Of a stretch of 64,000 bases of DNA, positions 1 to 64,000 are shown piece after piece. The notes below the pieces were generated by a model. That model ran no database searches. It saw nothing but the letters and a program-made list of their open reading frames with translations, and was not told the DNA's origin. The translations under genes and the position numbers were made by a program. The stretch's first letter is position 1. Every line of letters starts with the position of its first letter. The DNA comes from Hemiscyllium ocellatum (Eukaryota): NCBI RefSeq assembly GCF_020745735.1, contig NC_083409.1, positions 14,192,760-14,256,759 of the forward strand, written 5' to 3'.

Positions 1-69
1 GTGAGCCTGGTCTCAGTGGGGAGCACTGTCCCCTCACACTTACAATGTTGCAGAATGGGTGGATGAGCC

Positions 70-205
70 ATTGGGAAATGCAGGGTTACAGGGATAGTGC
101 ATTGGTTTGGATCTGGGTGGGATGCTCTTCGGAGGATTGGTGTGAGCGTATTGGGGTGAATGGCCTGCTTCGACATTGTACAGATTCCATCATTACATGA
201 TTCTA
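70..205 (+). mobile_element. 3' part of HE1-like SINE / CR1-type tail
   Basis: ggaaatgcagggttacagggatag...ggtgggatgctcttcggagg...aatggcctgcttc resembles the 3' half of the full SINE copies in this window (e.g. 19952-20274). Confidence 0.6.
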
Positions 206-240
206 TCACTGAAGCAAATTATTCAGGCTGAGAGTGCCCC

Positions 241-405
241 ACTGAGGGAGTGCAGCACTGTCAGAAGGACAATACTGAGGGAATGCCACACTATTGGAGG
301 GTCAGTACTGATGGAGTGTTGCACTAATGATGGGTCAGTACTGAGACAGTGCCACACTGTCAGAGGGTTCTTACTGAGGGAATGCCGCTCTGTCAGAAAG
401 TCAGT
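241..405. repeat. Degenerate 33-bp tandem repeat, about 5 units (CAGTACTGAGGGAGTGCNGCACTGTCAGAGGGT-like)
   Basis: ACTGAGGGA-like motif recurs at 241, 274, 307, 340 and 373. Confidence 0.8.
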
Positions 406-567
406 CTCTCCTCCATGTTGAAGAGCACTTAGCGGAAGCTCTGAGGGTGGTGAGGGCACAGAATGTACTCTGGGTGGGGGGCTTGAATGCCCACAATCAA
501 AAAGGAATTTAAAAATACATCGGGTTTGTTAGGTGTATGATACAAATATTCAAACTGATACTTCTGC

Positions 568-870
568 CAGTCCAACTCTCACTTCTCCTGTGCCCTCACC
601 CACGTGATCCTCCTCTCTCCCCTCAGCAAGAGCATCAGGAGATCAGAATGTGTGTAGAGTGTTTGAGACAGTCCACAGAGGAGACGCAACTTTAAATAGA
701 ACAGGGCTGAGCTGGCAGGACAAAGGTCATTGTCAGCACTGAATTTCAATTCTCTTCCTTCTCAGGACTGGCTCAGAGACACTTCTGAGGTTTGGTTGTT
801 AAAGCAGGTCATTGGGATAGCAGCAAGAGAGCTTTACACTGTGTCAAACCTCATCCTTCCTCCTTTGTGT
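568..870 (+). pseudogene. IGKC: 5'-truncated Ig kappa C-exon remnant (QSNSHFSCALTHVILLSPLSKSIRRSECV*, stop 655-657) plus 3'UTR, inverted relative to the intact gene
   Basis: Reverse-complement homologous to about 13150-13435 (C-terminal C exon and 3'UTR). No first-half C sequence upstream of about 566. Confidence 0.9.
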
Positions 871-2039
871 TTTAACCCTGAGCTCTCGATGTTGCTGGGA
901 AATTTGAGAAGCAGATTTACTCACTTGCTCATTCACTCCCTTCTCAGCCTCTCTTTATCTCCTGAAACTCCACACAACACCAATCTGCTGGGTCAGGAGC
1001 AAGGCTCTCAGCTCAATGAATAAAGGAACCTTTTCTAGCACCAAGCTGGTGACAGTCAGCTGGAGAATAATGTTCCATTGCACATACCTTCTTCAAAAAT
1101 CAAGGTGCCCAGCTACTTTGTACATCCACGTTCACTCCTGAAGGGATCAGACAGACAGGAAGAGTCGGCGCAGCCATTGTGCAGCATCCAGGGTCGAATT
1201 GCTCCATTTCCAAATCCATTGTAATATCATTGTCTACCCAACACCAAGCAGGTGCTCCCATCACAAGAGGCTCCATGGCTCTGACGACTGTGGGAGTGAG
1301 CCCTGTCCATTCAGCTCGATCATCAAGCTCCAGCCTTCCTGATGTGGTGGCAGCCAGGAGAACCCTGCCCATAGGAGATTCCACACACACTCCCTCCCTC
1401 CCTGCAGGGAAAGATGATTCAATTACCCTGCTTTCTCTCCAAACTGATCTGAATTTGAGTGTTGCTGAAAAAAGGCACATTTTGTCAAAGATTCTGTCTT
1501 GCACACATCAGGACAATTTGCAAGAAATAGCACAGCAAAGGCAAATACCATGTAGACTGAAGATCCCAGCGGGTCATGCAGCATCCATGGAGAGAAAGCA
1601 AGGAAAAATGAAACGTTTTCACAAGAAGGGTTTTGTCTCACTCAAGTACTATATTCTCAAATGACTATTTGATCCTGATTTCCTCTTTTGCTTCAGACCT
1701 GTTGAAATTCTAAAAAGTAATTCTGTCTTTTTTTAAATGGAGCACTCTGTTTATCATCATTCATCGTTAAGTTCCAATAACTGCATCAAAATATTTTTCC
1801 TGATCTCTTTTCTGTACCTGGTATATGACTGTAGAATATGTCACTTTGCCTTTCAGTTTGTCTGCACTGATGGTAAATCTACATTTACTGTGTTTCTTTG
1901 TTTATGAATTTTTGAACATCAGAATACCCTCCCTCCACTGTCGAGATCCTGTTCTAGCCTTCATACAATTATAAAATCGAGGAATTCTTTCCGTGTGGAA
2001 GGAGGCCACTCAAGTACACCTCGACACTTTGAAGACCAT

Positions 2040-2165
2040 TCCACCCAGACCCACACATCCCCTACGCTATCCCTGTAACCCTGCATTTTCCATTTGCTAA
2101 CCTGCACATCCCATGGACATAATGAGTAATTTAGCACAGCCAACCACCTAACCTGCACATCTTCT
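2040..2165 (-). mobile_element. HE1-like SINE fragment
   Basis: ccacccagaccc...ccctgtaaccctgcattt...aatttagcacagccaaccacctaacctgcacatctt resembles the minus-strand SINE copies at 16920 and 18021. Confidence 0.6.
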
Positions 2166-3989
2166 CTCAGTTTTGCAAACGAAATATCAGGTTCGATGTT
2201 TACGCTTTGACCCAGATTTAATACAGTTGGAAACATGACTCCAGGCACATTTAATCACTCCAGTAGCCGATTTCAATATCCCCAATGGCAGCTAAAATTT
2301 CTCCCAATGAATATCAGGACAGAAGTAGTGAACTGGAATTCTCAGCCACCATCAGACGATATCAACTAGACTGAGGAACCAATTGACCCCTAAATTCCTG
2401 AATCTATCCTGATTTAATGGCAGCTCATGGATTAAATCAGCTTGGCTTTCCGACAATGTGTCCATTGAGCTTCAGATGATGTCCTCATGTTAAACCGCCA
2501 CCTCTCCCATGACCCACACCTGCCTTTAGTTGCATTTAGTCTGGGCTTCCATAATAAGCCAAGGTCTCCAGTGAGAGCCTTGTCTCCAACTAGCATTGCT
2601 CTCCTCGCTTCCAACTGGGGACCTTCCCAGGAACCAAAAGGAGCTCCCCAGCAGTTCGGTCACTGATGGGTGAGATCGTTGTTGACCCACCTTAGAGTGG
2701 ACTGAATCCAAACCTTTCTGACTCCATGGAAGGAGTTCTATAAACTTAGCCAAGGCTGAAACTTCTTTTAAAAAATCATATAATCAGTCAATAATTAGCA
2801 CTGCCTTTGAGTGAGGTCAGAGTTTTGAGGTTTAAACGTCTTCTTTTGGAATGCAATAAAGCGTTACCATGGAGAATGTTGCTGCTGGACAAGAACAGCC
2901 AACTCTACCCAAAAAGTCACCGCAATAATTAATCCATCACCATCCAGTTGAATGCTTTCTAGCATTACTTTTCCTTTATTATTCCTCTTTTTCAGGTTAT
3001 TAACACCTTTTAAAATAGTACACACATGGGAACACTGCCAGCTGTAAGATTTTCCCCAAACCTGACTTAGAAATATATCCCTGTTCCTTCACTGACATTG
3101 GGTTAAAATCAGGGCATTCTCTCCCTCAGGGCATTCTGGGTCTACCTACAGCACATGGCTGCAGCGGGTTCAGGAAGGCAGCAGTTCTCCATGCTGCAAT
3201 GTTGTTTATGATATAAACGGCCCTTCAAGTTTCATCGTTCTCAGAGGCGTTACAACCGAGAAAACCCCTTCCATCTCTCAGCAGAGATTTCAATTATTCC
3301 CATTTCCCTGCTTCTCTTAATGAGTGACTGTGTTTCTGGTGTATTCAACAAGATCTGACACTTGCCTGCCTAATGCTCTTACACCCACTGATGCCTGTTG
3401 AGTTCCCTTGGATAAATTACTGTTCTCTGCAGTTTGATAGCCGTTTGTTCTGTCTTTGAGTGTAATTCATTTTGTGCCTGATCCCAGTGTCAATCCGAAG
3501 GACACTCCACGTTTCAGTCTGACAAACCAGGGTCACCCGTGTCATGGCCCTACTTTTAGCCTAGCCTACAGTCTCTCAAAGAGATGAATTCAAGCCTCAC
3601 CAGTTTGATGATTTGAAGTATATCTCATTTATTTTGATTTCTCCTGGGATGGGCGGGCACAAAAGTGGCTGCTATTCGTTGCCCTTTCCGAATGGTCCTG
3701 GAGAGGACGGTGGTGAGCCATATAATATCTGGGAAGGAAGGTGCTGGGATCTGAACAAAAAAAAACCCATGAAACTCAATGTCATGTTCATGAATGTAGT
3801 TTGGACAACGGAACCCAGTCATCACCCGGTCTGTGACTCCAGTCCCACACAGAGACGTGATTCATTCTTAACGGCCCCATGATCTGGCTCAGAACTCAGT
3901 CCGAGCAACTAGAGATGGGCAATACATTTTAGGTTTGATTTAAAATAGTTTATAAAATTGCTTATTTTAAAAAAAATACTTAAAATAGT

Positions 3990-4570
3990 TAAATAAATGT
4001 TAACCTGAGTGCACAAGGCATAATTTCAAAATTTGCTGATGGTATGAAACTTGGATGTATTACAGCTGCTGAAGAAGATAGCTTCGAACTTCGAAGAGCA
4101 TGTTGGTAAGTTAATGGAATGAGCAGATGGCTGTAGAAACAATTTAATGGAAAGAGATGTCACTGAATCATTTTGGAAGGAAAACTTGGAGAGACCAACA
4201 AACTAAAGGGTACAAGTATGGGTGGGTGGAGGGGCAGTATGACCTGGATGCAATTGTGCATCAGTCACTGAAGGTAGCAGGATAGGCAACTGTTCTCATG
4301 AGAGAGCAGCTGATTATAGCAGATGCCATATCAATGGCGTGAATATGAAAAGAATGCTTCCTTTACAGGGAGAATATAAAACTAAAATAAGTTCCCTCAT
4401 TTAAGACCGAGAAAAGCAGGGTTTTTTTCTTCTAGCATAAGGTCATAGGTCTTTGGAACTCTTTTTCAAACATAGAAATGAAACCTCTGAATCCTTGTAG
4501 TGAAGAAGTAGATAGCCATTGCTTATCAAGAATCTATCAGAGTAAGGCAAGAATGTTGAATAATCAGGTC
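3990..4570 (+). mobile_element. Decayed CR1 LINE, RT/3' region
   Basis: SKFADxMKLG motif (tcaaaatttgctgatggtatgaaacttgg) and CR1 3' motifs (aggtcataggtctttggaactc, tcagccatg). Confidence 0.7.
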
Positions 4571-4777
4571 AGCCATGGGGAACAGGTTCAAGAGGATAAA
4601 TCTCCTTCATCTGCCCCTAATTCGTTTGATCGTGTGGCCAGTTCCACCGTTGAAAGAACAGCGCCTTGAAAGCTTGTGGTTTTCAATAAAGCAGCTGAAG
4701 TGGCTGCTGGTTTGTGTGGGCGCGAATGGAAGGGGACTTTACCCATAATCCTCAGCAGCCGTGCAAGCGCTCTCTCG

Positions 4778-4791
4778 CCACTAGAGGGCAG
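4778..4791 (+). promoter_or_regulatory. Consensus CTCF-binding motif CCACTAGAGGGCAG
   Basis: Exact fit to CCASYAGRKGGCRS, in a locally CpG-retaining, non-repeat context. Confidence 0.7.
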
Positions 4792-7229
4792 CTGCTTCAC
4801 TGTCCCTGATCAGTGAAACGTAAAATGGGACTCTGCTTGGAGCTAACAGGCTCAATCTGCAGAGTCCCATAGATAAAGTGTACAGCTTTAGAAGCACCTC
4901 AATGAAAATGTCCCGTGCTATAAAGAAAAGTAATTTGATGTGACTTTTGTTTGTCTTCACAGTGTGCTGTTTTGTTCATTCTGTGATGATGTCTGTACTG
5001 AGTGACACAAAGTATATGTCCTCCTCTAACCCCTTTCCAAAACACCCTCTCCATTTTGCTTTACTCCTTATTGACTCTTCTACAATTGCCCCTGTTCCCT
5101 CACTCCGTCCGGGTCCCAGAGAGATTGATGGCCGGAGTTCATGACCCCGCACTGTGTGAAGGTTGGTGTGAAGTGAGGCCAGTGTGTTGGAGCTTGGGCT
5201 CCTGCCTCAGGCCCAGGTGTAGGGGCCTGTTCAACAATCTGCACATTATCCTTTTCTCTCTCTAACCATACTGGAATTTTCAATTTGCAGTAACTTGCTG
5301 GCAACAAGGTGTCTGGTCTAAAATATTCCTAGCTCTGGATAGATCTCTGCTGTTGATTTTTTTTTTCTCTCTCAGGAACCTGCTCTGTACTCAGTGCCTG
5401 TTATCATTACTTTGTTGGAGTTCATATGTCAGCTGCTGCTTCCTTGCTATGGTACTGAAAAAAAAATCATCAATGCCTCTTGAGATTTAAAATACTCTGT
5501 CTTCATGAAAGTGGTTGGCAGACTTTTTAACATCATTTAACATTCCAATGATGTGAATGCGTCAGTGTTGCATCTGGCTGGGAGCATTTAATATCATGGC
5601 CTTAGTTTTTAATGGATCCTGACTCGTGGTAATACAGTTTGCAATGGTTCTCTCCCCTTTCGTGTATTAAGAAGCTTGCAAACGTGTAATGATGACGACA
5701 GTGCAACTTCAACACTGTGTGACGGAATGGGTGGCTGTTTGAATTCTCATCTCATTATCATACAACTTTCAAAGAAAATGCTGTAGTCTCTGAAATTAGA
5801 CTGTACTCAGGTTTTATGCATATTGTGTTTGTATTTTACTTTTGGAATGCCAATTTGTCATAAAAATATTCTGTTCTGTTTTGTAGCTCAGTAGTTGTGT
5901 TTGCTCCCTGAGATACTGATAGTTTATACAACACTCCGTTTGCCTTTGATCCAATTGTTGGCTGAAGCCTCTGGTTGTTCGGTGAGTCCAAGCCATTGTC
6001 TTGCTCTCTGCAGTTATAGAATCAATTTGGTTTCTCAGTGTGAGACAGGAGACCATTGCGTGGTAACTTCCTGTTCCACTGTCGGTGTTTAAAGCAAATG
6101 GGAACTGTCGAGGTTAATCCCATCATGAACATCAGAACATTGTGGAACTACCTCCACTGACTCATTTCTTTGTCCACCATTGCAGTAAAAGCAAATCTCT
6201 CATTTGCCAGCACAAAGAGAAAGTGCCCATCAGACTCCCTGGTGTGTGATGGTTTAGCTCAATAGGAGCAGCACTGGTAGATCATGCTGCATCAGCCTGG
6301 ACAGAATCCTGGGCAACCTCCAAATGAAACCATGACCTTCAGTAGATCTGCTGCTACACAAAATATGGAATTGGAATCCTTGTTCCCGAACCACCTCGAT
6401 GTTAGGATGTTTGGAAATACAATTGAGAAAATAAAAACCAAACCCATTTCCCCAGGGCATATGTCACAACAAGAAAGTGGGGAGCAGACAGTTAATGTTC
6501 GCCTGTCTCTGGGGAACGTCGCTTTTCCTGTCTCCGCTCTCCTTGCAGGATATAATTTTTGCCACCCTTTCTGTCTGAGAATACTACTGTTCCTGTCCCC
6601 ACTCTCTTGGGGACAGGTTGGGGATGTCACAACCAACCAGTTTGTTAGTTCCATTTACTCTCATGAAATGTGTAATCCCTGCTTCACTATGTGTGTGAGC
6701 CATGGGAGAAAGCCCAGCACAGCTAACCCTTCACTTCAATCAGATCACAGGGTCCGAGGTTGGTCTGTACTGTCTGGACCCAGACAAAAACACTGACTGA
6801 CTGGATCACGATCAAGATAACCCAGATCAAGTCCCAGTGAGACTGCTGTTGACCTTCACCCTCAAAGCCCACTGAGGAGGTGGTTATTAATCCCAGTGTT
6901 GTCATAGATTAAACTCTCCCAGAGATTCATGATTCATTCTAGATTTAGTGCAAGTGTGTGATGTTGTCAGGTGACAGCTGGGAAGACATGGAGATAAAAT
7001 ATAAAAGGAGACAGAATTATATTTATGCTATACGTTTCTTGAACTTAGGATGTTTGGAAATGTTTCACAGCCAATGGAATACTTCCAAAAACCAGACATT
7101 GTTTTGATGTGGGAACTGTGACTGCCTGGGCAAGGCAGATCTTTTCACAGCACCACCCAGAGACTGGAGGCTGCTACTGCAGGCAGGCTCCAACCAGCTC
7201 TGCTGTGAGGGAAGGACACTGGTACACAC

Positions 7230-7570
7230 AAGGACATGAGAAATAGGAACAGGAGGAAGCCTCCAATAGCTGTCCATCCTTTCTTAAATACAGGGACCAA
7301 AATTGCAAACAATACTCCAAATCCAGGCTCACTAACACCCTCGATAGTTTTAACAAGATTTCTCTACTTTTAAATTCCAACCCCCAGCAATAAAGGTGAA
7401 AATTCCATTCACCTTCTCGATTACTTGCTGCTCCTGCACTAACTGTCTGTGTTTCATGCACAATACTACCCAGATCACTCTGTACTGCACTTTGTTGGAA
7501 TCTCTCACTACTTAAATAATAGTCGGCCTTTAGATTATTCTGACCCAACTGCATGGTCTCACACTTTTTG
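7230..7570 (-). mobile_element. CR1 LINE RT C-terminal fragment
   Basis: Minus-strand ORF 7174-7584: MEFNVKKCETMQLG...LEYCLQFWSLYLRKD. Confidence 0.85.
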
Positions 7571-7689
7571 ACATTAAATTCCATCCACTGTGTATTAGTG
7601 TTTCATTTCCAGTTTGGTCTTCTCTTTGTTATTGACTGTCTCAATGCATCTGTCTGTAGCACGTCCCATTCCCATTTGTTGATGGCCCT

Positions 7690-10440
7690 GACCCTTGATT
7701 GTCTAACCCTTTTCTGGTTCCATTCAGTGACAGGCAGGAGGCTGGAAGAACACAGCAAGGCAGGCAGCATCAGGTGGTGGAGAAGTTGATGTTTTGGGTG
7801 TAATCCTTCTTCAGGAATGGGGTTAGGTGTAGAGGAAGCAGATAAAGGGGGTAGTGGGGACAGGATGATTAAGTGAGGATAGGTGAAGACAGGTAGATGA
7901 TACAACTTGGTTGGTCAATGGGAGGAATGAATCCGGTAGGTGGCAGGCAGGAGTGGAAGGGAGGGAGAGGGGCTGGGAAGGGAATCGGGGGAAGGGAAGA
8001 GTGGTTATTTGAAATTGGAGAACTTAATGTTGAGTCATCTGGGCTGTAGGCTGCCCAGATGGAAGGTGAAGTATTGTTCCACCAATTTGTGGTTTGGTTC
8101 ATTGTGGCAATGGAGGAGGCTGATGATGGTCATATCGGAAAGGGATTGGGAAGGGGAATTGAAATGGACTGTGACTGAAAGGCTGATCGGACCTTGCAGG
8201 CCTGGCTGAGATGCTCGGTGAAACGTTCCCTAAGATTATATTTGGTCTTCACAATGTAGAGAAGACCACATCACGGGCACCTGATGCAGTAAACTAGGTT
8301 GGAGGAGAGGCAATGTGTCACCTGGAAGGACTGTTTGGGGCCCTGGATGGAGGGGACGGATTGGTGTACCAGCAGGCTTTGCATCTTTTGGTGTTGCAAA
8401 AGAAGGTTCCTGGGGGTTCGGGAGGGTAGGTGGACAGATGCCACAAACCAAGAATTGTCAGAGGGAACAGTCCTTGTGGAAGGCAGCCAGGGGTGGGGAG
8501 AGGAAAATGTTCTTGGTGGTTAGTCTAGTTGGAGTTGGTGGAAGTGTTTAAGGATGATGCGTTAATTGGTACAGGGATTGGTAATAGTTGAGGACAATGG
8601 TGAGTCTGACTTCATTGTGTTTGGAGAGGGGTCGGTTTAGAGCAATGGAACGGGAAATGGAGGTAGTGCAGTGGATGACAGAAGGATGACAGAAGGAGGA
8701 AAAGCATGTTGTTCATAAGAGGTGGACATCTGTGATCAGCGAAATGTCTCCTCATCCGAGCAGATGGAGTGGAGGCAGAGGAATTGGGAGAATGGGATGG
8801 AGTTCTGCAGGAGACTGGTTGGGAGGAGGTGTAGCCCAGGTAGTAATGGGAGTCTGTGGGTGTGTAGTAATTGCCTGTTTGAAGATTATCGCCAGAATTG
8901 GAAATGGAGAGGTGTAGAAAGGGCAGGGAGGTGTCTGAGATGGATGAGGTGATTTTGAGGACAGGGTGGAAGTTATGAAGAAAGTCAGTGAACCGCTCCA
9001 GTTCAGCCTGGATGCAGGATGCTGCACCGATATAGTCACTGATGTAATGGCACAGTGCCTGTATAGTCACTGAAGAGGGACTGGTCGACATTGCTCAAAC
9101 GGGGGCCCATGGCCACCCCATGGACTAGTTTGGCAAGGCGGAGGAATATATTGGTGGAGGGGGACTGCCTGGGTCCGTTGCAAAGGAAAAGGTGTTGGGC
9201 CTGGAGGCCATCCTTGTGAGGTATGGACATGTATAAGGACTGCACATCCATCGTGGAGATAAAGCACTTAGGCCTGGGGAACTGGAGGCTACTGAAGAGG
9301 TGCAGGGCATGGTTGATGTATCAGATGTAGGTGGGCATTGCCTGAACCAAGGAGGAGAGTTGAGGTAGGATGAGAGGAGTTCGGTGGGGCAGGGGCATGC
9401 TGAGATGATGGGTCAACTGGGTAGTTGGGCTTGTGGATTTTGGGGACCAGGGAGAACTGGGCAATGCAGGGCTGAGGGACTATGAGAGACAGTGGAGGGG
9501 AGATCACTGGAGGCAATGAGGTCACTGACAGTGTGAGTGATTTTGGCCTGATGGGTCACAGTGGGGTTATGGGCAAGGAGGAGGTAGGACGTGGTGTCTG
9601 AGAGTTGGGGTTCAGCCTCTGTGACTTTTAGGTCTGTTCTCCAGACTAACACCACCCCACATTTGTCAGTGGGTTTGTTGGTGAAACAGGGGTTGGCACA
9701 TAGAGAGTGGAGTGCTTGATCAGAGGGGGTATGGTTGGAATGGGTGAGGGGAGAAATGGAGGCGGGTGATGGCACATCAACAGTCAGCAATGAAGAGGTC
9801 TCGAGTGTGTACACAGCTAATAGGGGGTGACCAAATGGAGGAGTAAAGTTAGAGATGGGAGAAGGGGTCCTCAGAGGGAGTTTGGAAGTTTTGTTAAAGA
9901 AGAAGACACGGAGGTTGAGGCGGCAGAAGAAGAGCTCCGCATCGTGGTGGGTGTGGGTGTCGTTGAGGTGGGGTTGGGCGGGAATGACTGTGAGCCCTTT
10001 CCTGAGGATGGACCTTTTGGCCTCAGAGAGTTTGAGGTCGGGGCGGTATAGTAAATATGGGGCAAAGCTCAGGGTTGAGGTTTTGGAGGGGGCCCAAGTT
10101 GGCTGAAAGAGGGGAGGGGGAAGTGTGATGGCATGTGGTGGGTGAGGGTTGGTTGTGGTGTAGCACGGGGGAATGGGTGTTGGAGAGAAAGGAGATTGGG
10201 GCAGAGGTGGGCTGTGGAGTGAGGTGGGGGAGTGGGAAAGCGGGGATGAGGTGAAGAGGGAGAAGTGGAGGGAGAGGGTGCACTGTGGGGGTGGATAGGT
10301 GAGGAGGGAGAGCGAGTGTGCTGGCTGGCTGCAGGTAGGCAGTTGGACTCAGGGTGAATCTGGGAAATGCAGTCTGAGTCTTGGTTGCTGAGTGGGAGGG
10401 GCCAGAAGTGGAGGCAGAAGCTGGAGCGAAGTCAAGGCCA
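7690..10440 (-). mobile_element. Decayed Penelope-like retroelement (RT and GIY-YIG relics, pLTR end)
   Basis: Minus-strand relics ...HNFHPVLKITSSISDTSLPFLHLSIS...TDSHYYLGYTSS and ...VMLSLLTVDV; antisense of the GIY-YIG C-terminus in ORF 7940-8209; terminal acagcaaggcaggcagcatc...cccttcttcagga pLTR motif. Confidence 0.8.
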
Positions 10441-10454
10441 GTCTGAGTGTTTTG

Positions 10455-10757
10455 ACCCAGGTTCAATTCCAGCCTCAGGCAAATGTCTGTGTGGAGTGTG
10501 TACATTCTCCAAATGTCTGCATAGATTTCCTCTGGGTGCTCTGGTTTCCTCCCACATTCTAAAGACATGCAGGTTAGGTGAATTGGCTGTTTAATGTTGC
10601 CCATAGTGATCAGGAATGTGTAGGTTAGGTTCATTAGTCAGGGCAAAAGTAGAGTAATCGGATAGGAGATTGGGTCTTGGGTGGGTTACTCTTCCAAGGA
10701 TAAGTGTGGACGTGTTGGTGAAAATGGCCTGTTTCCTCACAGTAGGGATTCTATGAC
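10455..10757 (+). mobile_element. HE1-like tRNA-derived SINE, 5'-truncated
   Basis: B box ggttcaattcc, core ctgtgtggag...ggtttcctccca...caaagacatgcaggttagg, CR1-like tail. Confidence 0.85.
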
Positions 10758-10924
10758 AGGCCATTCCAGATTCCCACCACCCGCTGAGTGAAAACATTCT
10801 TCCCCAAATCTTATTTGTGCTGCCCATGATGAAATATTTCAAACCATTCATTTTGTCTCGTGTCGTTTAGCTCTTGAGCTCCTTGTTCAATAAATGATTT
10901 ATTCTTTTTGATAAAATATGAGTT

Positions 10925-11185
10925 CCCTGACAGGGACAGTTAACTTTGTCCAATCAAGGAGCCCTGGCTGGCAGATAAAAAGAGCAGTGTCTTAATCCCT
11001 GCCCTCCCCTTCACTGTTTGATCACACAGCATTGCCCTTTGATTTGAAGGGCACTGCTTGTCACTGGCCACGCGGATGTTTTCCTGTCTTCCTGGTGGTG
11101 GAAATTGAATAAAGATTCGTGCGCTTTGTGTCTCTCACTGTGTCTCACACCTACACACACACACACCATGGGTGCTGGGGAAAAA
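10925..11185 (+). mobile_element. Solo-LTR-like element
   Basis: CCAAT, TATA-like gataaaaag, short hairpin gccctt...aagggc and AATAAA in LTR-like order. Family not identified. Confidence 0.35.
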
Positions 11186-11934
11186 AAATAAGCTCCCCTG
11201 CATTCGGCGGCAGTGTGGGGGTGAAATAAAACAGGCATGTTAGGGGTTCTGAACATTCTGAGAGCTGGCTCTGAGGGAGCTGGATCAGTGTCAAGGACTC
11301 TCCACGTGTAAGTAAGAAAAAAAGAAGAAAAAAAGAAAAAAGAGGAGTGTCAGAAGGACTGAAACTCTGGTACCTGACTCTGAATAACAACCTGCCAACC
11401 AACCCCCTCCTTCTGTCATCCTCAATCTCCCCATGCTTACTCTTGTTTCACCTTCAATCCAGCCTGTGCTGCCTTTGGGAGAGGTTGGCCTTCCCTCCAT
11501 CACCCAGGAATGTGGTCATTATCCCAGAGCAGTCACACTTTTAACCTGAGGGTCATCACAGCTGTAGCAGGGGGAGAGAAGGTGGCACCTTCATGGTGGT
11601 CATACCTGTCATTAATCCACCGCAACCTCTCTTGGGGCTGCAAGAATTCAACCTCCCTCCCTCAGACAACTCCTCTCCCTGGAAGGTAATATTGCTGCAC
11701 CTAGTTTTGGGTTAATTAACCACTGAAATATGACTATGGGGAGCCAGCATTGGCTGGGCAGGCAGCCACAACTCCTCTGGCCCTGGATTCAAAAAATCTC
11801 CTCGGAATTGATCAACACATTTGGGAGCACAGTGCCCACTGCCTCTGAAATCCCTCCCTTCCTGAGAATACACTCTCAGTATTCACCTTTTACAGCTGCT
11901 ATCTGAATTTGCTATAAATTCTGTGCCCAATGAT

Positions 11935-12040
11935 CCTGCCCTTCCAGCTACCTAATGAAGGGGCAGCACTCCGAATGCTTTTACTTCCAAATAAACCTGT
12001 TGACTATTATCTGGTGTTGTGTGTTTTTTAACTTTGGCCA
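11935..12040 (+). mobile_element. Penelope terminal (pLTR) fragment
   Basis: ctaatgaaggggcagcactccgaa...ttccaaataaacctgttgactat...ggtgttgtg. Confidence 0.6.
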
Positions 12041-12149
12041 TCTGAAAGATCTGCCTCTCAGACTGAATCAGCTAAGCTGTTTTTCATTCATGATTTGAGA
12101 AGATTAAAGCCTAATCTTCAATCCCCAGCACAAAGCCCATTCTCAATCC

Positions 12150-12480
12150 ATCGCTCGGAGACACAGACCTCAGAGACACCTACAGGCACCACAGAGTAAC
12201 ACACTCACACTGAGAGAGACACCTACAGGCAGCACAGAGTAACACACTCACATTGAGAGAGACACCTACAGGCAGCACAGAGTAACACACTCACATTGAG
12301 AGAGACACCTTCAGGCAGCACAGAGTAACACACTCACACTCCATGCTGCGGATCGGTGTCTCACCGAATGTGGGTGTGTTACTGAGCGCTGTCTGTGGTG
12401 TGTCTCTGAGTAACACAGCCACACTCAGAGAGACATCTACAGGCAGTATTGAGTTAAACACTCACACTCAGAGAGGCACA
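12150..12480. repeat. 43-bp minisatellite, 4 near-identical units plus one inverted and one diverged unit
   Basis: ACAGAGTAAC at 12191, 12234, 12277 and 12320; about 12350-12410 is a reverse-complement unit. Confidence 0.9.
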
Positions 12481-12842
12481 CAGCCAACAATGTCTGTGAT
12501 TGGCCGAAGATTATTTCAGGGGCGAACCGACATGCAGCAGAGATTGCACAGTTCGATCCCATCAGCTGGGCATGTACCAACAGAGTGAAGAGGGAATGCA
12601 TCAGATTGCACTTACTGAGTCCCAACAACTTTCAGTTTCTGTTCTTTTTGGAATCTACATAAATTCCTGATTAAAGGGATCATTTGAAAATGATTGATGA
12701 TTGATGATTGTAATTGATTGACAGGCCAAGTAACCAATTGTGACAATGACCTGCTGAAATACAGCCAATCAACTGAGAGATGGGGGGGAGGAGAAAGTCA
12801 GTTATTTCCAAAGCACACGGAGACAGAGACTGAATTTTCACC

Positions 12843-12848
12843 TTTATT
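12843..12848 (-). terminator. Candidate polyadenylation signal AATAAA for the kappa transcript (alternative AGTAAA at 13051-13056)
   Basis: tttatt on + strand, about 500 nt 3' of the C stop codon. Confidence 0.45.
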
Positions 12849-13344
12849 CCCTTTTCCACATTCACATTCACAGAAAAAGAAACAACTGCAATTAACAGCC
12901 AAGACAGAGGAAGCTGCTCAAATTCATAGCCCCAATGGAGATTGAGGAAAACACTTGGAGAGATTTTCTCAATAACACGAGAATCCTGCCCCTTTAAACA
13001 GTGACAAAACCTTAAACTGGAACTGGCAGCTGAGCAGGAAGGAGATCTGGTTTACTGAAGCAGAGACTTCTGAGGTTCACATTGTTTTGTGCAGCTAACA
13101 TAACAAGGCAATCCTGTCCCCATCAAACATTCCCAGGACAAGGACAGTATGGGGTTTGACACAGTGTAAAGCTCTCTTGACACTGTCGCGATGACCTGCT
13201 TTAATATCCAAACCTCAGAAGTTTCTCTGAGCAATCCTGAGAAGGAAGAGAGTTGAAATTCAGTGCTGACAATGACCTTTGTCCTGCCAGCTCAGCCCTG
13301 TTCTGTTTAAAGTTGTGTCTCCTCTGTGGACTGTCTCCAACACT

Positions 13345-13673
13345 CTACACACATTCTGATCTCCTGATGCTCTTGCTGAGGGGAGAGGGGAGGGTCACGT
13401 GGGTGAGGGCACAGGAGAAGCGAGCGTCGGACTCCCAGTCAGACCCAGAGAGGGTCAGCAGGCTGCTGACACTGTAGGTGCTGTCTGAAGCTCGCAGGTA
13501 GTTGCTGGTCTGAACCCCGTCCGAAATGACTGCACCGTCCTTCTTCCACTGCACCTCCAGCTCATCGGGATAGAAGTGATTGGCAAGGCACACCAGGGTG
13601 GCAGTGCCCTTGGCATTGACCTGCTCCGGGGAGGGGGGCAGCAAGGTCAGCTTGGGCTGAGAGTTCTCACGGC
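13345..13673 (-). CDS. IGKC: Ig light chain constant exon, kappa / elasmobranch type III (NS4-like)
   Basis: Acceptor ctttcag|GC; reads (S)RENSQPKLTLLPPSPEQVNAKGTATLVCLANHFYPDELEVQWKKDG...FSCALTHVTLPSPLSKSIRRSECV*. C1-set Cys/Trp/Cys present; penultimate Cys for the H-L disulfide. Confidence 0.97.
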
Positions 13674-14009
13674 CTGAAAGACAAGAGAAACAATTTTAAT
13701 TCCTGCCACTGGAAGGGAATTCAACCATAATCTGGCCATACAATCTTTTTGAACATTTGTCGTCAATACAGAATAAACCCAACAAACGACCAAGCATTGT
13801 TCACATTGCTTCTTGGGATGTGGGTGTCACTGGCAGGGCCAACATTTATTACCCATCCCTAATTGCCCCTGAGAAGGTGATGGTGAAGTAGCATAGAGAG
13901 AAGGGACAGTTTCTGGGCAGCTGGAAGGGCTGTCAATGGGGGAGCATTTTCGTGACAGTGATCAGAACTCAGTGAGATTGAGAGAAGGGATGGAAATGGA
14001 GAACCATGG

Positions 14010-14660
14010 AGCAAGTGTAAAAGTTTTCATTTTACTAAACTGTGTGGTGCTTTGGTAAAAGTGGATCGGAACCAATGGCATGATGGGAAATCAGTGTCAG
14101 GGCAGTAGGAGCCCTCGAAGGATGAGACAGACTGTTCAGAATCTGGTCCCACAATTAGTAAGGGTGTGGCTTCCAGATCTAGACCAAATGAACAAGAGGA
14201 TTGGGGTTCACATACTGACATGGATTGGGAACTGGTTGGCAGACAGGACAGAAAGAATGAGTCTTTTTCTGAATGACAGGTAGTTACACAGTGGTCAGTC
14301 CTTGGTACTCAGTTATTCTTAAAGTATAATAATAGAATCATCGAGTCAGAGAGACCCAAAAGGCCCATCAGCCCATTGTGTCCATACTGGTCAAAAAACA
14401 ACAACCCAATAATTCTCATCCATTTTACCAGCATGAGGGAATTAGATGCGGTATGTGTTCAATAAGGAATTAGATGTAGTTCTTCGGATGAAAGGGATCA
14501 AAGAATGTGGGGAGAAAGCAGGAACAGGGGACTGTGTTGGATAATCAGCCATGATCATAATGAATGGTGGAGCAGGCTCGGGGGCCAAATGGCCTACGGT
14601 TGCTCGTAGTTTGGATGTTTCTATCTGTATCTCAGATAATGAAGGAATTTGAAACTGCAA
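14010..14660 (+). mobile_element. CR1 LINE fragments
   Basis: ILTWIGNWLADRTERM motif and tail aatggtggagcaggctcgggggccaaatggcctac. Confidence 0.75.
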
Positions 14661-14769
14661 GTCATGTGGAGATGGAAGATTTGGCCATGGTGTTTAATGC
14701 AGGTCAGTGAGGTGGTAAGAAGACACATGGGATAAACTGTTCTTCATTTTCCCTTGATGGAATGAGGGC

Positions 14770-15082
14770 AATTGCTGGATCGGCAGCATTTATTGTCCAT
14801 CGCTAATCACCCAAAGGGCAGTTTAGAGTCAACCACATTGCTGTGGGTCTGGGGTCACATGGTAAGGATGGCAGTTTCTTTCCCGAAAGGACATTAGGGA
14901 ATCAGATGGCGTTTTCCTGACAATCAAAGATGCTTTCGTGCTCGTCATTAGACTCTAATTCCAGATTTTTTTTGATTGAATTTGAATGCCACCATCTGCT
15001 GGATTCTAACCCTGGTCCCCAGAACATTACCTGGATCTCTGGATTAACAGCTCAGCAATAACACCATTAGACCATCACCTCC
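14770..15082 (-). mobile_element. Second tRNA-derived SINE family
   Basis: Minus strand reads gggaggtgatggtctaatggtgttattgctgagctgttaatccagag...accagggttagaatcc (A/B-box-like head) and ends in a LINE-like tail. Confidence 0.6.
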
Positions 15083-15129
15083 CTTATCTCATTTTTGGTT
15101 GACTGTGAAAGCAAGGAGTTTGTTTATTC

Positions 15130-15625
15130 TGGAACTGTATAAAACCCCAGTTAGAGCACAGTGAGAGAACTGTGTACGGTTCTGGTCACCACATTATAGG
15201 AAGGATGTGATCCCACAGGAGACCAGGACAGAGGAAGAGTTTGTCTGGAATGGGACTTTGAGTTTTGAGGAATGTTTGGATTGGCTGGGAGTGTTTTCGT
15301 TGGAACAGAGGAGGCTGAGGGGAGATTTGATGGTGGTGTGTAAAATGATGAGGGGCCTGGACAGAGTGGGTAGGAAGGACTGATTTCCACCAGCACAGAG
15401 GGCAATAACCCTGGGGAGAGATTGAAATCAGTTGGGGGCAGGATTATAGGGGAGTTGAGGGTATTTGTTTTCACCCAGAGCTTGGTGGGATGTGGGACTC
15501 ACAGCCTGAAAGGGTGGGAGAGGCAGAAACCCTCATCACTTTGAAAAAAACACTTGGGTATTCACTTCAAACAGTGAAACCTCCAGAGCTATGGAGCAAG
15601 AGCTGGAAAGTGGGATGGATCTTGA
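15130..15625 (+). mobile_element. CR1 LINE 3' fragment
   Basis: ENCVRFWSPHYRKDV-type RT C-terminus and CR1 3' UTR motifs. Confidence 0.75.
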
Positions 15626-16239
15626 TACTTCTTTAACAAACCTCCGATCACCCACAGATCAGGAGAAATTTATCCGAGAACTTTGGAGCAGACTCGGATC
15701 CACACACTTCGGGAATGAGTCACATTGGGGTGTCTGTGTAGAAGGTTCTAGATTACATTTCAAACCTTGCTGCACACTGCTGGGCTGAGGTCAAGGGTGA
15801 GGCTGCAAAGAGTCTCAGTGTCCTTTGGGTCACTGCTCCTAATGACCCCATGCCCCCGGAAGGTGAGAGTGCACAGACAATGGGTGAGTGTTCGGATCAG
15901 GAGACTTCAAACTTAAAGAAAGACTTGCATTTGTGAAGCACCTGTCCCCAAATCAAGATGTCCCAATGGATCTTTCCTGCAGACTGTGCACAGCGAGATC
16001 CCAAACACAATATGATAAAAAGAAGAGAAACAGATTTTCATTGATTTTGACTGGGGGATAAATATTGATTAGGGACACCAGGGGGAACTGCCTGCTCTTC
16101 ATCCAAAAGTCCATGGAATGGCATCTTTCACAACTGGAAGACTCTCAGTTCATCCAAAAAAAAAGAATAGTTCACTGGAAGTGAGGTTGCAGGTAGGTGG
16201 GGGGGTGGGGGGGGGGGGTGACAATGTCATTTGGTTTGC

Positions 16240-16760
16240 TTTCTTTTATTGGTCAGTGCATTGAGTATTGGAGTTGGGAGCTCTTGTGGCTGACAGACAT
16301 TGGTTAGGGCACTTTTGGAATACTGTGTGTAATTCTGGTCTCCCTGCTGGAGGAAAAATGTTGTGAACCTTAAAATGGTTCAGAAAAGATTTACAAGGAT
16401 GTTGCCAAGGTTGGAGGGTTTGAGCTATCGGGAGAGGCTGAATAGGCTGAGGCTGTTTTCCCTGGATCATTGCAGGTTGATGGGTGACCGGATGGAGGTT
16501 TATAAAATCATGAGCAGCATAGATAGGGTGAATAGAGAAGATCTTTTCTCCAGAGTGGGGGAGTCCAGAACTGGAGGGCATAGGTTGAAGGTGACAGGGG
16601 AAAGATTTAAAAGGGACCTAAAGAACAACGTTTTCATTCAGATGGTGTTAAATGTATGAAATGGGCTGCCAGAAGAAGTGGTGAAGGCTGGTATGATTAA
16701 AACATTTAAAAGGCATGGATATGTAAATCAGAAAAGTTTAGAGCATATGGGCATCAATCC
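16240..16760 (+). mobile_element. CR1 LINE 3' fragment
   Basis: ORF 16363-16659: VQKRFTRMLPRLEGLSYRERLNRLRLFSL. Confidence 0.85.
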
Positions 16761-16919
16761 AGCCCTTAACATTTCAGGCTCTTCCAAAGACATTTACAGA
16801 CAGTTTTGTTTGACAAGGAGTCACTGTTGCAATGTCAGGAAGGTGGCAGCCAGTTTCTACACAGCAGGATTCAAGTAGAAGCAAGAGATCAAAGAGCAAT
16901 AATGAGAAATATTGGCCTG

Positions 16920-17236
16920 ATTAGATTCCCTCCAGTGTGGAAACAGGCAGTTCAGCCTGACAAGTCCACACCAACCCTCCAAACAGCAGCCCACCCAGAA
17001 ACATTCCATACATTTACTCCTGACTATTTCATCTAACACTGTAGGCAATTTAGAATGGCCAATTCACCTGGCCTGCACATCTTTGGACAGTGGGAGTAAA
17101 CCAGAGCACCTGGGGGAAACCCACACAGACACAGGGACAATGTGCAAACACCACACAGACAGTTTCCCAAGGCAGGAATTGAACCCGTATCCTTGGCGCT
17201 GTGAGGTAGCGGTGCTAACCACTGAGCCACCATGCC
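16920..17236 (-). mobile_element. HE1-like SINE, full length
   Basis: Minus strand ggcatggtggctcagtggttagcac...ggttcaattcc (A and B boxes), conserved core, CR1-like tail with aatcta repeat. Confidence 0.9.
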
Positions 17237-18020
17237 TTAGGTCAATCGACACATAAAGTAATTTGGTTCAGTTGGATGGAAAATGAGAAAACAGAAGGTG
17301 AAGGAGAAGGTCGATTGTTGGTTAGTGGTGGGATTGATTGTTACCAGAAAATAAAAGATGGGGACGGATTTTTTGAATATCAAAGGAACTAAAGAAGTGC
17401 AGGGAAAATCAATAATAGAATAAATTTAAAGAGTTTGTAACTAAATGCACAAAGCATTCCGAATAAGGTAGACAAAGTGACGCAATAAATCAAGGTAAAT
17501 TGAGTGTCCAAGGAATTAAACTAGTTAAAGTGGAGGAGGGCTCAGGAGAGGTTATTCAAGTTTCTAGAAGACAACCTAGGACAGAGAGTACAGAAAGGAA
17601 CAAGAGTCGAACTTCAAGCACAGTAGATAAGAGGACAATGATGAGAAGGAGGGCAGTCAATGCAGGACTGAGGGTGTTGTACTTAAATGCACACAGTATA
17701 CACAATGAGCTTGTAGTGCAGATTGAAACTGGTAGGTACGATGTTGTGGGTATCACAGAGACATGGCTGTAAGGGGGTCTGGGCTGGGAACTAAATATCC
17801 AAGGATCCATGTCCTATCAAAAGGACAGGCAGATGGGCAGAGGGGCAAGAGTTGCCTTGTTAGTGTGAAATAAAATTCAATCAATAGCAAGAAGTCAGAA
17901 GGTGTAGAATCTGTGTGGGTAGAGCTGAGGAACCACAATAAAGAATCTGATGCAAGTTATGTCCAGGTCTCCAAGCAGTAATCAGGGTGTGGGGAAGGAA
18001 ATCAATCAGGAGACAGAAAA

Positions 18021-18312
18021 TTAGATTAGATTACTTACAGTGTGGAAGCAGGCTGTTCAGCCCAACAAGTCCACACCGACCCACTGAAGCGCAACCCACC
18101 CATACCCCTACATTTACCCCTTACCTAACACTACGGGCAATTTAGCATGTCCAATTCACCTGACCTGCACATCTTTGGACTGAGGGAGGAAACCCACGCA
18201 GACATGGGGAGAACGAGCAAACTCCACGCAGTCAGTCGCCTGAGATAGGAATTGAACCTGGGTCTCAGGCGCTGTGAGGCAGCAGTGCTAACCACTGTGC
18301 CACCATGCCGCC
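18021..18312 (-). mobile_element. HE1-like SINE with 7-bp target-site duplication CAGAAAA
   Basis: cagaaaa at 18014-18020 and 18313-18319 flanks the element; (ttaga)n tail and A/B boxes. Confidence 0.9.
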
Positions 18313-19349
18313 CAGAAAAGGGATAAACTAAATGTCAGGGTAGACCTCAATGGATAGGTGGACTGGGTAGTGCATCGAAAGAAAAGGATTTCATGGAATG
18401 TCTACGAGATGGTTTTTGGAGCAGCTTGTGGTTGAGCCATGATGGAACAGGCAGGTGTGGATTCAGTGATGTGGAATGAGGCAAACATGATTAGTGAGTT
18501 TAAGGTGAAAGTATCACTCTGGATAAGTGACCATAATTCCCCCTGTAGTTTGAGAGAGAGAAGCTACAATCAGATGGAACTGTATTTCAGTTGAGTAAAG
18601 GTAACTGCAAAGACATGAGGAAGGAGCTGGCCAGAGTTGGTTGTAAGGGGAGCCGAGCAGGTAAGATGGTGGGGCAGCAAACAGCAGAGTTTCTGGGGGT
18701 AATTCAGGAAGTAGAGTAGGAATTCATCCCAAAAAAGAAAAAAACATTCTCAGGGGAGGACAAGGCAACCATGGCTGATGAGGGAGGTCAAGGACAGCAT
18801 AAAAGCAAAAGAAAAAGCATCCAATGTGGTGGAGAATAGTGGGAAGCCAGAGGATTAGGAAGTCTTTAAAGAGCTATAGAGGATAACTAAAAAAGCATTA
18901 AGGGTGGAGAAGATGAAATCTGGGAGTTATCTAGCCAGTAATATAAAAGAAGATTGCAAGAGTTTTAGCAAATATATAAAAAGGAAGAGGGAGGCAAAAC
19001 TAGACATTGGATCACTGGAAAATGAGTTTGGAGAAAGAATAGTAGGAAATGAAGGAATAGCCGAGGAATTGAATCGATACTTTGCATCAGTCTGCACCAT
19101 GGAAAACACCAGCAGTGTACCAGTACTTCCAGACTGTCAGGGGGCAGTTCAGGCGTGTAGTGGCCATCAGTAAGGAGGAGGTACTGGGGAAGCTGGAAGG
19201 TCTGAATTTGGATAACTCCCCCAGACTGGATGAACTACACCAGTGTGTTCTGAAGGAGATCACTGAAGAGATTGTGGAGGCATTGGTGATGATCTTTCAG
19301 GAATCAATGGAGTCAGGGTGTGGAGGTGGAGATTTGATGGGGGATATAT

Positions 19350-19552
19350 ACCCCTTGCCTAAGGCTAAGGCCAATTCACCTGACCCGCACATCTTTGGAC
19401 TGTGGGAGGAAACCGGAGCACCTGGAGGAAACCCACACAGACACGGGGAGAACATGCAAACTCCACACAGTCAGTCGCCTGAGGCAGGAATTGAACCCAG
19501 GTCCCTGGCGCTGTGAGGCAGCAGTGCTAACCAATGTGCCACAGTGTCACCC
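19350..19552 (-). mobile_element. HE1-like SINE, 3'-truncated
   Basis: Head and core match the other copies; tail missing. Confidence 0.85.
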
Positions 19553-19951
19553 GGTGGACTTGGAAGTGCAATGGTAAAATAGGGCTGAGTCAACACGGTT
19601 TCATCAAGGGGAGGTCATGCCTGGCAAATGTGTTAGAATTCTTTGAGGAGGCAATGAGCCAGTCAGGCAAAGGAGAGTCCGAGGAAGTAATGTATTTTGA
19701 TTTCCAGAAGGTATTTGACATAAGATAAGCGCCCACGGTGTTAGGGGCAATGTACTGGCATGGACTGAGAACGGACAGGTTGGCATAAAGCAGAGAGTGA
19801 GGAAAGATGGCAGCTGGTGACTGGTAGAGTTCTGCAGGTGTCAATGTTGGGACAATAACTATTCACGTTATACATTAACAATCTGGATGAAGGAAGTGAA
19901 GACATTGTTGCTAAGTTTGCAGACAACATGAGATAGGTGGAGGGACAGGAG

Positions 19952-20274
19952 GGGCGGCACGGTGGCACAGTGGTTAGCAGTGCTGCCTCACAGCGCCAGA
20001 GACCTGGGTTCAATTCCCAACTCAGGCGACTGACTGTGTGGAGTTTGCACGTTCTCCCCGTGTCTGCGTGGGTTTCCTCCGGGTGCTCCGGTTTCCTCCC
20101 ACAGTCCAAAGATGTGCGGGTCAGGTGAATTGGCCACGTAAATTGCCCGTAGTGTTAGGTAAGGGGTAAATGTAGGGGTATGGGTGGGTTTCGCTTCGGC
20201 GGGTCGGTGTGGACTTGTTGGGCCGAAGGGCCTGTTTCCACACTGTAAGTAATCTAAAGTAATCTCTAATCTAA
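19952..20274 (+). mobile_element. Young HE1-like SINE, full length, CpGs intact
   Basis: ggcggcacggtggcacagtggttagc (A box), ggttcaattcc (B box), taatct tail; splits CR1 ggagggacagg/tagtgttgaggaag. Confidence 0.92.
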
Positions 20275-21214
20275 AGGTAGTGTTGAGGAAGTGGGAAGGC
20301 TGTAAAAGGTCCTAATAGGCTCTGAGAGTTGGCAAAGAAGTGGCAGATAGAACACAAGAAGAAATACAAAGACTGTTTGCTAAATGAGGAAAGCCTTTGG
20401 AAATCTAAAGCACAAACCTCATTCAGGTTAACAGGCAGGTCCAGTTTGTGCTTGAGAAGGCAAATGAAATGATAGCATTCATTTCAATAGGGCCAGAATA
20501 CAAGAGCAGAGATGTACTGCTGAGGCTGTGTAAGGCTCTGGTCAAACTGTATTTGGAATATTGTGGGCATTTTTGGGACCCATATTTTAATAGAACAATG
20601 TGCTGGCATTGGAGGGGTTTACAAGAATGATCCTGGCAATGAAGGGCTTGTCATATCAGGCGTGCTTGAGGACTCTGGGTCTGTACTCAATGGACTTTAG
20701 AAGGATGAAGAGGGATCTTATTGAAATTTACAGAATACTGACAGGCCTGGATAGAGTTGATGCAGAGAAGATGTTTCCAAAAACAGGAGAGACTCGGTAA
20801 CCAAGGCACAGCCTCAGAATGAAGGGCCGACTCTTTAGAGTTGAGATAAGGGTGAATCTCTTCAGCCAGAGGGTGGTGAATCTGTTGAACTTATTGCTAC
20901 AGAGGGCAGTGGAGGCCAAGTCACTGAGTGTATTTAAGACAGGGATAGATAGGTTTGTGATTGTTAAGGGGATGGAAAATTCCTGTGGAGTAGGCAGGAG
21001 AATGGGGTTGAGAAGCATATCTGCCAAGATCAAATTGCAGAGCAGATTCAATGGGCTGAATGGCTGATTTCTGCTCCTATTTCTTAAAGTCTTCTGGAGA
21101 GTTTCCCAAAACCCTGGAACACTGAACCTGCTGGACTGTGAGCCCTGCTGTAGCTGTTTATCAACAGATAACCAAAGAGTGGAGAGAGTGTGCATTTAGG
21201 TGGGAACTTCAGAA

Positions 21215-21960
21215 TGCTTCCCAGCTCCTGGAATACCATGAGTGCAGGAAGTGTGGTCAGTGACAGCAGTTGGAGCTCCAGGTTCTGGAGCTTGAGCAGC
21301 AGCTGGTGTCAGTGGAGAGCATCTGTGAGGCTGAGAGCTCCGTGGAGAGCACGTTTCTAGATGTGGTCACTCTGCAGCTTCAGAGTATGCAGGGAGAGAG
21401 GGAATGGGGGAGCAGCAGACAGTCCAAAAGGACCAGGCAGCTAGTACAGGAATCCCTGAGTGCCTCCCACTCTCCAACTAGGATTCAGTTCAGAATCCTG
21501 ATGAGAATGATGGTTCATCTGGGGAGTGCAGCCAGAGCCAAGTCCCTGGCACCACGGGGGGGGGGGCTCAGCTATACAGGAGGGCAGAAGGAAAACTGGA
21601 AGAGCGATAGTGAGAGGATATTTGAGAGTGAGGGCATCGATAGGTGTTTCTGCAGCTGCAGATGGGAATCCAGGATGGTGTGTTGTCTCTCTGATGCCAA
21701 GGTCAAGGATGTCACTGAGCGGCTGCAGAGCACCCTGAGGGGAGAGGGGGAACAGCCAGCAGTCATAGTCCACATTGGTCCCAGTGATGGATGGAGAAAA
21801 AGGAACGTGGTCCTGCAGTCAGAAGGTTGGGAGCTCTGGAGGGAATTAGCAGCAGGAACTGAAAAGGAGGAATCTCCGGATGACTCCCAGTGCTACATGC
21901 AGGTGAGAATAGAATCAGGAGGTGAGCACAGGTGACTGTGGGGCTGGAAAGAGGATCCAT
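21215..21960 (+). mobile_element. CR1 ORF1 relic (coiled-coil + SGNH/GDSL esterase)
   Basis: ELQVLELEQQL...; GRAIVRG...; ESRMVCCLSDAKVKDVTERLQ...QPAVIVHIG. Confidence 0.85.
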
Positions 21961-22321
21961 GAGGGAGGTCTTTGGATTTTTGTGAGGTGGTTTACTCATG
22001 CAGTTAGAGAGGGTTTAAACTAACTTGGCAGGGCTGTGCGAACCAGGAGAGAATGTCAAAGAGGAACACAAAGGAACACAGAATCCTCAGTTCAGTCAAT
22101 AAGTCACCTCCCAGTGGGAAGGATGTGGAAGAATACAAATGCATGAATTTACAGAGACCTGCAAATATGGTAGAGTTGTTATAAATGGGCGGGGCGGTCT
22201 TTAGCTTCTGAATATAGACTGGGATAGTAGCAGTGTAATGGGCAGGAAGGGCCCAGAGTTGTGAGAGTGTGTTCAGGTGAATTTTCAGGTGGCATCGGTG
22301 GCTCAGTGGTGGCTCAGGTGG

Positions 22322-22640
22322 GGCAGCACGGTGGCTCAGTGGGTAGCACTGCAGCCTCTCAGAGCTAGGGTCACAGGTTCGATTCCAGCCTTGGGTAACT
22401 GTCTGTGTGGAGTTTGCACATTCTCCCTGTGTCTGCGTGGGTTTCCTCCGGGTGTTCTGGTTTACTCCCATGGTCCAAAGATGTTCAGGTCAGGTGAATT
22501 GGCCATGCTAAATTGCCCACAGTGTTAGATGCATTACTGAGAGGGAAATGGGTCTGGGTGGGTTACTCTTCGGAGGATCGGTGAGGACTTTTTGGGCAGA
22601 AGGGCCTGTTTCGACCCCGTAGAGGCTCTAATCTAATCAT
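22322..22640 (+). mobile_element. HE1-like SINE, full length
   Basis: ggcagcacggtggctcagtgggtagc A box, ggttcgattcc B box, core and ctaatctaatc tail. Confidence 0.9.
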
Positions 22641-22644
22641 TGGC

Positions 22645-25065
22645 AGTGAAGAAGGCTGTCTAAGAATACAATGGAATCTTGATCAACTGGGCCAGTGGGC
22701 TGAGGAATGGCAGATGGAGTTTAATTCAGATACATGTGAGTGCTATATTTTGGTAAGACACAAGACATGGGTGAGATCCCAAACAAATATTTCAGGTCAG
22801 TATATATTGTGGAGAAAGCTAGGGAATTTGGAAAAATAGTGATGTCTTGAAAAGAGACCACACACAAATGAGGAGACGCTCAAGATCTGAAAACACATAA
22901 AAGTAGTAGATAAACCCTAGGACCTGATCAGGTGTATCCCAGAACATTGTGGCAAACTAGGGAAGAGATTGCTGGGCCCCTTACTGAGATATGTGTATCA
23001 CTGACAACTATGGGTAAGGTGCTGGAGAACCAGAGAGGTTGACTAATGTTATGCCATTATTTAAGAAAGAAAGACTGTAAGGAAAAGCCAGGGAATTATA
23101 GACCAGTGAGCCTGATGTCAGTGTTGGGTAAGATGTTGGAGTGGATTCTGTGGGATAGGATTTACATTCTTTGGATAATCAATGTGGTTTTATGCATAGG
23201 AAATCATGTCTCCTGAATTTGATTGAGGAGGTGACAAAGAAGATTTATGGAGATAGAACAATAGACATTGTCAATATGGACTTCAGTAAAGTTTTTGACA
23301 AGGTTCCACATGATAGACTGGTTAGTAAGGTTAGACCACATGGGATCCAGGGGGAGTGAGCCATTGGGATAAAAAAATTGGATTGAAGATAGGAGACAGG
23401 AGTGGTGGTAAAAGGTTGCTTTTCAGACTGGAGATCTGTGAATAGCTGTGTGCCACTAACATTGGTGCTGGATTCACTATTTTATAGAAATGATTTGGAT
23501 GTGAATATAGGAGTTACAGTAAGTTTGTAGATGATATCTAAATTGGTACGATAGTGGATAGCGAAGAAATTCATCTCAGAGTACAGCGGGACCTTCATCA
23601 GATGGGGCAATGGGCAGAGGTGTAGCATATGGAGTTCAGTTTAGATAACTGTGAGATGTTGCATTTTGGAAAGGCAACCCAGGGCAGGAGTTAGACAGTT
23701 AATGGGAGGGCCCTGTGGAGTGTTGCTGAACAAAGAGACCTCGGATTGAAGATGCAAGTGCATTATTACTTGAAAGTGGGGTCACAAGTAGACAGGGTGA
23801 TGAAGAAGGTGTTGGGTACACTTGCTTTTATTGGTCACTATTTTGAGTATAGGAGTTGGGACATCATGTTGCAGCTGTACAGGAGATTAGTGAGGCCACT
23901 TTGGCAATAATGTGAACAATCCTGATCACCTCGAAAATAGGAAGGATGCTGTTAAACTTATAAAGCTGCAGAAAAGATTTACAAGGACATGGCCAGGAAT
24001 TGGAGGGTTTGAGCTATAGGGAAAGGCTGAAGAAACTGGGTCTATTTTTCCTACAGCATCTAAGGCTTCGGGGTGACCTTATAGATGTTTATACAATCAT
24101 GAGGGGCATGGACAGGGTGTATATCCAAGGCCTTTTCTTTGGGAAAGGGAGTCCAAAACAAGATGGCATAGGTTTAAGGTGAGAGGCAAAATATTCAAAA
24201 GGGACCTGAGGGGTAACTTGTCACACAGAGGGTGGTATGTGTCTGGATCGAGCTGCCAGAGTAAGTATTGGAGGCAGATACTATTACAGCATTTAAAACG
24301 CATTGGGATGGGTACATGAATCGGAAGGGTTTTGAGGAATGTAAGCAAAATGCTGGCAAATGGGATGAGGTGATTTAGGATATCTGGTTAGTATGGACAA
24401 GTTGAACTGAAAGGTCTGTTTCCACGCTGTATGACTCCATGACGATGAGAAGCTGGAAAAGCTGAAACTTTTTATTCTGACACGTAAGAGTCTGAGGAGT
24501 GACCTTGTAAAGGTTTATAAAATCATGAGGGTCATAGAAAATGTGAATAATTCAGGAAGGAGCTGAAGTTTTGTAGAAATGGCAAAAAATATTCCTGAAG
24601 ATCCTTCCAGGGATGAGGAACATCAGTTATACAGATTGATTGGAGAATTTGGGACTGTCTTCTTTGGCGAAGGCTGAGAGGAGATTTGTTTGAGGAATTA
24701 AAACCAGGAGGGGCCTGGACAGGGTAAATAGGGAGAAAATGTTCCCAATTGAGAAAGGATTGAGACCGAGAGAACACAGATTTAAAGTAATAAGTAAAAG
24801 TAACAAAAGTGAGAGGGGGAACAACATTTTCAGCCAGTGGGTGGTTAAGGTGTGGAATGCACTGCCTAAGAGTGTGGTGGAGGCAGCTTCAATTAAAACA
24901 TTCCGAAGGGAATGAGACTGTTATTTGAAAAGGAACAATGTGCAGGGTGACAGGGAGAAGGCAGGAGAATGACACTCAGTGAATTGCTCAGTCGGAGAAC
25001 CATGACAGACAGGATGGACGGAATGGCCTCCTTGTGCACTGTAACTATTCTGTGATTGTGTGATT
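22645..25065 (+). mobile_element. Two to three adjacent CR1 RT/3' fragments
   Basis: NQCGFMHRKSCL...MDFSKVFDKVPHDRL; LSYRERLKKLGLF; CR1 tails at about 24440 and 25050. Confidence 0.88.
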
Positions 25066-25110
25066 GAGCAGAGTTAAAGCTGGGGGAGGTGGGAGCTCGG
25101 TGTCTCACTG

Positions 25111-25142
<32 letters not shown>
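25111..25142. repeat. (TGC)10 / CTG-CAG trinucleotide repeat in the J-C intron
   Basis: tgctgctgct...ctgctg, read directly. Confidence 0.95.
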
Positions 25143-25515
25143 AGGTCAGTGAGATCAGAGACTGGGACAGGGAGCCAGAGCTCACATCAAACTCTGCCCC
25201 GTGTCCGTCACACTGAGACTGGCAGGAGGCTACTCACTGATTTCACTCCATGCTGCAGGAATGGGACCACAGGCTGCAAATGGACAGAGCTCCTCCACAC
25301 GGTGAGTAAAACTGACTGACTTATATCTTGCTTCTTAAAGGGGGCAATGGAACTGAAGTGGTACGGTTGGACAACTGTTAGACACAGTGCTCCTTAATCA
25401 ACCATTTCGTTCACTGCAGCTCCCCACTAACACCTTCAACAAATCAGTAACTGTATTTTAGAAAGTGTGTTTCAGTATTGAAAGGGTTAATAACAGAGGA
25501 TTGAGGTTTACTTAC

Positions 25516-25550
25516 TCAGTCTGAGCTTGGTTCCTTTACCGAACGTGTCC
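25516..25550 (-). CDS. IGKJ: Ig kappa J segment (DTFGKGTKLRL)
   Basis: FGxG motif; phase-1 donor CTG A|gtaagt; abuts a 23-RSS. Confidence 0.97.
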
Positions 25551-25589
25551 CACAGTGAGAGTTCCCAGTGCAGAGGCTGTACAAAAACC
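25551..25589 (+). promoter_or_regulatory. 23-bp-spacer recombination signal sequence of J
   Basis: CACAGTG (25551-25557) + 23 nt + ACAAAAACC (25581-25589); both elements perfect consensus. Confidence 0.98.
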
Positions 25590-26021
25590 TCTGCTCTCTG
25601 CTTCCCCCCCATCACTCTCAACCTCTCCCTGTCTCCCAGTCTCTCGTTCACTCTCAACTTCTTTCTGCCCCTCTCTGTCTCTCCCTCATTCATGTGTCTT
25701 TCTGTCTCCATCTCTCTCTGTGTCCAGCTGGGCTTGGGAGCTTTGTGAAATTTATTTTTCGATATTAAATCTTGCAGCTGTTCTTCACGCGTGGTCATGG
25801 AGTGTCAGAGGGAAACTTGAGGCCTTCAGTGAGCGGTGGACACCACAGGGACTGGAGTGTGTCATGGACAGTTACAATCCCAGCATGGGGTAATTTGTTC
25901 AGTTTCATTTGTATCTAATTGTGGATGTGTCAGTTCAGGCTGTGGGACTGTGTGTCCATTATTATACATTTTATATAACTGATTGATGTGTCAGTGCATG
26001 AGGCGGTGCTGTGTATCTTGA

Positions 26022-26049
26022 GGTTTTTGTATGGCTCTGTATCACTGTG
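26022..26049 (-). promoter_or_regulatory. 12-bp-spacer recombination signal sequence of V
   Basis: Minus strand CACAGTG ATACAGAGCCAT ACAAAAACC; perfect consensus; V12/J23 is the kappa-type arrangement. Confidence 0.98.
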
Positions 26050-26354
26050 TTGAGCGGAGCTGCTATACCAGTTGTTCTGACAGTAATAGTCAGCGACATC
26101 CTCATTCTGAACGTTGCTGATTGTCAGGGTGTAACTGGTCCCTGATCCACTGCCGGTGAATCGCTCGGAGACTCCTGTGAATCGAGATGTTGCAGCATAG
26201 ATCAGGAGAGAGGGTTTCTGACCTTCTCGCTGCTGGTACCAACTGAGGTAGCTGCTAATGTCTTGACTGGCCGTACAGGTGATGGTTGCAGTCTGGCCCA
26301 GTTCCACTGACAGCACCGGGGGAGACTGGGTCATGATAATCTCTCCATTGATAC
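26050..26354 (-). CDS. IGKV: Ig kappa V exon (L-part2 + V region), open, unrearranged
   Basis: Acceptor cctcag|GT; (G)[41 protein letters not shown]...[11 protein letters not shown]...[17 protein letters not shown]. Conserved Cys/Trp/YYC; 7-aa CDR2 as in kappa. Confidence 0.97.
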
Positions 26355-26540
26355 CTGAGGGGTCAGAGAGAAACACAGTGAAGTCAGAACTGTCACAGAA
26401 AGAGCCGGTCAAATGAGAGATTGTTGGAGACACTGAGCTTTCCTCTGGTTTCAGCATTTTCCCTTCAATCACAAGTCAGTGGAATTGGAGTGAAATGGAG
26501 AGCAGCTAAAGATTCAAGGTGGAAGGAGAGAGATTTGTAC

Positions 26541-26589
26541 CTGCGACACAGAATGCCAGGGGCCAGATCAGCTGGATGTGTGAAATCAT
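26541..26589 (-). CDS. IGKV: Leader (signal peptide) exon MISHIQLIWPLAFCVA(G)
   Basis: ATG at 26589; 49 nt; phase-1 donor G|gtacaa; 186-nt intron; splices in frame to the V exon. Confidence 0.93.
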
Positions 26590-26649
26590 GGTGTGTGCTC
26601 CTGTCCCTGTGCCTGGTTCCTGATAAACTCTCCCTTCACTGGGCTCTGC

Positions 26650-26729
26650 TTTATAAAGCTGCAGCCTGTGAGAGTCTGACTGGGTGTTCCTCAGTATGTA
26701 AATGGCATCAGGCAGAGAGAGCCACGTCA
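26650..26729 (-). promoter_or_regulatory. V-gene promoter: TATAAA (26650-26655), variant octamer ATTTACAT (26696-26703), TGACGTGG (26722-26729)
   Basis: Motifs read on the sense (minus) strand 61-140 nt upstream of the leader ATG, in the octamer-then-TATA order typical of Ig L promoters. Confidence 0.7.
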
Positions 26730-26740
26730 GCCCCTCACAC

Positions 26741-26742
26741 TT

Positions 26743-26773
<31 letters not shown>

Positions 26774-27250
26774 ATCCTTTCTTTTCTTTCTCCCTTTTCC
26801 CTTTTTTCTCTTTCTCACCCTTCTCTTGTATACGTTCTTGTTATTCGTTGACTTTCTCTCTCTTTTTCTATTTCCGTCTCCGACTCTGTCCTCTCCCAAT
26901 TATATAACCACTTATATCTTTCCTTTTTTCCATGTATGTTTGACATTCTGTTTATCTCCCTCCCTTCTGTTTTGGTTGGTCTCTCTCTCTCTCTCTCTCT
27001 CTGATCATTCATTCTTCTCCTTCACTTATATTACTACCTAATTCCTCACTCATTCTCTCCTTATACCCTCAATCTCTAATTGCCTCACTCTCTCTTTGTT
27101 TCCCTCCCTCCAGTCACTCTCTAGCAGGCATTATTCCAGGACATTGGAACAGTGAGTCCTGGGGCAGCAATTAAATGCCTCGCCCTCTCTCACTCAATCT
27201 CACAATGTACACTTGCTCTCTGTCTCTGTCTGTGTGTGTCTTCTGTGTCT
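26741..27250. repeat. Polypyrimidine / (CT)n-rich low-complexity tract
   Basis: (CT)n runs at about 26746-26773 and 26980-27001, with CT/TCTG-rich flanks. Confidence 0.85.
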
Positions 27251-27329
27251 CTCTCAATCAAAAGTTCAATGACATGAACAGCATTTAACAAGTCTCTACT
27301 GATCATCAATGATCTAGCAACATCAATCC

Positions 27330-27730
27330 CAGCTTGGCATTGAGGGAGAGGATCAGCCATGGTCATATTGAATGGCAGAACAGACTCACAGGGCCAATCC
27401 CTAACCCTTACCCTAACCCTAACCCTAAACCTAACCCTACTCCTGCTCTCTATTTCTATCTTTGTATGTCTGTGTAATCTCCAATCTCTGCCCCTGGATA
27501 TTGATCCCTCTATTCATGGAAAAAGTTGCCTTCCTGTCCACTCTATCCCTGCCTCTCATAATCTTTTTGCCCTTCAGCAGGTTCCCTCTCAACCTTCACT
27601 GCTCCAAGAGAAACAATCCCAAACTTTCCAATCCTTCCTCATAGCTCACACCCTCCAGGCCAGGCAGCATCCTGGGAAATCTTTGCACCATCTCGAGTAC
27701 AGTCATATCTTTCTCATAATATGGTGACCA
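27330..27730 (-). mobile_element. CR1 3' fragment carrying a telomeric-repeat insertion
   Basis: MFWSPYYEKDMTVLEMVQRFPRMLPGLEGVSYEE on the minus strand; CR1 tail motif split by (CCCTAA)n. Confidence 0.8.
27399..27439. repeat. Short interstitial telomeric sequence, about 7 x CCCTAA
   Basis: ccctaa ccctta ccctaa ccctaa ccctaa acctaa cccta. Confidence 0.9.
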
Positions 27731-27739
27731 GAACATCTC

Positions 27740-28008
27740 TGCACGTCTGTCTCTCTCTTTCACTGGATTGCCTCTACTCTTTGTCTCACACCTACTCTGT
27801 CTGTCTCTCTCTCTCTCTGTCCCCTCTCTCTCAGTCACACTGTCTCATACTCTATCTCGCTCTATCTCTATTCTTCAACTCCACCATCTCTACCTCTCTC
27901 TACCTCTCTCTCTCCCCCCGCTTTTACTCATCTTACACTGCCTGAGATTCTTTATCCTGCTCTCTCTCACTTTCACACCCTGCCCTTCTATGTCTCTCTC
28001 GTCAACAT

Positions 28009-28044
<36 letters not shown>

Positions 28045-28050
28045 GCACAC
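27740..28050. repeat. (CT)n/(CA)n-rich low-complexity tract
   Basis: Read directly; ends in (CT)n(CA)n. Confidence 0.85.
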
Positions 28051-28524
28051 TCTCTGCCTTTCCAACAAGGTCCCAAGTGGTAAAAGTTAAATACAGGTTA
28101 TATCTCCTCCAAATCTAATGGATGTTAACCCTTGACACCAGGAGTATGTCTACTCCTGGAATAAAGGCCCATTTCCCACATTGACCAGGGTTTGGCCTCT
28201 CTCAGGAAGACGGTCAGATTCTTGTCAAATGAAGGGCAATTCTGTGCTGTTGGCCCATTCTTCCTGGGGACTGGTTTGGACACAAACCTCATTCCATGAA
28301 AGCCCAGCAGAGGGAGGAGATCCTCAGGCCATCAGTATGACCTGGAGGGATAGGACAGGATCTGACCCATTGACCCATCCTATCCATTCACAACATGTTC
28401 CAATCCTTTCCCCTCACCTTTCCCTTCCATGGTCAAGCTCCAGTTTTATTGGTATGAGGATTGGACCATCACACAGTTACTACAGAAAGGAAATGAGCCC
28501 CACACTCACTACAGTATCCATGTC

Positions 28525-28880
28525 CCACTGGACTGTCCAGTGGAGACCAGTAAGCATGGAATTCATTCCCACAGAACTCTCCAGTAGAGACCATTAAACA
28601 TAGGCATCTTTGCTGCTGGAGCCTCCAATGGAGACCAGTAAATATGGGTCTATTTCCCACTGAATACTCGAGCAGAGCCTAGTTAACATGGACCTTATTC
28701 CTACTGGGCCCTCCAATAGAAACCAGGAGAGAAAGGCCTCCATTTCTTTGAACTCTCCAGTGCAGACCAGTAAATATAGACGAGCTTCAAACTGGCTCCT
28801 CCAATACAGACCAGTAAAGATGTGACTCTTTGTGAATGGATCCTCCAATACAGACCAGTAAACAAGGATCTCATTGCAAG
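28525..28880. repeat. 44-bp-period degenerate tandem array, 8 units
   Basis: GACCAG-type core at 28545, 28589, 28633, 28677, 28721, 28765, 28809 and 28853. Confidence 0.9.
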
Positions 28881-29189
28881 ATTGAACTTCGGAATGAGGA
28901 GCAGGAATAGGTAATCAAACCCGTTTCCTATTTAACATGATCATGGCTGAACTTAACCTCCTCTCCACTTTCCAGACGGCTACCTATTGCCCTCTATCCT
29001 GCTTTTCATCAGAAAGATATCTGTTTCTTTCTTGAATCTGTTGATTGATTCTGCCTCCACTGTGCTTGAGGAAGGGGGTGGGGAGGGGGGGGGGGAGTGG
29101 GGAGGGGGGGTGGAGATGATGGTGCGCACTGACATCCACAGATTCGCAACCTTCTGCGAGAAGTAGTTGGAATGGAACAGATTCCATAC

Positions 29190-29520
29190 AGTATGAAACC
29201 AGGCCATTCAGCCCAATAAGTCCACACCAACCCTTCAAAGAGCATTCCACCCAGAGCCATTCTGGAACCTTTTCCCTGTAACCCTATATTTCCCATGACT
29301 AATGAATCTAACCTACACTTTCCTGGACACTATGGGTAAATTAGCATGGCCAATCCTCTGAACGTGTACATCATTAGACTGTGGGAGGAAATCAGAGCAC
29401 ACAGATGAAGCTCACACAGACAGGGGGAGAATGTGCAAACTCCATGCAGTTGCCTGAGGGTGGAGTCGAACCTGGGGCCCTGGCACTGTGAGGCAGCAGT
29501 GCTCACCACTGCACCACTCT
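29190..29520 (-). mobile_element. HE1-like SINE
   Basis: Minus-strand head gtggtgcagtggtgagcactgctgcctcacag...ggttcgactcc, core and tail. Confidence 0.85.
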
Positions 29521-29529
29521 GTCACCTGT

Positions 29530-29935
29530 AGTTTCTCCTCATCTCAGTTTTAAACATACCTCCTCTCACTCTATGTCTATGACCTCTTGTTCGAGACTGG
29601 CCCACAAGAGAGTACATCTGTTCAATGCTTGCCCTATCAATCTCCTTTAGCATCTTATATACTTCACTCAGATCTCCCCTTCATACAACTGAATTCCAGT
29701 GAGTACAAGCCCTAGCTATTCAACCATTCCTCATATGGCAGCCCTTTCATCCGGGGAATCAGTCTGGTGAACATCCTCTGAACTGAATCCAGTGCCACCA
29801 TATCCTTCACCAAGTAAGGAGACCACAACTGGACACAATGCTTCAGATGTGGTCTCACCAATGCCTAATAGAATTGTCACAATATTTCTTTATTTCTGTA
29901 ATTCAGTCCTTTTATAATAAATACCAAGATTCCAA
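29530..29935 (-). mobile_element. CR1 3' RT fragment
   Basis: Minus strand LVRPHLKHCVQLWSPYLVKD-type sequence. Confidence 0.75.
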
Positions 29936-29959
29936 TTGCTGCAAGAAATGCCAACATTC

Positions 29960-30085
29960 CAATTCCATGGGACTCAATTGGAACCTCCAACAGAGATCAG
30001 GAAACATGGGCCTCCATCCCACTGGAATGTCCAATGGACAGCAATAAGCCTGAGCTTCTTTCCCACTGGACCCTCCAGTATTGGA
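29960..30085. repeat. Continuation of the 44-bp repeat family (about 3 diverged units)
   Basis: cctccaacagagatcaggaaacatgggcctccatcccactgga matches the unit consensus. Confidence 0.7.
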
Positions 30086-30769
30086 GCTTCAAACCCCACT
30101 TCCTCTCCATCACCTAGGTCTCTTATTTCAATCTCCACTACATTGTTTGTCTCTGCACTACATCAGCCCCTTGACCACAGAAACTCTTATTCCTGCTCAT
30201 CCCACCTCCAAACTCCAACATTCTGATGTCCTCTCTCAGCTTACTCCATCTGTGCTCCATAAATTCCAAATTGTCTGGAATGAAATGGCCCCTTCCCTGT
30301 CTCATACCAAGGAGGAGATTGACAGATTTGATTTTAGTAATTAGTTGAAAGTTTACGGAGAGTGGGTGTGGTCAGAATTGGTCAAATTGATGACGGCTCC
30401 TGCAGTTGAATATCCTGCTGGCAGGCTCCAGCCTTTTACACACAGAATGGAGAAGTGTGTATTGTAGGCATATATTGTAAAGTTCCATAGAATTAAACCT
30501 CAGCATCAAATGTCCCTCAGGAGGGGAGAGGGAATGTTCAGGGTCCTGAGCTCCATTTCCCAGCCCAGGCAGTTTGCCTCCCAATGAATGAATGAGATGC
30601 CAGCTTGGAGCCCAGGTTAGGGACAGTCTCTGCTGTGGACCCAAGTCAACAAGAGGCAGCTGGAGATCGAGCTGAAAGGAAAGATTTGCTGGGTTATGGG
30701 GAGAGAGGGGGCAGTGGGAATAATTGGATCACTCACAGACACCACAGGTGGGGGGGGGGGTGCAGGTTT

Positions 30770-31040
30770 AGGACTAAATAGAGAAGGAACTTCTTCACCC
30801 AGAGGGTGGTGAATCTATGGAATTCCCTGCCCAGCGAAGTCGTTGAGGTTTCCTCAGTAAATGTTTTTAAAGCTGATTTAGGTAATTTTTTGAACAGTAA
30901 ATGAATCAAGGGTTTTGGTGAAAAGGTGGATAAGGGGGAGCTGATGCCATGAAAAGATCAGCCATGATCTTACTGAATGGCAGAGCAGCCCAAGAGGCCA
31001 GAGAGCCTGCTCCTGCTCCTGGTTTTAATGTTCTTATGTG
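30770..31040 (+). mobile_element. CR1 3' end
   Basis: aacttcttcacccagagggtggtgaatct...gatcagccatgatcttactgaatggcagagcag...cctgctcctg. Confidence 0.8.
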
Positions 31041-31364
31041 CTGTCAGATTCCAGGGAGTGCAGACAGTTCACAGTTTTCTCCCGTCTCAGTAACAAATGT
31101 GCAGCTGCTCCGAGCTCCTTCTTTCACTTCCTCACTTGGTGAAGTTTCAACCTTGCGATCTGACAGCCTTTGCAGTTATTTTTTACACTGGGGCTTTCTG
31201 CTGTGGTCAGAATCTCTAATAATAAGTGTCCAATCAGTGACAATCACAGCAGCTAAGAGCAGTCAGGACTGAGTAGCCAGGCTCACTGGGAAACACATTG
31301 GGAAGATCAAAGCCATCCCCTTCAGGTCCCGGTACAACCTCCATCCCTCTCCCTGAGCACTGTC

Positions 31365-31615
31365 TGCTGCTCAACCAGACTCTTTACAAAAACAGAATAC
31401 CTCAGCAGGTCTGGCAGCATCTGGGGAAAGAAATCAGAGTTAACATTTCAGGTCGAGTGACCCTTCCTCAGAACAGTTCTGAGAAGGTTCACGTCCCAAA
31501 ATTTTAACTCTGCTTTCTCTCCACAGATGGTGCCAGACCTGCCGAGCTTTTCCAGCAATTTCTGTTTTTGTTCCTCATTTGCAGCATCTGCAGCTTTTTC
31601 GGCTTTTATTTCATA
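31365..31615. mobile_element. Inverted (tail-to-tail) dimer of Penelope pLTR-derived short elements
   Basis: cagcaggtctggcagcatct...cttcctcagaac|agttctgagaagg...agatggtgccagacctgccgag. Confidence 0.7.
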
Positions 31616-31689
31616 CCAGATTCCTTAAAATCTTGGCCTCATCTTTGAGGCTGATCTGAGCCCCAAATCCTCCACAGCACAGAGATCAC

Positions 31690-31990
31690 TCACTGAAAGT
31701 CCCACTCGTTGCTTTGGGACTCCAAACATGACCATTCTAATGTTGTCTTGGGCCACATCACAGCCACTGCCCTCTGTAAACTTCAGCTCACCCCAAAACT
31801 CTGCTGCCCGTATCCGAACTCGCAACAAATCCCATCCCCATCCCCCACCGTCCTCACTGAGCGACATTGGCTCCCGGTCCAATAACACCTCGATTTTCAA
31901 ATTCTCGTCCTTGTTCTGAAGTCCCTCCCTGTCCATCGACCCTCCCCATCTCTGTAACCTCCTCCTAGCTGCCTCACTCAGTGTGGTCAG
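31690..31990 (+). mobile_element. L2-like LINE RT C-terminal fragment
   Basis: ...QNSAARIRTRNKS...IFKF motif, typical of the L2 ORF2 C-terminus. Confidence 0.65.
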
Positions 31991-32229
31991 CAATCTTGGA
32001 TATATGGCTCTCTATTCCTTCATCCAAGTCATTCAGAAATATTATGAAATGCTAAAGTCCCAGGACGGATCCCTGGGCACACCACTATTCACCTCTTGCT
32101 CATTGGAGGACACACACATTATTCCCTCACTCTGTCTCCTATCTCCAAACTAATTCCTAACCCAAGGCAAATGTTTTTTCTCTTATTCAATATGGTTTCA
32201 CGTTGATGAACAATCTCTCAAACAGTGAA

Positions 32230-34640
32230 ACTCGGAGCAGGAATAGGCCATTCAGCCCTTCGAGCCTGTTCTGCCATTCAATATGATCATGGCTGATCAT
32301 CCAACTCAGTTGCCTGTTCCTGCTTCATCCCCATAACCTTTGATCCCTTTCATTCTAAGAACTGTATTGTGCCCTTTCTGGAAAACATTCAGTGGTTTGA
32401 GCTGAACTGCTTTCAGTGACAGAAACGTCTACAGGCTTCCTGTAGAATGAAAATATTTCTCTCCATCTCAGCTCTAAATGTCCTTTCCCGTATCCTTAAA
32501 CTTTAATCCTTGATTCTGGACTCCTTCATCATCAGGAACATCCTGTCTTGTCCTGTTAGGATTCTAGAGTTTTCAGTGTGACTCCCCATAATCTTCTAAC
32601 CTCCAGTGAATATAATCCTAACTGATCCAGTTTCTCATCAGATTTAAGTCTAATTGCTGTCATCCCAGGAGTCAGCCTGGTAAACCTTCGCTGCCCTCCC
32701 TCCACAGCCAGAACATCTTTCCTCAGATAAGTAGACCAAAACTGCACACAATACAATCGTAAAATCGCACAGTACAGAAGAGGCCCTTCGACCCATTGTA
32801 CCTGTACCATCCAAACTACAGTAAACCTGCATTCATCCAAATTTCCAACACAAGGCCCATAGCTTTAAATGTTATGATATTTCAAGGGTTAATCCAAGTA
32901 CTTTTAAAAGTCCTCCTCAACTACCAGCCCAGACAATGCAAACCAGACCCCCACCACCCTCTGGGTGAAAATCTCCTCTTCAAATCCCCTATGAAGCTCC
33001 TGTCTTTCACAGTGAATGTGTGCCAACTCCGAAGAAGAGGAACAACTGCTTTCTATTCATTGTGTCCATTCCCCTCATAGCCGTTTACACCTCTATCAGG
33101 TCCTCTCAACCTTCTCTGCTTCAAAGAAAACAACCCGAGTTTATCCAGCCTCTCTTCATCGCTGAAATGCTTCATCCCAAGCAACATCCTGGTGACTATT
33201 CTCTGCACCCCCTCCAATACAATCCCATCCTTCCGATTGCGTGGTGACCAGAACTGCACACAGTACTCCAGCTGTGGCCTAACAAAAATTCTGAATAGCT
33301 CCAACATATCTTCCCTGGTCTTCTCATCTATACCTGAAATGATAAAGGCTAGTGTCCCATATGATTTCATCAATACTTTATTCACCTGTTACATTGTCCA
33401 AAGTTCATCACCTCACATTTATCAGGGGTAAGTTCCATCTGACTCTGATCTGCCCATCTGACCAATCCAGTTAGATCCTCATGTCACCCAAGACCTTCTT
33501 CCTCATTGTCAACCATCTGCCAAACCTCGTGTCATCCAAAAACTCAGTCATCATCCACTCACCCCCACCCCTCACCTCTCACATTCTCATCTTCATTGTT
33601 TCAATACATCCTGAACAATAAGGGACCCAGCACTGATCCCTGTGGTATCCCACTGCACACTGGGCCCAGTCACATAAACAAATTTCTGCCTCCACCCTCT
33701 GTCTCCTGTCACTGAACCAGTTTTGGTTTGAATATTCAGGAGTGGACTCACTAAGGCCCCATACAATTACAGCAAGACATCCCTGTTCCTGTACGCAAAT
33801 TCTCTCACTATAAAGGTAACATATCATTTACCTTCTGCACTGCCTGCTGCACCTACACGCTGACTTTCAGTGACTGGTATACACGGACACAGGCATCTCT
33901 GCATCTTCTTCACTGCTCCCCCTCCCACCCAGCTTTGTGTCATCTGCAAATTGGAGATATTACTCTTAAGTTCCCTCATCTAAACCATGAACAAATATGA
34001 ACATTACTGACATGAATAGAGAAGTGGTTGGCAGGCTGGAAACAAAGAGTAAAAAAAACAGACCTTTTTCTGAAAAGGTCTGTTTTTTTTTTACTCTTTG
34101 TTTCCAGCCTGCCAACCACTTCTCTATCCATGTCAGTACACTGCCCCAGTCCATTGAGTCTTACTTTTACTCGCTAATTTCTACTGTGGGACTGTTTAAA
34201 AGCCTTCTGAAGGTTCCAGATAAACCACATCCGTTGGCTCCCCCTTGTCAAATCTGCTCATTCCATCCTCGAACAATTCCAGTCAATTTGTTCTGCATGA
34301 TTTCCCTTTCCACAAACCATGCTGACTCTGTCTAATCCTATCACTGTCTTCCACGTGCCCAGTGATTAAATCTTTCACAACGAACTTGACTATTTTTCCC
34401 AATACCAATGTCGGCTGACTGGTCCAGGTTGCCCACTTTTCTCTCTCCCTCCCATTTTAAACAGTGATGTTACATTCGCAACTCTCCAGTCACTGGGAAA
34501 GTTCCAGAATCAATAGAATCTTGAACACCAATGTTCCCAAAATTTTTGGGCAATTCCTGAAGTAATCTGAAATGTAGGTTATTGGTCCCTGCGGATTTAT
34601 CAAACTTTAATCCCATAAATTTTCCAAAACCATTTCCCGA
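32230..34640 (-). mobile_element. Mosaic of CR1 RT/3' fragments
   Basis: FVRPQLEYCVQFWSPRNRKD, LYCVQFWSTYLRKD and WIEKWLAGWKQRV motifs. Confidence 0.85.
34005..34138. repeat. 134-bp near-perfect hairpin (about 64-66-bp arms, 4-nt loop TCTG)
   Basis: tactgacatgaatagagaag...cagacctttt tctg aaaaggtctg...cttctctatccatgtcagta; one substitution and an 8A/10T run difference. Confidence 0.95.
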
Positions 34641-34989
34641 ATAAAACTAATTTTCTTCAGTTCTGCCCTCAGTCTATACCCTGACGTCCCAACATGTTTC
34701 AAATGGATTTGAGTTTTCCTTTGTGTACAAAGATCCAGAATGCAGCAAAGGCAGAAATTTCCTTGTCAGCTTTTGTCAGCGATACTTGTCAATATACTTT
34801 CATCAAATCAATTTTCAATAGGAATGACACACTACCCACCATTTCAATGCAATCTTCTGACCTGGGAATAGGTTACAAATCCATCTTTGTGACTACATTC
34901 ACTTTCCTATAGTGTACACAGAATCGAATTGAAACATCTGGCTGAGTCACCAAACAAGAGAACTCCAACTACTCTTAACAGTTCAATCA

Positions 34990-35486
34990 GGGGACCCTCT
35001 CTTGTTTGTGATCAGTAATTTGCTGATTTTTAGGTGGTTTGAATCACCCCAGATCCCTGGTTCCACAAATGGGCTGATTTAAAACTGTGAAATTAAGAAG
35101 GCAATAGACAGGTGTTTCAGGGCAAAAGAATCTCTGTGTTTATTCAGAACAGGCCTGTGTCTGGAAGCTCTTGTTCAGATAGCGTTTGGTTGGTGTTCCT
35201 GCTCTCGGGTGTCCTTTGTTACGATGATGCTCTTGGTTTGGTGTCTGGATTCAGCTTCTCTGTTCAGCCTCTGTAGTTGTTGGTTCTAAAGCTGCTTGTT
35301 GGTAGTGTGTGTTAGTAGGCCGAGGTTGTAAAAGTTAGTTTTAGTCAAGAGATTGTGTTCTGGTTGGTGTCCCTTTCAGAGTTGAGGTGTGAACTGGAAT
35401 TCCAGGCAGAACAATAGTTCCAGGCAGCCATTTTTTACAAAAAATCCAGGGTTTTAGATGATAGTGACTTTTGCTCAATCCTACAC
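34990..35486 (-). mobile_element. LTR-like segment between 35/36-bp direct repeats
   Basis: Minus strand begins tgtagga and contains AATAAA; flanked by acaagagaactccaa...ttcaatca at 34954 and 35485. Confidence 0.3.
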
Positions 35487-35689
35487 AAGAGAACTCCAAT
35501 TACGCTGACAATTCAATCAATTGATTCTCCAACATGAATTGAGCTTCATTTGTTACTTTGACTTATTTCTCTGGTTTTAATCAAAATGGATTTTGTTTTA
35601 TTGGGTCTGAATAACCTACATCCACATCATGTTCGATTAATCTGGGACACCTAAGTGTATCTTTTAAAGACCATGTATCAGTGTAGAGT

Positions 35690-36070
35690 TAGGCCATTCA
35701 GCCCATCACGTCTGCCCTGCCATTCGATCATAATTGATTTGTTTGTCAACCCCATACTCCTGCCTTTTCTCCATTACCCTTGATCCCTTTACCAATCAAG
35801 AATCCATCTATCTCTGTCTTAAATACACTCAATGACTTGGCCTCCACAGCATTCTGCAGCAATGATTAATCCACAGATTAACCACTCTCTGGATGAAAAA
35901 TCTCCTCATCTCAGTTCCAAAGGATGGTCCCTTCACTCTGAAGCTGTGCCCTCAGTCTCTCTGCCAAGTGGAAACATCTTCTCCATGTCTACTCTATCCA
36001 GGCCTCTCAGTATACAGTATGTTTCACTGAGATTGCCCCTCATCCTTCCAAACTCCATCAAGTACAGACT
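35690..36070 (-). mobile_element. CR1 3' end
   Basis: MRGNLSETYCILRGLDRVDMEKMFPL and CR1 tail. Confidence 0.8.
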
Positions 36071-36429
36071 GAATACTGGCTCCAACCACTCCTCAGACAA
36101 ACTTCTTTGTATTCTCTGAGCAATCTCACTCTGTCCCTCTGTTGATCTTCCTCCAGATGCAAAAATACAGTGTCTGAATTCTCTAATATCTCTGAATTTG
36201 TTCACCTCATAGGAGGAAGTTCACTTTGGAAATTGTCCAATTGCCTTTGGATCTCATGCTTTTTCTCATCCCCTCCTCCATTATACTCACTACTTGACAC
36301 ACCTGTACACGACTGAATGGTTCCTCAAAAACTGAGAGAGGAATTAAGGATGCTGGTTCAATCACATGTTGAGGTTTACCTATAACTTGACAAGTGTTTT
36401 TAAAAAATTATTCATTTTGTGTAATGTGA

Positions 36430-37800
36430 GCATCACTGGCTGGCCAGGATTAGTTGCTTATCCCCAGTTGCCCAAGGCCAGCATTTATTGCTCATCCCTA
36501 ATTCAACTCTTTTGTCCACGTTTGAACCAATCTGTAATGAAGCCAGGAGCTGAGTGACCCTGGTGGAACCCAAACTGGGCATCACTGAGCAGGTTATTGC
36601 TGAGCAGGTGCTGTTGATGACACATTCCCTCACTTCGCTAATGACCGAGAGGAGGCTGATGGGGCGGTAACTGGCTAGCTTGGATTTGTCCTGCTTTTTA
36701 TGTATAGGACATTGTTGGGCAATTATCCACATTGTCGGGCAGATGCTAGTGTTATAGCTTTCCTGGAACAGCTTGGCTAGGGAAGTGACAAGTTCTGGAG
36801 CACAAGTCTTCAGTATTATTACCAGAATGTTGTCAGGGTCCATAGCCTTTGCAGTACCCAGTGCCTCCACCCATTTCTTGATAACACGTGGAGTGAATCA
36901 AATTGACTGAAGATGGTTATCTTTAATGCTGAGGACCACTGGAGGAGGCCAAGATGGATCATCCACTCAGGACTTCTAGCTGAGGATTTCTGCAAAAGCT
37001 TCAGCCTTATCTTTTGCCCTGATGTGTTGGACTCTTCCATCATTGAGGGTGGGGATATTTGTGTGGAGCCCGCTCATCCAGTGAGATGTTTAATCGTCTA
37101 CCAGTACTCATGACTGGATGTGACAGGGCTGCAGAGCTTAGACCTGATCCATTGGTTGTGTGTTGTCTAATACTGTCTGTCAATTGCTGCTTGTGCTGCT
37201 TGCTATGCGAGTAGTCATGTTTGGTGGTTTCACCAGGTAAATACCTCATCTTGGTAAAAACAATGACTGCAGATGCTGGAAACCAGAGTCTAGATTAGAG
37301 TGGTGCTGGAAAAGCACAGCAGTTCAGGCAGCATCCGAGGAGCAGTAAAATTGACCTTTCGGGCAAAAACCCTTCATCAGGAATGCAGGAATACCTCATC
37401 TTGATGAATGACTGGTGCTGCTCCTGGTACGCCCTCCTGAATTCTCCATTGAACCAGTGTTGATTCCCTGGTTTGATGATAATGGTCGTGTCGGGGCTGG
37501 AGCACAATTCTGCTGCTGTTGATGGCCCACAGTCCTTCATGGATGCCCAGTCATGAGTTGTGAGATTGGTTGTAAGTCTGTCCCAGTTAGTCTCGTGAAA
37601 GTGCCACACAACACGATGGAGGCTATTCTCAATGAAGGCGGGTGTTGGTCTTCACAAGGACTGTGCGGTGGTCACCCTTACTGGTACTTTCGTGGACAGA
37701 AGCATCTGCAGCTGGCAGATTGGTAAAAATGAGTTCAAGTATGTTACATTTATAAAACTGTGCCACATCTTTATATAATTTTGGCTCAATAAAACACCTG
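36430..37800 (-). mobile_element. CR1/L2-clade LINE ORF2 relic
   Basis: KAMDPDNI...KTCAPEL...PIHKKQDKS...YRPISLLS RT N-terminal motifs. Confidence 0.8.
37254..37389 (+). mobile_element. 136-bp Penelope-pLTR-derived short element with 14-bp target-site duplication
   Basis: aatacctcatcttg at 37240-37253 and 37390-37403. Confidence 0.85.
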
Positions 37801-38249
37801 ATTCTGGATGCCTGTGGACAATTGGACAATTTCCAAATCCCCACGGTCCTGTCATGGAAATCTGATGTGCTCCTCACGATATCTCCCTGTGATAGCTGGA
37901 TGGTACCACGAGCCAATATCTAACCAACCATTCTTCATCTGGGGGTCCATGGAGGGACGGTGGTGGGGGGGCGGTCTCCACTTCCTCATCAGTGCTCCAT
38001 TCTGAAGATAATAGCATTCTGAAACCCCTCCAGCCTCGACCTCAGTCTGAACTGACAGTGCTCATTTATTTCATTCGGGATCTGCTTTTTGGATCTGCTG
38101 TAATTAGGGACATCATACCAACCACTCCACCTGGATTGTCTTCACCCTTTTGGAAAGTTTCAGCGATCCTTTCACTTGCTGTGATGTCACATCAACCCTT
38201 ATTGATGGATTTTGTTTAACCATTGCTCTGGTTACCTCACACGAAGGAG

Positions 38250-39550
38250 AGAGACCAGGAACCTGTTCCTGTCATTGTTCTGTTTCTTGGCCCTCCTTTG
38301 GACATTCTGTAATTATCGGGGAAGATACTGCCTTTAATCCTGACAAAATATTCCCCAGAAGAAAATCAACTCCCTCAACAGGGAATATTTTCCCCACTCC
38401 GACAATTACTTCTCCTGATAACAAATCACATTCCAGTTGTACATTTTGATGAACACCTTAGAATCCATTGAGCTCTCTGGAGGGAAAATCGATTCTTTCT
38501 CCAGTAAAAGTGATTGTATTGCCCCTGTATCTCTCAGTTTGATTCTGGGTTTAGCTGAAGAAAAAGGAGTCACCATTCCTTTTGATAAAAATCCTGTCCA
38601 CCTCTCATCTATTTTACAACTTCCTTTACTGATGACAGAATTCACCTCCAGCCTTTTTGTTATAGTTACAGCTACAACCTGCTCCGTGGGATTATCTGTT
38701 TGCATTCCCTCCTCTGACTCATTTTTACTAACTCCCATAAATCTCCTGGGTCTTACCTCACAGCTTCCAACATTCCATACGCACATGGCCCACCTTATTC
38801 CAAGAGAATCGTTTCAACTTCTGATCATCGCTTCCAGCCTCAGCAATTTCTTTCTTAATCTGAAGAGTAGTTCTCCGGCAGGTCCCTCCTGTCCATTCTC
38901 TCCCCTGTCTACCTGCCTTCCACACACACTCCCAATTTTTATTTTTCTCCCATTTCTGGGCCTGATGGGAATAAGGTTTCTGGATTAATCGCCCATCAGG
39001 TGACTTCTCCACCTCCTGATGCTGCTTGGCTTGTTGTGCTCTTCCAGCCTCCTGTTTGTCGACTTTGGATTCCAGCATCTGCAAGGTTTTGGCTTTAATG
39101 AAGACTATAATCATTAACCATTCTAGCTGCTTGTCATGCTGTTCTTCCCCTTCAGGCTTTTACATGAATTCTGATTCTAGTAGGGAAGGAAGTTTTAAAT
39201 CCTTCTCAGAGAATAATTTCTCCGACAGCATTGTAAGTATTCTCAGCTGTTAATGCTCTATCCACCTGTCAACATTATTTTGCTGAATTCTCTCAAACTC
39301 AGTAGAAGTTTGTGGAGGCTGTTTCTGTAAGTTCTGAAACATCTGTCTGTTTGTTTCTGGGATCGATGCATATGTGCTTTTCACCTTTTCACTTCCTTGT
39401 GATCCTGAGAATGTTCCTCTGGCAGGGATATAGAAACTTCTTGTGCTTCCCAAGTTCATTTTGCATGGGCAAACTCCATTGTTTTTCCTCGCCTCACTTG
39501 TTTAAATATCTTCTCAAAAGGCATGAAAAATGTCTCCACCTCCTTCTCTT
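38250..39550 (-). mobile_element. Gypsy/Ty3 (Gmr1-like) gag-protease relic
   Basis: SCAN-like gag (..QMFQNLQKQPPQT..FERIQQNNVDRWI..), decayed zinc knuckle KVGHVRMEC, aspartic protease LRDTGAIQSLL. Confidence 0.75.
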
Positions 39551-39554
39551 CATA

Positions 39555-41135
39555 GTCATAGAGTCATAAAGCAAACAAACAGGCCTTTCTGCCCACCATG
39601 TTAGTGCTGATCAGTAAACACCAAACTGCACTAATCCCATTTACCTGCACTTGGTCCATAGCATTCCATGCCCTGGCATTTTATGTGCTCATCTGGATGT
39701 GTCTTAAATGTTGTGAGAGGAGCTGCCTCCATCACCTTCTCAAGCAGCACATTCCATATTTCTACCACCCTCTGGGGTAAAAAAAATCCTCAATTCCCTC
39801 TCAACCACCTTTTCATCACATTAAGCTTATTTCCTCCGGTCATAGACATGTCTGCCATGGGGAAAAGATGATCACAATTGACTTTGTTTATGTCTCTCAG
39901 AATCAGATTCACCAACCCCTTCCACCACGCCCCCCCCCACCCACCCCCCCCATGCTTCCTCTGCTCCACAGGAAACAAACTCAGTTGATCAAGTCTCTCT
40001 CCTCATAACTAACACTTTCCATCCCAAGCAACATCCTGGTGAATCTACTCTCCACCCTCTCCAGTCCAATCATGTTTGTCCAACAGTGATATGTACACAG
40101 TGTTCCAGATATGGCCTAACCAATGCTCTGTAAATTAACAATGAGACTTCCTTACTCCGATATTCTGCACACCGGCTAATGATGGCAAGCATCCCATTTG
40201 CCTTCTTCACCACCCTGTCTAGCTGTGCTGATTCCATCTGGGATCGGTGGACTTGTACACCAAGGTCCCTTTGTTCCTCACTACTCCCAAGAACATGAGA
40301 ACATAAGAGCCAGGAGCAGGAGTTGGCCATCTGGCTCTTCGAGCCTGCTCCACTGTGCAATAAGATCATGGCGGATCTTTTCCTGGACTCAACTCCACAT
40401 ACCTGCACTCTCATCTTATCTCTTAATTCCTTTATTTTTCAAAAAAAAATCTGAGCTCTAAAAATATTTACTGAAGAAACATCAACTACTTCATTGGACA
40501 AGAAATTTCATAGATTTTGACCGTCTGGGTGAAGAAGTTCCTTCTCAATTCAATCCTAAATCTGCTCCCCTTAATTTTGAGGCGATGCCCTCTTGTCCAA
40601 GTTTCACCTGCCAGTGGAAATATTCTCTCTACTTCAGTCTTATCTATTCTCTTCATAATGTTATATGTTTCTATAAGATCCCCCCTCATTCTTCTAAGTT
40701 CCAATGAATATATGCCAGTCTACTCAGTCTCTCCTCATAAGCTAATACCCTCAACTCTGGAGTCAACCTTCTCTGCACCCCTTCTAGTGCCAGTACATCC
40801 TTTCTCAAGTAAGGAGACCAAAACTGCACAAAGTACTCCAGGTGTGGCCTCACCAGCATCCTGTACAGCTGCAGTATAACCTCTCTGCTTTTTAAACTCA
40901 ATCCCTTTAGCAATGAAGGACAAAATTCCATTTGCCTTTCTAATTGCTTGTTGTACCTGTAGACCAACCCTCTGTGATTCATGCATAAGGACACTCAAGG
41001 CACATGCCTTTCATTGTGTATATCCTCCCTTATTAGACCTCCCAAACTGGATCACCTTACACTTGTCAGGATTAAATTCCATCTGCCATTGTTCTGCCCA
41101 GTTACCAGCTGATCAATATCAGACTGTAGCCTGAG
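39555..41135 (-). mobile_element. CR1 3' fragments (two to three copies)
   Basis: LVRPHLEYFVQFWSPYLRKDVLALEGVQ; ALVRPYLEHCV. Confidence 0.85.
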
Positions 41136-41144
41136 ACCCAGTAA

Positions 41145-41880
41145 TCCAAGATGGCAGCAGAGTAGGACTCTTCAGACCAAGTTCATCTGCTCCGTCTGTT
41201 TCCTTTTCTGCTTTTTCTTCCACTGGTTTTTATTTTCTTTTGTGTTTTTCTTTTGCATTCTCTCTTCTTTTCTCTCCCAGCCACGGACTTCCAGCCTCAC
41301 TCGCCAGGCCTCTGACCAGTGCAGCCCCAGTGTTGCGGCCTCTTGACTTGGTGTGGCAGAGTCCTAACCTGGCAGAGAGACCTCCCAGCTCGGTGAGGCA
41401 AACTCTCGGTCTGACGTGTTGGGCTCTCAGTTTAATGTGGAGGCCTCTCGGCTCAGAATGCTCGACTGTCACTCCAGCGTGACGAACTCTCGGCCTAGCA
41501 TGGCGATCTCTCAATGGACCAACGTGGTTGTCTCTCGGCCCACAGTGTGGTCTTTTGCTGTATATAGTGGTCTTTCAGCCCAGCACAGCCTCAGCTTGCC
41601 TTCCGGTCTCGAAGTGAATGATTCAAAGTATGATCCCACGGTAGCTAAGCACTTAAGAAAGACTGGAATGATTGAACTTCCAGATTTATTTCTTTATTTT
41701 ATTCTTAAAACTAAAAAGGTAAAAAAGTCTGTAACGTGTAACTTTTAAATTTATTCTTTCTTTATACCTTGTTCTTAAGATTCTGTATCTCGGTCCTTGT
41801 ACCTAAGATGGCTCCTTCCAAGGTGACATCACATACTTTTGTACTTGAGTCCATGTAACAATAAAATAAAATCAATATCA
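41145..41880 (+). mobile_element. Non-autonomous LINE-derived element (possibly Rex1/Babar-type ends)
   Basis: Starts ccaagatggcagcag; pyrimidine tract; CpG-rich 21-bp periodic interior; ends gtacttgagtccatgtaacaataaaataaaatcaa. Family assignment is from memory. Confidence 0.4.
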
Positions 41881-43249
41881 ACAACACCACCAATTTACGT
41901 GGCATCTGAAAACTTTCTAATTATACAATCACAGTCAATTCATTAAGGTACATTACAAACAGAAAGGGTCGCAGCCCCAATTCCTGTCATACACCACTGG
42001 TCACAGGCTTCCAATTACGAAGACAACCCTTCACCAACTTGTCAACTTGCCTTGGATCCCATGGGCTCTGACCATCTGGATCAGCCTTCCATGTGGGGCC
42101 TTTGTCAAACAAATCAATACTGGCATCCCGACCTCTCCAAGTATTGCTTAATCCTGTACTTCAGGATTTTTTCTAATAATTTCCCTCACACTGACATCAG
42201 ACTAACTGGTCTGGAATTGCCTGGCCTATCCCTGCTGCCCTTCTTGAACAAAGGAACCACATTGACAATCCTCCAGTCTGGCACTTCACCTGTGGCCAGC
42301 GAAGTATTCATCAAGGAAAAGGCAATTAAACTTTCAAGACAATGAAATGAAAACTACAGTTAAGTTAAACCTAAAGACACGTTAGAGAAATGAACGCCTT
42401 CTCACTGTTATTTCAATACAATAAAGCTATAATGTTTGAATAGAAAGGATTTTATTTTGCCGTGTTTTGAAATTGTGTTTTCTGTCAGTATGTTTTATTT
42501 TATCTTCATTTCTTTTGTGCACTGAGGTCTTATTATTCAATCTAAATCATCAGCATTGCGTACTTATGCTCTACAGATGCTGCAGACCAACTGCATTTCT
42601 TCAGCAGTTTTGTTTGTGTTTCAGTCTGAGATCTGTGTTGTCCAATAATACCAGCAGTTGGGATGGGAATAGTTGGCTAGCATCATGATTGTCACTCTAA
42701 TTAGAAATTGACACTTCGTATTTGATGAATCCAACAAACCCTTACACTGTTTTCACATCTGTCAGTCACCACATCACTGCCACCGCTCTTACCTTTCCAG
42801 AATCCAGGCAAATCCTTTTGCTCTCAGTATGTGACTGATGTACTTGGGCATCTTTAATTGCAAACTTTCTTGTTCAGCCTAATGACTCTTTCTTTCTTGT
42901 TCAGCTCCTGACAAGCTACACCCTGCAGGCCACTAGATGATTGTGGTCAGCAATGCTTTGTATCTAGAATAGCCCACTTTCTCCCCATATCCTTCTCACT
43001 CACACTCTCAACTGATTACCCAGCTTGCCGTGTTTGAGGAGAAATTGACTCGAAATTGAATCAACTGTTGGTATTTCATGTGGCCATTCAATTGGAAAAC
43101 AAGTATATTTACACTGAAGTTAATAAATTATAAATGTATAATAATTGGACAGAATGATATATTAAACTTTGCAGCATTTGAGGGATATAACTTTTGCCGG
43201 TTTGTCAAGAATGCCGGTTCATAAGGTACAGGTTACAACAACATTTGCT

Positions 43250-44400
43250 GCGTATCTTTTATAATAGACTCCCGTATTTCTCCCACTACTGATGCCAAGC
43301 TAACTGGTCGACAAAAAACACTGTGTTCTATCTGTCTTCCTTCTTAAATAGTGGGGTTATTTTAGCCACTTTCCAGTCCATAGGAACTGCTCCTGAGTCT
43401 AGATTTCTGAAAGATGACGACGAGTGCATCTATTCTTTCTAATACCACTTTCCTAAGTATTCTGGGGTGAGGGGATCAGGCTGCCAAAGATATTTTATGG
43501 CCCCTCTTTGTCCTCCTATTTTTTAAGTACCCCCCCACACTTTCGCTTCTCCCGAAGGGCCTCCCCTCTTTTTAAAGCTCTGTACTTGGTATGTGCTTAT
43601 TCCTTTTTCTTTCACAAACTATCCATGTCCTTTGACATCCAGGATCCCAGGAGCTGCTGTCCTTGCCTTTCTTTCTGAGCTGGCCCTGAACTACATTAAA
43701 AAGATCCCCATTTTCCAAATGTAGACTGACCTCCAAGTAACTGATCCCAGTCTATATTTGCCAGATCCTGTCTAATGAAATTGAAATTGGTCTTGCCTCA
43801 CTTTAGACATTTACTTCTGCACTACCCTTATTCCTTTCCATAATAGTTAGGAAACGTACGGAGTTATGTTCACTATCTCCAAAATGCTCACCCATTGACT
43901 CTTCAACAATTTGACATTACTCGGATTGAGCCCAGCACTGCCCATGTCTAGTGGGACTATCTACGTACTGGCACCAAAAGCTCTCCTGGATGGACTTTAA
44001 AAATTCCATTCACATGAAGTCAAACATAAAGTTTATGTTAGAGAAGTTGAAATTCCTTGCTAATATAGCCCTATTCCTCTCACGCCTCTCAGTGATTTGC
44101 CGACATATCTGCTCCTCTCTCTCCATCTGACTATTGGGGAGGCTGTAGTATAATCCCAGCAAAGTGATTGTCCTTTTGTCTAGCTCTACCCAGACGGCGT
44201 CATTTGAAGACCCTTCAAAGAAATGCTCCTTCAGTAGCAATACTGCAGTCATGGTTTCTTTTATCAATAATGCAACACACCCACCTCTCTTGCACCCTGT
44301 CTATCCCACCTCAGACTTGTCTACCCTGGAATGTTGAGTGGCCAGTCCTATCTTTGTTCAATCTTGTCTCAGCAATTGCAACAATATGATATTCCAAAAA
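43250..44400 (-). mobile_element. CR1 endonuclease-region relic
   Basis: AVWVEL...TLLGLYYSLPNSQME.EEQICRQI...AILARNFNF. Confidence 0.75.
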
Positions 44401-45500
44401 GACAATGCAACAGCATATGAAATAGCATAAGAGATATGGTTAGTAAGTTTGCAGATGACACCAAAATTGGAGGTGGAGTGGACAGCAAAGAAGGTTCGGA
44501 GAAAGTGAGGACTGAAGTTGCTGGAGATCAGAGCTGAAAATGTGTTGCTGGAAAAGCGCAGCAGGTCAGGCAGCATCAAAGGAGCAGGAGAATCGACGTT
44601 TCGGGCATAAGCCCTTCTTCAGGGATTTCTTTTAAGCAAAGAAGGTTACCTCAGATTACAACGGGATCTTGATCAGATGGGCCAATGGGCTGAGAAGTGG
44701 CAGATGGGAGTTTAATTCAGATAAATGCGAGGTGATACATTTTGGGAAAGCAAACCTTAGCAGGACTTATACACTTAATGATAAGGTCCTAGAGAGTGTT
44801 GCTGAACAAAGAGACCTTAGAGTGCAGGTTCATAGCTCCTTGAAAGTGGAGTCACAGGTAGATAGGATAGTGAAGAAGGTGTTTGCTATGCTTTCCTTTA
44901 TTGGTCAGAGTATCGAATAGAGGAGTTAGGAGGTCATGTTGTGGCTGTATACGACATTGGTGAGGCCACTGTTGAAATATTCTGGTCTCCTTCCTATCGA
45001 AAAGATGTTGTGAAACTTGAAAGTGTTCAAAAAAGATTTATTAGGATGTTGCCAGGGTTGGAGGATTTGAGCTAAAGTGAGAGGCTGAACAGGCTGGGGC
45101 TGTTTTCCCCGAAGCGGCAGAGGTTGAGGGTGACCTTATAGAGGTTTACAAAATTATGAGGAGCATGGATAGGATAAATAGTCAAAGTCTTTTCCCTGGG
45201 GTTGGGGAGTCCAGAACTAGAGGGCATAGGTTTAGGTGAGAGGGAATGATATAAAGAGACGCAAGGGGCAACTTTTTCACACAGAGAGTGGTATGTGTAT
45301 GGAATGAGCTGCCAGAGGAAGTGGTGGAGGCTGGTACAATTGCAACATTTAAAAGGCATTTGGATGCACACATGAATAAAAATGGTTTGGGGGGATGTGG
45401 GCCGGGTGCTGGCAGGTGGGACTAGATTGGGTTGGGACATCTGGTCGGCATGGACAGGTTGGACCAAAGGGTTTGTTTCCACGTTGTACATCTCTATGTC
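44400..45500 (+). mobile_element. CR1 RT/3' fragment with nested Penelope-derived short element (about 44495-44625), in the palindrome spacer
   Basis: VSKFADDTKIGG, EFNSDKCEVIHFG, CR1 tail ctctatgtctc. Confidence 0.85.
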
Positions 45501-45879
45501 TCGCTGACTCTGTATTCCCAAGTGCCGTTCAATGTTCTCAGTTCAACCACATTACTGGTCAAGCTCCTTACATTGAAATAGCTACAATTCAGCTTTCTGA
45601 TCCTCCTGTATTCTGGATCGTGTCCTAGTGGTCACTCAGTGGTTTTCTGCATTGCCCTTACTTTCCCATGAAGGGAAACATTGAGCATTAACTTTAGGGA
45701 ATGTTAGACCAATTAGTCGGACATCAGCAGTGGAGAAAAAGCTCAAATTCATTATAAAATATTTTATAGCTTCGCACTGAGAAAACAGTGACAGAATTGG
45801 GCAGAGTCAGCATGGATTGTCAAAAGAAAAATCATGCTTAACAAATCGACTGGACTTGTTTGAGGATGTAGTGAATGGA

Positions 45880-46489
45880 TTTGACAAGGGGGAGCCAGCG
45901 GATGTGGTTTATTTGGACTTTGTAAGGGGAATAGATAGGTGGTTCTGTGGTCAAAAACGAGACTCCTGAATAGCTCTGAAGGGGGAGGGTGAACAGATAG
46001 CTGTGATGGTGCATGTAGGCCGCAATGATATACATAATAAACGGGATGAGGTCCAACATGCAGAATTTAGGGAGTTAGGAACCACATTAAAAATAAGGAC
46101 CTCAGAGGTAGTAATCTCAGGATTGCAACCAGTGCCGCGTATTAGTCAGAATAGACATGGAAGAATAGGCAGGATGAATGAGTGGCTTGAGAGATGGCGC
46201 AGTGGGGGGGGGGGGGGGTTCAGATTTTTGCGACATTGGGATTGGTTGGGGGGAGGTGGGACTATTACAAATCAAGAATGCCTGCACCTGGGCAGGACTG
46301 GAACCAATGTCCTCCAGGCTACTTTTGCTCACGTTCTTGGGGACGGTTCAAAATAATGTAGCAGAGTGATGGGAACCAAATGAGGAGGTTAGTGGACAGT
46401 AAGGAGGTAGTAACTAAAACCTGTAAGGAACTAAGTAATGAAATGGGCGTGATTAAGGGTAAGAATAGGTAGATGATGAACACAAAGGG
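45880..46489 (+). mobile_element. CR1 fragments including ORF1 esterase relic
   Basis: VHVGRNDI...EVVISGLQPVPR...RMNEWLERW...FRFLRHW. Confidence 0.75.
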
Positions 46490-46689
46490 NNNNNNNNNNN
46501 NNNNNNNNNNNNNNNNNNNNNNNNNNNNNNNNNNNNNNNNNNNNNNNNNNNNNNNNNNNNNNNNNNNNNNNNNNNNNNNNNNNNNNNNNNNNNNNNNNNN
46601 NNNNNNNNNNNNNNNNNNNNNNNNNNNNNNNNNNNNNNNNNNNNNNNNNNNNNNNNNNNNNNNNNNNNNNNNNNNNNNNNNNNNNNNNN
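46490..46689. other. Assembly gap of 200 N
   Basis: Run of n; the round length suggests a scaffolding or curation placeholder. Confidence 0.99.
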
Positions 46690-49600
46690 GCATTATTGAT
46701 AAAAGAAACCATGACTGCAGTATTGCTACTGAAGGAGCATTTCTTGGAAGGGTCCTTCAAATGACGCCGTCTGGGTAGAGCTAAACAAAAGGACAATCAC
46801 TTTGCTGGGCTATTACTACAGCCTCCCCAATAGTCAGATGAGAGAGAGGAGCAGATATGTCGGCAAAGCAATGAGAGGCTTGAGAGGAATAGGGCTATAT
46901 TAGCAAGGAATTTCAACTTCTCTAACATAAACTTTATGTTTGACTTCATGTGAATGGAATTTTTAAAGTCCATCCAGGAGAGCTTTTGGTGCCAGTACGT
47001 AGATAGTCCCACTAGACATGGGCAGTGCTGGCTCAATCCGAGTAATGTCAAATTGTTGAAGAGTCAATGGGTGAGCATTTTGGAGATAGTGAACATAACT
47101 CCGTACGTTTCCTAACTATTATGGAAAGGAATAAGGGTAGTGCAGAAGTTAAATGTCTAAAGTGAGGCAAGACCAATTTCAATTTCATTAGACAGGATCT
47201 GGCAAATATAGACTGGGATCAGTTACTTGGAGGTCAGTCTACATTTGGAAAATGGGGATCTTTTTAATGTAGTTCAGGGCCAGCTCAGAAAGAAAGGCAA
47301 GGACAGCAGCTCCTGGGATCCTGGATGTCAAAGGACATGGATAGTTTGTGAAAGAAAAAGGAATAAGCACATACCAAGTACAGAGCTTTAAAAAGAGGGG
47401 AGGCCCTTCGGGAGAAGCGAAAGTGTGGGGGGGTACTTAAAAAATAGGAGGACAAAGAGGGGCCATAAAATATCTTTGGCAGCCTGATCCCCTCACCCCA
47501 GAATACTTAGGAAAGTGGTATTAGAAAGAATAGATGCACTCGTCGTCATCTTTCAGAAATCTAGACTCAGGAGCAGTTCCTATGGACTGGAAAGTGGCTA
47601 AAATAACCCCACTATTTTAAGAAGGAAGACAGATAGAACACAGTGTTTTTTGTCGACCAGTTAGCTTGGCATCAGAGTGGGAGAAATACGGGAGTCTATT
47701 ATAAAAGATACGCAGCAAATGTTGTTGTAACCTGTGCCTTATGAACCGGCATTCTTGACAAACCCGCAAAAGTTATATCCCTCAAATGCTGCAAAGTTTA
47801 ATATATCATTCTGTCCAATTATTATACATTTATAATTTATTAACTTCAGTGTAAATATACTTGTTTTCCAATTGAATGGCCACATGAAATACCAACAGTT
47901 GATTCAATTTCGAGTCAATTTCTCCTCAAACACGGCAAGCTGGGTAATCAGTTGAGAGTGTGAGTGAGAAGGATATGGGGACAAAGTGGGCTATTCTAGA
48001 TACAAAGCATTGCTGACCACAATCATCTAGTGGCCTGCAGGGTGTAGCTTGTCAGGAGCTGAACAAGAAAGAAAGAGTCATTAGGCTGAACAAGAAAGTT
48101 TGCAATTAAAGATGCCCAAGTACATCAGTCACATACTGAGAGCAAAAGGATTTGCCTGGATTCTGGAAAGGTAAGAGCGGTGGCAGTGATGTGGTGACTG
48201 ACAGATGTGAAAACAGTGTAAGGGTTTGTTGGATTCATCAAATACGAAGTGTCAATTTCTAATTAGAGTGACAATCATGATGCTAGCCAACTATTCCCAT
48301 CCCAACTGCTGGTATTATTGGACAACACAGATCTCAGACTGAAACACAAACAAACTGCTGAAGAAATGCAGTTGGTCTGCAGCATCTGCAGAGCATAAGT
48401 ACGCAATGCTGATGATTTAGATTGAATAATAAGACCTCAGTGCACAAAAGAAATGACGATAAAATAAAACATACTGACAGAAAACACAATTGCAAAAGAT
48501 TTCAAAACAAGGCAAAATAAAATCCTTTCTATTCAAACATTATAGCTTTATTGTATTGAAATAACAGTGAGAAGGCGTTCATTTCTCTAACGTGTCTTTA
48601 GGTTTAACTTAACTGTAGTTTTCATTTCATTGTCTTGAAAGTTTAATTGCCTTTTCCTTGATGAATACTTCGCTGGCCACAGGTGAAGTGCCAGACTGGA
48701 GGATTGTCAATGTGGTTCCTTTGTTCAAGAAGGGCAGCAGGGATAGGCCAGGCAATTCCAGACCAGTTAGTCTGATGTCAGTGTGAGGGAAATTATTAGA
48801 AAAAATCCTGAAGTACAGGATTAAGCAATACTTGAAGAGGTCGGGATGCCAGTATTGATTTGTTTGACAAAGGCCCCACATGGAAGGCTGATCCAGATGG
48901 TCAGAGCCCATGGGATCCAAGGCAAGTTGACAAGTTGGTGAAGGGTTGTCTTCGTAATTGGAAGCCTGTGACCAGTGGTGTATGACAGGAATTGGGGCTG
49001 CGACATTTTCTGTTTGTAATGTACCTTAATGAATTGACTGTGATTGTATAATTAGAAAGTTTTCAGATGCCACGTAAATTGGTGGTGTTGTTGATATTGA
49101 TTTTATTTTATTGTTACATGGACTCAAGTACAAAAGTATTGGAGTACAGTGAAAAGTATGTGATGTCACCTTGGAAGGAGCCATCTTAGGTACAAGGACC
49201 GAGATACAGAATCTTAAGAACAAGGTATAAAGAAAGAATAAATTTAAAAGTTACACGTTACAGACTTTTTTACCTTTTTAGTTTTAAGAATAAAATAAAG
49301 AAATAAATCTGGAAGTTCAATCATTCAGTCTTTCTTAAGTGCTTAGCTACCGTGGGATCATACTTTGAATCATTCACTTCGAGACCGGAAGGCAAGCTGA
49401 GGCTGTGCTGGGCTGAAAGACCACTATATACAGCAAAAGACCACACTGTGGGCCGAGAGACAACCACGTTGGTCCATTGAGAGATCGCCATGCTAGGCCG
49501 AGAGTTCGTCACGCTGGAGTGACAGTCGAGCATTCTGAGCCGAGAGGCCTCCACATTAAACTGAGAGCCCAACACGTCAGACCGAGAGTCTGCCTCACCG

Positions 49601-51439
49601 AGCTGGGAGGTCTCTGTGCCAAATTAGGACTCTGCCACACCAAGTCAAGAGGCCGCAACACTGGGGCTGCACTGGTCAGAGGCCTGGCGAGTGAGGCTGG
49701 AAGTCCGTGGCTGGGAGAGAAAAGAAGAGAGAACCGCAAAAGAAAAGCACAAAAGAAAATAAAAACCAGTGGAAGAAAAAGCAGAAAAGGAAACAGACGG
49801 AGCAGATGAACTTGGTCTGAAGAGTCCTACTCTGCTGCCATCTTGGATTACTGGGTCTCAGGCTACAGTCTGATATTGATCAGCTGGTAACTGGGCAGAA
49901 CAATGGCAGATGGAATTTAATCCTGACAAGTGTAAGGTGATCCAGTTTGGGAGGTCTAATAAGGGAGGGATATACACAATGAAAGGCATGTGCCTTGAGT
50001 GTCCTTATGCATGAATCACAGAGGGTTGGTCTACAGGTACAACAAGCAATTAGAAAGGCAAATGGAATTTTGTCCTTCATTGCTAAAGGGATTGAGTTTA
50101 AAAAGCAGAGAGGTTATACTGCAGCTGTACAGGATGCTGGTGAGGCCACACCTGGAGTACTTTGTGCAGTTTTGGTCTCCTTACTTGAGAAAGGATGTAC
50201 TGGCACTAGAAGGGGTGCAGAGAAGGTTGACTCCAGAGTTGAGGGTATTAGCTTATGAGGAGAGACTGAGTAGACTGGCATATATTCATTGGAACTTAGA
50301 AGAATGAGGGGGGATCTTATAGAAACATATAACATTATGAAGAGAATAGATAAGACTGAAGTAGAGAGAATATTTCCACTGGCAGGTGAAACTTGGACAA
50401 GAGGGCATCGCCTCAAAATTAAGGGGAGCAGATTTAGGATTGAATTGAGAAGGAACTTCTTCACCCAGAGGGTCAAAATCTATGAAATTTCTTGTCCTAT
50501 GAAGTAGTTGATGTTTCTTCAGTAAATATTTTTAGAGCTCAGATTTTTTTTTGAAAAATAAAGGAATTAAGAGATAAGATGAGAGTGCAGGTATGTGGAT
50601 TTGAGTCCAGGAAAAGATCCGCCATGATCTTATTGCACAGTGGAGCAGGCTCGAAGAGCCAGATGGCCAACTCCTGCTCCTGGCTCTTATGTTCTCATGT
50701 TCTTGGGAGTAGTGAGGAACAAAGGGACCTTGGTGTACAAGTCCACCGATCCCAGATGGAATCAGCACAGCTAGACAGGGTGGTGAAGAAGGCAAATGGG
50801 ATGCTTGCCATCATTAGCCGGTGTGCAGAATATCGGAGTAAGGAAGTCTCATTGTTAATTTACAGAGCATTGGTTAGGCCATATCTGGAACACTGTGTAC
50901 ATATCACTGTTGGACAAACATGATTGGACTGGAGAGGGTGGAGAGTAGATTCACCAGGATGTTGCTTGGGATGGAAAGTGTTAGTTATGAGGAGAGAGAC
51001 TTGATCAACTGAGTTTGTTTCCTGTGGAGCAGAGGAAGCATGGGGGGGTGGGTGGGGGTGGGGGCGTGGTGGAAGGGGTTGGTGAATCTGATTCTGAGAG
51101 ACATAAACAAAGTCAATTGTGATCATCTTTTCCCCATGGCAGACATGTCTATGACCGGAGGAAATAAGCTTAATGTGATGAAAAGGTGGTTGAGAGGGAA
51201 TTGAGGATTTTTTTTACCCCAGAGGGTGGTAGAAATATGGAATGTGCTGCTTGAGAAGGTGATGGAGGCAGCTCCTCTCACAACATTTAAGACACATCCA
51301 GATGAGCACATAAAATGCCAGGGCATGGAATGCTATGGACCAAGTGCAGGTAAATGGGATTAGTGCAGTTTGGTGTTTACTGATCAGCACTAACATGGTG
51401 GGCAGAAAGGCCTGTTTGTTTGCTTTATGACTCTATGAC

Positions 51440-52750
51440 TATGAAGAGAAGGAGGTGGAGACATTTTTCATGCCTTTTGAGAAGATATTTAAACAAGTGA
51501 GGCGAGGAAAAACAATGGAGTTTGCCCATGCAAAATGAACTTGGGAAGCACAAGAAGTTTCTATACCCCTGCCAGAGGAACATTCTCAGGATCACAAGGA
51601 AGTGAAAAGGTGAAAAGCACATATGCATCGATCCCAGAAACAAACAGACAGATGTTTCAGAACTTACAGAAACAGCCTCCACAAACTTCTACTGAGTTTG
51701 AGAGAATTCAGCAAAATAATGTTGACAGGTGGATAAGAGCATTAACAGCTGAGAATACTTACAATGCTGTCGGAGAAATTATTCTCTGAGAAGGATTTAA
51801 AACTTTCTTCCCTACTAGAATCAGAATTCATGTAAAAGCCTGAAGGGGAAGAACAGCATGACAAGCAGCTAGAATGGTTAATGATTATAGTCTTCATTAA
51901 AGCCAAAACCTTGCAGATGCTGGAATCCAAAGTCGACAAACAGGAGGCTGGAAGAGCACAACAAGCCAAGCAGCATCAGGAGGTGGAGAAGTCACCTGAT
52001 GGGAGATTAATCCAGAAACCTTTTTCCCATCAGGCCCAGAAATGGGAGAAAAATAAAAATTGGGAGTGTGTGTGGAAGGCAGGTAGACAGGGGAGAGAAT
52101 GGACAGGAGGGACCTGCCGGAGAACTACTCTTCAGATTAAGAAAGAAATTGCTGAGGCTGGAAGCGATGATCAGAAGTTGAAACGATTCTCTTGGAATAA
52201 GGTGGGCCATGTGCGTATGGAATGTTGGAAGCTGTGAGGTAAGACCCAGGAGATTTATGGGAGTTAGTAAAAATGAGTCAGAAGAGGGAATGCAAACAGA
52301 TAATCCCACGGAGCAGGTTGTAGCTGTAACTATAACAAAAAGGCTGGAGGTGAATTCTGTCATCAGTAAAGGAAGTTGTAAAATAGATGAGAGGTGGACA
52401 GGATTTTTATCAAAAGGAATGGTGACTCCTTTTTCTTCAGCTAAACCCAGAATCAAACTGAGAGATACAGGGGCAATACAATCACTTTTACTGGAGAAAG
52501 AATCGATTTTCCCTCCAGAGAGCTCAATGGATTCTAAGGTGTTCATCAAAATGTACAACTGGAATGTGATTTGTTATCAGGAGAAGTAATTGTCGGAGTG
52601 GGGAAAATATTCCCTGTTGAGGGAGTTGATTTTCTTCTGGGGAATATTTTGTCAGGATTAAAGGCAGTATCTTCCCCGATAATTACAGAATGTCCAAAGG
52701 AGGGCCAAGAAACAGAACAATGACAGGAACAGGTTCCTGGTCTCTCTCCT
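51440..52750 (+). mobile_element. Mirror copy of Gypsy gag-protease relic
   Basis: ORFs 51535-51789 and 52209-52589 (LRDTGAIQSLL). Confidence 0.75.
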
Positions 52751-55700
52751 TCGTGTGAGGTAACCAGAGCAATGGTTAAACAAAATCCATCAATAAGGGT
52801 TGATGTGACATCACAGCAAGTGAAAGGATCGCTGAAACTTTCCAAAAGGGTGAAGATAATCCAGGTGGAGTGGTTGGTATGATGTCCCTAATTACAGCAG
52901 ATCCAAAAAGCAGATCCCGAATGAAATAAATGAGCACTGTCAGTTCATACTGAGGTCGAGGCTGGAGGGGTTTCAGAATGCTATTATCTTCAGAATGGAG
53001 CACTGATGAGGAAGTGGAGACCGCCCCTCCACCACCGTCCCTCCATGGACCCCCAGATGAAGAATGGTTGGTTAGATATTGGCTCGTGGTACCATCCAGC
53101 TATCACAGGGAGATATCGTGAGGAGCACATCAGATTTCCATGACAGGACCGTGGGGATTTGGAAATTGTCCAATTGTCCACAGGCATCCAGAATCAGGTG
53201 TTTTATTGAGCCAAAATTATATAAAGATGTGGCACAGTTTTATAAATGTAACATACTTGAACTCATTTTTACCAATCTGCCAGCTGCAGATGCTTCTGTC
53301 CACGAAAGTACCAGTAAGGGTGACCACCGCACAGTCCTTGTGAAGACCAACACCCGCCTTCATTGAGAATAGCCTCCATCGTGTTGTGTGGCACTTTCAC
53401 GAGACTAACTGGGACAGACTTACAACCAATCTCACAACTCATGACTGGGCATCCATGAAGTACTGTGGGCCATCAACAGCAGCAGAATTGTGCTCCAGCC
53501 CCGACACGACCATTATCATCAAACCAGGGAATCAACACTAGTTCAATGGAGAATTCAGGAGGTCGTACCAGGAGCAGCACCAGTCATTCATCAAGATGAG
53601 GTATTCCTGCATTCCTGATGAAGGGTTTTTGCCCGAAAGGTCAATTTTACTGCTCCTCGGATGCTGCCTGAACTGCTGTGCTTTTCCAGCACCACTCTAA
53701 TCTAGACTCTGGTTTCCAGCATCTGCAGTCATTGTTTTTACCAAGATGAGGTATTTACCTGGTGAAACCACCAAACATGACTACTCGCATAGCAAGCAGC
53801 ACAAGCAGCAATTGACAGACAGTATTAGACAACACACAACCAATGGATCAGGTCTAAGCTCTGCAGCCCTGTCACATCCAGTCATGAGTACTGGTAGACG
53901 ATTAAACATCTCACTGGATGAGCGGGCTCCACACAAATATCCCCACCCTCAATGATGGAAGAGTCCAACACATCAGGGCAAAAGATAAGGCTGAAGCTTT
54001 TGCAGAAATCCTCAGCTAGAAGTCCTGAGTGGATGATCCATCTTGGCCTCCTCCAGTGGTCCTCAGCATTAAAGATAACCATCTTCAGTCAATTTGATTC
54101 ACTCCACGTGTTATCAAGAAATGGGTGGAGGCACTGGGTACTGCAAAGGCTATGGACCCTGACAACATTCTGGTAATAATACTGAAGACTTGTGCTCCAG
54201 AACTTGTCACTTCCCTAGCCAAGCTGTTCCAGGAAAGCTATAACACTAGCATCTGCCCGACAATGTGGATAATTGCCCAACAATGTCCTATACATAAAAA
54301 GCAGGACAAATCCAAGCTAGCCAGTTACCGCCCCATCAGTCTCCTCTCGGTCATTAGCGAAGTGAGGGAATGTGTCATCAACAGCACCTGCTCAGCAATA
54401 ACCTGCTCAGTGATGCCCAGTTTGGGTTCCACCAGGGTCACTCAGCTCCTGGCTTCATTACAGATTGGTTCAAACGTGGACAAAAGAGTTGAATTAGGGA
54501 TGAGCAATAAATGCTGGCCTTGGGCAACTGGGGATAAGCAACAAATGCAGGCCAGCCAGTGATGCTCACATTACACAAAATGAATAATTTTTTAAAAACA
54601 CTTGTCAAGTTATAGGTAAACCTCAACATGTGATTGAACCAGCATCCTTAATTCCTCTCTCAGTTTTTGAGGAACCATTCAGTCGTGTACAGGTGTGTCA
54701 AGTAGTGAGTATAATGGAGGAGGGGATGAGAAAAAGCATGAGATCCAAAGGCAATTGGACAATTTCCAAAGTGAACTTCCTCCTATGAGGTGAACAAATT
54801 CAGAGATATTAGAGAATTCAGACACTGTATTTTTGCATCTGGAGGAAGATCAACAGAGGGACAGAGTGAGATTGCTCAGAGAATACAAAGAAGTTTGTCT
54901 GAGGAGTGGTTGGAGCCAGTATTCAGTCTGTACTTGATGGAGTTTGGAAGGATGAGGGGCAATCTCAGTGAAACATACTGTATACTGAGAGGCCTGGATA
55001 GAGTAGACATGGAGAAGATGTTTCCACTTGGCAGAGAGACTGAGGGCACAGCCTCAGAGTGAAGGGACCATCCTTTGGAACTGAGATGAGGAGGAGATTT
55101 TTCATCCAGAGAGTGGTTAATCTGTGGATTAATCATTGCTGCAGAATGCTGTGGAGGCCAAGTCATTGAGTGTATTTAAGACAGAGATAGATGGATTCTT
55201 GATTGGTAAAGGGATCAAGGGTAATGGAGAAAAGGCAGGAGATTGGGGTTGACAAACAAATCAATTATGATCGAATGGCAGGGCAGACGTGATGGGCTGA
55301 ATGGCCTAACTCTACACTGATACATGGTCTTTAGAAGATACACTTAGGTGTCCCAGATTAATCGAACATGATGTGGATGTAGGTTATTCAGACCCAGTAA
55401 AACAAAATCCATTTTGATTAAAACCAGAGAAATAAGTCAAAGTAACAAATGAAGCTCAATTCATGTTGGAGAATCAATTGATTGAATTGTCAGCGTAATT
55501 GGAGTTCTCTTGTGTAGGATTGAGCAAAAGTCACTATCATCTAAAACCCTGGATTTTTTGTAAAAAATGGCTGCCTGGAACTATTGTTCTGCCTGGAATT
55601 CCAGTTCACACTTCAACTCTGAAAGGGACACCAACCAGAACACAATCTCTTGACTAAAACTAACTTTTACAACCTCGGCCTACTAACACACACTACCAAC

Positions 55701-56861
55701 AAGCAGCTTTAGAACCAACAACTACAGAGGCTGAACAGAGAAGCTGAATCCAGACACCAAACCAAGAGCATCATCGTAACAAAGGACACCCGAGAGCAGG
55801 AACACCAACCAAACGCTATCTGAACAAGAGCTTCCAGACACAGGCCTGTTCTGAATAAACACAGAGATTCTTTTGCCCTGAAACACCTGTCTATTGCCTT
55901 CTTAATTTCACAGTTTTAAATCAGCCCATTTGTGGAACCAGGGATCTGGGGATGATTCAAACCACCTAAAAATCAGCAAATTACTGATCACAAACAAGAG
56001 AGGGTCCCCTGATTGAACTGTTAAGAGTAGTTGGAGTTCTCTTGTTTGGTGACTCAGCCAGATGTTTCAATTCGATTCTGTGTACACTATAGGAAAGTGA
56101 ATGTAGTCACAAAGATGGATTTGTAACCTATTCCCAGGTCAGAAGATTGCATTGAAATGGTGGGTAGTGTGTCATTCCTATTGAAAATTGATTGGATGAA
56201 AGTATATTGACAAGTATCGCTGACAAAAGCTGACAAGGAAATTTCTGCCTTTGCTGCATTCTGGATCTTTGTACACAAAGGAAAACTCAAATCCATTTGA
56301 AACATGTTGGGACGTCAGGGTATAGACTGAGGGCAGAACTGAAGAAAATTAGTTTTATTCGGGAAATGGTTTTGGAAAATTTATGGGATTAAAGTTTGAT
56401 AAATCCGCAGGGACCAATAACCTACATTTCAGATTACTTCAGGAATTGCCCAAAAATTTTGGGAACATTGGTGTTCAAGATTCTATTGATTCTGGAACTT
56501 TCCCAGTGACTGGAGAGTTGCGAATGTAACATCACTGTTTAAAATGGGAGGGAGAGAGAAAAGTGGGCAACCTGGACCAGTCAGCCTGGCATTGGTATTG
56601 GGAAAAATAGTCAAGTTCGTTGTGAAAGATTTAATCACTGGGCACGTGGAAGACAGTGATAGGATTAGACAGAGTCAGCATGGTTTGTGGAAAGGGAAAT
56701 CATGCAGAACAAATTGACTGGAATTGTTCGAGGATGGAATGAGCAGATTTGACAAGGGGGAGCCAACGGATGTGGTTTATCTGGAACCTTCAGAAGGCTT
56801 TTAAACAGTCCCACAGTAGAAATTAGCGAGTAAAAGTAAGACTCAATGGACTGGGGCAGTG

Positions 56862-56994
56862 TACTGACATGGATAGAGAAGTGGTTGGCAGGCTGGAAAC
56901 AAAGAGTAAAAAAAAACAGACCTTTTCAGAAAAAGGTCTGTTTTTTTTACTCTTTGTTTCCAGCCTGCCAACCACTTCTCTATTCATGTCAGTA
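56862..56994. repeat. Mirror copy of the fold-back hairpin
   Basis: tactgacatggatagagaag...ccttttcagaaaaagg...cttctctattcatgtcagta. Confidence 0.93.
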
Positions 56995-59900
56995 ATGTTC
57001 ATATTTGTTCATGGTTTAGATGAGGGAACTTAAGAGTAATATCTCCAATTTGCAGATGACACAAAGCTGGGTGGGAGGGGGAGCAGTGAAGAAGATGCAG
57101 AGATGCCTGTGTCCGTGTATACCAGTCACTGAAAGTCAGCGTGTAGGTGCAGCAGGCAGTGCAGAAGGTAAATGATATGTTACCTTTATAGTGAGAGAAT
57201 TTGCGTACAGGAACAGGGATGTCTTGCTGTAATTGTATGGGGCCTTAGTGAGTCCACTCCTGAATATTCAAACCAAAACTGGTTCAGTGACAGGAGACAG
57301 AGGGTGGAGGCAGAAATTTGTTTATGTGACTGGGCCCAGTGTGCAGTGGGATACCACAGGGATCAGTGCTGGGTCCCTTATTGTTCAGGATGTATTGAAA
57401 CAATGAAGATGAGAATGTGAGAGGTGAGGGGTGGGGGTGAGTGGATGATGACTGAGTTTTTGGATGACACGAGGTTTGGCAGATGGTTGACAATGAGGAA
57501 GAAGGTCTTGGGTGACACGAGGATCTAACTGGATTGGTCAGATGGGCAGATCAGAGTCAGATGGAACTTACCCCTGATAAATGTGAGGTGATGAACTTTG
57601 GACAATGTAACAGGTGAATAAAGTATTGATGAAATCATATGGGACACTTGCCTTTATCATTTCAGGTATAGATGAGAAGACCAGGGAAGATATGTTGGAG
57701 CTATTCAGAATTTTTGTTAGGCCACAGCTGGAGTACTGTGTGCAGTTCTGGTCACCACGCAATCGGAAGGATGGGATTGTATTGGAGGGGGTGCAGAGAA
57801 TAGTCACCAGGATGTTGCTTGGGATGAAGCATTTCAGCGATGAAGAGAGGCTGGATAAACTCGGGTTGTTTTCTTTGAAGCAGAGAAGGTTGAGAGGACC
57901 TGATAGAGGTGTAAACGGCTATGAGGGGAATGGACACAATGAATAGAAAGCAGTTGTTCCTCTTCTTCGGAGTTGGCACACATTCACTGTGAAAGACAGG
58001 AGCTTCATAGGGGATTTGAAGAGGAGATTTTCACCCAGAGGGTGGTGGGGGTCTGGTTTGCATTGTCTGGGCTGGTAGTTGAGGAGGACTTTTAAAAGTA
58101 CTTGGATTAACCCTTGAAATATCATAACATTTAAAGCTATGGGCCTTGTGTTGGAAATTTGGATGAATGCAGGTTTACTGTAGTTTGGATGGTACAGGTA
58201 CAATGGGTCGAAGGGCCTCTTCTGTACTGTGCGATTTTACGATTGTATTGTGTGCAGTTTTGGTCTACTTATCTGAGGAAAGATGTTCTGGCTGTGGAGG
58301 GAGGGCAGCGAAGGTTTACCAGGCTGACTCCTGGGATGACAGCAATTAGACTTAGATCTGATGAGAAACTGGACCAGTTAGGATTATATTCACTGGAGGT
58401 TAGAAGATTATGGGGAGTCACACTGAAAACTCTAGAATCCTAACAGGACAAGACAGGATGTTCCTGATGACGAAGGAGTCCAGAATCAAGGATTAAAGTT
58501 TAAGGATACGGGAAAGGACATTTAGAGCTGAGATGGAGAGAAATATTTTCATTCTACAGGAAGCCTGTAGACGTTTCTGTCACTGAAAGCAGTTCAGCTC
58601 AAACCACTGAATGTTTTCCAGAAAGGGCACAATACAGTTCTTAGAATGAAAGGGATCAAAGGTTATGGGGATGAAGCAGGAACAGGCAGCTGAGTTGGAT
58701 GATCAGCCATGATCATATTGAATGGCAGAACAGGCTCGAAGGGCTGAATGGCCTATTCCTGCTCCGAGTTTCACTGTTTGAGAGATTGTTCATCAACGTG
58801 GAACCATATTGAATAAGAGAAAAAACATTTGCCTTGGGTTAGGAATTAGTTTGGAGATAGGAGACAGAGTGAGGGAATAATGTGTGTGTCCTCAAATGAG
58901 CAAGAGGTGAATAGTGGTGTGCCCAGGGATCCGTCCTGGGACTTTAGCATTTCATAATATTTCTGAATGACTTGGATGAAGGAATAGAGAGCCATATATC
59001 CAAGATTGCTGACCACACTGAGTGAGGCAGCTAGGAGGAGGTTACAGAGATGGGGAGGGTCGATGGACAGGGAGGGACTTCAGAACAAGGACGAGAATTT
59101 GAAAATCGAGGTGTTATTGGACCGGGAGCCAATGTCGCTCAGTGAGGACAGTGGGGGATGGGGATGGGATTTGTTGCGAGTTCGGATTCGGGCAGCAGAG
59201 TTTTGGTGTGAGCTGAAGTTTACAGAGGGCAGTGGCTGTGATGTGGCCCAAGACAACATTAGAATGGTCATGTTTGGAGTCCCAAAGCAACGAGTGGGAC
59301 TTTCAGTGAGTGATCTCTGTGCTGTGGAGGATTTGGGGCTCAGATCAGCCTCAAAGATGAGGCCAAGATTTTAAGGAATCTGGTATGAAATAAAAGCCGA
59401 AAAAGCTGCAGATGCTGCAAATGAGGAACAAAAACAGAAATTGCTGGAAAAGCTCGGCAGGTCTGGCACCATCTGTGGAGAGAAAGCAGAGTTAAAATTT
59501 TGGGACGTGAACCTTCTCAGAACTGTTCTGAGGAAGGGTCACTCGACCTGAAAGGTTAACTCTGATTTCTTTCCCCAGATGCTGCCAGACCTGCTGAGGT
59601 ATTCTGTTTTTGTAAAGAGTCTGGTTGAGCAGCAGACAGTGCTCAGGGAGAGGGATGGAGGTTGTACCGGGACCTGAAGGGGATGGCTTTGATCTTCCCA
59701 ATGTGTTTCCCAGTGAGCCTGGCTACTCAGTCCTGACTGCTCTTAGCTGCTGTGATTGTCACTGATTGGACACTTATTATTAGAGATTCTGACCACAGCA
59801 GAAAGCCCCAGTGTAAAAAATAACTGCAAAGGCTGTCAGATCGCAAGGTTGAAACTTCACCAAGTGAGGAAGTGAAAGAAGGAGCTCGGAGCAGCTGCAC

Positions 59901-62122
59901 ATTTGTTACTGAGACGGGAGAAAACTGTGAACTGTCTGCACTCCCTGGAATCTGACAGCACATAAGAACATTAAAACCAGGAGCAGGAGCAGGCTCTCTG
60001 GCCTCTTGGGCTGCTCTGCCATTCAGTAAGATCATGGCTGATCTTTTCATGGCATCAGCTCCCCCTTATCCACCTTTTCACCAAAACCCTTGATTCATTT
60101 ACTGTTCAAAAAATTACCTAAATCAGCTTTAAAAACATTTACTGAGGAAACCTCAACGACTTCGCTGGGCAGGGAATTCCATAGATTCACCACCCTCTGG
60201 GTGAAGAAGTTCCTTCTCTATTTAGTCCTAAACCTGCACCCCCCCCCCCCCCCGCACCTGTGGTGTCTGTGAGTGATCCAATTATTCCCACTGCCCCCTC
60301 TCTCCCCATAACCCAGCAAATCTTTCCTTTCAGCTCGATCTCCAGCTGCCTCTTGTTGACTTGGGTCCACAGCAGAGACTGTCCCTAACCTGGGCTCCAA
60401 GCTGGCATCTCATTCATTCATTGGGAGGCAAACTGCCTGGGCTGGGAAATGGAGCTCAGGACCCTGAACATTCCCTCTCCCCTCCTGAGGGACATTTGAT
60501 GCTGAGGTTTAATTCTATGGAACTTTACAATATATGCCTACAATACACACTTCTCCATTCTGTGTGTAAAAGGCTGGAGCCTGCCAGCAGGATATTCAAC
60601 TGCAGGAGCCGTCATCAATTTGACCAATTCTGACCACACCCACTCTCCGTAAACTTTCAACTAATTACTAAAATCAAATCTGTCAATCTCCTCCTTGGTA
60701 TGAGACAGGGAAGGGGCCATTTCATTCCAGACAATTTGGAATTTATGGAGCACAGATGGAGTAAGCTGAGAGAGGACATCAGAATGTTGGAGTTTGGAGG
60801 TGGGATGAGCAGGAATAAGAGTTTCTGTGGTCAAGGGGCTGATGTAGTGCAGAGACAAACAATGTAGTGGAGATTGAAATAAGAGACCTAGGTGATGGAG
60901 AGGAAGTGGGGTTTGAAGCTCCAATACTGGAGGGTCCAGTGGGAAAGAAGCTCAGGCTTATTGCTGTCCATTGGACATTCCAGTGGGATGGAGGCCCATG
61001 TTTCCTGATCTCTGTTGGAGGTTCCAATTGAGTCCCATGGAATTGGAATGTTGGCATTTCTTGCAGCAATTGGAATCTTGGTATTTATTATAAAAGGACT
61101 GAATTACAGAAATAAAGAAATATTGTGACAATTCTATTAGGCATTGGTGAGACCACATCTGAAGCATTGTGTCCAGTTGTGGTCTCCTTACTTGGTGAAG
61201 GATATGGTGGCACTGGATTCAGTTCAGAGGATGTTCACCAGACTGATTCCCCGGATGAAAGGGCTGCCATATGAGGAATGGTTGAATAGCTAGGGCTTGT
61301 ACTCACTGGAATTCAGTTGTATGAAGGGGAGATCTGAGTGAAGTATATAAGATGCTAAAGGAGATTGATAGGGCAAGCATTGAACAGATGTACTCTCTTG
61401 TGGGCCAGTCTCGAACAAGAGGTCATAGACATAGAGTGAGAGGAGGTATGTTTAAAACTGAGATGAGGAGAAACTACAGGTGACAGAGTGGTGCAGTGGT
61501 GAGCACTGCTGCCTCACAGTGCCAGGGCCCCAGGTTCGACTCCACCCTCAGGCAACTGCATGGAGTTTGCACATTCTCCCCCTGTCTGTGTGAGCTTCAT
61601 CTGTGTGCTCTGATTTCCTCCCACAGTCTAATGATGTACACGTTCAGAGGATTGGCCATGCTAATTTACCCATAGTGTCCAGGAAAGTGTAGGTTAGATT
61701 CATTAGTCATGGGAAATATAGGGTTACAGGGAAAAGGTTCCAGAATGGCTCTGGGTGGAATGCTCTTTGAAGGGTTGGTGTGGACTTATTGGGCTGAATG
61801 GCCTGGTTTCATACTGTATGGAATCTGTTCCATTCCAACTACTTCTCGCAGAAGGTTGCGAATCTGTGGATGTCAGTGCGCACCATCATCTCCACCCCCC
61901 CTCCCCACTCCCCCCCCCTCCCCACCCCCTTCCTCAAGCACAGTGGAGGCAGAATCAATCAACAGATTCAAGAAAGAAACAGATATCTTTCTGATGAAAA
62001 GCAGGATAGAGGGCAATAGGTAGCCGTCTGGAAAGTGGAGAGGAGGTTAAGTTCAGCCATGATCATGTTAAATAGGAAACGGGTTTGATTACCTATTCCT
62101 GCTCCTCATTCCGAAGTTCAAT

Positions 62123-62478
62123 CTTGCAATGAGATCCTTGTTTACTGGTCTGTATTGGAGGATCCATTCACAAAGAGTCACATCTTTACTGGTCTGTATT
62201 GGAGGAGCCAGTTTGAAGCTCGTCTATATTTACTGGTCTGCACTGGAGAGTTCAAAGAAATGGAGGCCTTTCTCTCCTGGTTTCTATTGGAGGGCCCAGT
62301 AGGAATAAGGTCCATGTTAACTAGGCTCTGCTCGAGTATTCAGTGGGAAATAGATCCATATTTACTGGTCTCCATTGGAGGCTCCAGCGGCAAAGATGCC
62401 TATGTTTAATGGTCTCTACTGGAGAGTTCTGTGGGAATGAATTCCATGCTTACTGGTCTCCACTGGACAGTCCAGTGG
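62123..62478. repeat. Mirror copy of the 44-bp array
   Basis: tttactggtctgtattggagg units. Confidence 0.88.
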
Positions 62479-62958
62479 GACATGGATACTGTAGTGAGTG
62501 TGGGGCTCATTTCCTTTCTGTAGTAACTGTGTGATGGTCCAATCCTCATACCAATAAAACTGGAGCTTGACCATGGAAGGGAAAGGTGAGGGGAAAGGAT
62601 TGGAACATGTTGTGAATGGATAGGATGGGTCAATGGGTCAGATCCTGTCCTATCCCTCCAGGTCATACTGATGGCCTGAGGATCTCCTCCCTCTGCTGGG
62701 CTTTCATGGAATGAGGTTTGTGTCCAAACCAGTCCCCAGGAAGAATGGGCCAACAGCACAGAATTGCCCTTCATTTGACAAGAATCTGACCGTCTTCCTG
62801 AGAGAGGCCAAACCCTGGTCAATGTGGGAAATGGGCCTTTATTCCAGGAGTAGACATACTCCTGGTGTCAAGGGTTAACATCCATTAGATTTGGAGGAGA
62901 TATAACCTGTATTTAACTTTTACCACTTGGGACCTTGTTGGAAAGGCAGAGAGTGTGC

Positions 62959-62994
<36 letters not shown>

Positions 62995-63563
62995 ATGTTG
63001 ACGAGAGAGACATAGAAGGGCAGGGTGTGAAAGTGAGAGAGAGCAGGATAAAGAATCTCAGGCAGTGTAAGATGAGTAAAAGCGGGGGGAGAGAGAGAGG
63101 TAGAGAGAGGTAGAGATGGTGGAGTTGAAGAATAGAGATAGAGCGAGATAGAGTATGAGACAGTGTGACTGAGAGAGAGGGGACAGAGAGAGAGACAGAC
63201 AGACAGAGTAGGTGTGAGACAAAGAGTAGAGGCAATCCAGTGAAAGAGAGAGACAGACGTGCAGAGATGTTCTGGTCACCATATTATGAGAAAGATATGA
63301 CTGTACTCGAGATGGTGCAAAGATTTCCCAGGATGCTGCCTGGCCTGGAGGGTGTGAGCTATGAGGAAGGATTGGAAAGTTTGGGATTGTTTCTCTTGGA
63401 GCAGTGAAGGTTGAGAGGGAACCTGCTGAAGGGCAAAAAGATTATGAGAGGCAGGGATAGAGTGGACAGGAAGGCAACTTTTTCCATGAATAGAGGGATC
63501 AATATCCAGGGACAGAGATTGGAGATTACACAGACATACAAAGATAGAAATAGAGAGCAGGAG

Positions 63564-63604
63564 TAGGGTTAGGTTTAGGGTTAGGGTTAGGGTTAGGGTT
63601 AGGG
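63564..63604. repeat. Mirror copy of interstitial telomeric array (TTAGGG)n
   Basis: tagggttaggtttagggttagggttagggttagggttaggg. Confidence 0.9.
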
Positions 63605-64000
63605 ATTGGCCCTGTGAGTCTGTTCTGCCATTCAATATGACCATGGCTGATCCTCTCCCTCAATGCCAAGCTGGGATTGATGTTGCTAGATCATTGATGA
63701 TCAGTAGAGACTTGTTAAATGCTGTTCATGTCATTGAACTTTTGATTGAGAGAGACACAGAAGACACACACAGACAGAGAGAGAGAGCAAGTGGACATTG
63801 TGAGATTGAGTGAGAGAGGGCGAGGCATTTAATTGCTGCCCCAGGACTCACTGTTCCAATGTCCTGGAATAATGCCTGCTAGAGAGTGACTGGAGGGAGG
63901 GAAACAGACAAAGAGAGAGTGAGGCAATTAGAGATTGAGGGTATAAGGAGAGAATGAGTGAGGAATTAGGTAGTAATATAAGTGAAGGAGAAGAATGAAT

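What the first reader, a model, noticed from the sequence alone, without database searches (positions are those of the whole stretch)
27007..64000. Giant palindrome (arms at least 17.3 kb) predicting a mirror-image kappa cluster just beyond the window
Seen: 27007-44273 is the reverse complement of 46690-64000, about 99% identical by eye, separated by 2216 bp of unique spacer plus a 200-N gap. The mirror is still running at the window edge, about 420 bp short of the mirrored leader ATG (expected near 64420; V about 64650-64960; J about 65460-65490). Inference A: a recent inverted segmental duplication giving divergent twin Ig clusters, possibly homogenised by arm-to-arm gene conversion. Inference B: two haplotypes of one region scaffolded head-to-head. 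B is favoured by the right arm starting exactly at a round-number gap and by allele-level divergence. The sequence alone cannot decide.
Basis: partly seen in the sequence, partly recalled or inferred. Interest (0 to 1): 0.72.

Follow-up and report, generated by a model that had tools for sequence, protein, structure and literature searches.

The report
Mirror-image repeat beside shark kappa gene
A 17-kb stretch upstream of a shark antibody light-chain gene appears twice, as mirror images on either side of an assembly gap; public reads suggest the sequence really is multi-copy, but the head-to-head layout is unproven.

Summary
27007-44273 is the reverse complement of 46690-64000: 99.25% identity, 68 substitutions, 22 indels. 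The match runs to the window end on one side and to the first base after the 200-N gap on the other.

The "unique spacer" (44274-46489) is LINE debris. The right contig simply stops inside a repeat, so the true centre is not assembled.

Many arm differences look like consensus errors. Transitions are too few, many 1-base indels lie outside homopolymers, and 10 differences sit in the 200 nt next to the gap. Some differences are real, because both states occur in public runs.

An earlier scan note names the epaulette shark. Its reference is a trio-binned paternal haplotype (CLR reads, purge_dups, curated), which makes a retained allele less likely. In Logan contigs of three samples, arm pieces and spacer pieces have equal word depth (1:1, not 2:1). 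That depth is about 4-7 times that of diverged paralog contigs.

My odds:
- real young duplicate in inverted order: 0.45
- real copy, but join or orientation wrong: 0.25
- false duplication: 0.25

The intact kappa V-J-C unit at 26589-13345 (-) makes the predicted twin plausible, but it cannot be checked from this window. Either way the finding is ordinary.

The parts
27007..44273 (.). Left arm: non-coding region 0.4 to 17.7 kb upstream of the kappa leader
   Evidence: Self-blastn and MAFFT walk. The eight longest ORFs carry no Pfam domain.
44274..46489 (.). Inner segment present only on the left contig (the 'spacer'). It holds LINE-like fragments, with a roughly 160-nt insert at about 44473-44640 and a weak esterase-like ORF1 remnant at 45970-46353.
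   Evidence: 74-78% matches to other copies in the window. Word depth reaches 1e6 over 44290-45490, and many contigs skip 154-171 nt there. Pfam hits are below cut-off. The unique pieces 45452-45757 and 45988-46124 have the same depth as arm pieces.
46490..46689 (.). 200-N scaffold gap. It was not filled or looked up.
46690..64000 (.). Right arm: reverse complement of the left arm. It begins at the first base after the gap and is still running at the window end.
   Evidence: There are 10 differences in its first 200 nt (Poisson p 2e-7).
28649..31444 (.). 2,797-nt tract with no substitution between the arms (mirror about 59555-62354)
   Evidence: Simulation gives p = 0.0004.
26022..26589 (-). 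Kappa-type leader exon (26589-26541), V exon (26354-26050) and 12-spacer RSS (26049-26022)
   Evidence: Read from the sequence. V-set domain, E = 1.3e-16.
25516..25589 (-). 23-spacer RSS (25589-25551) and J segment (25550-25516), followed by a GTAAGT splice donor
13345..13673 (-). Light-chain C exon including the stop codon. The J-C intron is about 11.8 kb.
   Evidence: C1-set domain, E = 1e-22.

Best explanation
The mirror most likely reflects a real, very young duplicate of a kappa minilocus and its roughly 20-kb upstream region. The two copies lie head-to-head, like the older inverted pairs that earlier scan notes report elsewhere in this array. Shown: the mirror itself; that the right contig stops mid-repeat at the gap; that the arm and 'spacer' pieces have equal word depth; that this depth is several times that of diverged paralog contigs; and that some arm differences exist in real reads. 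Inferred: the duplicated unit extends through the 'spacer' into the gap, so the real centre is unassembled. A noisy-long-read assembler would be expected to break there, since it cannot tell 99.6%-identical 20-kb arms apart. About half of the 90 differences would then be unpolished consensus errors, because polishing reads multi-map between copies. If the arrangement is real, the two clusters are twin V-J-C units that each rearrange within themselves. The arms would be kept alike either by their youth or by arm-to-arm gene conversion.
For: Depth (Logan contigs):
- X1: arm pieces 46.2 and 64.5, boundary piece 49.3, spacer piece 58.3.
- X19: arm pieces 71.5 and 82.1, boundary 85.6, spacer 80.1.
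- X22: arm pieces 205-462, spacer pieces 204-264.
- Contigs of roughly 93%-identical paralogs in the same runs have depth 11.9-12.7 (X1), 16.1-21.6 (X19) and 40.5 (X22).

Expected depth: PMC10587355 gives 49-82x per offspring and 113-135x per parent for a 3.98-Gb genome. S1 has at least 4 runs and S11 at least 3. Single-copy word depth per run should then be about 10-35, well below what the arms show.

Assembly method: the same paper says the reference is a TrioCanu paternal haplotype that was purged with purge_dups and curated. PMC9516828 notes that the trio pipeline removes more allelic duplicates.

Real differences between the arms:
- At 42462/42470 the left arm has the outgroup state, while all three samples mainly carry the right-arm state (a substitution plus a 10-bp insertion).
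- The right-arm insertions at 41023 and 43345 occur in X1 and X22 but not in X19.
- A third version of 42681-43059 occurs in X1 and X19 at higher depth than the arm contigs, so more copies exist than the two assembled.

Context: earlier notes s1-228448 and s1-203492 report head-to-head kappa pairs and a large inverted duplication elsewhere in the array. I did not test these.
Against: - No molecule spanning the gap was seen. Only short contigs (100-400 nt) were available, and no strand-changing joint was listed.
- The pair is hinged on a scaffold gap and the right arm starts at its first base. That is one of the hallmarks of false duplication (PMC9516828).
- The arm-to-spacer depth ratio is 1:1, not the 2:1 expected of a palindrome with a single-copy spacer.
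- Divergence is at allele level: 0.39% against pi of 0.2%.
- The extra word depth could come from other close paralogs of this roughly 200-copy family rather than from the right arm itself.
- The depth calibration rests on three or four low-depth contigs. It also assumes that the coded runs are the data sets of the cited paper.
Confidence: 0.45

Rival explanations
1. False duplication. The right contig is a redundant assembly of the same locus. It is either the maternal allele mis-binned into the paternal read set, or an under-collapsed contig of the same haplotype. It escaped purging and was parked next to its twin in arbitrary orientation by linked-read, Hi-C or manual scaffolding.
For: - There is a gap exactly at the arm start, one of the four hallmarks in PMC9516828.
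- Both contigs end within 2.2 kb of the same point in the unit.
- Divergence is near pi.
- Ts:Tv is 32:36, against about 1.4 for contig-to-stretch differences (p = 0.03).
- More than ten 1-base indels lie outside homopolymers.
- Ten differences fall in the first 200 nt of the right contig.
- No run's contigs show the left-arm letters at 41401, 44217 and 46453, or the right-arm insertion at 44208.
- Arm-to-spacer depth is 1:1.
- First-reader notes report other near-identical duplications at 13-N gaps in this assembly (unverified).
Against: - The assembly is a trio-binned paternal haplotype that was purged and curated, which makes an allelic duplicate less likely.
- Arm word depth is several times the expected single-copy depth, not half of it.
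- The 42462/42470 difference restores the outgroup state. It is therefore not a consensus error, which rules out a pure same-haplotype duplicate.
Confidence: 0.25
2. The copy is real but the layout is wrong. The right contig is a genuine near-identical paralog from this multi-copy family. Its place or orientation next to the left contig is a scaffolding choice, so the true neighbour arrangement could be tandem or more distant, and copies may be collapsed.
For: - Word depth suggests about 4 or more copies per haploid genome in some samples, while only two are assembled here.
- A third sequence version exists in the reads.
- The join is a 200-N gap of unknown true size.
- The assembly was built from 50x noisy CLR reads, which cannot separate copies that are 99.6% identical.
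Against: Alternating orientation is said to be the normal layout of this array (notes s1-228448, s1-203492, s1-198110). The tail-to-tail C-exon remnant at 569-861 in this window fits that pattern. Curators normally orient contigs on Hi-C evidence.
Confidence: 0.25

Closest known systems
Large sex-chromosome palindromes of primates (PMC8327919)
   Same: Inverted arms longer than 8 kb with over 99% arm identity, a gene copy in each arm, and an unstable, hard-to-assemble centre. The palindromes in that paper have arms of 8-140 kb and spacers of 77 bp to 358 kb.
   Different: This one is autosomal, lies in an antibody gene array, and is only 99.25% identical (less once errors are counted). The centre is not assembled, no spanning molecule was seen, and arm-to-arm conversion is not shown.
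False duplications in vertebrate assemblies (PMC9516828)
   Same: A near-identical pair on one scaffold, hinged on a gap, with allele-level divergence, in an assembly made by the same pipeline family.
   Different: That paper names haploid-level or lower depth as a primary characteristic. Here the indirect word depth is high rather than low. The assembly was also trio-binned.
Human IGK locus: proximal V cluster and distal duplicated V cluster (PMC7555362)
   Same: A kappa locus that carries a large duplicated block of V genes. From my own knowledge, the distal block is inverted.
   Different: The human duplication covers hundreds of kb of V genes that share one J-C cluster, with 800 kb between the blocks. 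Here a whole V-J-C minilocus would be duplicated, about 38 kb leader to leader.
Other head-to-head and tail-to-tail kappa minilocus pairs in this genome (scan notes s1-228448, s1-203492, s1-198110)
   Same: The same gene family, the same alternating orientation, and a similar spacing (about 28 kb in one note).
   Different: Those pairs are described as old and decayed. In this window the tail-to-tail pair keeps only 294 nt at 92%. The pair studied here is 99.25% identical over at least 17.3 kb.

Membership tests
Large palindrome (ampliconic inverted repeat) | Inverted arms of at least 8 kb with at least 99% identity | tested here: met
   At least 17.3 kb at 99.25% identity. Thresholds follow PMC8327919.
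Large palindrome (ampliconic inverted repeat) | Both arms and the centre are shown on one molecule | tested here: inconclusive
   Only 100-400-nt Logan contigs were available. No strand-changing joint was listed. The centre lies in or beyond the 200-N gap.
Large palindrome (ampliconic inverted repeat) | Arms at twice the depth of the spacer and flanks | tested here: not met
   Arm and spacer pieces have equal word depth in X1 and X19, and a ratio of about 1.4 in X22. This also fits a palindrome whose arms include the 'spacer'.
Large palindrome (ampliconic inverted repeat) | Arm-to-arm gene conversion | tested here: inconclusive
   A 2,797-nt tract has no substitution (p = 0.0004). A shared-ancestry tract between alleles would look the same.
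False duplication (Ko et al. 2022) | A gap lies between the duplicated pair on the same scaffold | tested here: met
   The 200-N gap is at 46490-46689 and the right arm starts at 46690.
False duplication (Ko et al. 2022) | Haploid-level or lower read depth on the copies | tested here: inconclusive
   No raw reads were available. Contig word depth of the arms is 4-7 times that of paralog contigs, and above the depth expected from published coverage. This points away from half depth, but other paralogs may contribute.
False duplication (Ko et al. 2022) | Haplotype-specific one-copy k-mers, or discordant linked reads | not testable with these tools
   This needs the parental and 10x raw reads mapped to both haplotype assemblies.
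Cartilaginous-fish kappa-type light-chain cluster | Leader and V exon with a 12-spacer RSS, J with a 23-spacer RSS about 0.5 kb away, and one C exon downstream | tested here: met
   Sequence read. V-set and C1-set domains. All frames are open, the RSS heptamers and nonamers are canonical, and the J donor is GTAAGT.

The most novel reading that the evidence does not exclude
The two arms are a true palindrome kept alike by ongoing arm-to-arm gene conversion. Shark light-chain miniloci would then evolve in concert as mirror-image twins, and copy number would differ between individuals of one family (arm depth relative to paralog contigs is higher in sample S12 than in S1 or S11).
Probability: 0.15. 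Interest if true: 0.5.

Novelty: new member of a known kind. Interest (0 to 1): 0.25.

Why it matters
If real, this is the youngest inverted pair seen so far in a roughly 200-copy shark kappa array. It would show how the array grows or is homogenised, and it would add one functional light-chain unit. If false, one annotated kappa cluster just beyond the window is a phantom, and gene counts for this family are inflated. The practical lesson holds either way. Near-identical copies next to gaps in this noisy-long-read assembly carry unpolished errors and unproven joins, so they should not be used for copy counts or divergence dating without read-level checks.

Tried and rejected
- Raw-read depth could not be obtained. 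All 22 runs are kept only as Logan contigs, so depth is one figure per contig and minor variants may be dropped.
- The first call to the look-up of sequencing runs did not complete.
- I considered arguing from the agreement of the three samples at arm-difference sites. I dropped it, because agreement is trivial wherever one arm's letter is a consensus error, and the listed rows are pre-selected.
- Contigs that skip the insert in the LINE region were rejected as depth calibrators. Sequencing errors in a repeat with 1e6 word depth can produce contigs of any depth.
- No fold-back exists inside 44274-46489, and the gap flanks do not overlap.
- No tandem repeat was found near the centre.
- The arm ORFs gave no Pfam hit, and the LINE pieces gave only sub-threshold hits.
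- The PDB search confirmed an Ig constant domain but did not separate kappa from lambda.
- A findings look-up around my place returned nothing. A word search for depth notes found nothing.
- A literature search on 13-bp Bionano gaps found nothing.
- Two reference calls failed on coordinate order and were resent.
- I did not use the second run search. Without another read-laying run it could not add depth or spanning evidence.
Full report
**The observation**

The window has one N run, 46490-46689. Self-blastn finds a single large match: 46690-64000 against 44273-27007 on the opposite strand, at 99.249% identity over 17,320 columns. A MAFFT walk counts 68 substitutions and 22 indels, 62 indel bases in all.

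The match ends at the window edge on the outside and at the first base after the gap on the inside. The last difference is at 44217/46746, and the final 56 bases are identical. So the 17.3 kb is a lower bound at both ends.

**What sits around it**

On the minus strand, just left of the arm, lies an intact unrearranged light-chain unit:
- leader ATG at 26589-26587, with a GT donor after 26541
- V exon 26354-26050 (V-set, E = 1.3e-16)
- canonical 12-spacer signal CACAGTG-12-ACAAAAACC at 26049-26022
- 23-spacer signal GGTTTTTGT-23-CACTGTG at 25589-25551
- J 25550-25516, followed by GTAAGT
- C exon 13673-13345 (C1-set, E = 1e-22)

V with a 12-spacer signal and J with a 23-spacer signal is the kappa-type layout.

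The arms themselves are non-coding. The eight longest ORFs have no Pfam domain. A 3' fragment of a second C exon lies at 569-861 on the plus strand, 92% identical to 13433-13141. It is the remnant of an old tail-to-tail partner, and nothing else of that pair still aligns.

**The gap and the 'spacer'**

The two sides of the gap neither overlap nor continue each other. No frame crosses the gap.

The segment 44274-46489 is repeat debris:
- 44635-45488 matches other LINE-like copies in the window at 74-78%.
- Word depth over 44290-45490 reaches about 1e6 in every run, and many contigs skip a 154-171-nt insert near 44473-44640.
- 45970-46353 has only sub-threshold esterase-like hits.

Position 44273 is not a natural boundary. 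Contigs from all four runs bridge 44273/44274 (records 7, 15, 22 and 32). So the right contig just stops. I laid reads only on the N-free left side and did not try to read the gap.

**The nature of the 90 differences**

- Transitions and transversions stand at 32:36. Differences between the stretch and public contigs have a ratio of about 1.4. The transition deficit gives p = 0.03.
- More than ten 1-base indels lie outside homopolymers.
- Ten differences fall in the 200 nt next to the gap (Poisson p = 2e-7), as expected of a poorly supported contig end.
- In one search, no run's contigs show the left-arm letters at 41401, 44217 and 46453, or the right-arm insertion at 44208.

Roughly half of the differences are therefore probably consensus errors.

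Others are real. At 42462/42470 the left arm has the state of the related species (run X5), while all three samples of this species mainly carry the right-arm state. The right-arm insertions at 41023 and 43345 occur in X1 and X22 but not in X19.

A 2,797-nt tract (28649-31444) has no substitution at all (p = 0.0004). That fits either a gene-conversion tract or shared ancestry between alleles.

**Reads**

Only Logan contigs exist for the 22 runs found, so true depth and spanning reads were out of reach. Contig word depths still give two results.

First, arm pieces and unique 'spacer' pieces are equal:

| Run | Arm pieces | Boundary piece | Spacer pieces |
|---|---|---|---|
| X1 | 46.2, 64.5 | 49.3 | 58.3 |
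| X19 | 71.5, 82.1 | 85.6 | 80.1 |
| X22 | 205-462 | 285.7 | 204-264 |

A palindrome with a single-copy spacer predicts 2:1. That version is not supported.

Second, contigs of roughly 93%-identical paralogs in the same runs have depth 11.9-12.7 (X1), 16.1-21.6 (X19) and 40.5 (X22). That is four to seven times lower than the arm pieces.

**Which genome**

An earlier scan note (s1-228461) names the epaulette shark. I did not verify this independently. The paper on that genome (PMC10587355) states:
- The reference is the paternal haplotype of a trio.
- It was assembled with TrioCanu on 50x CLR reads and purged with purge_dups.
- It was scaffolded with scaff10x, Bionano and Salsa2, polished, and curated.
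- The genome is 3.98 Gb.
- The parents were sequenced to 113-135x and nine offspring to 49-82x.
- pi is 0.002 and the mutation rate is 7e-10 per generation.

If the coded runs are those data, the per-run single-copy word depth should be about 10-35, because sample S1 has at least four runs and S11 at least three. That agrees with the low-depth paralog contigs. It puts the arms and the spacer pieces at two to four or more times single copy.

A third version of 42681-43059 differs from both arms by three substitutions and an 8-nt indel. It is the only version laid in X1 and X19, at higher depth than the arm contigs. So more copies exist than the two assembled.

**Weighing the readings**

For false duplication:
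- The pair is hinged on a gap, one of the four hallmarks in PMC9516828.
- Divergence is allele-level.
- The contig end is error-rich.
- Arm-to-spacer depth is 1:1.
- First-reader notes report other near-identical duplications at 13-N gaps in this assembly (unverified).

Against it:
- Trio binning, purging and curation make allelic duplicates less likely.
- The arms are deeper than single copy, not shallower.
- At least one difference restores the ancestral state, so the pair is not one haplotype assembled twice.

The depth argument has a weakness. Other close paralogs of this roughly 200-copy family could supply the extra depth.

Alternating orientation of clusters is reported as normal in this array (s1-228448, s1-203492, s1-198110), and the tail-to-tail remnant in this window fits that. 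A head-to-head twin at this spot is therefore plausible.

My odds:
- real young duplicate in inverted order, centre unassembled: 0.45
- real copy, but place or orientation unproven: 0.25
- false duplication: 0.25

**Age, if real**

A divergence of 0.0039 gives at most about 2.8 million generations at the published rate, or about half that if half of the differences are errors. The related species' contigs differ from the stretch by about 5%: 50 differences in 998 aligned letters (table 8).

**Comparison with known things**

The structure resembles large primate sex-chromosome palindromes (PMC8327919). It also resembles the duplicated V block of the human kappa locus (PMC7555362). It equally meets one hallmark of assembly false duplications (PMC9516828).

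Under any of the three readings it is a member of a known kind. The practical value is a warning about gene counts and divergence dates for near-identical Ig clusters beside gaps in this assembly.

Noticed in passing
window 569-861 (+) and 13141-13433 (-): A 3' fragment of a second light-chain C exon (last 25 or so codons, stop and 3' UTR) lies tail-to-tail with the intact C exon, 92% identical over 294 nt. Nothing else between them still aligns. It looks like the remnant of an old, oppositely oriented cluster.
   Followed up: partly
window 31122-31131 (-), mirror 59868-59877 (+); also 39387-39396 (-) / 51598-51607 (+): An exact GGAAGTGAAA (an ETS/IRF composite-like motif) lies 4.5 kb upstream of the leader, inside the 2.8-kb tract that has no arm substitutions. 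The motif count in the whole window is only marginally above chance (9 against 4.65 expected).
   Followed up: partly
window 42681-43059: Public-run contigs (X1, X19) carry a third version here. It differs from both arms by 3 substitutions (42837, 42879, 42924) and an 8-nt indel, and has higher word depth than the arm contigs. This is evidence for further close copies that are not assembled in this window.
   Followed up: partly
window 41245-41401: Eight arm differences fall in 157 nt (5%), far above the 0.5% average. A low-depth contig in X1 (41197-41376) differs from the left arm at 11 places here. This may be a patch copied from, or mixed with, another paralog.
   Followed up: no
window 44473-44640: A 154-171-nt insert sits inside the LINE-like fragment. 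Many other genomic copies lack it, since dozens of contigs in all four runs skip it. It looks like a short mobile element nested in the LINE.
   Followed up: no
window 34005-34138 and 56862-56994: Each arm holds a 133-nt stretch that is its own reverse complement at about 94%. It is a small internal hairpin-forming repeat.
   Followed up: no
window 46205-46220: A run of about 15 G lies 270 nt before the left contig's end. The assembly letter at 46453 is not seen in the contigs of any run that covers the site: X1 and X22 show only C there, and X19 and X5 have no contig at that place. The end of the left contig is also of doubtful quality.
   Followed up: no
window 26690-26700 (-): No perfect octamer (ATTTGCAT) lies upstream of the leader. 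The nearest candidate is ATTTACAT, about 110 nt before the ATG, with a TTTATAAAG box about 50 nt upstream of the ATG.
   Followed up: no
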